Below, one piece after another: positions 1 through 41,428 of a stretch of 41,428 bases of DNA. Positions within the stretch are counted from its first letter, which is position 1. Each line of letters opens with the position of its first letter. The DNA is from a virus. Taxonomy: Duplodnaviria > Caudoviricetes. The translations under genes were made by a program, and so were the position numbers. The stretch is taken from positions 1 through 41,428 of the IMG/VR virus record IMGVR_UViG_3300033513_000024. One strand, given 5' to 3'. Below the pieces are notes generated by a model, which worked only from the letters and a program-made list of their open reading frames with translations, was not told the DNA's origin and did no database searches.

Positions 1-12
1 CGAAACATCGGC

Positions 13-243
13 TTGTTCATTGCGTGGCCAGTTGTCGGTGTCATCCTGGCTCTACCAGCCTTTATTCTCTGCCGTCGGCGAAAGCTCAACAATCTCGGAT
101 GGATACTGGCTGCGTGTTGCCTCGTCTCCGCCGTCGTCTTTAATTGGTGGGGGATACTGCCGGTGGCGATACTGTCCTTTGCCCTTGCCTTTTACTACAC
201 TAGACGAACTAACCCTGTAGATGTCCTACGTAAACCCGAATAG
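13..243 (+). CDS. small membrane protein (may be 5'-truncated)
   Basis: 76-aa ORF with several hydrophobic segments at the window edge. Confidence 0.5.
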   Translation: MFIAWPVVGVILALPAFILCRRRKLNNLGWILAACCLVSAVVFNWWGILPVAILSFALAFYYTRRTNPVDVLRKPE

Positions 244-272
244 ATCGAGGTCATCAGCCAACGGGGGAACAA

Positions 273-301
273 TTGCAAGCCTGCTGGGGATGAGGTATAA
301 T
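273..301 (+). promoter_or_regulatory. sigma70-type promoter facing att/integrase
   Basis: TTGCAA (273-278), 17-bp spacer, TATAAT (296-301). Confidence 0.6.
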
Positions 302-430
302 GCGGCTGCGCTCCGCTCGGGGCGCAACCGCTTTAGAGGAGTGAACCGCCGATTGCAAGGCTCTTATCATCGCAGTTAGCATGGTTCGTCAAAAACCACT
401 AGCCGTGCAAACTCCGGTAGACAAACTGAA

Positions 431-482
431 CCTCACGGTTCACATCCGTGAGGCCAGAGGTTCGAGCCCTCTCGCGCCCACC
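431..482 (+). mobile_element. phage att core (probable attP): 3' half of tRNA-Val(CAC)
   Basis: Anticodon arm CACGG-TTCACAT-CCGTG, T-arm AGAGG-TTCGAGC-CCTCT, acceptor 3' strand CGCGCCC-A-CC. No D-arm or 5' acceptor strand upstream. Symmetric CCTCACGG/CCGTGAGG flanks the 7-nt loop. Adjacent to the integrase. Confidence 0.8.
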
Positions 483-578
483 TCAGTACCAGCCCTCCCA
501 ACCGCACATAGCACGGTTCGTTGACAACCAAGCCTTGCGCTCTCCCGTTATCACGGGTATAAAAAAAACTTGCACCAC

Positions 579-606
579 AGTGCGTATAATCGCAATTATC
601 GCCACT
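579..606 (+). repeat. dif-like 11-6-11 site
   Basis: AGTGCGTATAA TCGCAA TTATCGCCACT. Confidence 0.8.
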
Positions 607-628
607 GGAAGCCGTAACAGGAGATCGC

Positions 629-1609
629 ATGGTTCGTCAAATCACCCTCTCGCAGGCCGTCGAGGGCTTCACTCTCGAAAAACAGGCCAAGCGCCTTTCA
701 CCCCACACCCTCGCCGACTATTCCAACTCATTCCGCAAACTCGCCGCCTATCTCGCCGACGATCCGCCCCTGGCCAGCATCACCGCCGACCAGGTCAAAC
801 ACTTCCTGGTTGAGCTGGGCACCATCCCCCAGCCGTCCAACGGCGTCGCCGCGCGCCCTGCCCGCCCTCTCTCCAACAAAACCATTCTCAACATCCACAC
901 CGCCCTCTCCGCGCTCTGGACCTGGGCCGTCGATGAGGGCCTGGTCGAGCGCCACATCATCCACGCCATTCCCCGTCCCCGCCCCGAGCAGCGCGCCATT
1001 CACCCCTTCCCCGAAGCGGATGTCCGCGCCCTCTTGGCTGCCTGCGAGAGATCCGTCGAGTACACCCGCCAGGGCAAGCGCGCTTGTGCCAATCTGCGTC
1101 CCACCGTCGAGCGTGATCGGGCCATCATCCTGCTACTGGTAGATACCGGGATGCGCGCCTCCGAGCTGTCCGATCTGCTCCTCATCAACCTCGACCTGAA
1201 AAATCGCCAGGTCGCCGTCTATGGCAAGGGCAACAAAGAGCGCATCCTGAAGTTTGCCCCGGCCACCGGCAATGCCCTCTGGCGCTACAAGCTCCGCCAC
1301 CGCGACGGCGAGCTGCCTGCCGCCCGTCTCTTCGTCGCTGAAGGTGGCGGCCCGTTCAACCGCCTGGCGCTCCTCCAGCTCCTCAAGCGCCTTGGCAAGC
1401 GCGCCGGCGTCCGCGACTGTCACCCGCACCGCTTCCGCCATACCTTCGCCATTCAATTTCTGAGAAACGGCGGCAACATCTACGCCCTCCAGGCCGCACT
1501 TGGGCACACCAGCCTGGATATGGTTCGCAAGTATCTCCAGATCGTCCAGGCGGACCTGGACGCTGTCCACGAGTCGGCCTCGCCCGTTGCCAATTGGCGC
1601 CTGCAATAA
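629..1609 (+). CDS. int: tyrosine recombinase/integrase (XerC/D-like)
   Basis: RDRAIILLLVDTGMRASEL, GKGNKER, HRFRHTFA, LGH, then catalytic Tyr (MVRKY); N-terminal SAM-like region. Confidence 0.95.
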   Translation: MVRQITLSQAVEGFTLEKQAKRLSPHTLADYSNSFRKLAAYLADDPPLASITADQVKHFLVELGTIPQPSNGVAARPARPLSNKTILNIHTALSALWTWAVDEGLVERHIIHAIPRPRPEQRAIHPFPEADVRALLAACERSVEYTRQGKRACANLRPTVERDRAIILLLVDTGMRASELSDLLLINLDLKNRQVAVYGKGNKERILKFAPATGNALWRYKLRHRDGELPAARLFVAEGGGPFNRLALLQLLKRLGKRAGVRDCHPHRFRHTFAIQFLRNGGNIYALQAALGHTSLDMVRKYLQIVQADLDAVHESASPVANWRLQ

Positions 1610-1610
1610 C

Positions 1611-1639
1611 AAAAGCCCAGTCTCTGGTGACCGGGCTTC
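1611..1639. terminator. hairpin terminator between convergent int and tail genes
   Basis: AAAAGCCCAGTC-loop-GACCGGGCTT inverted repeat. Confidence 0.6.
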
Positions 1640-1641
1640 TC

Positions 1642-1669
1642 AGTCCCTATAATGCGCGTTATCGCGTCT
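1642..1669 (+). repeat. dif-like 11-6-11 site
   Basis: AGTCCCTATAA TGCGCG TTATCGCGTCT. Confidence 0.75.
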
Positions 1670-1675
1670 CTCAGA

Positions 1676-2164
1676 TTAGGCTATCTCATCCTGGTTCAGC
1701 AGGAACATACCGAACCATGTTGGAACTTCAGAAGCGTCAAGGTTTTGATTAACGCTGGTCTGTGCCGTCAACTCCACGTATGCCCCCGCCGCCAAATGGG
1801 TGATGACGCTGACGTTCATGCCGTCTGCTATGCTCGCATTGCCCAATCGCTTATTTGCGTCGAGACAAGTGCCGGCATTGTTGCGGATGAATACTCCGTG
1901 ACTATTGGCAGCCGCCGCCCAACCCACACAGCCCTGCACGAGATAGTAGCCGGCGCGCCCCGTAGGGACCGTGAGCCGGTTGGTGTTAGTTACGAGGCTG
2001 TGGTAGCCGTCCGTGTCGAAGTCCTCCGCATCTGCCAACGGCACTACCTGTTCTCCTCCAGCCGTGATAGCAGAGTCAGCCGTGCTTCTGGCCAACACAC
2101 CGTGAAAGCCTTCTACGTGGTTCCAGATGGCCGCCGTAATTACGTCCCCTGTCGCCCTGGTCAT
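1676..2164 (-). CDS. minor tail/tail-tip protein
   Basis: Last gene of the tail module; TGDVITAAIWN start typical of small tail proteins; beta-rich. Confidence 0.55.
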   Translation of the reverse strand: MTRATGDVITAAIWNHVEGFHGVLARSTADSAITAGGEQVVPLADAEDFDTDGYHSLVTNTNRLTVPTGRAGYYLVQGCVGWAAAANSHGVFIRNNAGTCLDANKRLGNASIADGMNVSVITHLAAGAYVELTAQTSVNQNLDASEVPTWFGMFLLNQDEIA

Positions 2165-2174
2165 TGATCTGCTC

Positions 2175-4184
2175 CTAAAAACCCAATATGGTAGTCGTAC
2201 CTAGCTGCGATGTGCCCAATATCCAATAACCCTCAGCCGGGTCAAGATATGGCTCTAACTTGAATGTGGTGCGTACCGATTGACCATTCTCACTCAGCCA
2301 GGTGTGGGTTATCTTGCCAATCTTCAGGTTCTCGTCAATATCCCTGGATGCAATCTGTAGGTTGACCAGCCTTTGCAGGTCTAGTCCGAACTGGAGTGCC
2401 GACCTATTCTCTATCTGGATGGTGGGGTATGCCAATGGATCGGCGAGTTTTGTTACAATCCAGTTGGCATAATTCTTGGCCTTATCAGAACTCTCCATCC
2501 AGTAATTGTCCAGAACAAAGTCTCTGTAGCCAAAGGCTGCCTCGCTTGCGGCATCCTCGTAGACGAAGGAGGCTGTGTACGGCGGATAGATTGCATCTCC
2601 CACCCCGCGCAGCAAAGTGATATATCCGCCGAGAGCGTTGGTATTGGTTAGGGTAAGGGTTGAACGGTCTCCAATTGCGGTCCAGGCAATCGTCACATCG
2701 GCGCTTATGTCCGTGCCCGTGCCATCCGCATTGGTCCAAATGGTTTTATCCCAGCCGATAGCTGAACCGCACACGGCCCATATACTATATCTGAACGTCG
2801 CCTCTACAACGAACGTGCCACCATTGCCGGCAATGTAGGGCTTATCTTGTAATTGCCACAGGGTAGTATTCAACACATCCAGCTTTTTGGGGTAAGCATA
2901 AATCTTTGCGCGGTTACGAAGCACTTCCCACGGCTGCGGAATAACGATATCTGTCAGTATCTCCTCTTCGGTGATAGCCGTGGCAGCGCCATAGTCATAA
3001 TCCCGGTCGTAGAATTTGGCCTGCCCCGCCGCATCTTGGAAGAACACGCCAAACTCCGCATCCTCCAGGTCATTGATCGCATCTATCGCCGACTGGTTGC
3101 GCCCCCACCAATGACTCAATGTATCTCCCAGAAGGCTCCAACCTGCTGGCAAAGAGGCCCAATGGGAAGTGGGCCATTGGGCATTGGTCAAGACACCAGA
3201 GATGGCCGGGCCAATCCTAAATGTATACCAACCCAGGTTAATCCTTCTGTCTCGCAGCCAACGTATTCCATCCTTCATAACTAGGCGAACTCGATTCTTT
3301 CCAATGGATTGAATATCGTCCACTGTTCCACGAAACACATCATAGGTTAGACCCGAGACCGTATCTGTGACTTGTATCTTGGCAAACTTGCCGGGAGCGA
3401 CATTGGGATAGAGGGGACTGGAAGTATACCAGGGGTCGAATCGCCTGTCCTCATTGTCCAACGTAACGACCGCCTCGCCCACCTGCATGTGCTCGAACCC
3501 ATTCCCGCCAGGCTTGATCAGATTGTCCCTACCCCGGCTGACGGTCAGTCCGGTAGCGCGCGTGGCCTCGTTGGGGTTGGAGTAAGTCCCCCCGCCGAAG
3601 TCGTCAATCACTGCCGCGCTGCCGTCGTCCAGATAGAACCCTATTTTGCCGCCGTGCAGATGGTTACTGCTGGTCCCCGTTATCTTCGCTTCCCAAGTTG
3701 ATGTCCCTGTGGCCATGTAGTAGGCAGTTATGGCAGTGCCATTTGCCACCAAGCCGAACTTATCGCCTGATTGCAAATCGATAACGAACGAGCCGAGGAG
3801 GATGCCTTCTCCTGTGTTATCGTACAACAGCATCGTGTCGCCCGTCGCGTCATTTCTAATTACGGCCAGGGTAAATCCGTCGCCCCAAATGGCTTCCTGC
3901 CGTACCAGCAGATCGACGCCCTCCAGGTTAGCCGGCCGGGTGACCAAGGTAAAAAATGCCGCGCAGTTCACCCCTGTATCGGTCGCCCAAAATGCATAGG
4001 CTGGTCCTGCCGCGGGATTTTCAATAACAACAGTGTTGGTGTCGATAACTGCATTTGAAATCCAAGTCCAATTAGCGCCCATCGCCCCATCAGCCCGGTT
4101 GAAGTTGTCGAGTACGGATGTGCACAACGGGAGCGTCTTATATGTCCCGTCCCAGGCGACTTGGATGTTCCACGTCAGCGTCAT
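2175..4184 (-). CDS. minor tail (hub/baseplate) protein with probable lectin-like insertion
   Basis: 669 aa directly after tape measure; DNFNRADG...DDFGGG beta-rich segment; C-terminal WILGTSQLGTTT. Confidence 0.65.
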   Translation of the reverse strand: MTLTWNIQVAWDGTYKTLPLCTSVLDNFNRADGAMGANWTWISNAVIDTNTVVIENPAAGPAYAFWATDTGVNCAAFFTLVTRPANLEGVDLLVRQEAIWGDGFTLAVIRNDATGDTMLLYDNTGEGILLGSFVIDLQSGDKFGLVANGTAITAYYMATGTSTWEAKITGTSSNHLHGGKIGFYLDDGSAAVIDDFGGGTYSNPNEATRATGLTVSRGRDNLIKPGGNGFEHMQVGEAVVTLDNEDRRFDPWYTSSPLYPNVAPGKFAKIQVTDTVSGLTYDVFRGTVDDIQSIGKNRVRLVMKDGIRWLRDRRINLGWYTFRIGPAISGVLTNAQWPTSHWASLPAGWSLLGDTLSHWWGRNQSAIDAINDLEDAEFGVFFQDAAGQAKFYDRDYDYGAATAITEEEILTDIVIPQPWEVLRNRAKIYAYPKKLDVLNTTLWQLQDKPYIAGNGGTFVVEATFRYSIWAVCGSAIGWDKTIWTNADGTGTDISADVTIAWTAIGDRSTLTLTNTNALGGYITLLRGVGDAIYPPYTASFVYEDAASEAAFGYRDFVLDNYWMESSDKAKNYANWIVTKLADPLAYPTIQIENRSALQFGLDLQRLVNLQIASRDIDENLKIGKITHTWLSENGQSVRTTFKLEPYLDPAEGYWILGTSQLGTTTILGF

Positions 4185-5974
4185 TGTCTCCCCTCCAGAG
4201 CAGCTCTCACGCCCTGCTCGATGAAGGGCCGCAATACAGTCTCCGCCTCGTACTGGCTGGCCAGGGAGATCGCCGGCGCGTAAGTGAGGCTAATAGTTAT
4301 TATACTGCCTGCCCCGCCGCCCATGGCCGGCAAGCTGGCCAGTACCGGCGTGGCCGCCGCCAGCGCCATTTGCGGCTGCACGGACTGGCCGATGCCCGCC
4401 GCCATACCGGCCATCATCTGCGCACCGACCTCCATGAAGACCTTCGACGGCGAGTGGATGCCCAGCGCCTCGCGGGCGCCTTGCAACGCCCTCTGTGCCG
4501 CCTCGACCGCCGCCCGCCGGATCGCGTCCGAGCTGGCAATGCCGCGCGCAATCGAATCCACCATATCTTTGCCCAGCCCGATCAAATCGCCCGAAAGTAT
4601 CTGCCCCATCTTCCTGAAGGATTCTTTGAAGCCCACCATCAATCGGTCTGACCATTCCTTCCCCACGATATATGTCAGGAACCCACCCAACAGACCCGCC
4701 GCCAATTCCACACCCAACATTCGGATATCGGTCATAATCCGGGCGCCCATCTGCTGAATACCCAGCAGCACGCCCAGCGCCCCGCCGCCCATCTCGGCCG
4801 ATCCCGGAGTAAAAATGCTCTTGATGCCATCGACGATCCCGATCCCGATGTTGCGCCCGATATTCTGTACGGCGGTCTTCGTGGCTGGGTCTTCCAGGGC
4901 CGTCGCCAAATCGCCTGCCAGGTTCATTTCAGTTTTGAAGCCTTCGGCGCCGACACTGCCTATGCCAGAAATCAGGGTTTTCGCGACGTCGGTTCCAACC
5001 GCCTTGATCTGCGCCTGCGTGTCAGGCGAAGAAGCCCAATCAGAGAGCGCCTGGATAATTCCTTGCAATCCCTGCGCATTGAACAGGTTGATGAATTCTT
5101 GTGCCTTAGGGATGCCCGTATTGACAAACCAATCCACCAGTTCGGTCAACTTGGGGATCGCCGTGTCGGTGATGAACTTAACCGCATTGTCGAGCGCCGC
5201 TTGGAATTCCGGCGTGTTCAGTCCCCCTATGAGCTTATCCGCCAGCTCCGTCAGGACCGGCAGCAACGCCGTCCCGATGGTGTCCTTGATCCCCCCGATC
5301 TTGTTCTGGAGGATGTCCAACTTGCCGGCGAAGGTCTCTCCGGCCGCCTGCGCGCTTCCTCCAAACTCCCGTTGTAGCTCTTGCAAAATCAGCTTTTGCG
5401 CCCCCGCCGTGTTCCCGGCCTCCACCATCGCCGCGATCATTTCTTTTTGGCTGTCAGTGAAGGTTACGCCCACGCGCGACAGGGCACTGATGCCTGCAAT
5501 CGGATCGTTGAGCGCCTTGCCCAATTGTATCGCGCTCGTGTTGAGGTCCTGCCCCAGCGCTGTGGACATATCCAACATCGTCTCAGTCGCCGCGGGGAAC
5601 ACGTCTTTCCCGATGTTGGTGAAGGTGAGAAGCATATTCTCACCTGATACAATCGCGTCATCCTCGAAGCGGGTGACGTCTTGCAGAGAAGCCGCCAGCT
5701 CGTTGGCCATTTCGGCGCTGACGCCCGCCGCCCCGCCCGTCGACTCGATGACCTGTGCCAGTTGCGCCTGGATGTCCTGCGCTTCCATCGCGCCGGCTGT
5801 GCAGTCGGCCAGCGCCGCCGTCAGGCCCGTCGCCGCTATGATGCCCCCTGCCAATCCAACCGCCAGCCCGCCCAGCGCAATCTTGCCCAGGCCGCCCAGC
5901 GCGTTCTTAACGCCGCCTAGCACGCCGGTGGCATTGTCCTTTGCGTTGACGATGATCTGGACTGTGTTAGCCAT
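4181..5974 (-). CDS. tail tape measure protein
   Basis: Ala/Gly-rich helical; QLGKALNDPIAGISALSRVGVTF and LGIHSPSKVF motifs; position. Confidence 0.9.
   Translation of the reverse strand: MANTVQIIVNAKDNATGVLGGVKNALGGLGKIALGGLAVGLAGGIIAATGLTAALADCTAGAMEAQDIQAQLAQVIESTGGAAGVSAEMANELAASLQDVTRFEDDAIVSGENMLLTFTNIGKDVFPAATETMLDMSTALGQDLNTSAIQLGKALNDPIAGISALSRVGVTFTDSQKEMIAAMVEAGNTAGAQKLILQELQREFGGSAQAAGETFAGKLDILQNKIGGIKDTIGTALLPVLTELADKLIGGLNTPEFQAALDNAVKFITDTAIPKLTELVDWFVNTGIPKAQEFINLFNAQGLQGIIQALSDWASSPDTQAQIKAVGTDVAKTLISGIGSVGAEGFKTEMNLAGDLATALEDPATKTAVQNIGRNIGIGIVDGIKSIFTPGSAEMGGGALGVLLGIQQMGARIMTDIRMLGVELAAGLLGGFLTYIVGKEWSDRLMVGFKESFRKMGQILSGDLIGLGKDMVDSIARGIASSDAIRRAAVEAAQRALQGAREALGIHSPSKVFMEVGAQMMAGMAAGIGQSVQPQMALAAATPVLASLPAMGGGAGSIITISLTYAPAISLASQYEAETVLRPFIEQGVRAALEGRQ
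4283..4310 (-). repeat. dif-like site inside the tape measure gene
   Basis: Minus strand: AGGCAGTATAA TAACTA TTAGCCTCACT. Confidence 0.65.
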
Positions 5975-5978
5975 CTTC

Positions 5979-6006
5979 AGTTCCCATAATTCAGATTATA
6001 GCGACT
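5979..6006 (-). repeat. dif-like site
   Basis: Minus strand: AGTCGCTATAA TCTGAA TTATGGGAACT. Confidence 0.75.
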
Positions 6007-6181
6007 GCCCTTTGTGGTTTGCTTTTGCCGTCCGCATATTGTGGTATTCAACCCAGCGCAGATACCACGTCACTCGTGCTCCCCCCGCTATCTCCCACGG
6101 CGGGACCCCCCACTCTTCGGCAGCCAGCAGGACGCCCATCCACCACGGCCCCCCGCCGCCGTGCCAGACGGCCGTCGCCAA
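5996..6181 (-). CDS. tail assembly chaperone, frameshifted C-terminal part (gpT-like)
   Basis: In the -1 frame of the upstream ORF and open from the slippery site. Confidence 0.65.
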   Translation of the reverse strand: MATAVWHGGGGPWWMGVLLAAEEWGVPPWEIAGGARVTWYLRWVEYHNMRTAKANHKGQSL

Positions 6182-6192
6182 CTGCCGAAGCT

Positions 6193-6438
6193 CTAAGGGT
6201 TTACGGCATCCGAGTTGAGCTGCTCCACGAACTGAGCCGCCGTCGCCTTCACCTCGGACAGCTTGATCTGTCCGATGGTCCGCTTGGCTACCTCGTACTC
6301 GATGTACTCTCCGTTTTCCCCCATCAGGCAGTGTGCCAGCACGTCACGCATCGCGCGTAGGTCGCCCGATTGCATATTGATCAGCTCTTCGAGCGTGATC
6401 CGGTCCGCATCCACCACGAATTTTAGTTTTTCGGCCAT
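6193..6438 (-). CDS. tail assembly chaperone (gpG-like)
   Basis: Between tail tube and tape measure; ends in A-AAC-CCT-TAG. Confidence 0.7.
   Translation of the reverse strand: MAEKLKFVVDADRITLEELINMQSGDLRAMRDVLAHCLMGENGEYIEYEVAKRTIGQIKLSEVKATAAQFVEQLNSDAVNP
6196..6202 (-). other. -1 programmed frameshift slippery heptamer A AAC CCT
   Basis: XXXYYYZ just before the stop codon; a -1 shift reads into LELRQLATAVWHGG. Confidence 0.65.
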
Positions 6439-6470
6439 GCTATCCTCTCCCCTTACTCCCTAATTCCGAC

Positions 6471-7433
6471 CTACAGCGCCGCCAGGCTGCAAATGAACTC
6501 CACCTCGCCCGTGTTCCCCAGCGTGTCTTTTTCCAGTGCCAGCGACACAGCCACCACGTTGTTGCCGTCCCTGTCCGATAGCGTGGCCACGTCCTTGACC
6601 ATATACATCCCGTCGATGCGCGCCTCAGTGGTAGCAGCGGTCTCGATGCACTCGATGCGCACGGCCATCAGGTCAGTTGTCAGCACGTGGTCCCTCAAGG
6701 CACGCACGGTGGCATTGTCGCACTCCAGCAGCAGGTCGAGCGTTACGTCGTACCGATCACTGCCGTGTGACGTGGGGTACAGGTAGCCGTCCGAAAGCTG
6801 CTTTTGGTGTAGCAGCTTGTCCAACTTCCAATCGAAGCTGATGAAGGCCCCCGTCAACTTCGTGTCGCCGATGTTGGCATATAGGTTGTCCAGGTAGAGC
6901 GCCGTCTTCCCCTGCCGGATGGCCGTCACCACCGCCAGCACCGGATTAGCCGACAGGTCCACCGGGTAATCCGTGTCCGCTCCCACCAGGTCGCCGGAAA
7001 TCTGCCACGCCTTGCCCGGCTCCCCGCTGATCGTCAGCGACTTGAAGAAGCCGTATGACGTACGCACGGTCCAATCCTCGCCGTCGGTCATCTCCACCGT
7101 CCACGGCGCAATCGTTGGGGCCGTGGCATCAGGCAGCGGGAACGTCCACGTGTACGGTGCGCTCCCTCCCACCGGCGAGACGGAGCCGAGGCCCATACTC
7201 GCCAGGATCGGCCCTTCCTCGAAACACGCCTCCGCCTTGATGCTCCCCTCCCCGTGGTACTCGCCGATGTAGTGCCGCGGCTGCGCGAAAGTGCCCACAT
7301 CCTCGTTGACCTGCACCTTGCCCACCACTGGCCGCAGCTCGCCCACGGCGTGCAGCGCTACGTCCACCGGCGCCGCCTGGCCTGCCGTCCCTTCCAGCCC
7401 CACGCAAACACGTCTCTGCGCTTTTGAACTCAT
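6471..7433 (-). CDS. major tail tube protein
   Basis: 320 aa, beta-rich, located between tail completion and chaperone genes. Confidence 0.7.
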   Translation of the reverse strand: MSSKAQRRVCVGLEGTAGQAAPVDVALHAVGELRPVVGKVQVNEDVGTFAQPRHYIGEYHGEGSIKAEACFEEGPILASMGLGSVSPVGGSAPYTWTFPLPDATAPTIAPWTVEMTDGEDWTVRTSYGFFKSLTISGEPGKAWQISGDLVGADTDYPVDLSANPVLAVVTAIRQGKTALYLDNLYANIGDTKLTGAFISFDWKLDKLLHQKQLSDGYLYPTSHGSDRYDVTLDLLLECDNATVRALRDHVLTTDLMAVRIECIETAATTEARIDGMYMVKDVATLSDRDGNNVVAVSLALEKDTLGNTGEVEFICSLAAL

Positions 7434-7483
7434 AGCCTATCTCCTGTGTCTTAATCCTCCCCCCCTCTCACGGGAGGGTGAAG

Positions 7484-7930
7484 TTAATAGCGCAAAACGC
7501 CCTTCAAATTCGGCGTCACGCTGTTGGTGTTGTCTACGGTCGCCACAATCCTGTACTGTGCACCCTGGACCGGAATGCTCCCCACATAGCTGTTAGTTGT
7601 AGTCGCTATGCCGGAGACCAGTGTTCCCGACAGGGCATGGTCGTACCAGTTCGTCCCATCCGGCGACACCTCGATCTCCAGCGTCATCGTGTTCACCGAT
7701 GCCCCGTCGGTTACCCGGTAAAACAGGTCCAGGTAGGTGTACACCGACCAATCGTAATTTGAGAAGTTTGTGCTCTCGTCAATCGCCGCCGTGTTGATCG
7801 TCGTGATGCGCGCCAGCGGAGGCGCTGCCACCACCGGCTCCGGCTGCACCGGCGCTGCCGAAAGCGACCCCGCCGCCAGCAGCCCGAAGAGTGCCGCCAA
7901 TACGATGACCGACAAAACCTTTTGCTTCAT
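7484..7930 (-). CDS. signal-peptide-bearing beta-sandwich protein
   Basis: MKQK + hydrophobic core + SLSA signal; IEVSPDGTNWY motif. Confidence 0.6.
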   Translation of the reverse strand: MKQKVLSVIVLAALFGLLAAGSLSAAPVQPEPVVAAPPLARITTINTAAIDESTNFSNYDWSVYTYLDLFYRVTDGASVNTMTLEIEVSPDGTNWYDHALSGTLVSGIATTTNSYVGSIPVQGAQYRIVATVDNTNSVTPNLKGVLRY

Positions 7931-7946
7931 GATCGTCTCCTCTCGA

Positions 7947-8372
7947 TTAGGGTGTGAAAGTTTCGTCCACTTTCACGTCAACTTCAAACTCTATGCCGAT
8001 GTGTTTCTCCCCGCTCTGATAATCCCACCCGGTGAATTTATAGCGAATGGCGTTTACCCCCTCCACCGTCCCCGACAGCGTCGGGTCCTTGCACAGCTCT
8101 TTGTAAAACGGCTGAAGGTACGGGCGGATCTCTTTTTCGTTGTCGGCCAGCGCCCCGCGCATCACGTGCAGCTCGCAGCGGATCGTGTGTAGCCCATAGC
8201 CCCAATTCGATGACTGGATATCGAATTCCCCTGACACTGGGTAGTTGATCCAGAACGGGAATTCGGCCATACCGTCCACTGCCGTCGGCTTGGCTACCTT
8301 CGTGCTGACGATGTCCTCTTCGATCTCCACCAGTTCGTCGAAGACGTTCCCCGTCCCCTCAATCCAGCTCAT
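7947..8372 (-). CDS. tail completion/terminator protein
   Basis: Size, position, and KDPTLSGTV motif. Confidence 0.6.
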   Translation of the reverse strand: MSWIEGTGNVFDELVEIEEDIVSTKVAKPTAVDGMAEFPFWINYPVSGEFDIQSSNWGYGLHTIRCELHVMRGALADNEKEIRPYLQPFYKELCKDPTLSGTVEGVNAIRYKFTGWDYQSGEKHIGIEFEVDVKVDETFTP

Positions 8373-8418
8373 TCCTTCTGGTCTCCTATCCGTTTATCCG
8401 CTCTAATCGGTTGCTCAC

Positions 8419-8446
8419 AGTGCGTATAATGTAAATTATCCGCACT
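8419..8446 (+). repeat. dif-like site (near-perfect palindrome)
   Basis: AGTGCGTATAA TGTAAA TTATCCGCACT. Confidence 0.85.
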
Positions 8447-8448
8447 GC

Positions 8449-8925
8449 TCAGCTTCCCCCCAACCTATCCGCTATCCGCTTCGCCACCTCGTTGAACTCG
8501 TTTTCAATCCAACTCACGTTCTCTTCGAGGCCCCGCCTGAACATCTCGAATGCCCTTGTTCCGTGCCGGGCGATCCCCCTGGCCACCACGAACGCCGTTG
8601 TCCCGTGTCGCCGCGCCCACACCTCCAGCGCCGCCAGTGGCGGCCAGTGTGGCTTCGTCCCAAACTCGGAGTAGGGCGCATAGGTTACGTTCGTGCCCAC
8701 AATGCCGCGTATGTCGCTTCCGCTCCCCTCGACGACCTGGGTTATCGATGACCTTTCCCTGCCCCGGTCAACCGGTGTGTACTTCTTGACGCTGGTCGCA
8801 ACCCGCTGCACGGTGCGGTTCATCCCTTTGTCGATCTCACCTCTGACCACGTCTACCGCGCCCGCGAACTTCCGCTCGACCGCTTCCAGCCCCTCAATTT
8901 TGACCGCGATAACCGGCTGTGCCAT
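8449..8925 (-). CDS. HK97 gp10-like neck protein
   Basis: TPVDRGRERSSI, VGTNVTYAPYSEFGT; start reassigned to MAQPVIAV, which overlaps the upstream TGA. Confidence 0.75.
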   Translation of the reverse strand: MAQPVIAVKIEGLEAVERKFAGAVDVVRGEIDKGMNRTVQRVATSVKKYTPVDRGRERSSITQVVEGSGSDIRGIVGTNVTYAPYSEFGTKPHWPPLAALEVWARRHGTTAFVVARGIARHGTRAFEMFRRGLEENVSWIENEFNEVAKRIADRLGGS

Positions 8926-9812
8926 CAGATACCCGCCATCGCCATGGGGAATGCGCTCTTGAGCAGCGTCTCCACGTCCGGGTCGAGCTTCTTCACATAG
9001 CTCATCTGCCCACTCTCCGCCGCGCTCATCCCTGCGTCCTGCTGCCCCTGCTGCGCCCGCTTGAAGAAACGCGACGCCTGGATTTTGCACGCCCGCGCTA
9101 TATCCTCTGGCGGTGTGGTAGAAATTCCGAACACCCCGGTCACCTTCACCCGCTTCCGACCGGCCGTGAACACGCTCTTCGTCGTGCCCGCCTTTTGACT
9201 GACCTCCAGGGCCCGGATCGATTCGCCTATCATCGAGGCATTGTATGGCCAGGTGTAATAATCCGTCTCCGCCGCCCACGTGGTCCATACCCCGTCCGTC
9301 TCCTCCACCTCGACCTTCGACACGCTCACCGCGTGGTCGATGCGCTGGTAAGCCATCCCGCTCCCCATGAAATAGCGCGTTTCGCTATCCGCTGCCAAAT
9401 AGGCCCCCGGCTCCACCCGCTTGAACCGGTCGATTAACCGGCTCGCCTCCACGCACATCTTCCAGATCACGTCCTCGAATTCCTGGCCTATCGCCTGGCT
9501 GCCCGATCCCGCCGCAAGCTCGTGTCTCACGTCCAGTGCTGTGCAGTAGGCGTCAACCGTGCCCCCCTGCTGCGCTGCGCTTTTGGTTGACTCCCCTGGC
9601 GTCGCGCCATAGTAGGCGACTTTGTACCAGGTCGCCGTGGTGCCGTCCACGTCGGCGTAAGCATAGCCCGTCTGCCCGGCCACCAGCGCCACAGTGCCGT
9701 CCAGGGTCGTGAACGCCCCCGTCGAGGTCGTATCGGTGTACACCCGGATGACCGTGTACCCAGCCGCGATAATCTGAGTTATATCGTCTACAGTGATAGA
9801 CAGTCTGATCAT
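8925..9812 (-). CDS. head-tail connector/adaptor with N-terminal extension
   Basis: AYCT...ASRLIDR...PEDIARAC...LDPDVETLL, typical of gp6/gp15-like adaptors. Confidence 0.7.
   Translation of the reverse strand: MIRLSITVDDITQIIAAGYTVIRVYTDTTSTGAFTTLDGTVALVAGQTGYAYADVDGTTATWYKVAYYGATPGESTKSAAQQGGTVDAYCTALDVRHELAAGSGSQAIGQEFEDVIWKMCVEASRLIDRFKRVEPGAYLAADSETRYFMGSGMAYQRIDHAVSVSKVEVEETDGVWTTWAAETDYYTWPYNASMIGESIRALEVSQKAGTTKSVFTAGRKRVKVTGVFGISTTPPEDIARACKIQASRFFKRAQQGQQDAGMSAAESGQMSYVKKLDPDVETLLKSAFPMAMAGI
9762..9789 (-). repeat. dif-like site inside the adaptor gene
   Basis: Minus strand: AGACGATATAA CTCAGA TTATCGCGGCT. Confidence 0.65.
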
Positions 9813-10033
9813 AGCTCGCTTGCCCCCCGTGCGTTGGGTGCCGCCTGTTCTGTCGCCGCGATGCTTGGAGTGCCAACCTCAATTGCCGCTGCCAGGTCTA
9901 GCCCGCTCGTTGCCGCCCTGATCACCGGGCCAGCGCTGACCGTAACTACTGCCTCGCCCTCCGGCCAGTACGGATAGGTCCGTGGCCAGTAGTTCTCCGG
10001 CCAGTAGTGCTCCGGCCAATAACTCAATGCCAT
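9809..10033 (-). CDS. hypothetical protein with YWP repeats
   Basis: YWPEHYWPENYWPRTYPYWP; translationally coupled to neighbours. Confidence 0.55.
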   Translation of the reverse strand: MALSYWPEHYWPENYWPRTYPYWPEGEAVVTVSAGPVIRAATSGLDLAAAIEVGTPSIAATEQAAPNARGASEL

Positions 10034-10776
10034 TATTCCGTCCCGTCCAGGACGACCGCCGTGCGGTTGCCGTCGTCATCGGTCGTGGCGTCAATCCGGG
10101 TCGTCGTGCCGTCCAAGCCCTTAAACTTGGGATTGGTCGTGCCCGCGCCGCTCAACTTGCCTGCATTGGCTGCCGCTAGAATGCGCACTATCTGGCGCAA
10201 GGTGTACGTGCTCTCGATAGTCTCATCCAGTATGGCGTCGATGGCATCGTCTGAGAGAGCTGCAGCGGTGATGGCATCGTTAGCCACCGCGCCGACTGAG
10301 GCATCCACGCGCCCCCCGACCAACGCGGCCGGCAGGCGGGTGTTAGCCGCTGCGTAGGCGTCGCCCGTCTGGTTGACGCTGGCCACCGTAAGGACAGGCG
10401 CGGCCACGTCAAACAATTTCTTGAAAGCAGCCGCCAGATACCCGCCCACCGTTTCGGTGAGGAGCGTCCCCAATATCGAGATGAGGTTGGCATTCGCCTC
10501 CGCTCTCACCCACAGCGCCGATACCTCTTTTTGGTCCACCGTCGCATCGGTGGTGATAGCCGTTGCTACGTAATCGTAGAGCGTCAAGTCGGCGTTGGTC
10601 AGCACGTAGCCGTACAACCCGCGCCGGCCCACGGTCACACTGTTGTCTCCGCCAGTCACCAGGGCAGAGCGTGCGCCGGTCGAACGTGTGATTTGCTCCA
10701 CGTCCCAGGTCGGCGTCAATCCATCTTTTCCCGCCTTGCTCGCTATGAATTGAGCGTAGAATATGATGGTGGTCAT
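10033..10776 (-). CDS. hypothetical virion protein
   Basis: 247-aa ORF coupled within the head module. Confidence 0.6.
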   Translation of the reverse strand: MTTIIFYAQFIASKAGKDGLTPTWDVEQITRSTGARSALVTGGDNSVTVGRRGLYGYVLTNADLTLYDYVATAITTDATVDQKEVSALWVRAEANANLISILGTLLTETVGGYLAAAFKKLFDVAAPVLTVASVNQTGDAYAAANTRLPAALVGGRVDASVGAVANDAITAAALSDDAIDAILDETIESTYTLRQIVRILAAANAGKLSGAGTTNPKFKGLDGTTTRIDATTDDDGNRTAVVLDGTE

Positions 10777-10796
10777 CGGTTCACCCCAATTTGATG

Positions 10797-11483
10797 CTAG
10801 AGTGCCGCCATAGCCGCCGCAACTGCGGCAACCTGGGGGGCGGTTAGCGTTGCTGAGTAAATCGCCAGGGCGATGATAGTGCCGGTTGCGTAGCGGTCGT
10901 AGCCGTCGATGTCCTGCCGCCGCCTGGCGCCGATGGTCAAGCCTACGCTATCGGCCAGGTCAGCCGTGCCAAGGAAAGTACCAGCCAGGACACTCCCGTT
11001 TTGATACGCATTAAGGCCGGCGATGCATACATTCCCCGAAGCGATGTTTGCCCCATCAATCTCATTCCTATTGATGTAAATTATTTTTGTTCCGACCTGG
11101 GGACAGATGTAATATTGAGCAGTAGCACTATAATATATCCCCGCCGCCGTACACAGGCCGGAAAAATTGGAAATCTGGACAATCAAAGACCAGGCGGCCT
11201 TGGGATTAAGGCCAGTTTTCAGATATTGCGAGGAAGCCGCCGCAAACGTCCAACCTGTAGCCGCGTTGAAGCTGGGAGCCGTGCCCGGAAAGGCGTCGTT
11301 CGTGCCGGGGGCGTTGAGATTGACGTATGAAGCCGCCAGGGACGCCGCGCCTTTCGGCTGATAGGCAGCTACGCAATTCGCCGCCGCAATGCCGCCCGAC
11401 AGCCACCAGGACGTAACCAAACTGACCGGCGTGGTCGCCAACGGCCCGGATAACTGTCCTCTTGCTCCCAATGGTCCTCTCAT
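10797..11483 (-). CDS. lectin/LamG-like virion protein
   Basis: Beta-rich; ends LTIGAR...GTIIALAIYSATLT; lower-GC central part. Confidence 0.55.
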   Translation of the reverse strand: MRGPLGARGQLSGPLATTPVSLVTSWWLSGGIAAANCVAAYQPKGAASLAASYVNLNAPGTNDAFPGTAPSFNAATGWTFAAASSQYLKTGLNPKAAWSLIVQISNFSGLCTAAGIYYSATAQYYICPQVGTKIIYINRNEIDGANIASGNVCIAGLNAYQNGSVLAGTFLGTADLADSVGLTIGARRRQDIDGYDRYATGTIIALAIYSATLTAPQVAAVAAAMAAL

Positions 11484-12208
11484 GGTCGGTATGTTTCTCC
11501 AAGAGACGTCAACCCGTCATCTATCAAGGGTTCAAAAAAACGGAAACCTGCCGTCCGTGTCGCAAACCAGGCGTTGCGTTCCGTCTTTGCCTCAACCATC
11601 GGCAACGCTTCCCGCATGAACTGAACCGGATCGCCAGCCCACGTCGGACAGGCCCACTCAGTCAACCAGATCGGTTTTCCGAACTGCTCCGCCCGCCGGT
11701 CTAGGTAAGCCGCCAGAGCATCCGCGTCGCAGCCGTACCAGTGGACTGCAACGGCCTCAATGCGGCAACCCGCGCAGGCCGACATGAACTTCTCCAGCCA
11801 ATAGCGGTCGAGACAATTACGGTCATATTTGCTCTCGCAGGCACTCACCGCCGGACTGGCCAGGTTACGCCCGGTCGCTTCTAGCGCTGGCCAGATAGCC
11901 GCTACCTGCTCTGGCAAGGCTTCCGCCTGTCTCCTGTAGTTTGGCTCGTTTGGCCCCAAGAGCCAGCCGTCAGCCGACAGACCTCGCAACTCTGCCACCT
12001 GCCCGATACTCCATATCATCGGGACGAATTCGGCTCGGCTGCCAGGGCAGGGATTGACCAAATCCCAATTGTAAAACCACGTTGCGCCCAATGCCTCCAC
12101 GTCGCCGCAAACCACCTGTTCATAGGGCAAGGCTGCACCACGCCCGGAGGCGAACGCTGCGCCAAATAGTATGACAGGTAGCAGTACGGTAAATGTGACG
12201 GGTGTCAT
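11480..12208 (-). CDS. glycoside hydrolase, GH128 / Glyco_hydro_cc-like, with signal peptide
   Basis: WFYNW, FVPMIW, LLGPNEPN (acid/base Glu), VHWY, KPIWLTEW (nucleophile Glu). Confidence 0.8.
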   Translation of the reverse strand: MTPVTFTVLLPVILFGAAFASGRGAALPYEQVVCGDVEALGATWFYNWDLVNPCPGSRAEFVPMIWSIGQVAELRGLSADGWLLGPNEPNYRRQAEALPEQVAAIWPALEATGRNLASPAVSACESKYDRNCLDRYWLEKFMSACAGCRIEAVAVHWYGCDADALAAYLDRRAEQFGKPIWLTEWACPTWAGDPVQFMREALPMVEAKTERNAWFATRTAGFRFFEPLIDDGLTSLGETYRP

Positions 12209-12238
12209 CAGACCTCAGTCCCCAAAGTCTCCGCTCTT

Positions 12239-12266
12239 AGGCAGCATAATCACCATTAACCTCACT
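12239..12266 (+). repeat. dif-like site
   Basis: AGGCAGCATAA TCACCA TTAACCTCACT. Confidence 0.65.
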
Positions 12267-12489
12267 GCCCCACGCTCTTCTTGCGCCCCGGGGCTTTCAC
12301 CATCTTGTCAACCGGTGGAGCTTCCGGCGCCTTGACCTCTGGCTCCGCTGGCCCCACGACAGGCACGAATGCCCCCGGCGAGTCGGCTTGCAGCCAGCGC
12401 GCCGTCACCTCGTCAACCTCGAAGACCTGCCCGGCCTCGAAGCTGAACTGCTTGTTGCTGTAACCGTTCAAACACTTTAGCTTAATCAC
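12262..12489 (-). CDS. small head-associated protein
   Basis: GQVFEVDE...PPVDKMVK type small post-capsid gene. Confidence 0.55.
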   Translation of the reverse strand: MIKLKCLNGYSNKQFSFEAGQVFEVDEVTARWLQADSPGAFVPVVGPAEPEVKAPEAPPVDKMVKAPGRKKSVGQ

Positions 12490-12493
12490 AAAC

Positions 12494-13033
12494 TCACCTC
12501 CGATAGATTTTGAACCGCCGCGCGTCCTGCGTCGCCGCCGGGTAGCGCAGCGCTGTCCAACTAAACCGCAGCCGCGCCTTGGCCGCCTCTACTGCCTGCT
12601 CGACAGGCGCATTCCTGCGCAGCTCTCCCAGCACTCTGGCCGCCAGCGCCTGCGCCCCTGCCGGCGTCTCACGGTTTGCCCAGTTCTCCCCGTCGCCCGC
12701 GATCACCGCTTCCGCCCCCGCCGCCAGCAGAGCCGGCAGGAAAGGCGTCTGCGGCAAGTAGCAGGTTGTCACAAATATCACGGCCCCCACCAGGCGTGAC
12801 ATCCCCACCGTCCGCAACGACAGCGCCGCCCATTGCCCGGTTTCGCCGCTGTACAGATACACGCCGCTCGCAAAGCCGTGCAGGTCCAGGTAGATGAACC
12901 GGGCGCCCTGCCACCACTCCGGGTTGAAATCCCCCGCGAAGATCGGCGGCGAGGTGAGCACCGTTGCACCCTTGCCCACTACCTTGCGCGTCGCCTCTTC
13001 GTAGCGTTGATCGCAGTACGCGAAGACTTTCAC
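12494..13033 (-). CDS. standalone CHAT/caspase-like protease
   Basis: FIYLDLHG (His-Gly), VIFVTTCY (Cys), LLAAGAEAVIAG; GTG start at 13033 assumed. Confidence 0.5.
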   Translation of the reverse strand: MKVFAYCDQRYEEATRKVVGKGATVLTSPPIFAGDFNPEWWQGARFIYLDLHGFASGVYLYSGETGQWAALSLRTVGMSRLVGAVIFVTTCYLPQTPFLPALLAAGAEAVIAGDGENWANRETPAGAQALAARVLGELRRNAPVEQAVEAAKARLRFSWTALRYPAATQDARRFKIYRR

Positions 13034-13034
13034 T

Positions 13035-13496
13035 CTACTGCCCGTAGTAAATCCAAAGAGTGGCAACTGTGCCGCTCGTACTCTCCCCCGCCTGGATGGT
13101 CAGATAATCATTGACCGGGAACTTGCCATACGCGCCCGAAACCGCCGCTCCCGTTGCGCCCGTAAACTGAACGCTGGGATAGTACCATCCATCGGTATAG
13201 GTATCGGTCGTTGCCATGACAGTTCCGGCCGGTGATACCAGGCTGATGGTCATGTCGGTCGTGTTCGTCACCGCCGCGCCATAGTCCACATAGATAGCCT
13301 TCAGGTATCCCCAGAACCGGGTACTGGTCGTCACGGTCCCTGTCGCCGCATCGCCTGATCCCGTCGCCGTGAGGTTGATTTTCTCATAGGCGCTGTCGGA
13401 TGGCAGAGCATTGGGGGCGAAGCCCGGCAGCAGCAGTCCCCCCACCAGCAGAAACGCCCCGATCAAAACAGGCAAGGTCGCCCGCTTAAGATACAT
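13035..13496 (-). CDS. signal-peptide-bearing Thr-rich protein
   Basis: N-terminal hydrophobic helix, beta-rich body. Confidence 0.6.
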   Translation of the reverse strand: MYLKRATLPVLIGAFLLVGGLLLPGFAPNALPSDSAYEKINLTATGSGDAATGTVTTSTRFWGYLKAIYVDYGAAVTNTTDMTISLVSPAGTVMATTDTYTDGWYYPSVQFTGATGAAVSGAYGKFPVNDYLTIQAGESTSGTVATLWIYYGQ

Positions 13497-13521
13497 AATG
13501 CACCTCTCGTAGTCCCACCAC

Positions 13522-13549
13522 AGTGGGTATAATATCCGTTATCAGCCCT
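13522..13549 (+). repeat. dif-like site
   Basis: AGTGGGTATAA TATCCG TTATCAGCCCT. Confidence 0.8.
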
Positions 13550-13607
13550 GGGAACACTCTCCTGCTCCCTCCCCCGTTCGACGGGGGAGGGATGGGGAGA
13601 GGGCCAC

Positions 13608-14732
13608 CTAGCTGTTGTCGTAGCCGGCGACGCAATTCCAGGCCGCGCCGTTGTAGATGAGGGTCAGAGTGTCGTCAGCCCCCAGGGCTACATTGGCCTT
13701 GCATTCGACTGTCCCGCCTGTTCCGTCGATGGTGATGACATCGCTGGCATTATCGTTGCGCAGGATCAGGAGTTCGCCCGCGCCGTGGCCGGCGGCGACC
13801 ACGGGGACGGTGGTCGAAGTTGTAGCCGCCCCGGTGGAGGACAAAACGACGTAGGTGGAGGTTGGCGTGATGGGGTTGCCGTCCACCAGCGTGAAGGCCT
13901 GCGGCGTCAGCTTTTCATACTTCGCCACTGTCAGCGGACCGGCCAGTGCCAGACTGCCGTCGCTCCCGAAGTCAGTCCCGGCATTCCCAATGTTGCTTAT
14001 CACCGCCGCATTCATATCCAGCGCACCGACCAGGCTCGATGTGTTGGACACAGTGAGCGTGCCGCTTACCACGGTATTGCCCGTCGTATCAGCGACAGAG
14101 AAGGCGCTCGTATCCATCGTCAGGCCGCCGTTCAGTGCCGTATTGCCCGCGGTCACCGTTAAGCCGCCCGCCGTGACAGTCGCCCCGCCGGCCGTGACAG
14201 TCAACCCGCCTGCCGTCGCCGTGAGGCCGCCCGCCACCGCCGTTACTCCGCCCGTCGTGGCGGTTATCCCCTCGCTGGTTGTCAGGGTGCCGGTGATCGT
14301 CGTGTCGCCGTCCACCGCCCCGCCGCCCGAGCTGAAGCCGCTGTAGGTCGCCGCGCCGTCGCTGTCCACGTAGAAGACCGGCGTGGCGCTGACGTTTTGG
14401 ACCTCAATCGGATTGCCGTAACCGGCCTTGATCAGGATGCCGGGCGTCGAAGTCGCCACCGCCGTCGCATTGACCTGCACCGCACCGATGCCGCCGTCCA
14501 GCTTGATCTTGTTTGTCGAATGGTCATCGCTGTACATCAGCAGATCGGCCCCGTCGTACAGATAGGCGTCATCCCGCGCGTCGATACTGATCCGTTCCCG
14601 GATCGCCCGCGCCTCCGGCTGTTCCGGCTGGATGATAGGGACCACCGTCACGTTGAACCCCAGCGCCACCAGGACGGCTACCACAGCGCTTAGCACGATG
14701 GTGATGATCAAATCTCGCTTCTTGTCAGTCAT
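13608..14732 (-). CDS. head fibre/decoration-like protein with N-terminal transmembrane helix
   Basis: TAGGLTV repeats; follows the capsid gene; LIITIVLSAVVAVLVALG. Confidence 0.6.
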   Translation of the reverse strand: MTDKKRDLIITIVLSAVVAVLVALGFNVTVVPIIQPEQPEARAIRERISIDARDDAYLYDGADLLMYSDDHSTNKIKLDGGIGAVQVNATAVATSTPGILIKAGYGNPIEVQNVSATPVFYVDSDGAATYSGFSSGGGAVDGDTTITGTLTTSEGITATTGGVTAVAGGLTATAGGLTVTAGGATVTAGGLTVTAGNTALNGGLTMDTSAFSVADTTGNTVVSGTLTVSNTSSLVGALDMNAAVISNIGNAGTDFGSDGSLALAGPLTVAKYEKLTPQAFTLVDGNPITPTSTYVVLSSTGAATTSTTVPVVAAGHGAGELLILRNDNASDVITIDGTGGTVECKANVALGADDTLTLIYNGAAWNCVAGYDNS

Positions 14733-14762
14733 CGTTTCACCTCATAAACTTGATTGAGAGAA

Positions 14763-14790
14763 GGGGCCGGCCTTCACCGGCCCCGGTTTT
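14763..14790. terminator. GC hairpin downstream of the capsid gene
   Basis: GGGGCCGG-CCTTCA-CCGGCCCC. Confidence 0.5.
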
Positions 14791-14814
14791 ACGTTCGTTA
14801 CAGCCCAATCCTGA

Positions 14815-16209
14815 TTAGGCCACCAGGATGTTGCGGATGCCGGCCGCGTGGGTGATGCTCGCCCGCGCCCCATGGGCCGCGACGGCGATGCGGAAGGAAA
14901 CCACCAGGATGTTCATCCGCTTCTGAATATCCCGGTCCACCTCGATCAACAGCTCGCGCCGGAACCCGATCGTCCACATCAACCGATTGAAGATGGACAG
15001 GCTGCCCAGCGTGTTGAGGTTGGCTGTGGTGCTCACACAACCGTCCGCCTCAGCCAGTGGATGGCTGGCCGACACGATGACCGGGATGCCCCGGTAGCTG
15101 GCCAGTTGGCCGGTCATGATGACGGCGTTCGGACCGAACTTGTCCAGGGTTTGCACCCCGTCCAGGTTCAGCATACCCTTGAGATAGGTCGAAACATCGC
15201 ACACCATCCGGCAGGCGTCGGGATTGGCCGCATACTTGCCCATCAAGACGAGCGCCGCGAGCACGTCGGGATCGCCCAGCGCGTCGCCGCCGGCGTTGAC
15301 CGTCTGGGCGGACTTGTCCACCAGCCAGGCGTGCCGGATACCGTCTTGCCCCGCGCTCAGATACCACGCGGTTGCCGCCGGGTTGGCATCGTGCAGGTTG
15401 ATGTTGCCCGTGTCTTCGTCGGTGCTGTCCGCGCTCAGCGCGAAGGCGTCCATCTGCTCCGCGCCGCTGATGCCCAGCCGCTCACGGACGGCCGGCATAA
15501 CTGCCAGCACGGCGTCTTCGTCCAGGGTGTACGACCAGTTCACCTCTGCGATCTGCTCGGTGCTGGTCAAGGTCGATTTGGCCGTGGCCGGGTCGCTCGC
15601 CGTGGTCGCCGTGTTCTCCACGCCCTTGCGCCACGTCACGTCCCCCAGGCCCAGCGGCTGGTCGAACGGGTCGGTCGGCATGGCGATGCGCACCATATTC
15701 CCGACCACGCGGCTGGCCAGGAAGAAGTCCTGCCACAACTCGGCGGCCATCTCGGTCGGAACCAGCTCGTCGCCGGTCCCGGTCCCGCCAGCGGTCAAGG
15801 CCTTCAAGGCCTCTCTCAGGTCTTCCGACGGCGGCTTGACCCGGTCCGGCATAAGCGCGTGACCTTTGGCGAGCAGGGTGTAGGCCAAAAAGGCATCCAC
15901 TGCCTTGACCCGGTTGCCCACGAAGTCCCGGTGCGCCCCGTCCGCGCCGATGTCCTTCACGATCTTGCGGTAGCGGTTGGTTCCGCTTACCGCCTTGTCC
16001 TCAGCCCACACGACCGCCCCGGGGACGCGCCGCTGCGGCTGGGCGTCCATCTTCTCCTTGACCTGCGCGGCCACCAGCGCCTCGATCTGCTCCGAGAATT
16101 GGCCTTTGACCGTCTCGAAGTCAATCGTCGCCGGGTCGTGCTTGTGCTCTTTCAGCAGGGTAGTTACCTCTGCCATCTGCTGAATGATGTTGTCCAATTG
16201 CTCGCTCAT
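14815..16209 (-). CDS. major capsid protein (HK97 fold, N-terminal delta domain)
   Basis: GDELVPTE, YRGIPVIVS; follows the prohead protease. Confidence 0.9.
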   Translation of the reverse strand: MSEQLDNIIQQMAEVTTLLKEHKHDPATIDFETVKGQFSEQIEALVAAQVKEKMDAQPQRRVPGAVVWAEDKAVSGTNRYRKIVKDIGADGAHRDFVGNRVKAVDAFLAYTLLAKGHALMPDRVKPPSEDLREALKALTAGGTGTGDELVPTEMAAELWQDFFLASRVVGNMVRIAMPTDPFDQPLGLGDVTWRKGVENTATTASDPATAKSTLTSTEQIAEVNWSYTLDEDAVLAVMPAVRERLGISGAEQMDAFALSADSTDEDTGNINLHDANPAATAWYLSAGQDGIRHAWLVDKSAQTVNAGGDALGDPDVLAALVLMGKYAANPDACRMVCDVSTYLKGMLNLDGVQTLDKFGPNAVIMTGQLASYRGIPVIVSASHPLAEADGCVSTTANLNTLGSLSIFNRLMWTIGFRRELLIEVDRDIQKRMNILVVSFRIAVAAHGARASITHAAGIRNILVA

Positions 16210-16221
16210 CGAATATCTCCT

Positions 16222-16249
16222 TGTGATGATAATAAGTCTTATACCGTCT
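16222..16249 (-). repeat. dif-like site
   Basis: Minus strand: AGACGGTATAA GACTTA TTATCATCACA. Confidence 0.7.
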
Positions 16250-16267
16250 GCCAGTCCCCCAAAAAGC

Positions 16268-17935
16268 TCAGATCAATTTCTTTGCTTCGCCCAACCACTT
16301 CCCCATCGCTACCGCCAGGGCCGTCTCTTCCGCCTCGCTGAGTTCTTTGTTGTCATCGCCTTGAGGCTGAGCGTCATCGATGATTGCTTCGTCTTGGTCC
16401 TGGTATAAATCAGGGAATAGCGCCTTTAATTCATCTTCTGAATATTCCTTGAAGTCTGGCGCCGTTTCCTCGAAATCCTTGTAATGGCTCGCCAGGTGGT
16501 TGTACACCCCCCGCCGATCGCCGTCCGGGATATTCATCCCGCCGCGCGCCCCCAGCAGTGCCCCCATCGCCGCGGTCACCCCCCGCCACACCGTCTGATG
16601 CTCGCCCGCCGCCAGGTGGTGGGGGAGCTTGTAGCTTTGCTTCACGTCCGGGGCCTCTGCATCGAACCACGCGCAAATGATCTTGAGCGTCGCCGGATCC
16701 GCGTCTCGCATCTGTGCCGGGCCGTCCCACGGCGCATCACGTGAGGCCAGGGGGAGTTTCTTGTACGGGATGGCCGCCTTGGCGACAATTCCCTTGCTTC
16801 GCTTGAGCATCTTCTGCCCGATCCTCTTAACCCGCTCAACCCGGCTCTTCGTCATCCGGCAAATGCCTGTCCCGTCCACCCGTTTCCCCTTGCCTTTGGT
16901 CTTCGGCAGGGAGAGCAGCACCTCAGACAGCAACCTCACATCATATTCGCCGTCCATAGCCTTTACCAGGCTTTCGTCAGGCTGATCTGGGCCACTGATA
17001 GAGTAAACCGCATCCTTTCCCCACTCGCCATCCCAATAGCCGATGGGCGGCACGAAACTCACCTCTTTGCGCGCAAATGTCTTTCCGGCGTCGGGATCGG
17101 GCACCTCGACGATCTCCCCTTCCTCGTCAAAATCCAGCTTCGTGGCATCCTCTGGAATGGTCACATCGTACTTGTGGAAACAGGCAAACACGACCTGTTG
17201 GCCCTCGTAGGCGTCAACCTCCAGACGCCGTATCCACGCCACATCCCCGCTGGAGGCCTCACCCTCTGCTCTTTGCCCAGCCTCAGCCATCTCTGCCGCA
17301 TTGAACAAGACACCGACCTTGCCCCTGGGAGCTGTCGCCCCTTCCTCGACAGGCGCATCTTCAAGCTGATCTAGAACCTCTTCCAGAGCTGTTACAGCAT
17401 CGCGGATGCGTTGCTCATTGGCCGCACTCAGCACCCGCCCCCGCTTGGTGATCCTGTCCATATCGACCTCTGGGAATGACTTCGCCGCCAGTCGCAACGC
17501 TTCCTGGTTGGCCGGAACTGGCACCAACGACCACTCCAGCAGCTCCCATTCCGTGAAATCCCGGCCTCCCAGCTCATTCTCAACCCACTTGATCGGCTGG
17601 AACCCGATCGACGCCGTCCGCACCCAGCCGCCGTTCCACAGCAGCAACACCACATTCTGCGGGTCTTGGTCGTTGGCCGCCGGGCGCAGGTCGAAGTCCG
17701 CCGCCAGGCCATTCTGCACCTGGTTGATGTTGTTGCTCTTGCCCACCGTCGCCCACGGATCCCGGTAATTGTGCCCCCACTGCACTACCGGATTTTTCAG
17801 GTAATTGTCCAGGGCCACTCCAGTTGGCATAACCCTGTCCCGGTCCCGGTCAACCGAACCGGTGGAGATGACAATCTGCCCGCCGTTCTGGCGCGTTTCC
17901 TTGACCTCGATATCGAACGTCTTCCTGATAATCAT
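16268..17935 (-). CDS. prohead protease (HK97-type) with long C-terminal extension
   Basis: DRDRDRV, NPVVQWGHN, ASIGF, LLEWSLVPVPANQEA; C-terminal YKLPHH...VWRGV...HLASHY domain. Confidence 0.85.
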   Translation of the reverse strand: MIIRKTFDIEVKETRQNGGQIVISTGSVDRDRDRVMPTGVALDNYLKNPVVQWGHNYRDPWATVGKSNNINQVQNGLAADFDLRPAANDQDPQNVVLLLWNGGWVRTASIGFQPIKWVENELGGRDFTEWELLEWSLVPVPANQEALRLAAKSFPEVDMDRITKRGRVLSAANEQRIRDAVTALEEVLDQLEDAPVEEGATAPRGKVGVLFNAAEMAEAGQRAEGEASSGDVAWIRRLEVDAYEGQQVVFACFHKYDVTIPEDATKLDFDEEGEIVEVPDPDAGKTFARKEVSFVPPIGYWDGEWGKDAVYSISGPDQPDESLVKAMDGEYDVRLLSEVLLSLPKTKGKGKRVDGTGICRMTKSRVERVKRIGQKMLKRSKGIVAKAAIPYKKLPLASRDAPWDGPAQMRDADPATLKIICAWFDAEAPDVKQSYKLPHHLAAGEHQTVWRGVTAAMGALLGARGGMNIPDGDRRGVYNHLASHYKDFEETAPDFKEYSEDELKALFPDLYQDQDEAIIDDAQPQGDDNKELSEAEETALAVAMGKWLGEAKKLI

Positions 17936-17956
17936 TGCTCACCTCATCACCGCCCC

Positions 17957-17984
17957 AGGCGGTATAATCTACCTTATCACTACT
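17957..17984 (+). repeat. dif-like site
   Basis: AGGCGGTATAA TCTACC TTATCACTACT. Confidence 0.75.
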
Positions 17985-20100
17985 CGATAATGGCCACCGC
18001 CGTGCACCTGCAATTGATAATCTCTTCGGGCAAGTTCCCCTCGCCCGGCGATTGCATCATATCCGCCCCAACATTGAACATCGCATCCAGCGCGATCGGC
18101 TCTGCCTGGTAGCGCTGGTGTGCCTCGACGTGTGTATCTCGTGTCCGATCGTCGAGCGCCGCCAGCCACGCCTTCTTCTCCACAACCCCCGATTGGCGCA
18201 TTCCCTCGATGTTGCCCTTGTTGGCCGCCTTATTCATCTCAGTTCGGCTGATGCGCTCCGTCTCATAATCCGACTTGCGCGTGTCGAACACCGTGCTGAT
18301 CCGGCCATAGATTTCCTGCTGTATCCGGGGGATGCCCCATCCGCCGGCGTCCGCCTCTGCCAGCACCTCACGCAACACCACCGCGATCTGGTCCTGAGTC
18401 GTTTGGTTGATGTCCTCCGCGAACTTGATCGGCATCGCCTGGATGGCCGGCACCACGTGCGGATTGCGCAGGTCAAACGTCAAATCCACCCCCAGCGTGT
18501 CCAGTTGCCCCTGGCCGAAGTCCTGTATAGTCTCCTCAAAGAAGTGCAGATAATTGTCCGCCAGGAACTTCGCCTCCGCCGCCCAATTCAGGAGATCGCC
18601 GGGGCCGGTGGGGATGGGGCCATCCTTAGCCGCCTTCCCCCCGCGCAACTTCCGCAGCACCTCATTCTGCTGGCGCTGGAAGTCCTTCTTCAATTGCCGT
18701 TGCATAGCCCGCTCGTGTGGCACGAGTTGCGCTGCATAAGTCTTCCACAGTGCCTCGTGTTGTGGCGACCCATAGGCGATCACCGCTTTGGTCTCTCGCC
18801 CGTTCCGATGGGACAGAGCAGCAATCGGCTGGGTCTTCACTGGCGACGGCGCCCCCGTGGGCAGCAGGTTCACCGGCAAATACCCTGTATTCATCCCAGG
18901 CAGCCCCGCCGGCATTCCCAGCTTTAGCCGCTCATTGATCGCATCCGGTGCATACCCCAGGCTGAAGAGGCTCTTCGCCTGCTCCAGCTTCGGCGCGATG
19001 TCCTCCTGCAGAATCCCCACGCCCGACAGGTCAGTTGCAACTCGCTCTCCCGCATTCAGCAGCGGTCGTACCCGGCTGAAGAAGTGCGTCAGGCCAGTAT
19101 CCCGGTGGTTAATCAGCGCCAGCATCGTCAGCGTCCAGAACGCCTTCAATGCTGCCAGCAACTTCGTCTCCGTGTCGTAGGTATCTGGTCCCCATCCCAT
19201 CAGCGCATCCGGCACACCGATGATTGCCCCTACCTCATCCCGGCTGAATTTGCGTTGATCAAGCCACTCGATGTCCTTCGGCGTGAAGCTGAACGTCTTA
19301 ATGTCGGTGATGCCTTGCTCCAGAATAATCGGCCGGTGCCACCCCGCCTGCCCGCTGAATTTCATCATCAGCGCCGTCTCCAGCGCTTCCTTCTCCGAGG
19401 TGGTGATCCCCTGGGGGGCAATCACCGCATAATCAGGCCGCGCCCCGCGCTGCAAAAACGACTTGCTCCACGCCTGCGCAAATAAGTCGATGACAATCCC
19501 CTCTCTCACTGCCGCGATAGGAGGCAGCCCACGGAACTCGTTCAGAGGGTTATAGAATTTCGTGTGGATCATCCGCTCCGGGGGAATGGGGTTCTGGTCG
19601 TCGTCGTCGAAGATGTAATCGGCCACCCGCGGATAAAGTGACCGCTCCGGTGAGATGTCCGGCCGTAAGCCGATCTGGTCCGGCCGCCGCGGCCACAGCT
19701 CCACCGGCCGCCCCCGCTTATCGTCCACGACCTCCTGGAAGCTCTCCCCGGCCAGCAGGTGGTGGATAATCCACCGCTGCCACAGGTCCACCGGGTTCAT
19801 CGTGTCGTTGACGTTGCTCAGCAGGTCCGTGATAATGTGCGGCTTCGCCTTGCCGTCGGCGTCCACCACTCTCACCGGCAGAGGCGCGAAGTTTTCGGCC
19901 ACTTTAGCCACCGCCTTGTGCACCCACACATAGGCCTGGTATATTTTGGCGTAATCGGCAAAGGCCCCGATTTCATCGTCGAAGACCTTCGTCACCCCCG
20001 ATTGCTGCTGCACCAGGTGCACCCGCCCGGCCAGCTCGGGATGAGACGAGACGCCCTTTAATCTATCGCGTTCGGCTTGGATGCGAGATAAAAAGCCCAT
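17980..20100 (-). CDS. portal protein fused to MuF/SPP1 gp7-like head morphogenesis domain
   Basis: Portal motifs (FRGLPPI, IGVP) then RISRTE, KAWLAALDDRTRDTH, EIINCRC. Confidence 0.9.
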   Translation of the reverse strand: MGFLSRIQAERDRLKGVSSHPELAGRVHLVQQQSGVTKVFDDEIGAFADYAKIYQAYVWVHKAVAKVAENFAPLPVRVVDADGKAKPHIITDLLSNVNDTMNPVDLWQRWIIHHLLAGESFQEVVDDKRGRPVELWPRRPDQIGLRPDISPERSLYPRVADYIFDDDDQNPIPPERMIHTKFYNPLNEFRGLPPIAAVREGIVIDLFAQAWSKSFLQRGARPDYAVIAPQGITTSEKEALETALMMKFSGQAGWHRPIILEQGITDIKTFSFTPKDIEWLDQRKFSRDEVGAIIGVPDALMGWGPDTYDTETKLLAALKAFWTLTMLALINHRDTGLTHFFSRVRPLLNAGERVATDLSGVGILQEDIAPKLEQAKSLFSLGYAPDAINERLKLGMPAGLPGMNTGYLPVNLLPTGAPSPVKTQPIAALSHRNGRETKAVIAYGSPQHEALWKTYAAQLVPHERAMQRQLKKDFQRQQNEVLRKLRGGKAAKDGPIPTGPGDLLNWAAEAKFLADNYLHFFEETIQDFGQGQLDTLGVDLTFDLRNPHVVPAIQAMPIKFAEDINQTTQDQIAVVLREVLAEADAGGWGIPRIQQEIYGRISTVFDTRKSDYETERISRTEMNKAANKGNIEGMRQSGVVEKKAWLAALDDRTRDTHVEAHQRYQAEPIALDAMFNVGADMMQSPGEGNLPEEIINCRCTAVAIIE

Positions 20101-20298
20101 TTATCCCCTGCCCGCCTTGTACCCGGCCACCACAGCCGCGATTATCCACGTCACCGCCCTCACCACGAACCCCACCAGCCACCCCGCCACAAAAGGCACC
20201 ACAGACACGATAACGACGATTATATCGCCTGCCTTGATCTGGCTTGCCTGTACCTTGATTTGCTCGATCATCTTCGCCTCATCCTCATCCAGGCCCAT
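20101..20298 (-). CDS. small membrane protein
   Basis: Hydrophobic 65-aa ORF between terminase and portal. Confidence 0.5.
   Translation of the reverse strand: MGLDEDEAKMIEQIKVQASQIKAGDIIVVIVSVVPFVAGWLVGFVVRAVTWIIAAVVAGYKAGRG
20203..20230 (-). repeat. dif-like site inside a small ORF
   Basis: Minus strand: AGGCGATATAA TCGTCG TTATCGTGTCT. Confidence 0.7.
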
Positions 20299-21722
20299 TC
20301 CCGTATCGCGTCCGGCCCGTGGTCTTCCGCCTTGACCGGTTTTACCTCATCGCCGGTCGCTCCCTCCGGGTACTGGTAATCCTCCCCCATCTCACGGATG
20401 AAGTTCCTGCACCGTGGGTGGACCCTCATCTTGACATTGCCATCCGCCCCACGTACGAGCCGCCGAACGTTGTTGATGCCTTCGATGATCCCAGCCGACC
20501 CGCCGCGGGCCGTGATGTCAGCCTGCCGCAACGCTTCGGCCAGTTGCACCGCGCTGGGATCGCCTACCGCGATCTCGAAGCGCTCGAACCCATGACCCTT
20601 GGCCATCGCCTTCGCCTCACTGATGCACACGGCCGGCAAGTGGCGAGTGTGGTACAGCTCATCGAAGATATTGACCACGCCCTGGTCGTCCACCTGAATA
20701 AAGAGAAAAACACGCGGGCTATGAGAAAACCCATCGTCATACGCAATTTCCACTGGTCCACGGTCCGCGTCATAATCCGCCAGGGCTGAGATGTTGTCCG
20801 CTCCAAACTCATCGTAAACCAACCCTTCGGCCGTCTCAACGAATAGCCCCCCAAGCTCTTGCTCTCCCCACTTCCCCGTGTACGCCGTCAGCATCGAGGC
20901 GTAGAAGAGCGGGTCCAGGTTGGCCCGGTTGTCGTGGATGCTGGCGTGATGATACTCGTACAGCGGACCCTTGTACCCCAGCTCATCCAGTAACACCTGG
21001 ACCTCTGCTGGTACTTCCTGCTGCACGAACGTCCTGAACGTCCAGTGCCGTTTCCCCCGCGGCGTCATCGTCACCCACGCTGACGGGTCCGGTCCTATGC
21101 GCACTCCGCCGATGGCCACCTTCCAACTGCCGCCCGTCCGGTCCCGCTGGCCTTCGTCATACCACAGCCAGTTGACATTTGGGCCGCGTGCGCTGTCCAC
21201 ATCTCGCAGACCCTTGCAGTTGACCGTCGCACCGTTGTCGAAGTGGATCACGAACGGGGCTGTTGGCTCCCAGCCAAATTCGCCCATTCGCTGGTCTCTG
21301 GCAATCACATGCTCCCAGGCAATCCATCGCCGGAACTCCGGCCACGTCGAGAGTTTGAAGTTTTCAAAGTCAGGGTTAAGCACCAGGCCCGGCAACCCGC
21401 GCCTGATGCGTTTCAGCGCCTCTTGCGCCCCCGCCGTGCTCTTCCCCGATCCCCGACCACCCACCAACGCTTTGTAACGTACCGTGCTGTCGTGAAAATG
21501 CCCCTGGCCAGGATTGGGAATGTACAGGTGCCCATCGTCGCGGACAAACCAATCACCCGTTCTCCACGGGCTGTTCCGCACCTTCAGCCGGCGCTGTTTC
21601 TCCGCCAGCAGCACCGCCAGTTCCCGCTTTTGCTGGCGCTCTAACGGCTGCGCTAAGCCGTGCGATCCTCTCGTCCAATTCATCGTCATCCAACTCTGCA
21701 AGATCGTCCACTCCCAGAGCAC
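20268..21722 (-). CDS. terL: terminase large subunit (start uncertain)
   Basis: Walker A GGRGSGKS, WYDE Walker B, TMTP, C-terminal nuclease with DHGPDA. Confidence 0.9.
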   Translation of the reverse strand: MLWEWTILQSWMTMNWTRGSHGLAQPLERQQKRELAVLLAEKQRRLKVRNSPWRTGDWFVRDDGHLYIPNPGQGHFHDSTVRYKALVGGRGSGKSTAGAQEALKRIRRGLPGLVLNPDFENFKLSTWPEFRRWIAWEHVIARDQRMGEFGWEPTAPFVIHFDNGATVNCKGLRDVDSARGPNVNWLWYDEGQRDRTGGSWKVAIGGVRIGPDPSAWVTMTPRGKRHWTFRTFVQQEVPAEVQVLLDELGYKGPLYEYHHASIHDNRANLDPLFYASMLTAYTGKWGEQELGGLFVETAEGLVYDEFGADNISALADYDADRGPVEIAYDDGFSHSPRVFLFIQVDDQGVVNIFDELYHTRHLPAVCISEAKAMAKGHGFERFEIAVGDPSAVQLAEALRQADITARGGSAGIIEGINNVRRLVRGADGNVKMRVHPRCRNFIREMGEDYQYPEGATGDEVKPVKAEDHGPDAIREWAWMRMRRR

Positions 21723-22209
21723 CTCTCACGTCCACCCCTATCCGGGCAGGTTCCGGCGCGTCCCCCGTCATCTGCAAAAACAGCTTCCGGTCCTGGTGCG
21801 CCCCTGCCTCTGGGGTGCTGGCCACTGCGATCAAGGCGTCGATCACATCCCGCCTGTGTTTCATCAAGGGCGCTATCTGGAGAGTGGCGATTTCTTCGTC
21901 AATCGTCGGGAACTTCCGCCGCCAGTTGCGGATCGCCCGGTCTGATTTCATCCCCAGAATATCGACCGCCAGCTTCTCTTGACTGGCCGGCCAGCGCCCC
22001 TTTATTGGCGAGCTTGCCCACGCGATATAGGCCGCCACCCGCCAGGTCCACCCCCCCCGTCTCAGGATGATGTATTCATCCCACCACGGACACTCTGCCC
22101 GCCGTTCCCAGAATATCTGATGCGCCGTCCGGCTCTCCGCCTGCCCCGGCGTCTCCTCCGAGGCCGGAAAAGCCGTCTGCGTATCATCAAGTGCCAAACA
22201 ATCCGTCAT
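21553..22209 (-). CDS. terminase small subunit-like HTH protein
   Basis: HTH (SQEKLAVDILG...RAIRNWRRK), DRKLFLQMTG, LAELDDDEL; directly upstream of terL. Confidence 0.7.
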   Translation of the reverse strand: MTDCLALDDTQTAFPASEETPGQAESRTAHQIFWERRAECPWWDEYIILRRGGWTWRVAAYIAWASSPIKGRWPASQEKLAVDILGMKSDRAIRNWRRKFPTIDEEIATLQIAPLMKHRRDVIDALIAVASTPEAGAHQDRKLFLQMTGDAPEPARIGVDVRGALGVDDLAELDDDELDERIARLSAAVRAPAKAGTGGAAGGETAPAEGAEQPVENG

Positions 22210-22267
22210 CTCTACAGCCTGCCCTTCCCCCTCTCCCCTCAGAGGGGGCCACCTTCCCCCGAATGAG

Positions 22268-22378
22268 TGAGGCGGGCCGGAATTGAACCGGCTGTCCTAT
22301 TCATGCCACTCACGAGCTGGCTGGACTTTCTATTGCTTGGCATACACCAAGTGCGTTTCTCGTCAACGCCGCCGCCCG
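22268..22378 (-). ncRNA. tRNA-like structured RNA with non-canonical anticodon loop and long extra arm
   Basis: Acceptor CGGGCGG/CCGCCTC, D-stem GCGT/ACGC, CTTGG-TGTATG-CCAAG, about 43-nt extra region, T-arm GCCGG-TTCAATT-CCGGC. Confidence 0.6.
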
Positions 22379-22434
22379 GTAGCCCCCCCTGTCCCTTTTC
22401 CCGTTCGGTGAGAGAGGATTGGGGTTAGGTTCTC

Positions 22435-22462
22435 AGTGACCATAAGCCCGATTATACCTACT
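22435..22462 (-). repeat. dif-like site
   Basis: Minus strand: AGTAGGTATAA TCGGGC TTATGGTCACT. Confidence 0.75.
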
Positions 22463-23045
22463 GCCCTTGGCTCTTCAGGTGATCTCTCACCATCTGCGCC
22501 CCGATCATTTCCACCAGTCCCTCTCGGACCTTCTCCGATAGGATTTCAAACAGGTCTGCATCTACCTGGACGATGTACGATTTCGGAACGATCGGCGGCA
22601 CTTCATCGATGCCAGCCCGCCAGAGTATCAAACAATTGATATTCGCCGGGTCAAGCGGTGGGGTTTCCGGCTCAGGCTTAGGTTCTGGTTCTGGCTCCGG
22701 TTCAGGCTCCGGTTCTGGACCAGGCTCCGGCTCCGGCGTTGGCTCCTCTTCGACCACTGTAATCATGCTAGGTAGTATGACAGCCACCGATAGCGCGCTT
22801 GGCGCTTGCACGGTGTACTCTTGCGCTACCAGCACCCAGGTCTCCTCACGCTTGCCCACCAATGTCATCCACGCTGGCGCTGGCAGGTCCAATTTATACG
22901 GCGCGCCTTGTGGGTGATCCCCCTCCGGCTTGCGCTCGCCCGTCAACTTCTCGAATCGCCACCATACGTTGACCTCGAAAGGCTCAGCCATCCAAATTTG
23001 CGGCCATCCATCGTTCGCGACTTGGACCACGTTCAGCTTGCTCAT
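22458..23045 (-). CDS. hypothetical protein with Pro-Glu linker
   Basis: (PE)n tract separating two domains. Confidence 0.65.
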   Translation of the reverse strand: MSKLNVVQVANDGWPQIWMAEPFEVNVWWRFEKLTGERKPEGDHPQGAPYKLDLPAPAWMTLVGKREETWVLVAQEYTVQAPSALSVAVILPSMITVVEEEPTPEPEPGPEPEPEPEPEPEPKPEPETPPLDPANINCLILWRAGIDEVPPIVPKSYIVQVDADLFEILSEKVREGLVEMIGAQMVRDHLKSQGQ

Positions 23046-23419
23046 CGGTCACCTCGATTAGCCCCTAGGATGATGATTGCCCGCCGGTGGTTGAGTTCTG
23101 GCCGGTCCACATCGGCGACCAGCCCCCGCTCACTCATTGGGCTCGCCGCCCGGTCCTCTTCCGACTGGCAATCCACTACGTAGACTGGATACGTGCCGTG
23201 CTCCTCCACCGTCATAGTCCCGCGCAGCCCCAAGTACCTGCAATCCTGAACGCCGATGCGCACCACCCCCGGCCCGGCCAGCTCCCCGCCGTTGCCCAGG
23301 CGGTTCAACTCAACCTGCTCGAAGAGGCCATGCCGGACGGCCGCCAGGACGCCGAATAAGACGACAATTGAGAGCAGCGAGAGATTCATTGAAACCGGCT
23401 CCCCAGCTCCCACCACCAT
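23042..23419 (-). CDS. secreted/membrane-anchored protein, possibly 3D/DPBB-like cell-wall protein
   Basis: N-terminal hydrophobic segment; DC...VVDC...DVD pattern. Confidence 0.4.
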   Translation of the reverse strand: MVVGAGEPVSMNLSLLSIVVLFGVLAAVRHGLFEQVELNRLGNGGELAGPGVVRIGVQDCRYLGLRGTMTVEEHGTYPVYVVDCQSEEDRAASPMSERGLVADVDRPELNHRRAIIILGANRGDR

Positions 23420-23529
23420 CTAATCAGCGCGCACAGTGCGCCGCCTGCAACGAGCACTGCAATCGCAACGAAGAAGGCCGCCATCTGCGTCTTGCGTGTC
23501 CTCATTGTCCCCCCAGCGCCTTGTGCTGA

Positions 23530-23793
23530 TTATCGCGTTTCCTCATGTCCCTCTGCCTTCGGGGCGTCGCCTTGATCCGGCGTGCCGTCCATCTCTACCA
23601 TCAGCAGGATGATCTGGGTGAGGCCTGCTAGCTCTTCGGTGATGCTCAGCAATTGCGTGTGGATTTCACGCACCCTGGCGATCAAATCGACCAGCCGATC
23701 TCCCTGGCGTCTCAGCATTTCACGGTTCATCGGTCCCCTCGCCGCGCCCCTCCCCCTTTTTCCAGCCAGCCCTAACGCACTCCAGGTGGGCAT
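23530..23793 (-). CDS. hypothetical coiled-coil protein (start probably at MNREML)
   Basis: ORF within operon; heptad pattern. Confidence 0.45.
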   Translation of the reverse strand: MPTWSALGLAGKRGRGAARGPMNREMLRRQGDRLVDLIARVREIHTQLLSITEELAGLTQIILLMVEMDGTPDQGDAPKAEGHEETR

Positions 23794-24226
23794 AGGCGTC
23801 GGCCTGCTGCGAGATAGTCATGGTGTGCAATGAAAGCGTGCTTTTCATTCCCATCAGAGCCACCCGATTATCACTGATAGCCTGCTGCACGGCTGCCCAG
23901 TTTCCCGCCTGTTGTTCGTGATCGGTCCAAAAATGTTCTAGAGTTTGCTCTAAGATGGTAAGCATTCGGTCATGGGTTTTGACCAAATGGGCCGCTGCCG
24001 CCACCTCAGTGTCAATTTCGTGATGAAGTAGCTCATCATCTTGTTCAAGGATGGCCCTAGTCCGCAGTTTCTGCGTCGCCCGCCGCTTATCAAACCATCT
24101 GGCTATCGGCGGGATGAACGTCGCTACTCTAGTGGCGATCCTGTCGCCATTCAGTACGAGGATCAGAGCAATAGCGACCAGCCAGCCATAGGCTTCAATG
24201 ATGTATTGCAAGTCTTTAAGGAGCAT
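23720..24226 (-). CDS. membrane-anchored protein (holin/lysis-like)
   Basis: Single N-terminal transmembrane segment plus coiled coil. Confidence 0.5.
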   Translation of the reverse strand: MLLKDLQYIIEAYGWLVAIALILVLNGDRIATRVATFIPPIARWFDKRRATQKLRTRAILEQDDELLHHEIDTEVAAAAHLVKTHDRMLTILEQTLEHFWTDHEQQAGNWAAVQQAISDNRVALMGMKSTLSLHTMTISQQADAYAHLECVRAGWKKGEGRGEGTDEP

Positions 24227-24256
24227 TCAATCTCCTACCCGTGGCTAACTCAATGA

Positions 24257-24694
24257 CTACCCAGCGTTGTCCTGCTTCCACGCCTCGAAAGCCGTGTAGA
24301 ATGCCGCCTGATGCTCGACCCAGAACCGGTCGAACCGGTCGAAGGCGTCCTGTGTGAGCTGCGCGAACCGTTCCGGCGGCACCAACGCCTTCACCAGCGT
24401 CAGGTCGAAGTTCCCCACCTTGTCCGGCAGCAAACGGTACACCGCGTCCGCAATCGCCTTCTTGTCTGCCCCGGCCATCCGCACGTGCAGCGACTCCATC
24501 CCCTGTTCCTGCAAGCGGTACGCCGCGCAGATACCCGCATAAAGCACGGGCAGCAGCGCCGCCTCGATTTCGGTTTCCATCGGGTAGCCCTGCTTTTCCT
24601 TCTTCAAGACCGGCAGGTACTTCACCCCCAGCGCCAGCACCCCCAGCGCCAGCACGATCACCAAACCCAACTCGATCAACCCAGTGCTGTCCAT
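24257..24694 (-). CDS. holin-like membrane protein
   Basis: GAGAGGAG RBS before MDSTG; N-terminal transmembrane segment; GADKKAIA resembles LL-H-type holins. Confidence 0.5.
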   Translation of the reverse strand: MDSTGLIELGLVIVLALGVLALGVKYLPVLKKEKQGYPMETEIEAALLPVLYAGICAAYRLQEQGMESLHVRMAGADKKAIADAVYRLLPDKVGNFDLTLVKALVPPERFAQLTQDAFDRFDRFWVEHQAAFYTAFEAWKQDNAG

Positions 24695-24802
24695 CGTGTT
24701 CTCCTCTCGATTTGTGTAAACAAAAAAGGGCAACCCACACACGTGGATCACCCCCCAGCTAACTACCACACCCCCGACCCCAATATCTAGTATCCTACTC
24801 CC

Positions 24803-24832
24803 AATCTAACACAACCTATGCCCCCTTGTCAA
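24803..24832 (-). promoter_or_regulatory. promoter of the late (lysis/packaging/structure) operon
   Basis: TTGACA, 18-bp spacer, TAGATT on the minus strand, just downstream of a terminator. Confidence 0.55.
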
Positions 24833-24844
24833 TGCCCCCCAAAC

Positions 24845-24881
24845 AAAAAAGCCCCCGCAGGCCGAAACCTGCCGGGGCTTT
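24845..24881 (-). terminator. rho-independent terminator ending the early/middle operon
   Basis: GCCCC(C)GCAGG-loop-CCTGC(C)GGGGC stem with an A6 tract on + (U-tail on -). Confidence 0.75.
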
Positions 24882-24899
24882 CCCCCTATCAACTACCAC

Positions 24900-24927
24900 A
24901 GAGGGTATAATGGTGCTTATCCGCACT
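24900..24927 (+). repeat. dif-like site
   Basis: AGAGGGTATAA TGGTGC TTATCCGCACT. Confidence 0.8.
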
Positions 24928-24946
24928 GCGTTTTTCCTACAAACCT

Positions 24947-25549
24947 CTAGCCCTCAGTGAACTCAGCGTCAACCACATCGGAGGCGCCGCCTGGCGGTGC
25001 CAACAATCTAGAAGCAAGTGTCCGCTCAGTCCACAGTTGGGTGAGCGTCTTGCCCGTGCTTTCCTCTAGCATCCAGGGCATAAGCGGAGAATAGCCAGGT
25101 GAGAGCTGTTGTAGGAACCAGGTGCCATCCAATGCCTCACGCATCATAAAGAGCGCCATTTTGAGCGAACCCTCGCGGCGCTTCTCATAGGACTGGCGCA
25201 GCCGATAATCCGTCTTCACCGGCAATGCGGCCACATCCAGCCGGCCATACAGCAGCTTGCCGCCCTGGTCCTCGATGTAATGGATCCGAAAGCCGTCGCG
25301 TTTCTGGTCGCCGACCTGGAAGATCCCCCGCTGGAAAGTTTGCACCTGGCCACCCAGGCGACTGATAGACGCAATGATCTCCAGCTTCAGTTTCTCGATA
25401 CTTTTGCCGGTCGTGTGTCCCCGCCAGCCCTGCTCGCTGGTCACATCGTCAAAGAATGGCACCTGCTGCGCTTTGTGTTCAGATTGATCAGGAATGAACT
25501 CCATTTTGCCCACCCCCTCCCATTTGGTCTCCAAGTCATTATAACCCAC
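24947..25549 (-). CDS. hypothetical protein
   Basis: 200-aa ORF in operon. Confidence 0.65.
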   Translation of the reverse strand: MGYNDLETKWEGVGKMEFIPDQSEHKAQQVPFFDDVTSEQGWRGHTTGKSIEKLKLEIIASISRLGGQVQTFQRGIFQVGDQKRDGFRIHYIEDQGGKLLYGRLDVAALPVKTDYRLRQSYEKRREGSLKMALFMMREALDGTWFLQQLSPGYSPLMPWMLEESTGKTLTQLWTERTLASRLLAPPGGASDVVDAEFTEG

Positions 25550-25572
25550 TCTTCCCCCTCGTCAACCGTCCC

Positions 25573-25600
25573 AGTCGCTATAACTCCAGTTATCCTCACT
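25573..25600 (+). repeat. dif-like site
   Basis: AGTCGCTATAA CTCCAG TTATCCTCACT. Confidence 0.8.
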
Positions 25601-27323
25601 GCATGATTGATAACGTCAAAGCCTTGGCCATCTCAACCGGCACCGAATTCCCGATCTGCCGCACCTTATTCTCTCGATTTCCCGCAAAGACGTAAGATGC
25701 TGGAAACGAGTGCGCCGCGCTCATCTCTTCCGGCTTCAGCATCCGAAACAAAATGTCCAGAAGGTAAGTGTCGTCTTCAACCGCTACACATAACGCAAAA
25801 TGGTCCTTGCTGGTTACGGTGCCCAGCGGCTCAAAAAGCGATTGCCCTACTCCGATCCCGTAATACTTCACCAGGAAAGCTAGGCCGTGCTGGTTCCCGC
25901 CCGCTGCCACTGTGGCCAGCGGTTCGTCGATTGATCTGGCGCGATCACCGCCCTCGTAGCTGGCGCCATGGTATTCGACCAGGAAGGCATTCACCAGTGC
26001 CTGCGCCGGATGATTTGTCAGTGCTCCCATCGGCTCTTCGACCGACGCCCCCCGCGTGTAGCCGTCCTTCCCCCCACGCAGGTTGAGGATGAATGGATTG
26101 ACCACGCCGATGCTCGACCGGTTCGTTATCGTCGGCAGAGGCCTGTCGGCCGAATAAGCGCGCTGCTCCGCCTTCCCGCTATGCTCCACCTGCACGATGA
26201 AGGGGCTCACCACCCCGACGTGGTTCCCCTGAGCTGTAATGGCTGGGACCGGATCATCAACTGAACCGGCGTCGCTGGTGCCGCGCAGCTTGACCACGAA
26301 TGGGTTGACCAACCCCAGGTGATTCCACTCTGCTGTCACCGTGGGCAGCGGCTGCTCGACGGAGACCCCGTCGCTCCCCTTGTAGAGCTTCACCAGAAAT
26401 GGATTGACCACTCCCCCCACACCCCTCCCGGCCGTGATCGTGGGCAGCGGATTGTCCATCGACCGTGGTTGGTTGCCTCTGAAAAATCCCTCCAGTGGCA
26501 GGATGAAGGGCAGCCCCGCGAACTTGCGCAGCCCCACCTCGATCCGCCGCAACGTATTCGGCGACAGCGGCCGGTCCCGGTTGAAGATGGATGATCCCAG
26601 GTCCGTCCAATCTATGATGTCCCTCGCCGGCCGCCAGGGATGTAGGTCCATTGAATGTCCAAAAAGCGGCAGCTTGGCCTTTTTCGGACTGACGTGCGTC
26701 GCCACCGGCCAGAGGATAGGGTTCTGGCGCTTGCTGGCCCGGATGAACAATCGCTTCCTCGTGGTTGGGTCCCCATAGTCGGCTGCACACAGCACCCGCC
26801 ATTCCACGTGATACCCTATCTGAGTAAGCGACCGGATGAATGCTCTGAAGAATTGCCCCTTGCGCGCTGCTATCGGATGACCGGCGTTCGGTCCCTCACG
26901 ATGTAGCGGCCCCCACGTCTGAAATTCCGTGACGTTTTCGATCAGCACGTCCTGAACGTCCAGGTTCCGCAGCCAACGCAGCACGTGCTTCACCGTCGCC
27001 CGGCTCTGCTTCGACATTGGCTTGCCACCCCGCGCCGTGCTGAAGTGCGTGCATTCCGGTGATGCCACGAGGATGCGCAGCTTCCCGCTCGGCACCAAGG
27101 CTTTCGGGTCCAGGTGCTCCAGGCTGTCGCACACGTGCTTCACGCGCGGATGGTTTAGCGAGTGCGTCTCTATGGCAAGTTGCCAGTGATTGATTGCCAG
27201 CAGAGACGCCTTCAACCCCAGCGCGTCCATCGCCTGGAGCAATCCCGTCGAAGTGCCGCCCGCGCCGCAGAATAGATCGGCGCATAAGACCTCAATAGCC
27301 GAAGATGTACTCATCCCCCCCAC
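25596..27323 (-). CDS. C5 cytosine DNA methyltransferase (phage type with internal repeats)
   Basis: DLFCGAGG, SPECTHFS, ENV, TRKRLF, QIGNSV; repeated S(V/I)D.P(L)PT(I/V)T units. Confidence 0.92.
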   Translation of the reverse strand: MGGMSTSSAIEVLCADLFCGAGGTSTGLLQAMDALGLKASLLAINHWQLAIETHSLNHPRVKHVCDSLEHLDPKALVPSGKLRILVASPECTHFSTARGGKPMSKQSRATVKHVLRWLRNLDVQDVLIENVTEFQTWGPLHREGPNAGHPIAARKGQFFRAFIRSLTQIGYHVEWRVLCAADYGDPTTRKRLFIRASKRQNPILWPVATHVSPKKAKLPLFGHSMDLHPWRPARDIIDWTDLGSSIFNRDRPLSPNTLRRIEVGLRKFAGLPFILPLEGFFRGNQPRSMDNPLPTITAGRGVGGVVNPFLVKLYKGSDGVSVEQPLPTVTAEWNHLGLVNPFVVKLRGTSDAGSVDDPVPAITAQGNHVGVVSPFIVQVEHSGKAEQRAYSADRPLPTITNRSSIGVVNPFILNLRGGKDGYTRGASVEEPMGALTNHPAQALVNAFLVEYHGASYEGGDRARSIDEPLATVAAGGNQHGLAFLVKYYGIGVGQSLFEPLGTVTSKDHFALCVAVEDDTYLLDILFRMLKPEEMSAAHSFPASYVFAGNRENKVRQIGNSVPVEMAKALTLSIMQ

Positions 27324-27348
27324 CTTTCCATTTCTGGTTGTTTCCCAT

Positions 27349-27376
27349 AGTGCATATAAGAGTAATTATCGCGCCT
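27349..27376 (+). repeat. dif-like site
   Basis: AGTGCATATAA GAGTAA TTATCGCGCCT. Confidence 0.8.
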
Positions 27377-27377
27377 G

Positions 27378-28625
27378 CTATACTTCAGGGTCCCAAGCCA
27401 GCCCTTCGATTGCCGGCTGCCGGAACCCCACACCGTCCAGATCGTCGAAGATGCACGGCTGCATCTCCATCAACTCGCTTGCCGTAAACAGGTCATACAT
27501 CCCCATCTGCCCCTTGCGCAGCGCCAGTTGCAATTTCCTGATCTCCTCAGCCATGCCCTGGCTCATAAAACTATGCCAGGCTTTGGGATGGGTCCGTCGC
27601 ATCACGGCCATGTGGTTATCGGGGAAAAGCAGATCGGTGGAGCACCCCATACAACCGTTGCGCTTGATCTTCCGGCAGGACCCATCGGCAGCCGTATAGG
27701 AAATATCGTACAGGCTGGCGTACGGGACATTGTAGCGGTGGATGTAGGACCAGATGTCCTCATCCGTCCAGATCGCCAGGGGCTGGCAATGCCAGATGCG
27801 CTCTCCCTGTAGATAATCCTTCTTCGCCCCCTGGAAGAGATAGCCACGGGTCAAGAAGTTCTTGGCCCTGGACCGGCTCTCAGAAGCCATCAAGCCTTTG
27901 AATACCAGGTCAACTCCAAGTTGCGCTTGCATCGCCTCAGATGGCCCTTTCTTGATCACGTCACAACACGCCTGGCTGATCTTCACCTGCCGCAACACGG
28001 CATAGTAGCGCAATAGCGATTCGTCCTGGCTCTCACTCTCCGAAAAGCGCAGGAATGTATCAATGTTAATGCGCCGGGCCGTGAGCTTCGACCAGGCCTT
28101 GCCCAGCAATGGCCAGCCGTACTGGTCAACGCACCACCAATACGTTTGACGTGTGCTGGCCGGCCACACCAGCCGCCGGCTCTCCAGCTCAGCCGCCAGA
28201 TCGGGCGGGCAAGCTCGCTCCAATGCCTCTGTAGATTTCAGCTTGCCATCTGGTTTCAGCACGTCGCCGATGCGCCCATCAGCAATCAATCGCTCCCAGA
28301 TCATCCTCTGTCCGGCGTATTTGTAGCCAATCCTGTCCGTATGTAGCAGCTTTGTCTCGTGGAAATTCAACCGCCAATCTTCGGCGAGCTGGCGCGAAAA
28401 CTTGATGCACTCTGGGAATTCCACCCCGGTGTTTCCATAGCCCACCAGAATGTCCGGTCGCACCGACTTGATCATGTGCAGCAGGGCCGTGCTATCCTTC
28501 CCCCCCGAAAAGGCCACCATCGGGCGCTTGCATACTTCAAGCGCCTTGATGATAGCCACACAGGCCATCTCGATCTTGTAATCCAGGGGCTTCTGTTGTT
28601 CAGCCGTCAATTCATTCCAACGCAT
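27378..28625 (-). CDS. PAPS reductase-family (PP-loop) protein
   Basis: AFSGGKDS, TGVEFPE, CCDVIKK, PLAIWT, RNGCMGC. Confidence 0.85.
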   Translation of the reverse strand: MRWNELTAEQQKPLDYKIEMACVAIIKALEVCKRPMVAFSGGKDSTALLHMIKSVRPDILVGYGNTGVEFPECIKFSRQLAEDWRLNFHETKLLHTDRIGYKYAGQRMIWERLIADGRIGDVLKPDGKLKSTEALERACPPDLAAELESRRLVWPASTRQTYWWCVDQYGWPLLGKAWSKLTARRINIDTFLRFSESESQDESLLRYYAVLRQVKISQACCDVIKKGPSEAMQAQLGVDLVFKGLMASESRSRAKNFLTRGYLFQGAKKDYLQGERIWHCQPLAIWTDEDIWSYIHRYNVPYASLYDISYTAADGSCRKIKRNGCMGCSTDLLFPDNHMAVMRRTHPKAWHSFMSQGMAEEIRKLQLALRKGQMGMYDLFTASELMEMQPCIFDDLDGVGFRQPAIEGLAWDPEV

Positions 28626-28638
28626 CGGTTCACCCTAC

Positions 28639-28666
28639 AGTGCGTATAATGCAGGTTATCGCGCCT
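28639..28666 (+). repeat. dif-like site
   Basis: AGTGCGTATAA TGCAGG TTATCGCGCCT. Confidence 0.8.
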
Positions 28667-29036
28667 GCACTTTTGCCAATTCGCTCTCCGGTATCGCCCA
28701 GAATTCTCGCACCCAGCCTTCACGCTGGACCAGTTCGGCCTTAATTTTGCCCTTCTTAATCCATTTGCAGATAGTCTGTGTCCGCCTATGTAATAATCGG
28801 CTTGCATCCGAGACTGTGAGCCAGCCCTCTGGCAATGTCTTAAATGTCCCACCGTCCCGCTTGCGCTTGCGGGCTTGCACGGCCTGATACAACGGGCACT
28901 GATCGTGCAGATAACTAGCCACCGCCGATTCTTCAACGCAACCATCTGGACGCGGACAAGAGAGACAGGTTTCAACATCGGTCATAATCTCACCCACCCC
29001 ATCCGAAACTCCGGCTCCATCCACTTCAACCCGCAA
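28656..29036 (-). CDS. HTH DNA-binding protein (excisionase-like) with Cys cluster
   Basis: LTVSDASRLLHRRTQTICKWIKKGKIKA. Confidence 0.6.
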   Translation of the reverse strand: MRVEVDGAGVSDGVGEIMTDVETCLSCPRPDGCVEESAVASYLHDQCPLYQAVQARKRKRDGGTFKTLPEGWLTVSDASRLLHRRTQTICKWIKKGKIKAELVQREGWVREFWAIPESELAKVQAR

Positions 29037-29551
29037 ATCTTGAACACATCCTCTTCCGCCGGCGTCTCAATCATCTTGTCCCCCTCCCAGATCGCCCCAT
29101 CCTCCACGTGGAGGTGGGGGGGCAGCAATCCCCCCTTATTCCGCTGTGTCACCAGACACTTGCTGAACTCAGCCGCGCCGGTCCGCTGCATGACGATCAC
29201 CCCCCACTGAGCCGGTGGAAGCACCAAGAATAAGTCCAGCTTGATACGCCCCCGGTGGGGTATCTGCACCTCGAATTGCTTGTACCGTGGCCCGTTCTTG
29301 TCCCCCGGCAAAAGAACGTTCGCCCTCACCAGCGCGCACAGCACCTCGTCCAGGCCTTTGGGGATGTAATCCACCACCACGTTGAACATATCCTTCACCT
29401 CGCGGAGGATGGGCCTGGCTACAATCTCCATATCCCCCACTTGCGGCTTCTTCCTGCGCAGGCTCCCCGCGATGCTCACCTGCTCGCACACTGGCGTCAA
29501 ACACGCCGCCAGAGTTTCTGCCACCGGGATCACGTCGTCGTACTTGAACAT
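28982..29551 (-). CDS. minimal DNA polymerase X (Pol beta-like)
   Basis: IAGSLRRKK, GDMEIV, KLDLF, RTG, EEDVF...GL.W.EPE.R; start reassigned to MFKYDD. Confidence 0.8.
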   Translation of the reverse strand: MFKYDDVIPVAETLAACLTPVCEQVSIAGSLRRKKPQVGDMEIVARPILREVKDMFNVVVDYIPKGLDEVLCALVRANVLLPGDKNGPRYKQFEVQIPHRGRIKLDLFLVLPPAQWGVIVMQRTGAAEFSKCLVTQRNKGGLLPPHLHVEDGAIWEGDKMIETPAEEDVFKICGLKWMEPEFRMGWVRL

Positions 29552-29886
29552 GGCTCCCCTCCCTTTTTGCAGTCCCACCCATCCAGCTCCTCGTCCCAGG
29601 CACATTCCGGGCACCAATGCCCAGACACAGCCTTTTCCAATGTCGCGCCGCATTTTGGGCAGTTTTTCTCTGTCTTTCGCTTTCGGTCTGGACTTACAGG
29701 CTGCAGTGGGATAGGCAATCCATATCGAGTTCGCAGTCTGCTCAGCCGGCAAGAGACCGTGGACCGCTTACATCCAGTTGCCTGCGCAACCTTCGCATAA
29801 TCCAGCGGTGCACCGGGTTTCAATAAAGGCTTCAGTGCGTTCCATATCCGAGCCTCGCTCGGAGGCAATGCTGCCGTCTTCGTCAT
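29530..29886 (-). CDS. HTH plus zinc-ribbon protein
   Basis: YAKVAQATGCKRSTV; CPKC...CPEC. Confidence 0.6.
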   Translation of the reverse strand: MTKTAALPPSEARIWNALKPLLKPGAPLDYAKVAQATGCKRSTVSCRLSRLRTRYGLPIPLQPVSPDRKRKTEKNCPKCGATLEKAVSGHWCPECAWDEELDGWDCKKGGEPCSSTTT

Positions 29887-29940
29887 TCCCTTACCCCCAA
29901 GTTGAAATGGTTGTTAGCAAGAGCCCCACCTATCCACCCC

Positions 29941-29968
29941 AGTTGGTATAATCGTCATTATCAGCACT
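29941..29968 (+). repeat. dif-like site
   Basis: AGTTGGTATAA TCGTCA TTATCAGCACT. Confidence 0.8.
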
Positions 29969-30350
29969 ACGCCACAAACTGGTCATCGTTCTCCAAGACC
30001 TCACCCGCCGGCAGGTTTGACCACTGCCGCCGCGGCTGGCCAGCCGGCAATTGTTGAAACTGCGGCATTTCCGGCAACGCTGGCGGATAGCCGTCCCAAC
30101 GCGGCGGCTGCGGCCCTGGGAGTTGCCCGGGATAATTGATCGTCGTCCGCTGCTGCCCCGCGCTCGCCGCCCGTGCCTGGCCGTACCGGTCCAAGACGAG
30201 GAAGCCGCCCACGATGAAGCCGCCCACGATGAACATCAGCATCAGGAAAAAGACGGTGCGTGTCATCTGATCGGTGATTAGCGCATACGCCAGGCCGCCG
30301 CCGGCCGCCAGTCCAAATCCCAACGCTATCCACTGCAAACAGCTCTTCAT
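29967..30350 (-). CDS. two-transmembrane protein with Pro/Gln-rich tail
   Basis: Two hydrophobic helices; downstream of FtsK. Confidence 0.65.
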   Translation of the reverse strand: MKSCLQWIALGFGLAAGGGLAYALITDQMTRTVFFLMLMFIVGGFIVGGFLVLDRYGQARAASAGQQRTTINYPGQLPGPQPPRWDGYPPALPEMPQFQQLPAGQPRRQWSNLPAGEVLENDDQFVA

Positions 30351-30353
30351 AGT

Positions 30354-30430
30354 CCTACCCCCTACCCCTACCCCCTACCCCGCCCTACCGCAGCCCCCAA
30401 AGGGGGGGATAGGTAGGGGGTAGGGGGTAG
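30354..30430. repeat. cluster of GGGTAGGG (KOPS-like, G4-prone) motifs in inverted arrangement
   Basis: CCCTACCC at 30360, 30366, 30373 and GGGTAGGG at 30418. Confidence 0.7.
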
Positions 30431-30454
30431 ACCACCCCGGTATGCACCGGAAGA

Positions 30455-31738
30455 TTAGACCGGTTTCGCCCCGGCCATCTGCTTCTTCAACTCGATGATC
30501 CCAGGCAACTTTTCCTTGAGCGCGTTGACATAGTCGCGTGCTACCCGGGCCCTGTCCATCTTGCCGCCGAAATGTTTCTGCAACGCCGTCGCGCTGTTGG
30601 TGATGATCAACCCGTACAGCACCATCTCCGGGTCGATTTGCCAGCGCTCTTTGATCGCAGCGTCGCCGGCGAGCTGGTATGTCTCCGGCCATTCTGGCTC
30701 ACTGGCCGCCAGAGGCAGAGTGGCGTAATCGCTGCGCTGCGGCAATGCCGCCCTAAAGCGAGTAACCCTGTCACCAGATATAGCCAACCCGTCTCCCTTG
30801 CCCGCCAGGCGCTCAGTGTGTTGCCCAGCCAGCAGAGTGGCCAGGTAGGCTTGGTCAGCCGGCAATTGAAACACAAGCCGCGACGGGAAATTCGCCAAGG
30901 CCAGGCTGCCTTTTTCTCCGAAGACACTCGGATTGGCGGCCTGGCTTGCCACAACCAGATTGATCCGCAACCCTCCCGCTAGTTGGCTGAGTTGGGTGAT
31001 AATTGCCCCAGCTTCCGGCTTCACCTGTGCCAACTGTGCCACCTCATCCACGATGACTACCCACCGCCGGGCCTGCAAGGCGACGTCACCACGCCGACGC
31101 TCCATCTCTGCCAGTACAAAACGCAAGAGCTGCACGGAATCTTCGTAACCAGTAGCGATCGGCGCCGCCAGGTGCGCCAGCCGGCCAAAGGGTATCAACT
31201 TTTGGTCGTTCTTTGGATTGAGAATGATCATCTGCTGCTCATCGGGTCGGTTGGCACGCGCCATTGACAAAATGAAATCTGTTAGGCAGGTCGTCTTCCC
31301 ACTCTGGCTCGTTCCGAAAATTGCCTTGTGCGGTGAGTCCCACCCCAATCGGGCAATTGATCCCAGCGCAGTCCGTCCAAAAGTAACCACATCGGGCCGG
31401 TGGGGCATATCCGATAAATAGACCTCGCTCCACTGGCTGAACGGCAGGGTGAACTCAATACGCACCAGGCTCAGCTCCCGATAGACGCGCACGAAGCTCG
31501 CCCCGGCCACCATAGCGAAACGCTCATCGAGCGCCAGGACCGTTTTCAAGTCCTCATCTCGCACCTGGAGAGAGACGGTGGCCGCTTGCGGGCCGATCAC
31601 TGGCCTGGAGACAAACCGGTACGGGACCCCACTTGGCAGCCGGATCCGGCGGCCGGCCGTCCTCCACGACCTGGTCGATGCGTCGGCGTTTTTCAGCACC
31701 CAATCCACAGCCATCAAATAGTTCTCAGAGTTTGACAT
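30455..31738 (-). CDS. FtsK/SpoIIIE-family DNA translocase
   Basis: PHKAIFGTSQSGKT, EMERR, VVIVDE, LVVASQ, LAGKGDG; C-terminal SATALQKHF...DRAR resembles the gamma winged helix. Confidence 0.85.
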   Translation of the reverse strand: MSNSENYLMAVDWVLKNADASTRSWRTAGRRIRLPSGVPYRFVSRPVIGPQAATVSLQVRDEDLKTVLALDERFAMVAGASFVRVYRELSLVRIEFTLPFSQWSEVYLSDMPHRPDVVTFGRTALGSIARLGWDSPHKAIFGTSQSGKTTCLTDFILSMARANRPDEQQMIILNPKNDQKLIPFGRLAHLAAPIATGYEDSVQLLRFVLAEMERRRGDVALQARRWVVIVDEVAQLAQVKPEAGAIITQLSQLAGGLRINLVVASQAANPSVFGEKGSLALANFPSRLVFQLPADQAYLATLLAGQHTERLAGKGDGLAISGDRVTRFRAALPQRSDYATLPLAASEPEWPETYQLAGDAAIKERWQIDPEMVLYGLIITNSATALQKHFGGKMDRARVARDYVNALKEKLPGIIELKKQMAGAKPV

Positions 31739-31821
31739 CTTCCCTACTCCCTTTATAATGCTCGTGGGCAGGGTGACCTACTCCCCCCTGCCTGGCCCCT
31801 CGGTCCCTAGCCGGGGGGCGC

Positions 31822-31980
31822 TTAATTCTCCCCGTCCATCACCTTCGACAAGTCTCTGCGCAGAGCACCGATGATCTTTTCTACCTCTTGCAGTCTCTGT
31901 TGAGATCGGCGCCACGCCGCTCCAAACAACAGCGCCCCGGTCAGGAACCCAAACACCCAGCTAATACAGAATGTTTCCAC
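31822..31980 (-). CDS. small membrane protein (52 aa)
   Basis: GGAGG RBS, GTG start, ETFCISWVFGFLTGALLFGAAWRR; below the ORF-track length cutoff. Confidence 0.5.
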   Translation of the reverse strand: METFCISWVFGFLTGALLFGAAWRRSQQRLQEVEKIIGALRRDLSKVMDGEN

Positions 31981-31982
31981 CG

Positions 31983-32270
31983 CTACCTCCTACCCGTCAG
32001 CAGCCGCGGGCGGTGGTCCCCGCCGTCGCCCTCATCGTCCACAATAGTGAAGTCTCTGGCTCCCGCTTCAACCAGGTTGATCCCGAAGGCTGCCCCTATC
32101 GTCGCCAGTGCCGCCTCGTATCCCTGCCAGTAGCCAGCCTGCCGCTCTGCCAACAGCCCAGTGTTCAAATCGTCAGCAGTCAGGATGGCCCGCCGCGCCT
32201 CCTGGCCAGCCACGCGCGCCGCCCGCAAGGCCCGTGCAACATCCTCAGCAAACCAGACATCAAGCCCCAT
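31983..32270 (-). CDS. hypothetical protein
   Basis: MGLDVWFAEDVARAL start preceded by GGGAG. Confidence 0.6.
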   Translation of the reverse strand: MGLDVWFAEDVARALRAARVAGQEARRAILTADDLNTGLLAERQAGYWQGYEAALATIGAAFGINLVEAGARDFTIVDDEGDGGDHRPRLLTGRR

Positions 32271-32547
32271 TGTTATTCTCCCTTGGCAGATCGGCCTCGA
32301 CCACCAGCCACACCTCGTTGACCAAACACCCGCCGATGCATTCCACATGCACCGCAAAAAGGTTCAGCACCCCGGTCGCTTCCTTCGCCGCTTTCTCAAG
32401 TGTCGGGTTGACCACGATCCCCTCCGGCAGCGCTTTCCGCTTTTGATAAAAGTCTTTTACTGCCTCTTTTATCCTGCCTTGCAGCAGCTCGGCCGGTCCC
32501 TTCCCATTCCCCGTAAAGCGGTATGTCCAAAACGTCTTGCTGCCCAT
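32260..32547 (-). CDS. hypothetical protein
   Basis: 95-aa coupled ORF. Confidence 0.55.
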   Translation of the reverse strand: MGSKTFWTYRFTGNGKGPAELLQGRIKEAVKDFYQKRKALPEGIVVNPTLEKAAKEATGVLNLFAVHVECIGGCLVNEVWLVVEADLPRENNNGA

Positions 32548-32560
32548 TTCCCCACCCCAC

Positions 32561-32588
32561 AGTCGCTATAATGTGGATTATCCTCACT
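32561..32588 (+). repeat. dif-like site
   Basis: AGTCGCTATAA TGTGGA TTATCCTCACT. Confidence 0.8.
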
Positions 32589-32931
32589 GTGCCAATTGTT
32601 CCGTTTGAAGTTCTTGCACCCTCTGCCGCCACTCCTTGCGCAGCCGCCAGCCCCAGCCAGTTCCCCAGAACAATGCCCCATCCCGGAACTTCTTCCACCG
32701 AGGATACAGCAAATAAGCCAGGTCCGGCTTGTAGAATTCGACAGTGTCGCGATAGGCCGCGTGCCGTGTTCCCTTCTCCTCCAACCACTCGCACAACGCT
32801 TGCAAGTCCGTCACCGGATCACTGGCCAGTCCGTTATACCTGCCACAATTGAAACACAGCACCCGGCCGTCGGCTACCAGGTATAATCTCCCCTCACACT
32901 TCCAGCACCGCTCATTCTCCAGGTCTCTCAT
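32584..32931 (-). CDS. zinc-ribbon hypothetical protein
   Basis: CWKC...CFNC. Confidence 0.55.
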   Translation of the reverse strand: MRDLENERCWKCEGRLYLVADGRVLCFNCGRYNGLASDPVTDLQALCEWLEEKGTRHAAYRDTVEFYKPDLAYLLYPRWKKFRDGALFWGTGWGWRLRKEWRQRVQELQTEQLAQ

Positions 32932-32993
32932 CTCCCCCCCCTCTCATAGATTGCCGTCGATACGTTTTTTCGTGCATGTATATCCATCCAAAT

Positions 32994-33180
32994 CAGTAGA
33001 ACAGTAGTTACAGTAGTTACGCCGTAACTGCTACGTAACTACTCAAGCCAAAATCAGTAGTTACGCGGAAAATTCCGCCGACCACAACATCTAGTATGCT
33101 TTTGCTCTCAACAGTCCCATAAATTGTGGTCATTGCATTCTCAACCTTAAGACGTAACTGATGTAACTACGTAACTACTG
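32994..33180. repeat. probable replication origin with direct and inverted iterons
   Basis: CAGTAGTTA(C) at 33002, 33011, 33055; GTAACT(A/G) variants at 33024, 33035, 33154, 33163, 33171; AT-rich non-coding gap after the primase-helicase. Confidence 0.7.
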
Positions 33181-33232
33181 CAAACGCTCTCGCATGAGGG
33201 CAAAAAAACGGTAAATTCGGAATTTTCCCCTT

Positions 33233-36200
33233 TTAGGCTGATGGTGGTGCTCCGTCCATCAAAATCGGGGCCGGTTCCGGTTCGCTCAACAAATCAATGC
33301 CCAGCCTGTCGCGGACCGCCTCCCCATTCACCAGCAAGACGCGCTTGTGGCCAACCCTGGGGTTGATCCACTTCGTAATCTCGAACTGCCGATCATCGCG
33401 CTCGAAGAGATAGCCGTACTGCCAAACCTCACGCCGCAGCGCGTCGATCAACGTGTCGAACCGTTCGTCGAGCCCGGCCCAATATTTCTTGACCTCCACC
33501 AGCGCCGGCGCGGTCAGAATGTAGAGCAGTGATTCGTCTTTCCACCCGATCAACGTCGCCCCAAACGGGGCAGAAAAGTCCAATTTGCCCTTCGGCGCTA
33601 TCACTGCCGACCCTTGTGTACACAAATCCTCGATGGCCTGGAAGAAGCGCAGCACTGGAGATTGCTGGCTGATGCGCTCGCTCTGCCCAATCAACACCTC
33701 GTACAGCGCTTCGTCATACTGCACCAGCCGGGTATTGATTTCATCCACCGCCCCCAGCTCATCCATCCAGCGCAGCGCCGTCCTCATCGAAGCCGACAGC
33801 ACCGCGAAATAATCTGTCAGCCGGTCCTGATTGCAAAATCGGTCTTGCACCTCTGCCTGCAACTCTGCGTATAGCGCCGGCAACTCTCCCGCCACCTTGT
33901 CCCAGTTCATGGCCAGCCAAGTAACATATCCCGCCATAGCCTGGCTATACAAGGCGTGCTCCCCCTGCGCCGCCGTCAGCAGCTCCAGGTTGACCGATCC
34001 CCACTCGATGGGGACGGTGATCGTCCGCCCCACGATGCTCTGCCCAATCAGCGGCTGCTCGGCTGTGGCAATCACCAGCCCCCTCGGCAGGAACTGCGTC
34101 CGCGCGCTCATATCCGCCCGCCGCCGGCCGCGGCTGCTGCGATTGCCAACTGAGCGCACAATGTAATGCGCCTTCTTGCCCATCTCCTTGCTTTCCTGAA
34201 CGCTCGTAAACTGCGGGGCGTAATCGTCAATTACCAGAGCCACGTCTTTGCTGGTGAACATCGTCCCTTCCAGGTCGGCTTGGGTGCTTGTCCAATCCTT
34301 CGGCGCCTTGTAATCCCGTCCCTGCACGAACCCCTCCCCGAAATGACTTAAGGCGAGGTGACTGATCGTGCTCTTCTTGCTCTGTGTCGGCCCATACACC
34401 CAGAGCACCGCATTCAGGCTCTTGATCGTCGTCAGCGGCGCCGCCCACATTGCCGCCCACAGTGGCACGGTGATGACCGGCGGCGCGATCTCCAAAAAGC
34501 GCAGGCTCGCCTTGATCGCCTCCACCAGCCCTTCCCCTGCCGGTGGTAAGGGCAATCTGTAATGCACCAGGTTATTAGGCAAATCAACCCGCGCACTTTC
34601 GTCCAACCCTTTCGCGCTCAGCGCCCCACTGGCCGACAGGAACGCCCGCTCACCTCCCACCTCGTACCAGCCGGTGAAGGTGTGCACCCGCTCCCTGGTC
34701 ATCGTCTTTTGCCCGGCCTCCAATATCGCCCGTCTCAGCAGGTGCAGCTTTCCGTTGTTAAGATAGACGATGGGCCGCGCCCCCCACGTCTTACCGATCC
34801 ATTTCATCCCGTCGAAGCCTTCGGCGTCCACGTCGATGGTCGGCAGTGCCGGGCCGCCTGCCAATTTCCCCTCCACCGTGTAGTGGATTTCCGGCGTGTT
34901 CTGCCCATCGTCGATGGCCAGCTCGTGGTTTAATTGCGCCGTGAAATTGCACATCGGCTCGCCCCAGTAGCAGAACTTGCCGTCGCGCACCTCGATGCCC
35001 GAGCTGTGATCGCTCTTCGGCATTCGTTCGGCGACCATCTTGGCAAATTCTTTGCTGCCGATCTCCAACTTCCGCTCTTCGGCAATGCGCTTGAGGTAGA
35101 GCGTCCTCTCCGTCTCCCCCAGGCGAGCGACCAGGTCGGCCAAATGCTCGATCCCCTCCGCCCGTTCGCGCATATCTTTGATCTTCTTCACCCTGGCGAT
35201 CTCCAGGTCCAGGTGTGCCGGGGCCTCGCACAAAAGCGCCTCGGCCAGCTCCGCCGTCCCCCCAGCTTTCAGCCAGTCGTTGGCATCGCTCTTCTTCGCG
35301 CCGTCAGCTTTCGGCCATAACACGATCCGCGCCAGCGGCCCGGCGATCTCAGCCAGGCGCTCCGCTCCCTGGTGACCGGCTACGTCGTTGCTCAATGCGA
35401 TGTAAACGGTGGTCCGCTCCGCCTTCCGCCGCAAGGCGGCCACCAGGTGCGGCTCTTCGTCCTCTCGCAGCGTGCAGCCGCACAGCGCCCACGTCGGCCA
35501 GCCCCAGCCCCGCAGGGTCTCCGCGTCTGCCGGACCCTCGACGATCACCAGCCCTTCGGCGTCGAGCGGCCGCCCGTCCAGGCCCATCTCCGCCCGGTAC
35601 AAATGTCTCTTGCCTGGCAGGTTCCGCGATTTGCTCCCCTTCTCCACCGGGCTGATCGCCCTGGCTGAGAGAGAGATCACCTTGCCGCCTACTCTATGCG
35701 GATATATCAGCCACCCGTCCGGTGACACCTGGTCGCCGTCGGCGTTGGCCGTGAAGTCTTTCCCATCTGCCCTCACCAGCCCGATCTCCCTGGCCAGCGG
35801 TAGCAGTGCCGTGCTGTCTTCGGCTTTCAGCATTGCCTTCATCAGCGCGTCGTTTGACTGCGACAGTCCCCACAGCACCGTCTTAAGGTGCTCATCGCTG
35901 AACCCCCGCCCCCGCGCGGTGGCCAGTGCCTTCGCCGCCGCCTCTCCCTCGCCCCACAGAAGAGCCTGGTAAAACTTCGCCGCCCGCGTCAGCAGGTCGG
36001 TCACACTCGCCAGCTTCTTGTGCTCTGCCGCCGCCTGGGACGTCCACCCCAGCTCCTCCAGCGAGAGCCGGGCGTAATCCGCCAGCCACTTCAGCGCCTC
36101 GGTGAAGTCGAGGCCCTTCCAGCGCTGCACGAACTCTATGGCGTCCCCCCCCGTCTGACATCCGCTGAAGCAGTGCCAGCGCTGGCGTCCTTCCCCGTCC

Positions 36201-36349
36201 GTGTAGACACTGAACGAGGTCGGATTGTCGCCCCCGTGCAGCGGGCACTTGCACGTGAAACTCTTACCCTGTCGGCGAGGATGGCCCCCCGCCATTTCCA
36301 CCAGCCCCACCAGGTCCACCGCATCGAAGAGAGGTTCAAGATTTAGCAT
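33233..36349 (-). CDS. primase-helicase (CHC2 zinc finger + TOPRIM + DUF927/SF3-like ATPase)
   Basis: CPLHGG...WHCFSGC, IVEGPADA, KSDANDW, Walker A-like GPTQSKKS, LVIDD. Confidence 0.85.
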   Translation of the reverse strand: MLNLEPLFDAVDLVGLVEMAGGHPRRQGKSFTCKCPLHGGDNPTSFSVYTDGEGRQRWHCFSGCQTGGDAIEFVQRWKGLDFTEALKWLADYARLSLEELGWTSQAAAEHKKLASVTDLLTRAAKFYQALLWGEGEAAAKALATARGRGFSDEHLKTVLWGLSQSNDALMKAMLKAEDSTALLPLAREIGLVRADGKDFTANADGDQVSPDGWLIYPHRVGGKVISLSARAISPVEKGSKSRNLPGKRHLYRAEMGLDGRPLDAEGLVIVEGPADAETLRGWGWPTWALCGCTLREDEEPHLVAALRRKAERTTVYIALSNDVAGHQGAERLAEIAGPLARIVLWPKADGAKKSDANDWLKAGGTAELAEALLCEAPAHLDLEIARVKKIKDMRERAEGIEHLADLVARLGETERTLYLKRIAEERKLEIGSKEFAKMVAERMPKSDHSSGIEVRDGKFCYWGEPMCNFTAQLNHELAIDDGQNTPEIHYTVEGKLAGGPALPTIDVDAEGFDGMKWIGKTWGARPIVYLNNGKLHLLRRAILEAGQKTMTRERVHTFTGWYEVGGERAFLSASGALSAKGLDESARVDLPNNLVHYRLPLPPAGEGLVEAIKASLRFLEIAPPVITVPLWAAMWAAPLTTIKSLNAVLWVYGPTQSKKSTISHLALSHFGEGFVQGRDYKAPKDWTSTQADLEGTMFTSKDVALVIDDYAPQFTSVQESKEMGKKAHYIVRSVGNRSSRGRRRADMSARTQFLPRGLVIATAEQPLIGQSIVGRTITVPIEWGSVNLELLTAAQGEHALYSQAMAGYVTWLAMNWDKVAGELPALYAELQAEVQDRFCNQDRLTDYFAVLSASMRTALRWMDELGAVDEINTRLVQYDEALYEVLIGQSERISQQSPVLRFFQAIEDLCTQGSAVIAPKGKLDFSAPFGATLIGWKDESLLYILTAPALVEVKKYWAGLDERFDTLIDALRREVWQYGYLFERDDRQFEITKWINPRVGHKRVLLVNGEAVRDRLGIDLLSEPEPAPILMDGAPPSA

Positions 36350-36430
36350 CGATCACTGCCCTTTTAATAAGTAGGTCCGATAATACCGGTTGTAGCCCTG
36401 CGTCGCTCCCCTGCCCTCTGAGCGTGTCGT

Positions 36431-36514
36431 ATGGCCCCGTCGACGGGGACTTAATATGTCCCCGTCGTAAAAAAGGATGTCCCCGTCGAATGTCCCCGTC
36501 GAATGTCCCCGTAG
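36431..36514. repeat. 12-bp direct repeats ATGTCCCCGTCG
   Basis: Copies at 36431 (variant), 36456, 36477, 36490, 36503 (variant); inverted copy at 36441-36450. Confidence 0.8.
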
Positions 36515-36547
36515 GGGAACAAACACCATCTTTCGGCGGGACCGGGA

Positions 36548-36898
36548 CTATTCCCCTGGCAGCCTCAAATTCCACTGAAAGCGCATGGACCGGCTGGGCT
36601 CCTTGCTGTCGAATAGGAGACTACTTAACTCGTTGCCTTGGCCTCCCTCGTATTCTCCCATCGCATAGTTCAGAAAGAATGCCGCGATCTGACTGGCACT
36701 GGTCCCTTCCGCCTTCGCCGCAGCCTCAATGCGCTCCTTCAACTCTTCCGGCAGATCGTACTTCACGCGCACTCGTCCGCGATCCTTGCGCTGTTTGCTC
36801 GTCAGCGCCGCCGTGTTCGTCGCCGCCGTTTTCTGCCACTCAGTCACCGCTGGGTCTAGACCCCGCAAGCCCCCCACCCGTTTGTCACCCATCGTCAA
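36548..36898 (-). CDS. ribbon-helix-helix DNA-binding protein
   Basis: RVKYDLPEELKERIEAAAKAEGTSASQIAAFFL. Confidence 0.65.
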   Translation of the reverse strand: MTMGDKRVGGLRGLDPAVTEWQKTAATNTAALTSKQRKDRGRVRVKYDLPEELKERIEAAAKAEGTSASQIAAFFLNYAMGEYEGGQGNELSSLLFDSKEPSRSMRFQWNLRLPGE

Positions 36899-36906
36899 AA
36901 CTCCTC

Positions 36907-36934
36907 AGTGCGTATAAGAAACGTTATCGTGTCT
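36907..36934 (+). repeat. dif-like site
   Basis: AGTGCGTATAA GAAACG TTATCGTGTCT. Confidence 0.8.
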
Positions 36935-37136
36935 GCCCTACCACAACCCAAATATCCCTGGCGACCTCTCGCTGCCGGGTGAGTGTCAGTCGTATCACAT
37001 TGCACCCGGCGAGGACGAAAGCCATCGTGATCACGTCCTGCCAGAGCGCCACTCCCAACAGACCGATCAACAGCGCCAGAACCAGTTCCCCCAGTGCCAG
37101 GCTGAAAGCCGCGCGATAAAGAAAGTGGATGCTCAT
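36924..37136 (-). CDS. small membrane protein
   Basis: Two hydrophobic segments; coupled ORF. Confidence 0.5.
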   Translation of the reverse strand: MSIHFLYRAAFSLALGELVLALLIGLLGVALWQDVITMAFVLAGCNVIRLTLTRQREVARDIWVVVGQTR

Positions 37137-39682
37137 TTCCCCTTCCCATTATTGCCGTCGACATGCACCGTCTCAACGCTCCCCATATAATCAAACAGCG
37201 TCGGGGCCATCGCCTTCATCTCGGCCTGCCGGCAATAGGCCGCGCCGGCGCGCCAGAAATCCTCACTCAGCTCGATCCCGTACCCCCGTCTTCCCATCTC
37301 AACCGCAACGTAGGGAACGGTAAACAGACCAGCGAACGGGTCCAGGATAATGTCGGGTTCGGCGACCAATTCGGGATCGCTGGTGAACCGCTCGACCAGC
37401 CGCCGGACAATATCGAAAGGCAACGGGCAAATGTGCTTCTCAAGGCCCCGCTGGCTCTGGACGCTGTTCAAGCAAAACATTGGGTTGATGTTGTCCCACA
37501 CCCGGTCGCTGTGGCTCTCTGGCGGTTCGTAGAAGAACGTCGCCGGCAGGTTCCCGGCGCGTTCCTTCTCTTCGAGCCGGGCCACGTGGGCATCATAATC
37601 GTAGAGTTCATCTGGCAACAAGGGACGGTCGCCAGATGAGCGCCAGAATGAGTGAGCATCGATCTGCCATCTCGCACGGGTGTAGCGCTCCTTGCTATGC
37701 ACCACCTGCTCGTCTGCATAGGCCGTATCTGTTGCCGTCGGTGCCTTGCGGAAGAGCAGCACCTTTTCCGGCAGCCCCACGCCCATCTTCGACCCGTCTT
37801 TGCACATCTCAGTCCAACCCAGCCGATAGGTTGAATTGTTTTCGCGGACCACATCGGTCACTATGAAGATTTCGCCTTCGTACAAAAAGCCGTGCTTCAT
37901 AAAGGCGAAGATGGTCTTGGCTGAGAAGGGATTGATCTCCATAAACCCGGAGGCCGTCTGATGGCTGTAGCGCACGATGTCCTTGACGTGGATGGCTGCT
38001 ACCCGCCCCGGCTTGAGCACCCGCAACAGATGCGGGATGAGGAAATCCATCTGCTCGAAGAATCGCTCATCGTCCCGGTTGTGCCCAAAGTCGTTGTAGC
38101 TGGCCACGTATTCGTAGTGGGTGCTGAAGGGGATGCTGGAGATGATCGCCCCGAAATGGTTATCAGGCAGAGTCTGCAGCTCCTCCACGCAATCATTCTT
38201 GACCGCCGTGAAGCGCTCCCCGTCCGCCTGCTGTCGCTCTATGCCGATGGTCCGGTGCAGGTCCTGGCTCAAGGCTGCGTGGGTCAGGCCATACTGTTTG
38301 ATGATCGCTTGCATCTTAACCACCAAGGCGTCGTGTTGCTGCCATTTGCCCTTGAGAGTATCCACCACCGCCTGTTCCGACTCGGCGTAAATGATGTGTA
38401 TATCCACCGGCTGCTCTTGCTGAAACCGGTATATCCGGTGGATGGCCTGGATGAAATCTTGGAAGAGGTAGGACACGCCCAAAAACACGGCGCTGTGGCA
38501 ATAGAGCTGGAAATTGCACCCGGAGCCTGACAGCTCAGGCTTGCTCGCCAGGATGGCCACGTCACCGTGGGCGAAGCCAATGGTGCGCTCCTCACGCACG
38601 TCCAGGTCCTGAGAGCCGTACACGCTGATCGCATCCGGCACCGCCTTTTCAATGGCCCGCCGTTCGTCTTCCAGGTGATGCCACAATAGCCAATGGCGGT
38701 CCGGGGCCTCGCCGACGATCTCGACCATCTTTCGGATCCGGTCCGCCAGCGTTGCCCTCTTTTCGGCGGATGCCTCTCGCACCCCGCTGGCCGCGTCCAG
38801 GAACAACCGGTGCTGTCCCCGATTGTCGGTTTGGTCCCACGCCCGGCGATGATCCGTCTCGATGCGGTGCCAATGGACGCGCAGCTCGGGCAGGTTGTAA
38901 CCCTCGTCCGAATAGCCCAAATCACTGGGCTTATACAGGAACAGCGCCCACGAAGCCACCCACAGCCAGAATGTGCGTTCGTGCTGGGGATGGATCGTCA
39001 GGTGACCGGCCTTCGTCGTATCGCGTTGAAACCACCGGGTCAAGGCCTCGCCGTGCTCCATAATCCCCAGCCAGCGCGCGTAATAGATGATTTCTCGATA
39101 CTCATTGGGCGCCGGCGTCGCCGTCGCCACAAACCGATAAGGGACGGGGGCGAAGACTTCCACGAACACATCCGACGTTTTGCTATCCAGTGACCGGAGC
39201 ACTGACCCCTCGTCCAGTGAGACACCCCCCAGCAGATTGATGGTCGCCGGCGTGATGTTGCCCTCTCTCACCCGTTCGTAATTGGTGATGAGGTATGGAG
39301 TCGTCGCCGCCCGGATTTCCTCATCGGTGCGCACGTACTGCCACACCTGGCCCAGCGCCGGTCCGTCCTCCGCGCTGAACTGGTATTTCACCCCCAACGG
39401 GCAAACCACCAAGAATGGCTTGCCAGTGCGTTCGTAGATTAGCCTGGCCAGCTCGCACTGCACGCGCGTCTTGCCAAGCCCGAAGCTCATCGCAATCAAG
39501 GCCCGTCCCAGGCGCGCCGCCCAAACAATCGTATCTCTCTGATGTGGGAAGAGGCTCGGATGTAGAGTTCCCGGATCAACAGCAAAACCGGACCGCTCCA
39601 CTATATCGATCTTGCTCTCTAAGAAGTTCTGGTATTCCGTAGGTGTGTCCATTTGCTCACAATTCATATATCGCTCTACCAT
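37133..39682 (-). CDS. SNF2-like helicase fused to N4/N6 DNA methyltransferase
   Basis: FGLGKT, LDEG, ATATP, QAIHRIYRFQQ; then SSIPF, KHICP, ILDPFAG, GIEL. Confidence 0.88.
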   Translation of the reverse strand: MVERYMNCEQMDTPTEYQNFLESKIDIVERSGFAVDPGTLHPSLFPHQRDTIVWAARLGRALIAMSFGLGKTRVQCELARLIYERTGKPFLVVCPLGVKYQFSAEDGPALGQVWQYVRTDEEIRAATTPYLITNYERVREGNITPATINLLGGVSLDEGSVLRSLDSKTSDVFVEVFAPVPYRFVATATPAPNEYREIIYYARWLGIMEHGEALTRWFQRDTTKAGHLTIHPQHERTFWLWVASWALFLYKPSDLGYSDEGYNLPELRVHWHRIETDHRRAWDQTDNRGQHRLFLDAASGVREASAEKRATLADRIRKMVEIVGEAPDRHWLLWHHLEDERRAIEKAVPDAISVYGSQDLDVREERTIGFAHGDVAILASKPELSGSGCNFQLYCHSAVFLGVSYLFQDFIQAIHRIYRFQQEQPVDIHIIYAESEQAVVDTLKGKWQQHDALVVKMQAIIKQYGLTHAALSQDLHRTIGIERQQADGERFTAVKNDCVEELQTLPDNHFGAIISSIPFSTHYEYVASYNDFGHNRDDERFFEQMDFLIPHLLRVLKPGRVAAIHVKDIVRYSHQTASGFMEINPFSAKTIFAFMKHGFLYEGEIFIVTDVVRENNSTYRLGWTEMCKDGSKMGVGLPEKVLLFRKAPTATDTAYADEQVVHSKERYTRARWQIDAHSFWRSSGDRPLLPDELYDYDAHVARLEEKERAGNLPATFFYEPPESHSDRVWDNINPMFCLNSVQSQRGLEKHICPLPFDIVRRLVERFTSDPELVAEPDIILDPFAGLFTVPYVAVEMGRRGYGIELSEDFWRAGAAYCRQAEMKAMAPTLFDYMGSVETVHVDGNNGKGK

Positions 39683-40356
39683 CCAAAATCTTCGGCTTTA
39701 TACTCGTGGTCGTGGTTTAGCCGGTCGTGAACGTAGGTTCCTCTCACAGGCAGATTCTCAATCACGCGCCACGCCTCCCACAGATGGGACAGGAATACCT
39801 TAATCATCTTGCGCATGGCAGCGTTGTGAATGTGTGCCTTTGTCCAGTCAGGTCGCCCCGCTTGATAGAATGTCTTGGCGTCGTCATACACCTCACGATA
39901 GGGCGAATTGCACTTGAGGAAGGACGAGGCGACCAAATACAGGGTTGTCTTCAGGCGAGCATTGTAGTGCAGCTTTTCGCCTTTCGTCGGTCGTTCTCGC
40001 TCACCATCCACGACGCCATAGCCACAGTAACGCCACAGCGCCGAAACGGTATCGGCTCGTTCAATGTCAATCATCGCAATGAGTTTTGCTGAGAGTAGCG
40101 GGCCGATCCCTTTCAACCCCGACAGGCTTTCATAAATTGGCTCAGTCTTGACGGCGCGGGCTATATCCTTATTCAATTCCATCTCAAGGTCGGTGAAACG
40201 AATCAACCACTTGTCAACGACGTTGCGTTGATCGCTAACTGACGGGTCATCAGCGCTCTGCTCGATAGCTGCCAGGCGGTTTCCAAACTGGATACGCGCC
40301 TTTTGTATCTGGCGGTCGCGTAGGTCTACTAAAGCTCTCAGAAGATTGTCAGGCAT
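39676..40356 (-). CDS. tasA: TasA-like Nop/IS110-related RNA-binding protein without nuclease domain
   Basis: Coiled coil (RQIQKARIQFGNRL), then LKGIGPLLSAKLIA, SALWRYCG, YNARLKT, HIHNAAMRKMIKVFLSHLW; no N-terminal DEDD RuvC; directly downstream of the 36-bp array. Confidence 0.8.
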   Translation of the reverse strand: MPDNLLRALVDLRDRQIQKARIQFGNRLAAIEQSADDPSVSDQRNVVDKWLIRFTDLEMELNKDIARAVKTEPIYESLSGLKGIGPLLSAKLIAMIDIERADTVSALWRYCGYGVVDGERERPTKGEKLHYNARLKTTLYLVASSFLKCNSPYREVYDDAKTFYQAGRPDWTKAHIHNAAMRKMIKVFLSHLWEAWRVIENLPVRGTYVHDRLNHDHEYKAEDFGW

Positions 40357-40371
40357 TTTGTTTTTTCCTTT

Positions 40372-40727
40372 TCGCTCTATGATATAGGGTTACTTTCACA
40401 GTTGGGCTCGCACGGTTCTCTTTGTATCACTGGCTCGCTCTTATGATGCGGGTATCTTTCGTCACTTGGCTCGCTTACGTATGCTGGGTCTCTTCTACCC
40501 CCTGGCTCGCTTCCTCCTTTTGGTTCTCTCACTGTCACTGGCTCGCTTGGCGGTCTTGGGTCTCTAGACGTGGATGGCTCGCTTTACTCCTTTGGTTCTC
40601 TCAACGCCACTGGCTCGCTCTCGCTCTTAGGTCATCTCTATACGTACGGCTCGCTTTACCTTACTGGTCCTCTTCAACATCCTGGCTCACTCTGGGTGTG
40701 TGGTTCTCTCAATTGTCCTGGCTCGCT
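40372..40727 (-). ncRNA. TIGR-type tandem interspaced guide RNA array (8 complete units plus 2 degenerate)
   Basis: TGGCTCGCT or a one-mismatch variant at 40431, 40467, 40503, 40539, 40575, 40611, 40647, 40683, 40719 (exact 36-bp period). Minus-strand unit: AGCGAGCCA-N9-AGAGAACCA-N9. Confidence 0.88.
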
Positions 40728-40736
40728 TAGGCTCTC

Positions 40737-40764
40737 AGTTGGAATAATCGCTCTTATCAGCCCT
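40737..40764 (+). repeat. dif-like site at the leader of the TIGR array
   Basis: AGTTGGAATAA TCGCTC TTATCAGCCCT. Confidence 0.75.
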
Positions 40765-40806
40765 CCCCTCTCCCTCTGGGAGAGGAGAAAGTTGTAAGGG
40801 GTCTCC

Positions 40807-41052
40807 TTACTTTCCCCGGTTCCGCCGCCGCGACGCCTTCGCAATCTTTCGCCGCCGCTTCGCCAGCTTCCCCACGCCTTTCTTGCCAGACCCACGTAGG
40901 TCCGGCAACCGTCGTATCTTCTTGCGAGCCTTTGGCGCTGTAGTTGGTGCCGGCTGCTGCTCCACCTTGGAGCCCAGCAGCACCCTCAACAGCGCCAGGT
41001 CTCCCGCATTCACCACCGGTTTGCGTCTAATCGGTCCGCCCTTCGCATCCAT
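40807..41052 (-). CDS. small basic protein
   Basis: Lys/Arg-rich C-terminus; RBS AAGGAG; follows ParA. Confidence 0.6.
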   Translation of the reverse strand: MDAKGGPIRRKPVVNAGDLALLRVLLGSKVEQQPAPTTAPKARKKIRRLPDLRGSGKKGVGKLAKRRRKIAKASRRRNRGK

Positions 41053-41064
41053 TCTCCTTACTCC

Positions 41065-41428
41065 CTACTTCCCCACTGCCCCCAAAAACCGCTCCACCAC
41101 CTTCCCCATCGCTACCGTAACCTTGTCCTCCGGCGCCATATCGAACACCACGTTCCCGAAAGCGCACGCCTCCGCCACACGCACACTCAAGGGGATTGGC
41201 GGCCACACCGTCGGACCGAAGGCCTTCACCAGATCCTCCAGTTGCGCCTTGTGCTCGTTGGTGTACCGGATCATATTCGGGACCACCCCCAACAGCCGCG
41301 GACCCTTGCCGCCCCGCTTCTCTTGCACCGTCGCGGCCATCAACCCCACGCCCTCCAGGGCGAGGCGTTCGAGCTGCGTCGGCACAACCACCCAGTCCAG
41401 TGCCAGCAGCATCTCGCCGAACCCCGCC
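41065..41428 (-). CDS. parA: ParA/Soj-family ATPase, C-terminal part (truncated by the window)
   Basis: LALDWVVVPT...LALEGV...LLGVVPNM...IPLSVRVAEA. Confidence 0.8.
   Translation of the reverse strand, partial: AGFGEMLLALDWVVVPTQLERLALEGVGLMAATVQEKRGGKGPRLLGVVPNMIRYTNEHKAQLEDLVKAFGPTVWPPIPLSVRVAEACAFGNVVFDMAPEDKVTVAMGKVVERFLGAVGK

What the first reader, a model, noticed from the sequence alone, without database searches (positions are those of the whole stretch)
579..40764. Twenty dif/Xer-like 11-6-11 palindromes tile the genome, each with a unique spacer
Seen: the consensus AGTGCGTATAA-N6-TTATC.....T occurs at 579, 1642, 4283, 5979, 8419, 9762, 12239, 13522, 16222, 17957, 20203, 22435, 24900, 25573, 27349, 28639, 29941, 32561, 36907 and 40737, with a degenerate candidate at 36373. 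Both orientations occur. Most copies overlap or abut the stop codon of a minus-strand gene (5996, 12262, 17980, 22458, 25596, 28656, 29967, 32584, 36924). Three lie inside coding sequence, which keeps spacing mostly at 1-3 kb. All 20 central hexamers differ. Known: E. coli dif is GGTGCGCATAA-TGTATA-TTATGTTAAAT; the left arm here matches 9/11 and the geometry is the same. Tyrosine recombinases generally need matching spacers to complete exchange. Inference, three options: (a) a pdif/integron-like cassette architecture where unique spacers prevent self-deletion but allow module swaps between related phages at cognate sites; (b) genome-wide binding sites for a dimeric protein (stoperator-like silencing, parS-like partition or compaction); (c) decoys for host Xer/FtsK. 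I know of no phage described with this arrangement.
Basis: partly seen in the sequence, partly recalled or inferred. Interest (0 to 1): 0.88.

Follow-up and report, generated by a model that had tools for sequence, protein, structure and literature searches.

The report
Barcoded recombination grid tiles phage genomes
This bacterial virus and two dozen relatives carry a mirror-image DNA site every 2-4 kb, each copy with its own central barcode, and the sites likely let a virus-encoded recombinase join the two ends of an incoming genome into a circle wherever packaging happened to cut it.

Summary
The 20 sites are real and are the only TAA-N6-TTA in the window. The window is a truncated temperate phage of Chloroflexota. 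Its integrase (629-1609) has its own tRNA-Val attP at 431-482, so it is probably not the enzyme for these sites. Relatives show the same tiling with phage-specific arms and 6- or 7-bp spacers (25 of 52 contigs fetched; unbiased 16 of 77 loci). They encode a second, catalytically intact tyrosine recombinase (YR2) in the region this contig lacks. Arms co-vary with YR2, not with the integrase, and untiled phages keep one such site at YR2's stop codon. Spacers are never identical or palindromic within a genome. Spacing is more even than chance and scales with genome length (5-9%). No phage with an HK97-type (cos) terminase is tiled (0 of 7, against 15 of 18 others). Best reading (0.55): P1 Cre/loxP-style circularisation generalised, so that any terminal redundancy of a headful-packaged genome holds one self-matching site pair. 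Module swapping gets mixed support; a repressor role is the other rival. Host XerCD decoys are unlikely. No recombination product was observed.

The parts
579..606 (.). site 1 (spacer TCGCAA), 22 bp before the integrase start; relatives have a full site or two tandem half-sites here
1642..1669 (.). site 2 (TGCGCG), between the convergent stops of the integrase and the last tail-side gene
4283..4310 (.). site 3 (TAGTTA), inside the tape measure gene, in frame
5979..6006 (.). site 4 (TTCAGA), holds a stop codon
8419..8446 (.). site 5 (TGTAAA), abuts a stop codon
9762..9789 (.). site 6 (TCTGAG), inside 8925-9812 (weak head-tail adaptor hit), in frame
12239..12266 (.). site 7 (TCACCA), holds a stop codon
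13522..13549 (.). site 8 (TATCCG), intergenic
16222..16249 (.). site 9 (TAAGTC), between protease and major capsid genes
17957..17984 (.). site 10 (TCTACC), holds the portal stop codon
20203..20230 (.). site 11 (CGACGA), inside 20101-20298; same spacer at the same place in relative L005
22435..22462 (.). site 12 (GCCCGA), holds a stop codon; same spacer in L005, where DNA homology restarts at the site
24900..24927 (.). site 13 (TGGTGC)
25573..25600 (.). site 14 (CTCCAG), holds the C5-methyltransferase stop codon
27349..27376 (.). site 15 (GAGTAA), abuts a stop codon
28639..28666 (.). site 16 (TGCAGG), holds the stop of the HTH_17 gene
29941..29968 (.). site 17 (TCGTCA), overlaps a stop codon
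32561..32588 (.). site 18 (TGTGGA), holds a stop codon
36907..36934 (.). site 19 (GAAACG), holds a stop codon
40737..40764 (.). site 20 (TCGCTC)
431..482 (+). attP-like 3' half of tRNA-Val(CAC): 8-bp inverted repeat (431-438, 446-453) around the 7-base anticodon loop, then T arm and acceptor strand
   Evidence: deep-coverage contigs match from 435 and diverge before it
629..1609 (+). YR1: arm-less tyrosine integrase of a Chloroflexota phage family, catalytic residues present; inferred tRNA integrase, likely not the main enzyme of the tiled sites
20268..21722 (-). large terminase, Terminase_3/Terminase_6N type; nearest solved relatives 5oe8/5oea and 4idh/4ife; predicted headful type
17980..20100 (-). 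portal protein fused to a Mu F / head morphogenesis domain
41065..41428 (-). ParA-like gene cut by the contig end; in prophage G041 the stretch between this gene and the att site holds YR2

Best explanation
The 20 sites are likely lox-type substrates of a phage-encoded tyrosine recombinase (YR2, predicted to lie just off this truncated contig), and their main job is likely to circularise the incoming genome. A headful terminase would pack about 105-110% of a circularly permuted genome, so each virion repeats a different few kilobases at its two ends. Sites spaced at 5-9% of genome length make it likely that the repeated stretch holds one site at both ends, in direct repeat. YR2 would recombine that pair, as Cre does at loxP in phage P1, without RecA or a phage annealing protein. 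Unique, non-palindromic spacers would stop any site from recombining with the other 19, so the genome is not deleted or inverted. Shown: the sites, their spacing, the spacer statistics, their co-variation with YR2, intact YR2 catalytic residues, and no tiling in cos-type phages. Inferred: YR2 binding and cleavage, headful packaging, the size of the redundancy, the presence of YR2 in this phage, and circularisation itself. Allelic exchange between co-infecting relatives would follow as a by-product.
For: Enzyme: arm profiles correlate with YR2 distance (Mantel r 0.47, P 0.001) but not YR1 distance (r 0.15, P 0.11; partial r 0.01) over 20 phages. 9 of 14 untiled YR2 contigs of 25 kb or more have one such site within -70 to +140 bp of the YR2 stop codon. 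One of them (G059) scores 28 bits on the window's own matrix. YR2 keeps R-K-H-R-H-Y in 38 of 39 copies; the broken copy is in an untiled cos-type phage. None of 12 near-whole contigs lacking YR2 is tiled. Catalysis: among 353 sites in 23 genomes there are 0 identical spacer pairs (2.7 expected, P 0.06), 28 pairs within one mismatch (41.7 expected, P 0.0075) and 0 palindromic hexamers of 241 (5.9 expected, P 0.0075). Spacing: gaps are more even than random subsets of gene boundaries in 24 of 24 genomes. In 10 near-complete genomes gap length rises with genome length (rho 0.73, P 0.016) while site number does not. Density is the same all round the map. An 8% redundancy would hold a whole site in 87-100% of random cuts. 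Packaging: among 25 YR2 contigs with a classed terminase, 0 of 7 PF03354 phages are tiled against 15 of 18 others (P 2.5e-4), and the 7 fall at four places in the YR2 tree beside tiled phages. No Erf, Rad52/Sak or over-cutoff Sak4 hit in 47 records; RecT only in 4 untiled, YR2-less ones. In prophage G041 the sites lie between attL and attR and not in 60 kb of host flank.
Against: YR2 is not in the window; its presence is inferred from the missing segment (far end 2.4-6.1 kb upstream of YR1 in 27 of 32 relatives, the window has 628 bp). One tiled contig rated complete (G028) also shows no YR2, though it too appears cut at that place. Packaging mode is inferred from terminases only 23-43% identical to known ones. 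Four tiled phages hit the lambda gpA family PF05876; the one searched is nearest to SPO1-like terminases at 25%, a group with fixed long repeats where tiling would not be needed. Three YR2 phages with non-cos terminases are untiled (G021, G040, G046), and G021's terminase has the same nearest relatives as tiled G002's. Eight of the 12 untiled YR2-less contigs show none of the four annealing-protein families, so their absence says little. At an SPP1-like 4% redundancy only 49-71% of cuts would hold a site. Spacers are more conserved between close relatives (86%) than fourfold-degenerate positions (66-81%), which circularisation alone does not require. Tandem half-sites before the YR1 start point to a binding role too. 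The phages are related, so all P values overstate independence.
Confidence: 0.55

Rival explanations
1. Programmed module exchange: YR2 crosses over allelic sites between co-infecting or resident related phages, the spacer acting as an address, so segments swap in register.
For: Orthologous spacers 86% identical, 16 of 27 exact, against 53% for flanks and 66-81% for fourfold sites. Gene-order breaks at 167 of 206 site boundaries against 289 of 435 others (P 1e-4). In the three closest pairs, DNA breakpoints at 16 of 33 sites against 14 of 59 other boundaries (P 0.02). One G002/G003 homology block is bounded by two sites.
Against: Over all 10 pairs the DNA enrichment vanishes (P 0.38), and sites sit in wider intergenic gaps (median 117 against 13 bp), which break more anyway. 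Most breaks are not at sites. Spacer identity falls to random below 65% protein identity. It does not predict even spacing scaled to genome size, in-gene sites or the lack of tiling in cos phages.
Confidence: 0.2
2. YR2 is chiefly a genome-wide DNA-binding regulator, like the recombinase-fold repressor MrpR of SPbeta or mycobacteriophage stoperators; spacers diverge only to prevent accidental recombination.
For: Most sites lie at gene junctions. Tandem half-sites 20-21 bp apart, or a full site, lie just before the YR1 start in most tiled relatives and match each phage's arms. MrpR is a precedent (PMC10516654, passages).
Against: MrpR has lost catalytic residues and binds a 15-bp motif; YR2 keeps all six in 38 of 39. 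Sites follow even spacing rather than operon starts. Cos-type phages with YR2 have at most one strong site, which repression does not explain.
Confidence: 0.14
3. The sites serve multimer resolution, decatenation or rescue of cut genomes between sister copies during replication, more sites making this faster.
For: The one-site-beside-YR2 state resembles xerS/difSL and xerH/difH modules (PMC5357621, passages). Unique spacers restrict crossing to sister copies. The window encodes ParA-like and FtsK-like proteins.
Against: One site suffices to resolve a dimer (established for dif and loxP). It does not explain gap scaling or the terminase association.
Confidence: 0.07
4. The sites are bound by host XerC/D or FtsK (decoys or alternative attP sites), or by the window's own integrase YR1.
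For: Same 11-6-11 geometry as dif. One site lies 40 bp before a YR1 relative in a host chromosome that has no strong YR2 hit.
Against: Arms are near-symmetric, differ between phages and track YR2, not YR1. 7-bp spacers occur. YR1 has a tRNA-derived attP in tiled and untiled phages alike, and prophage G041 is integrated at tRNA-Pro, not at a site. The host chromosome has one match, beside a tRNA-linked integrase.
Confidence: 0.04

Closest known systems
Cre/loxP of phage P1
   Same: Phage-encoded single tyrosine recombinase acting on inverted-repeat sites. P1 DNA is cyclised either by RecA on terminally redundant ends or by Cre-lox (PMC3973344, passage).
   Different: loxP is one 34-bp site with 13-bp arms (PMC7192630, passage); here 12-20 sites of 28-29 bp with distinct spacers tile the genome. 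No Cre chain was among the 12 PDB hits of the YR2 profile. These phages also integrate through a separate integrase.
Single-recombinase Xer systems (XerA/dif, XerS/difSL, XerH/difH) and XerCD/dif
   Same: 11-6-11 geometry; recombinase gene next to its site; XerA is the best PDB match of YR2 (E 2e-26).
   Different: Phage-borne, found in 2 of 301 sampled Anaerolineae-class genomes (six candidates scored per genome); far below NCBIfam XerC/XerD/XerA/XerS cut-offs; many orthogonal sites, some with 7-bp spacers.
pdif modules and integron cassette arrays
   Same: Recombination sites at gene boundaries, often holding a stop codon.
   Different: Sites here also cut core head and tail genes, each has a unique spacer, and segments hold several genes. 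No attC-type array or site-to-site junction was seen. Phage integrons (PMC9892861, abstract only) use attC/IntI. pdif features are recalled.
MrpR/SPBRE of SPbeta; mycobacteriophage stoperators
   Same: Many copies of one protein-binding site at gene junctions; MrpR has the tyrosine-recombinase fold.
   Different: MrpR is catalytically dead with a 15-bp motif; stoperators are asymmetric (PMC9283540, listing and abstract start). YR2 is intact and its spacers avoid identity and palindromy.
Barcoded gene-junction sites in earlier notes of this scan (SPbeta-like phages, an archaeal virus)
   Same: Two-armed site with a unique 6-base centre kept in order among relatives.
   Different: Those notes place the sites among small accessory genes; here they cover the whole genome evenly and are tied to a named recombinase family. 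Their claims were not checked here.

Membership tests
XerCD/dif | two 11-bp arms around a 6-bp centre | tested here: met
   definition; six or more relatives use 7 bp
XerCD/dif | two different arms, one a conserved XerD arm | tested here: not met
   window arms are near-mirror images; arm consensus differs per phage
XerCD/dif | enzyme is a host XerC/XerD pair above family cut-off | tested here: not met
   first YR2 scores about 103 bits against cut-offs of 330-335; arms track YR2; binding itself untested
XerCD/dif | single site near the replication terminus, FtsK-activated | tested here: not met
   20 copies; FtsK dependence not testable here
Single-recombinase module (XerS/XerH/XerA-like) | recombinase gene adjacent to its site | tested here: met
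   9 of 14 untiled YR2 contigs; not checkable in the window, which lacks YR2
Single-recombinase module (XerS/XerH/XerA-like) | intact R-K-H-R-H/W-Y catalytic set | tested here: met
   38 of 39 YR2 copies
Single-recombinase module (XerS/XerH/XerA-like) | protein above XerS or XerA family cut-off; chromosomal | tested here: not met
Cre/loxP | 13-8-13 site and Cre-family protein | tested here: not met
   11-6/7-11 sites; no Cre among PDB hits
Cre/loxP | circularises terminally redundant virion DNA | not testable with these tools
   indirect support only:
Cre/loxP | host phage packages by headful | tested here: inconclusive
   terminase Pfam class and nearest relatives point to headful, at low identity
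Integron / pdif cassette array | gene-content breakpoints fall at the sites | tested here: inconclusive
   protein-level enrichment; DNA-level not significant overall
Integron / pdif cassette array | excised circles or empty junctions between different sites | tested here: inconclusive
   none among contigs of 5 runs, patchy cover
Integron / pdif cassette array | IntI integrase with attC sites | tested here: not met
   first YR2 scores 58 bits against 265 for TIGR02249; sites are duplex inverted repeats
MrpR/SPBRE-type repressor | recombinase fold with lost catalytic residues | tested here: not met
MrpR/SPBRE-type repressor | represses transcription at its sites | not testable with these tools
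   no RNA holder listed

The most novel reading that the evidence does not exclude
A widespread group of Chloroflexota phages has turned one resolvase site into an address-coded grid: 12-20 mutually orthogonal sites per genome, co-evolving with one recombinase. The grid closes any circularly permuted genome without homologous recombination and doubles as a programmed crossover map for in-register exchange between related phages, a site-specific form of phage sex.
Probability: 0.3. Interest if true: 0.93.

Novelty: new variant of a known kind. Interest (0 to 1): 0.84.

Why it matters
Headful-packaging phages are described as circularising by homologous recombination (PMC5000459, passage), with P1's single loxP as the known site-specific alternative. 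A genome-wide grid of orthogonal sites would be a further solution to this end-joining problem. It makes sharp predictions: gap length should match terminal redundancy, and tiling should track packaging mode, so site spacing could report packaging strategy from sequence alone. The single-site and tiled states alternate on the YR2 tree, which shows the grid being gained or lost. The family also offers dozens of natural recombinase-arm pairs and naturally selected sets of non-cross-reacting spacers for genome engineering. Ten literature searches listed no description of this arrangement; the library lacks most subscription papers.

Tried and rejected
Exact-pattern scans of viral contigs with the window's arms found only single sites (29 loci) or nothing, because arms are phage-specific. 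Single-protein searches with the integrase and the helicase-methylase gave only distant, untiled loci. Of 31 terminase loci only L005 carried the sites. The metagenome scan gave mostly short contigs, and no relative covering the window's missing segment was found. Laying contigs of five runs showed no convincing site-to-site joint; one joint ends beside site 20 with a 21-base side and one near site 12 with a 28-base side, too weak to use. No RNA holder was listed. My first idea, that YR1 uses the sites as alternative attP sites, was dropped after the tRNA attP, prophage G041 and the Mantel test. A gradient of site density from the terminase gene was tested and not found (rho 0.09, P 0.11). The YR1 tree did not finish, so YR1 rests on pairwise distances. 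My gene caller is home-made and start codons are approximate. Other dispersed palindromes (G008, G011, G017, G020-G022) were inspected and are separate repeat families. No structure was predicted and no supplementary files were read.
Full report
Observation. All 20 listed coordinates carry an 11-6-11 imperfect inverted repeat. They are the only TAA-N6-TTA words in the window, while other spacer lengths give 0-4 hits. Every site scores at least 24 bits, the next place 9.2, and 100 Markov simulations reach at most 18.8. The candidate at 36373 scores 8.3 and is dropped. All spacers differ on both strands. Eleven sites contain or abut a stop codon and three lie in frame inside genes.

What the window is. 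It is a tailed temperate phage with terminase, portal, prohead protease, capsid, tape measure, primase, methyltransferases, FtsK-like and ParA-like genes. Relatives of its integrase are mostly in Chloroflexota, chiefly Anaerolineae. The contig is a fragment: both ends cut genes and it is rated 78% complete. The integrase at 629-1609 (YR1) is preceded by the 3' half of a tRNA-Val gene starting at the anticodon stem (431-482). A tRNA T-loop motif lies upstream of YR1 in 30 of the 32 contigs examined, tiled or not; the two misses have little or no upstream DNA. In genome G041 the prophage runs from a whole tRNA-Pro to its 3' copy on a second contig. YR1 is therefore the tRNA integrase and needs no other site.

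The feature is a family trait. Without selection, 16 of 77 viral loci of 10 kb or more around YR1 relatives show dispersed TAA-N6-TTA or TAA-N7-TTA at P < 0.001, against 0 of 19 terminase-relative loci. I then fetched whole contigs, choosing many because they looked enriched, so 25 tiled of 52 contigs of 25 kb or more (at least 8 sites) is not a frequency. Each tiled phage has its own outer-arm consensus and a 6- or 7-bp spacer; G050 mixes both. In G041 the sites fill the prophage and do not occur with that consensus in about 60 kb of host flank. A complete Anaerolineales chromosome has one match to the window pattern, beside a YR1 relative at a tRNA.

The cognate enzyme. Tiled relatives carry a second tyrosine recombinase, YR2, on the opposite strand, its far end 2.4-6.1 kb upstream of YR1 in 27 of 32 contigs that have both. 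The window has 628 bp there. In G041 YR2 lies between the ParA-like gene and the att site, exactly the stretch the window lacks. Of the tiled contigs without a whole YR2, G014 has a piece at its end, G041 has it on the second contig, and G000, G016 and G028 appear to stop short of that region. None of 12 other YR2-less contigs is tiled. Arm profiles correlate with YR2 distance (r 0.47, P 0.001) and not with YR1 distance (r 0.15, P 0.11; partial r 0.01) in 20 phages. Among 14 untiled YR2 contigs, 9 have one site within -70 to +140 bp of the YR2 stop, with 8-11 of 11 arm positions symmetric. This is the gene-beside-site layout described for xerS and xerH (PMC5357621, passages). YR2 keeps all six catalytic residues in 38 of 39 copies. 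Its best PDB match is archaeal XerA, it is far below Xer family cut-offs, and it was found in 2 of 301 sampled genomes of the host class.

Signs of catalysis. In 353 sites from 23 genomes (G003 and G054 left out as close relatives of others) no two spacers within a genome are identical (2.7 expected, P 0.06). Pairs within one mismatch number 28 against 41.7 expected (P 0.0075), and none of 241 hexamers is palindromic (5.9 expected, P 0.0075). An earlier set of 316 sites gave the same pattern. That tyrosine recombinases need matching spacers and take their direction from spacer asymmetry is established knowledge, recalled here. A pure operator would have no reason to avoid these spacers unless its protein can also cut.

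Signs of a spacing rule. Gaps are more even than random subsets of gene boundaries in 24 of 24 genomes tested, and the mean gap is 5-9% of contig length. In 10 near-complete genomes the gap grows with genome length (rho 0.73, P 0.016) while site number does not. Density is flat around the map. Headful phages pack 102-110% of a genome with variable ends (PMC5000459, passage). A redundancy of 8% would contain a whole site in 87-100% of random cuts, 6% in 72-92% and 4% in 49-71%. SPP1 packs about 45.9 kb of a 44.0-kb genome and needs the redundancy to recircularise (PMC6316719, passages).

Link to packaging. Among 25 YR2 contigs with a classed terminase, none of 7 with PF03354 is tiled, against 15 of 18 others. 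That PF03354 marks HK97-type cohesive ends is recalled; HK97 as 3' cos is. The 7 sit at four places in the YR2 tree next to tiled phages, and one has a dead YR2 and no site beside it. The window's terminase hits Terminase_3 and Terminase_6N. Its nearest solved relatives are 5oe8 and 4idh; that 4idh is the Sf6 enzyme is recalled. Tiled G001 and G013 are nearest to psiM2 and to Thermus phages such as P23-45 and P74-26, recalled as headful. Against this, four tiled phages hit the lambda gpA family, with SPO1-like nearest relatives at 25% for the one searched, and three non-cos YR2 phages are untiled. No Erf, Rad52/Sak or over-cutoff Sak4 hit was found in 47 records, and RecT only in four untiled YR2-less ones; this is weak, since most untiled phages have none either.

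Mechanism. P1 cyclises its terminally redundant DNA by RecA or by Cre-lox (PMC3973344, passage). With one site only some virions can carry it twice (inference). Tiling with unique spacers removes that limit: whichever stretch is repeated, it likely holds one site whose only match is its own copy at the other end, always in direct repeat. This one idea accounts for even spacing, in-gene sites, scaling with genome size, unique and asymmetric spacers, free orientation and absence from cos phages. It remains an inference; no binding, cleavage or circle was observed.

Rivals. Module exchange is partly supported. Orthologous spacers are 86% identical in close pairs (16 of 27 exact), above fourfold sites (66-81%) and flanks (53%), and gene-order breaks favour site boundaries. 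The window's relative L005 keeps both shared spacers. But DNA breakpoints are not enriched over all 10 pairs (P 0.38), sites sit in wider gaps, and spacer identity is random beyond close relatives. I read exchange as a likely by-product. A regulatory role is suggested by tandem half-sites before the YR1 start and by MrpR (PMC10516654, passages), but MrpR is catalytically dead. Host XerCD decoys fit poorly.

Novelty. Ten searches listed no description of this arrangement. Papers were seen as search listings, abstracts or passages only, and no supplements were read. Earlier notes of this scan describe barcoded junction sites among accessory genes of other viruses; none matched this window or YR2 by sequence. 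It works like Cre/loxP but is not a member of that family. I rate it a new variant of a known kind, interest 0.84.

Noticed in passing
window 39676-40356 (-): 226-aa protein with only an IS110-type Transposase_20 hit and no obvious IS context; 60-63% identical copies sit in phages G035 and G039, so it looks like a phage gene.
   Followed up: partly
upstream of YR1 in G001, G002, G004, G007, G009-G015, G029, G041, G042: An A-tract followed by two half-sites about 20-21 bp apart, with a full site 150-280 bp on the other side of attP in most; YR2 may regulate the integrase or shape the attP complex.
   Followed up: partly
G050 (whole contig): Seven 6-bp and seven 7-bp spacer sites with one arm consensus in one genome; its YR2 is close to those of 7-bp phages G048/G049.
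   Followed up: no
G020:883-1845: The only YR2 without catalytic residues, in an untiled cos-type phage that has six copies of a different 14-bp palindrome.
   Followed up: partly
G008, G011, G017, G021, G022: Other dispersed repeat families at gene boundaries (a tandem heptamer-like repeat in G008; hairpin repeats in the others), unrelated to the recombinase sites.
   Followed up: no
window 25596-28625 and 37133-39682: C5 methyltransferase beside a PAPS-reductase-domain gene, and a SNF2 helicase fused to an N6/N4 methyltransferase: possible DNA modification set.
   Followed up: no
window 17980-20100: Portal protein fused to a Mu F / head morphogenesis domain.
   Followed up: no
window 40540-40740: No convincing gene called between 40356 and 40807; overlapping ORFs there have repetitive residue patterns, suggesting a short-period repeat next to site 20.
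   Followed up: no
G009:C8 (L149): A 49-kb tiled phage contig of 65% GC sits in a genome bin labelled Cloacimonadota, possibly mis-binned.
   Followed up: no
L151, L194, L209, L302, L315, L355, L357, L362: A TAA-N7-TTA match 23 bp before the YR1 stop arises from the conserved C-terminal peptide and is probably a coding artefact.
   Followed up: partly

Follow-up and report, generated by a model that had tools for sequence, protein, structure and literature searches.

The minus strand of the phage contig IMGVR_UViG_3300033513_000024 (Caudoviricetes), of which the whole 41,428-nt stretch was analysed and is called the window here, carries a dual-repeat TIGR array followed by the gene for a nuclease-free TasA protein. 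Homologues of this protein returned by searches are 60–68% identical to it and P0007, P0017, P0027 and P0058 are entered in Table S1 of the original TIGR-Tas paper (cluster node25458), so that the locus is a new member of the dual-repeat TIGR-TasA systems; the exact 226-residue protein was not found among 9,182 rows of that table. Our preferred reading of its function, to which we assign a probability of about 0.5, is that guides from the phage's own array would direct TasA to foreign DNA, which it would bind without cutting, blocking transcription or replication of competing elements. What was observed directly is the array in its phage context, the fold of the protein, its missing nuclease and its conserved processing dyad, together with a sister contig free of the cassette and the lack of a detectable self-target.

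Architecture of the TIGR array

Dual-repeat TIGR arrays are defined by two alternating repeats of 8–12 nt, spacers of about 9 nt, a 36-nt period and 5–15 units (PMC12045711), and the window array has this period and these repeat and spacer sizes. It spans 40727–40372 on the minus strand and comprises nine complete units and one unit that lacks spacer B. Units 1–8 (40440–40727, minus strand) are exactly 36 nt each and run in the order edge repeat (AGCGAGCCA), 9-nt spacer A, loop repeat (AG-[AGT]-[AG]-[AC]-CC-N) and 9-nt spacer B, in agreement with the first-pass annotation, whose 36-bp period and assignment of the two repeats hold and whose eight spacer pairs are all exactly as written. The "two degenerate units" that it placed after these can now be described more precisely. 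Unit 9 (40413–40439, minus strand) has its edge, spacer A and loop but no spacer B and measures 27 nt, and no 27-nt units like it were found in related loci, while unit 10 (40377–40412, minus strand) is complete but degenerate and shifted by 9 nt. The array closes with a 3′-truncated terminal edge, AGCGA (40372–40376, minus strand), a half edge of the pattern described in PMC12045711, and the distance from there to the tasA ATG at 40356 is 15 nt, as previously estimated. The nine edges counted from 40727 are identical in seven columns, and the remaining two columns differ in one copy. The best lag-36 identity of the array is 0.587, compared with 0.289 ± 0.032 (maximum 0.396) in 324-nt stretches elsewhere in the window.

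Dual-repeat TIGR arrays are further characterised by box C (CCA) and box D motifs common to both repeats, an additional base pair in the edge and an A-rich loop. In the window, edge and loop repeats both begin with AG and carry CC at positions 7–8, and the loop repeat is A-rich. The edge can form the pairs G2:C7 and C3:G6 (T3:G6 in one window edge), as read from sequence and not from a structure, and such pairing matches the description of edge repeats in the TIGR literature. Position 9 of the spacer is a purine in 17 of the 18 window spacers and, in related arrays, in 676 of 714 A spacers and 672 of 714 B spacers; because it is nearly always a purine, only eight positions per spacer are free. 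Typical, non-universal ends of TIGR arrays are a 5′-truncated edge at the start and a 3′-truncated edge with a terminator at the finish (PMC12045711). In the window the 5′ end is merely edge-like and the 3′ half edge is present; neither a terminator after the array nor a promoter before it was found, and the array reads into tasA with no terminator intervening. A GC-rich hairpin (40764–40788) precedes the array at a short distance and is not part of the cassette. The predicted fold of the array RNA is unremarkable (z 0.35), and no Rfam match at E ≤ 1 was obtained in 39500–41428. A CRISPR array was considered and rejected, as the locus has two 9-nt repeats with 9-nt spacers rather than one 25–36-nt repeat with spacers of like size.

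The TasA protein

The tasA gene (39676–40356, minus strand) encodes 226 residues comprising a coiled coil and a Nop domain, with no nuclease. The best PDB sequence matches are TasR 9mty (E 1e-25) and TasH 21kl (4e-22), and Foldseek places TasH and TasR structures at all of ranks 1–10 with a top TMq of 0.76, compared to 0.55 for IS110 recombinases. The fold check proposed for 39676–40356 thus put Nop/Tas proteins at the top of both the structural and the sequence ranking; the protein is nuclease-less and Nop/IS110-like as had been described, with a fold closer to TasR/TasH than to IS110, and the array, the Nop fold and the missing nuclease together support the TIGR-TasA type proposed at first pass. 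An N-terminal RuvC or HNH domain is absent, the protein beginning at the coiled coil with 11 open codons ahead of its ATG; in 88 close relatives these open codons number at most 112, and at most 47 in 81 of the 88. Residues Y208 and H215 align with Y289 and H296 of SpTasH, and across 33 sequences H215 never varies, while the conservation of Y208 is 90% or more. An array lies within 1.5 kb in 84 of 90 close, C-terminally complete TasA relatives, and 949 of 952 units are on the same strand as tas.

The cassette and its phage

The cassette (39644–40731, minus strand) comprises the array and tasA and reaches into the first codons of a helicase-methylase gene. One contig from another run (X3) joins both flanks across the whole 1.09 kb, with 15 other letters in its place, in a comparison that covered 34–40% of each run. 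The sister phage therefore appears to lack the entire cassette, which appears to be swapped in and out, and this pair with and without it, from one habitat type, would permit a direct test of the role of the cassette. The phage is tailed and temperate, with an integrase and an att-like site that matches a tRNA-Val 3′ half (430–486), and carries the cassette among its early, leftward genes; its genome is 78% complete. Upstream are an 81-residue ORF with no Pfam or PHROG match and ParA, and downstream is the helicase-methylase; a parB-like gene in operon with tasA, as in the TasParB type, is not present at the locus. The integrase family is shared with five other Tas-bearing records, in a set selected for Tas carriage. 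Viral contigs yielded no exact counterpart of the 5′ flank. The only match in genome contigs is a contig end in a MAG, and clusters from Chloroflexota are found, beside other clusters, among the Atlas neighbours of the integrase and FtsK, a signal too weak to name a host.

Guide targets

The search for guide targets suggested at first pass was carried out in phage records and returned no target in 29 records, 159 sequences and three scans. Within the window itself, att-like site included, no canonical match at three or fewer mismatches was found in four orientations with gaps of 0–2, and three canonical matches appear at four mismatches; for 266 guides in 28 records there was no excess of self-targets. 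The window guides had no match at two or fewer mismatches in 29 phage records that were either selected for Tas or related, taken whole except that G012 and G043 were covered to ~300 bases from the end. A comparison of 781 guides with 159 sequences gave no exact and six one-mismatch canonical matches, with 8–18 in control orientations and no excess over shuffled pairs. Exact scans of viral contigs covered three of the nine guides (1, 3 and 4). Guide 1 had no match in these contigs, and guide 4 had three, in two unrelated groups of 43–49% GC with no gene in common with the window. The 16-nt core of guide 3 had 37 matches in 12 clusters, 21 of which are exact over 18 nt and fall in two clusters, namely 20 near-identical phages of 34–35% GC, and L269. 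The guide 3 and guide 4 matches were rejected as targets, being at chance level for the size of the collection and in unrelated phages. None of the window spacer pairs recurs among 781 unique pairs, the closest differing at 4 of 18 positions, which fits a fast turnover of spacers. Spacers B4 and B6 were also considered as ribosome-binding sites and rejected for lack of enrichment in the 781 pairs, AGGAG occurring seven times against 8.1 expected in A spacers and five times against 8.7 in B spacers.

Proposed function and comparison with characterised systems

By analogy with characterised relatives, from which transcription, edge processing, dimer formation, PAM-free binding and repression are all carried over, a TasA dimer would likely cut the array transcript itself into 36-nt guides. 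Processing would take place in the edge repeat, with Y208/H215 as the putative catalytic dyad. With these guides the TasA dimer is predicted to open DNA sites of 16–18 bp, spacer A pairing with one strand and spacer B with the other, and would then most likely keep competing phages or other mobile elements from being transcribed or replicated, with no cutting. The weakest step is the choice of competing elements rather than host genes as the targets, for which we regard the odds as roughly even.

The window locus resembles the dual-repeat TIGR-TasA of Flavonifractor plautii (FpTIGR; Faure et al. 2025, PMC12045711) in its 36-nt units of edge, spacer A, loop and spacer B, its solo Nop protein, the position of the array beside tas and the 3′-truncated last edge, whereas it differs, as far as FpTIGR-type systems are described there, in having one unit without spacer B and an array that reads into tasA with no terminator. 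Its repeats begin with AG, unlike those of TaTIGR, which begin with UG (box D). SpTIGR-TasH of Salicola phage CGphi29 (PDB 9w03, 9w04, 21kl) has nearly the same edge, AGCGAGCCA preceded by a purine, as well as an A-rich loop and the Y/H processing dyad, and is the top fold match, but an HNH domain is absent from the window TasA. In SpTIGR the spacers are taken as 8 nt and the repeats as 10 nt, and the window array, with a purine at position 9 in ~94% of cases, stands between this 8+10 reading and a 9+9 reading. The lack of an active nuclease and the expected block of transcription by DNA binding are shared with the nuclease-free repressors MbTasA and CsTasR (bioRxiv 10.64898/2026.09.09.750476). 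In that study, which centres on stem-loop systems without the Y/H loop, a Minisyncoccota TasA was shown to be an RNA-guided repressor in E. coli, and in its available text we found no test of repression by a dual-repeat TasA. The same source catalogues 4,126 arrays of the dual-repeat kind, and the present locus is one more of several thousand; its 226-residue TasA is a compact candidate for a self-processing, non-cutting programmable DNA binder.

Alternative explanations

The same machine may instead use its guides to silence host genes, for example those of defence or related to lysogeny, during infection or lysogeny, a possibility that we regard as less likely. TasA and dead TasR are able to repress a chromosomal gene, the cassette is in the early, leftward block and no phage target was found, all of which are consistent with host silencing. 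However, spacer pairs are not shared with related Tas loci, where host targets might be conserved (although these relatives are distant), and ribosome-binding motifs are not enriched in the spacers.

Regulation of the phage's own genes, or assistance to the phage integrase through bending of the phage DNA, as suggested in PMC12045711, is unlikely. The phage is temperate with an integrase and att-like site, the five further Tas-bearing records with this integrase family point the same way within a Tas-selected set, and with ~22% of the genome missing a self-target is possible in the missing part. Against this, the 41.4 kb, att-like site included, hold no canonical match at three or fewer mismatches, the 28 records show no self-target excess and the sister phage appears to manage without the cassette.

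It is still less probable that the array is engaged in array-versus-array conflict or self-reference, in which some guides, here guide 3, would derive from TIGR repeat junctions and be directed against them, so as to silence rival arrays. Unit 3 (40620–40655, minus strand) is alone among units 1–9 in having an altered last edge base, and its loop differs from the commonest form by three changes. The target rebuilt from guide 3 holds an edge variant that agrees with the consensus at 8 of 9 positions and is itself the consensus edge in L049, L050, L066, L069 and L087, and it matches the junction of its own repeats at 14 of 18 positions (P = 19/1500, ~0.013, for any of the nine units, in a post hoc test). 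Family-wide, however, targets containing an edge or loop number 3 of 714 against 3.05 after shuffling. Local junction matches number 6 of 714 against about one, yet three of the six come from duplicated spacers and a control orientation gives eight. Altered edges are common, 220 of 714 having an ending other than CCA, and only one of the 37 collection matches of guide 3 lies in another array, at 15 of 18. 

In 95 related arrays, duplication of units and re-pairing of single spacers are far above chance; the window array has no duplicated or re-paired spacer pair. The duplication pattern was not found in the available text of the TIGR array literature. Such duplicated units and re-paired spacers are a sequence clue to array growth without Cas1-Cas2, and along with the cassette pair they bear on questions that the field itself lists as open (PMC12045711; bioRxiv 10.64898/2026.09.09.750476). 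A joint reading would have arrays write new guides out of their own DNA without adaptation enzymes, by unit duplication, re-pairing through recombination at loop repeats and inverted copying of junctions, with guide 3 as such a product directed against TIGR edge junctions and a cassette exchanged between sister phages silencing rival ones; we consider it doubtful.

Very improbable, in our estimate, is a decaying or neutral passenger, a drifting cassette whose guides match nothing. The broken unit 9, the degenerate unit 10, the lack of a target and the absence of the cassette in the sister would be expected of a passenger, but the ORF is intact, the residues invariant in the clade and the dyad are kept, and eight units are clean.

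The IS110 bridge recombinases (IS621; PMC11208158) share with TasA a coiled coil and the PF02371 Tnp/Nop-like domain (E 9.5e-6 for TasA, over the Pfam cut-off), but they are defined by a RuvC-like DEDD domain (PF01548) that precedes the coiled coil and that TasA lacks, and the locus has a 36-nt array in place of a single bridge RNA. A truncated IS110 transposase beside a translated 6/12-residue repeat, for which the Pfam match, an antisense frame with G-x-L at six-residue intervals and a 75-residue ORF, and slightly fewer antisense-frame stops than in shuffled units (131 vs 158 ± 10 and 135 vs 170 ± 11) might speak, has a negligible probability and was rejected at the sequence level, since the RuvC/DEDD domain is missing, the fold is nearer to Tas than to IS110, and stops occur in every frame of the window array (one in those frames) and in 131–135 of 778 related units (17%) even in the most open frames.

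Array structure and class of the locus

The minus strand, read from position 40727, carries eight exact 36-nt units, each composed of the edge repeat AGCGAGCCA, a 9-nt spacer (A), a loop repeat, most commonly of the form AGAGAACCA, and a second 9-nt spacer (B). The spacers that the first-pass annotation had listed for these eight units agree letter for letter with ours. At a lag of 36 the array's best identity is 0.587, while the rest of the window gives 0.289 ± 0.032 with a maximum of 0.396. Two degenerate units had been described at the tail, and they differ in kind: unit 9 (40439–40413, minus strand) lacks spacer B, and unit 10 (40412–40377, minus strand) is complete and shifted by 9 nt. 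A half edge (40376–40372, minus strand) closes the array 15 nt ahead of the ATG of tasA (39676–40356, minus strand), as estimated earlier. A translated coding repeat, the alternative raised beforehand, is ruled out by stops in all six frames across the array, which is real and well formed. We place the locus in the dual-repeat TIGR-TasA class with a probability of about 0.97, as a further member of an already described class and not a new one.

The family set comprises 484 proteins (E ≤ 1e-10), and a motif scan of 159 sequences found 952 units in 128 of them, 949 on the strand of the tas gene, with 781 distinct spacer pairs. Arrays lie beside 84 of 90 close relatives (40 downstream, 35 upstream and 9 on both sides). 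In these arrays the edge AGCGAGCCA is nearly fixed and the loop is variable, which settles the identity of the edge repeat and the pairing of spacers A and B. Position 9 of the spacer is a purine in 676 of 714 A and 672 of 714 B spacers, and in the SpTIGR array this edge recurs preceded by a purine, the spacers having been read as 8 nt long. The functional guide may therefore be 8+8. Homologues P0007, P0017, P0027 and P0058 are listed in Table S1 under node25458 (PMC12045711); the exact window protein is not among the rows of that table consulted here. Locus L261 holds a further TIGR array, accompanied by a Tas gene (30% identity); it was found by the scan with guide 3 (the spacer pair of unit 3), having been missed by the protein scans.

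The TasA protein

The sole Pfam match of the 226-aa product is PF02371, and a PDB sequence search returned two matches, TasR 9mty (E 1e-25) and TasH 21kl (E 4e-22). In a structure ranking of the AlphaFold model (pLDDT 90, built from 33 sequences), places 1–10 were all taken by TasH and TasR (top TMq 0.76) with IS110 recombinases lower (0.55), which bears out the proposed Tas-type fold. The reported lack of a RuvC domain also holds, since the protein starts at the coiled coil with 11 open codons upstream and matches no other family. The RuvC domain described for IS621 has 122 residues (PMC11208158); the longest open stretch upstream of tasA in 88 close relatives is 112 codons, and in 81 of them it is at most 47. 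A search of 1,626 candidates for longer TasA forms gave only two proteins, both of them lengthened by inteins and neither a nuclease fusion. These close relatives, P0121 (623 aa) and P0122 (478 aa), carry LAGLIDADG inteins at different sites, inserted behind the residues that correspond to L189 and Y110 in the window protein. The word "intein" is absent from the two main TIGR papers.

Guide maturation in SpTasH is described as using Y289 and H296 (PMC13421893), to which Y208 and H215 of the window protein align. In an alignment of TasA homologues, H215 of this dyad is invariant and Y208 is at least 90% conserved. One of the helper residues named for SpTasH is not conserved: H268 falls opposite V187 of the window protein. 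The array, at which no promoter or terminator consensus was found, would be transcribed by read-through from the early block, and Y208/H215 would cleave each edge repeat. The resulting complex, predicted to hold TasA and guide at 2:1, would open 16–18 bp of DNA without a PAM and would repress sterically, by analogy with MbTasA and CsTasR, for which such repression is reported as demonstrated (bioRxiv 10.64898/2026.09.09.750476).

Target searches

The canonical target was taken to be spacer A and then the reverse-complemented spacer B, as deduced from the 8-nt 3' overhang and the C-5 rule in the literature; the other three spacer orders served as controls. The 18-mer search suggested in the first-pass annotation yielded no target above controls in phage sequences. 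The 781 guides gave 0 exact and 6 one-mismatch canonical matches in the 159 sequences, against 8, 18 and 15 in the other orders and 6–13 with shuffled pairs. The window guides had no match at ≤2 mismatches in 29 phage records, and collection scans with three of the nine guides (1, 3 and 4) gave 0, 2 and 2 independent exact matches, none with any sign of kinship to the window phage. We give a role against competing elements an even chance, and silencing of the host by the guides is distinctly less likely. Self-regulation of the phage is improbable: no canonical self-target occurs in the window at ≤3 mismatches, and 266 guides searched against their own 28 records gave 0 exact matches, 1 at one mismatch (in its own array) and 5 at two (controls 2–7). 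In the same test, 8+8 targets with gaps of 0–4 were equally flat, with no excess. B4 and B6 resemble ribosome-binding sites, a function that was rejected because the 781 family spacer pairs show no enrichment of this kind.

Changes in related arrays

Duplication was examined in a set of 714 units from 95 non-redundant arrays, by comparing the leading 8 nt per spacer over 3,676 pairs of units that share an array. There were 18 near-identical unit pairs (≤4 of 16 positions differing), in 14 arrays; 300 shuffles that keep the composition gave 0.29 such pairs, with a maximum of 3. In 6 cases, spread over 6 arrays, the same spacer stood beside unrelated partners (0.19 shuffled); one-mismatch cases of this kind numbered 22 (4.2 shuffled), and A-to-B identity within an array occurred once (0.23 shuffled). 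The counts show unit duplication and in-register half-unit re-pairing, with exact tandem copies possibly including assembly errors and diverged copies less so; they do not establish that most guides arise in this way. The closest pair within the window array differs at 8 of 16 positions.

When rebuilt, the target of guide 3 opens with three bases, continues with an edge variant and closes with bases 1–6 of the guide's own spacer A; 14 of its 18 positions agree with the guide's own junction (P = 19/1500 when all nine units are allowed for, post hoc). Across the family, edge- or loop-containing targets show no excess (3 of 714 versus 3.05 expected), and local junction matches number 6 of 714 versus about 1, half of them from duplications, with 8 in the control orientation. 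A self-referential guide 3 is a weak lead, and conflict of array against array is slightly less probable than self-regulation. The single clear self-referential case among the 714 units is at L066:10827–10853, where the loop repeat of the guide recurs, inverted, as its spacer B (16 of 17, with a one-base overlap).

Presence and absence of the cassette

The region is partly present in six public DNA runs from three studies, all labelled wetland metagenome, and one of these runs may be the source. In run X3, which belongs to another study, one 414-nt contig (depth 9) matches 39500–39643 with 2 differences, continues with 15 other letters that include an in-frame start codon, and resumes with 34 letters from 40732, thus skipping 1,088 bases that hold the whole array and tasA. 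A second contig from this run, of 168 nt, includes the 5' end of a tasA gene that is about 91% identical there to the window, and its last array unit has the spacer B of window unit 8 with the half edge directly after it. Some sisters in this sample thus appear to carry the cassette and others to lack it, and the array end appears to differ as well; each allele is represented by one contig, with about a third of the run covered. Allele exchange would account for the separate start region of the empty allele better than a clean deletion. Decay of the cassette is slightly less probable than conflict of array against array. Both cassette ends (40756–40732 and 39678–39653, minus strand) open with an identical stretch of 8 letters that includes a half edge, and the leaders after it are loosely alike; this arrangement may be a trace of the recombination by which the cassette moved.

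Genome context

The window, a whole record that is linear and 78% complete, is from a temperate tailed phage with genes for integrase, terminase, portal, capsid, tape measure, primase, an FtsK-like protein and ParA. The array and tasA are part of the leftward early block, flanked by an 81-aa ORF and a helicase-methylase gene. The integrase family is common to the window and five Tas-bearing records, in three of which (G004, G013 and G014) tasA lies apart from parA and the gene order is different. Phage record G049 has the helicase-methylase gene (60% identity), with no tasA match in the 27.6 kb of it that were searched. Directly preceding the tyrosine integrase is a tRNA 3' half (417–486, plus strand), in which the anticodon loop reads CAC (Val); it scores 20.6 bits in Rfam, below the family cut-off, and ARAGORN found no full tRNA there. 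This att-like site could identify the host.

The intergenic stretch at 30354–30431, bordered by the FtsK-like gene and its neighbouring ORF, holds short CCTACC-type direct repeats that face their inverted copies; all 9 nt of spacer A7 are matched at 30423 in this block, with no match for its partner. The primase gene has a 13-nt tandem repeat (2.8 exact copies, 36477–36512) on its upstream side and short repeats (32994–33178) on its downstream side, which are possible origin iterons. Upstream of the array lies a GC-rich hairpin (40764–40801); runs X2 and X4 contain 38-nt stretches that resemble it within unrelated flanks, and it may be a dispersed palindromic repeat of the REP-like kind.
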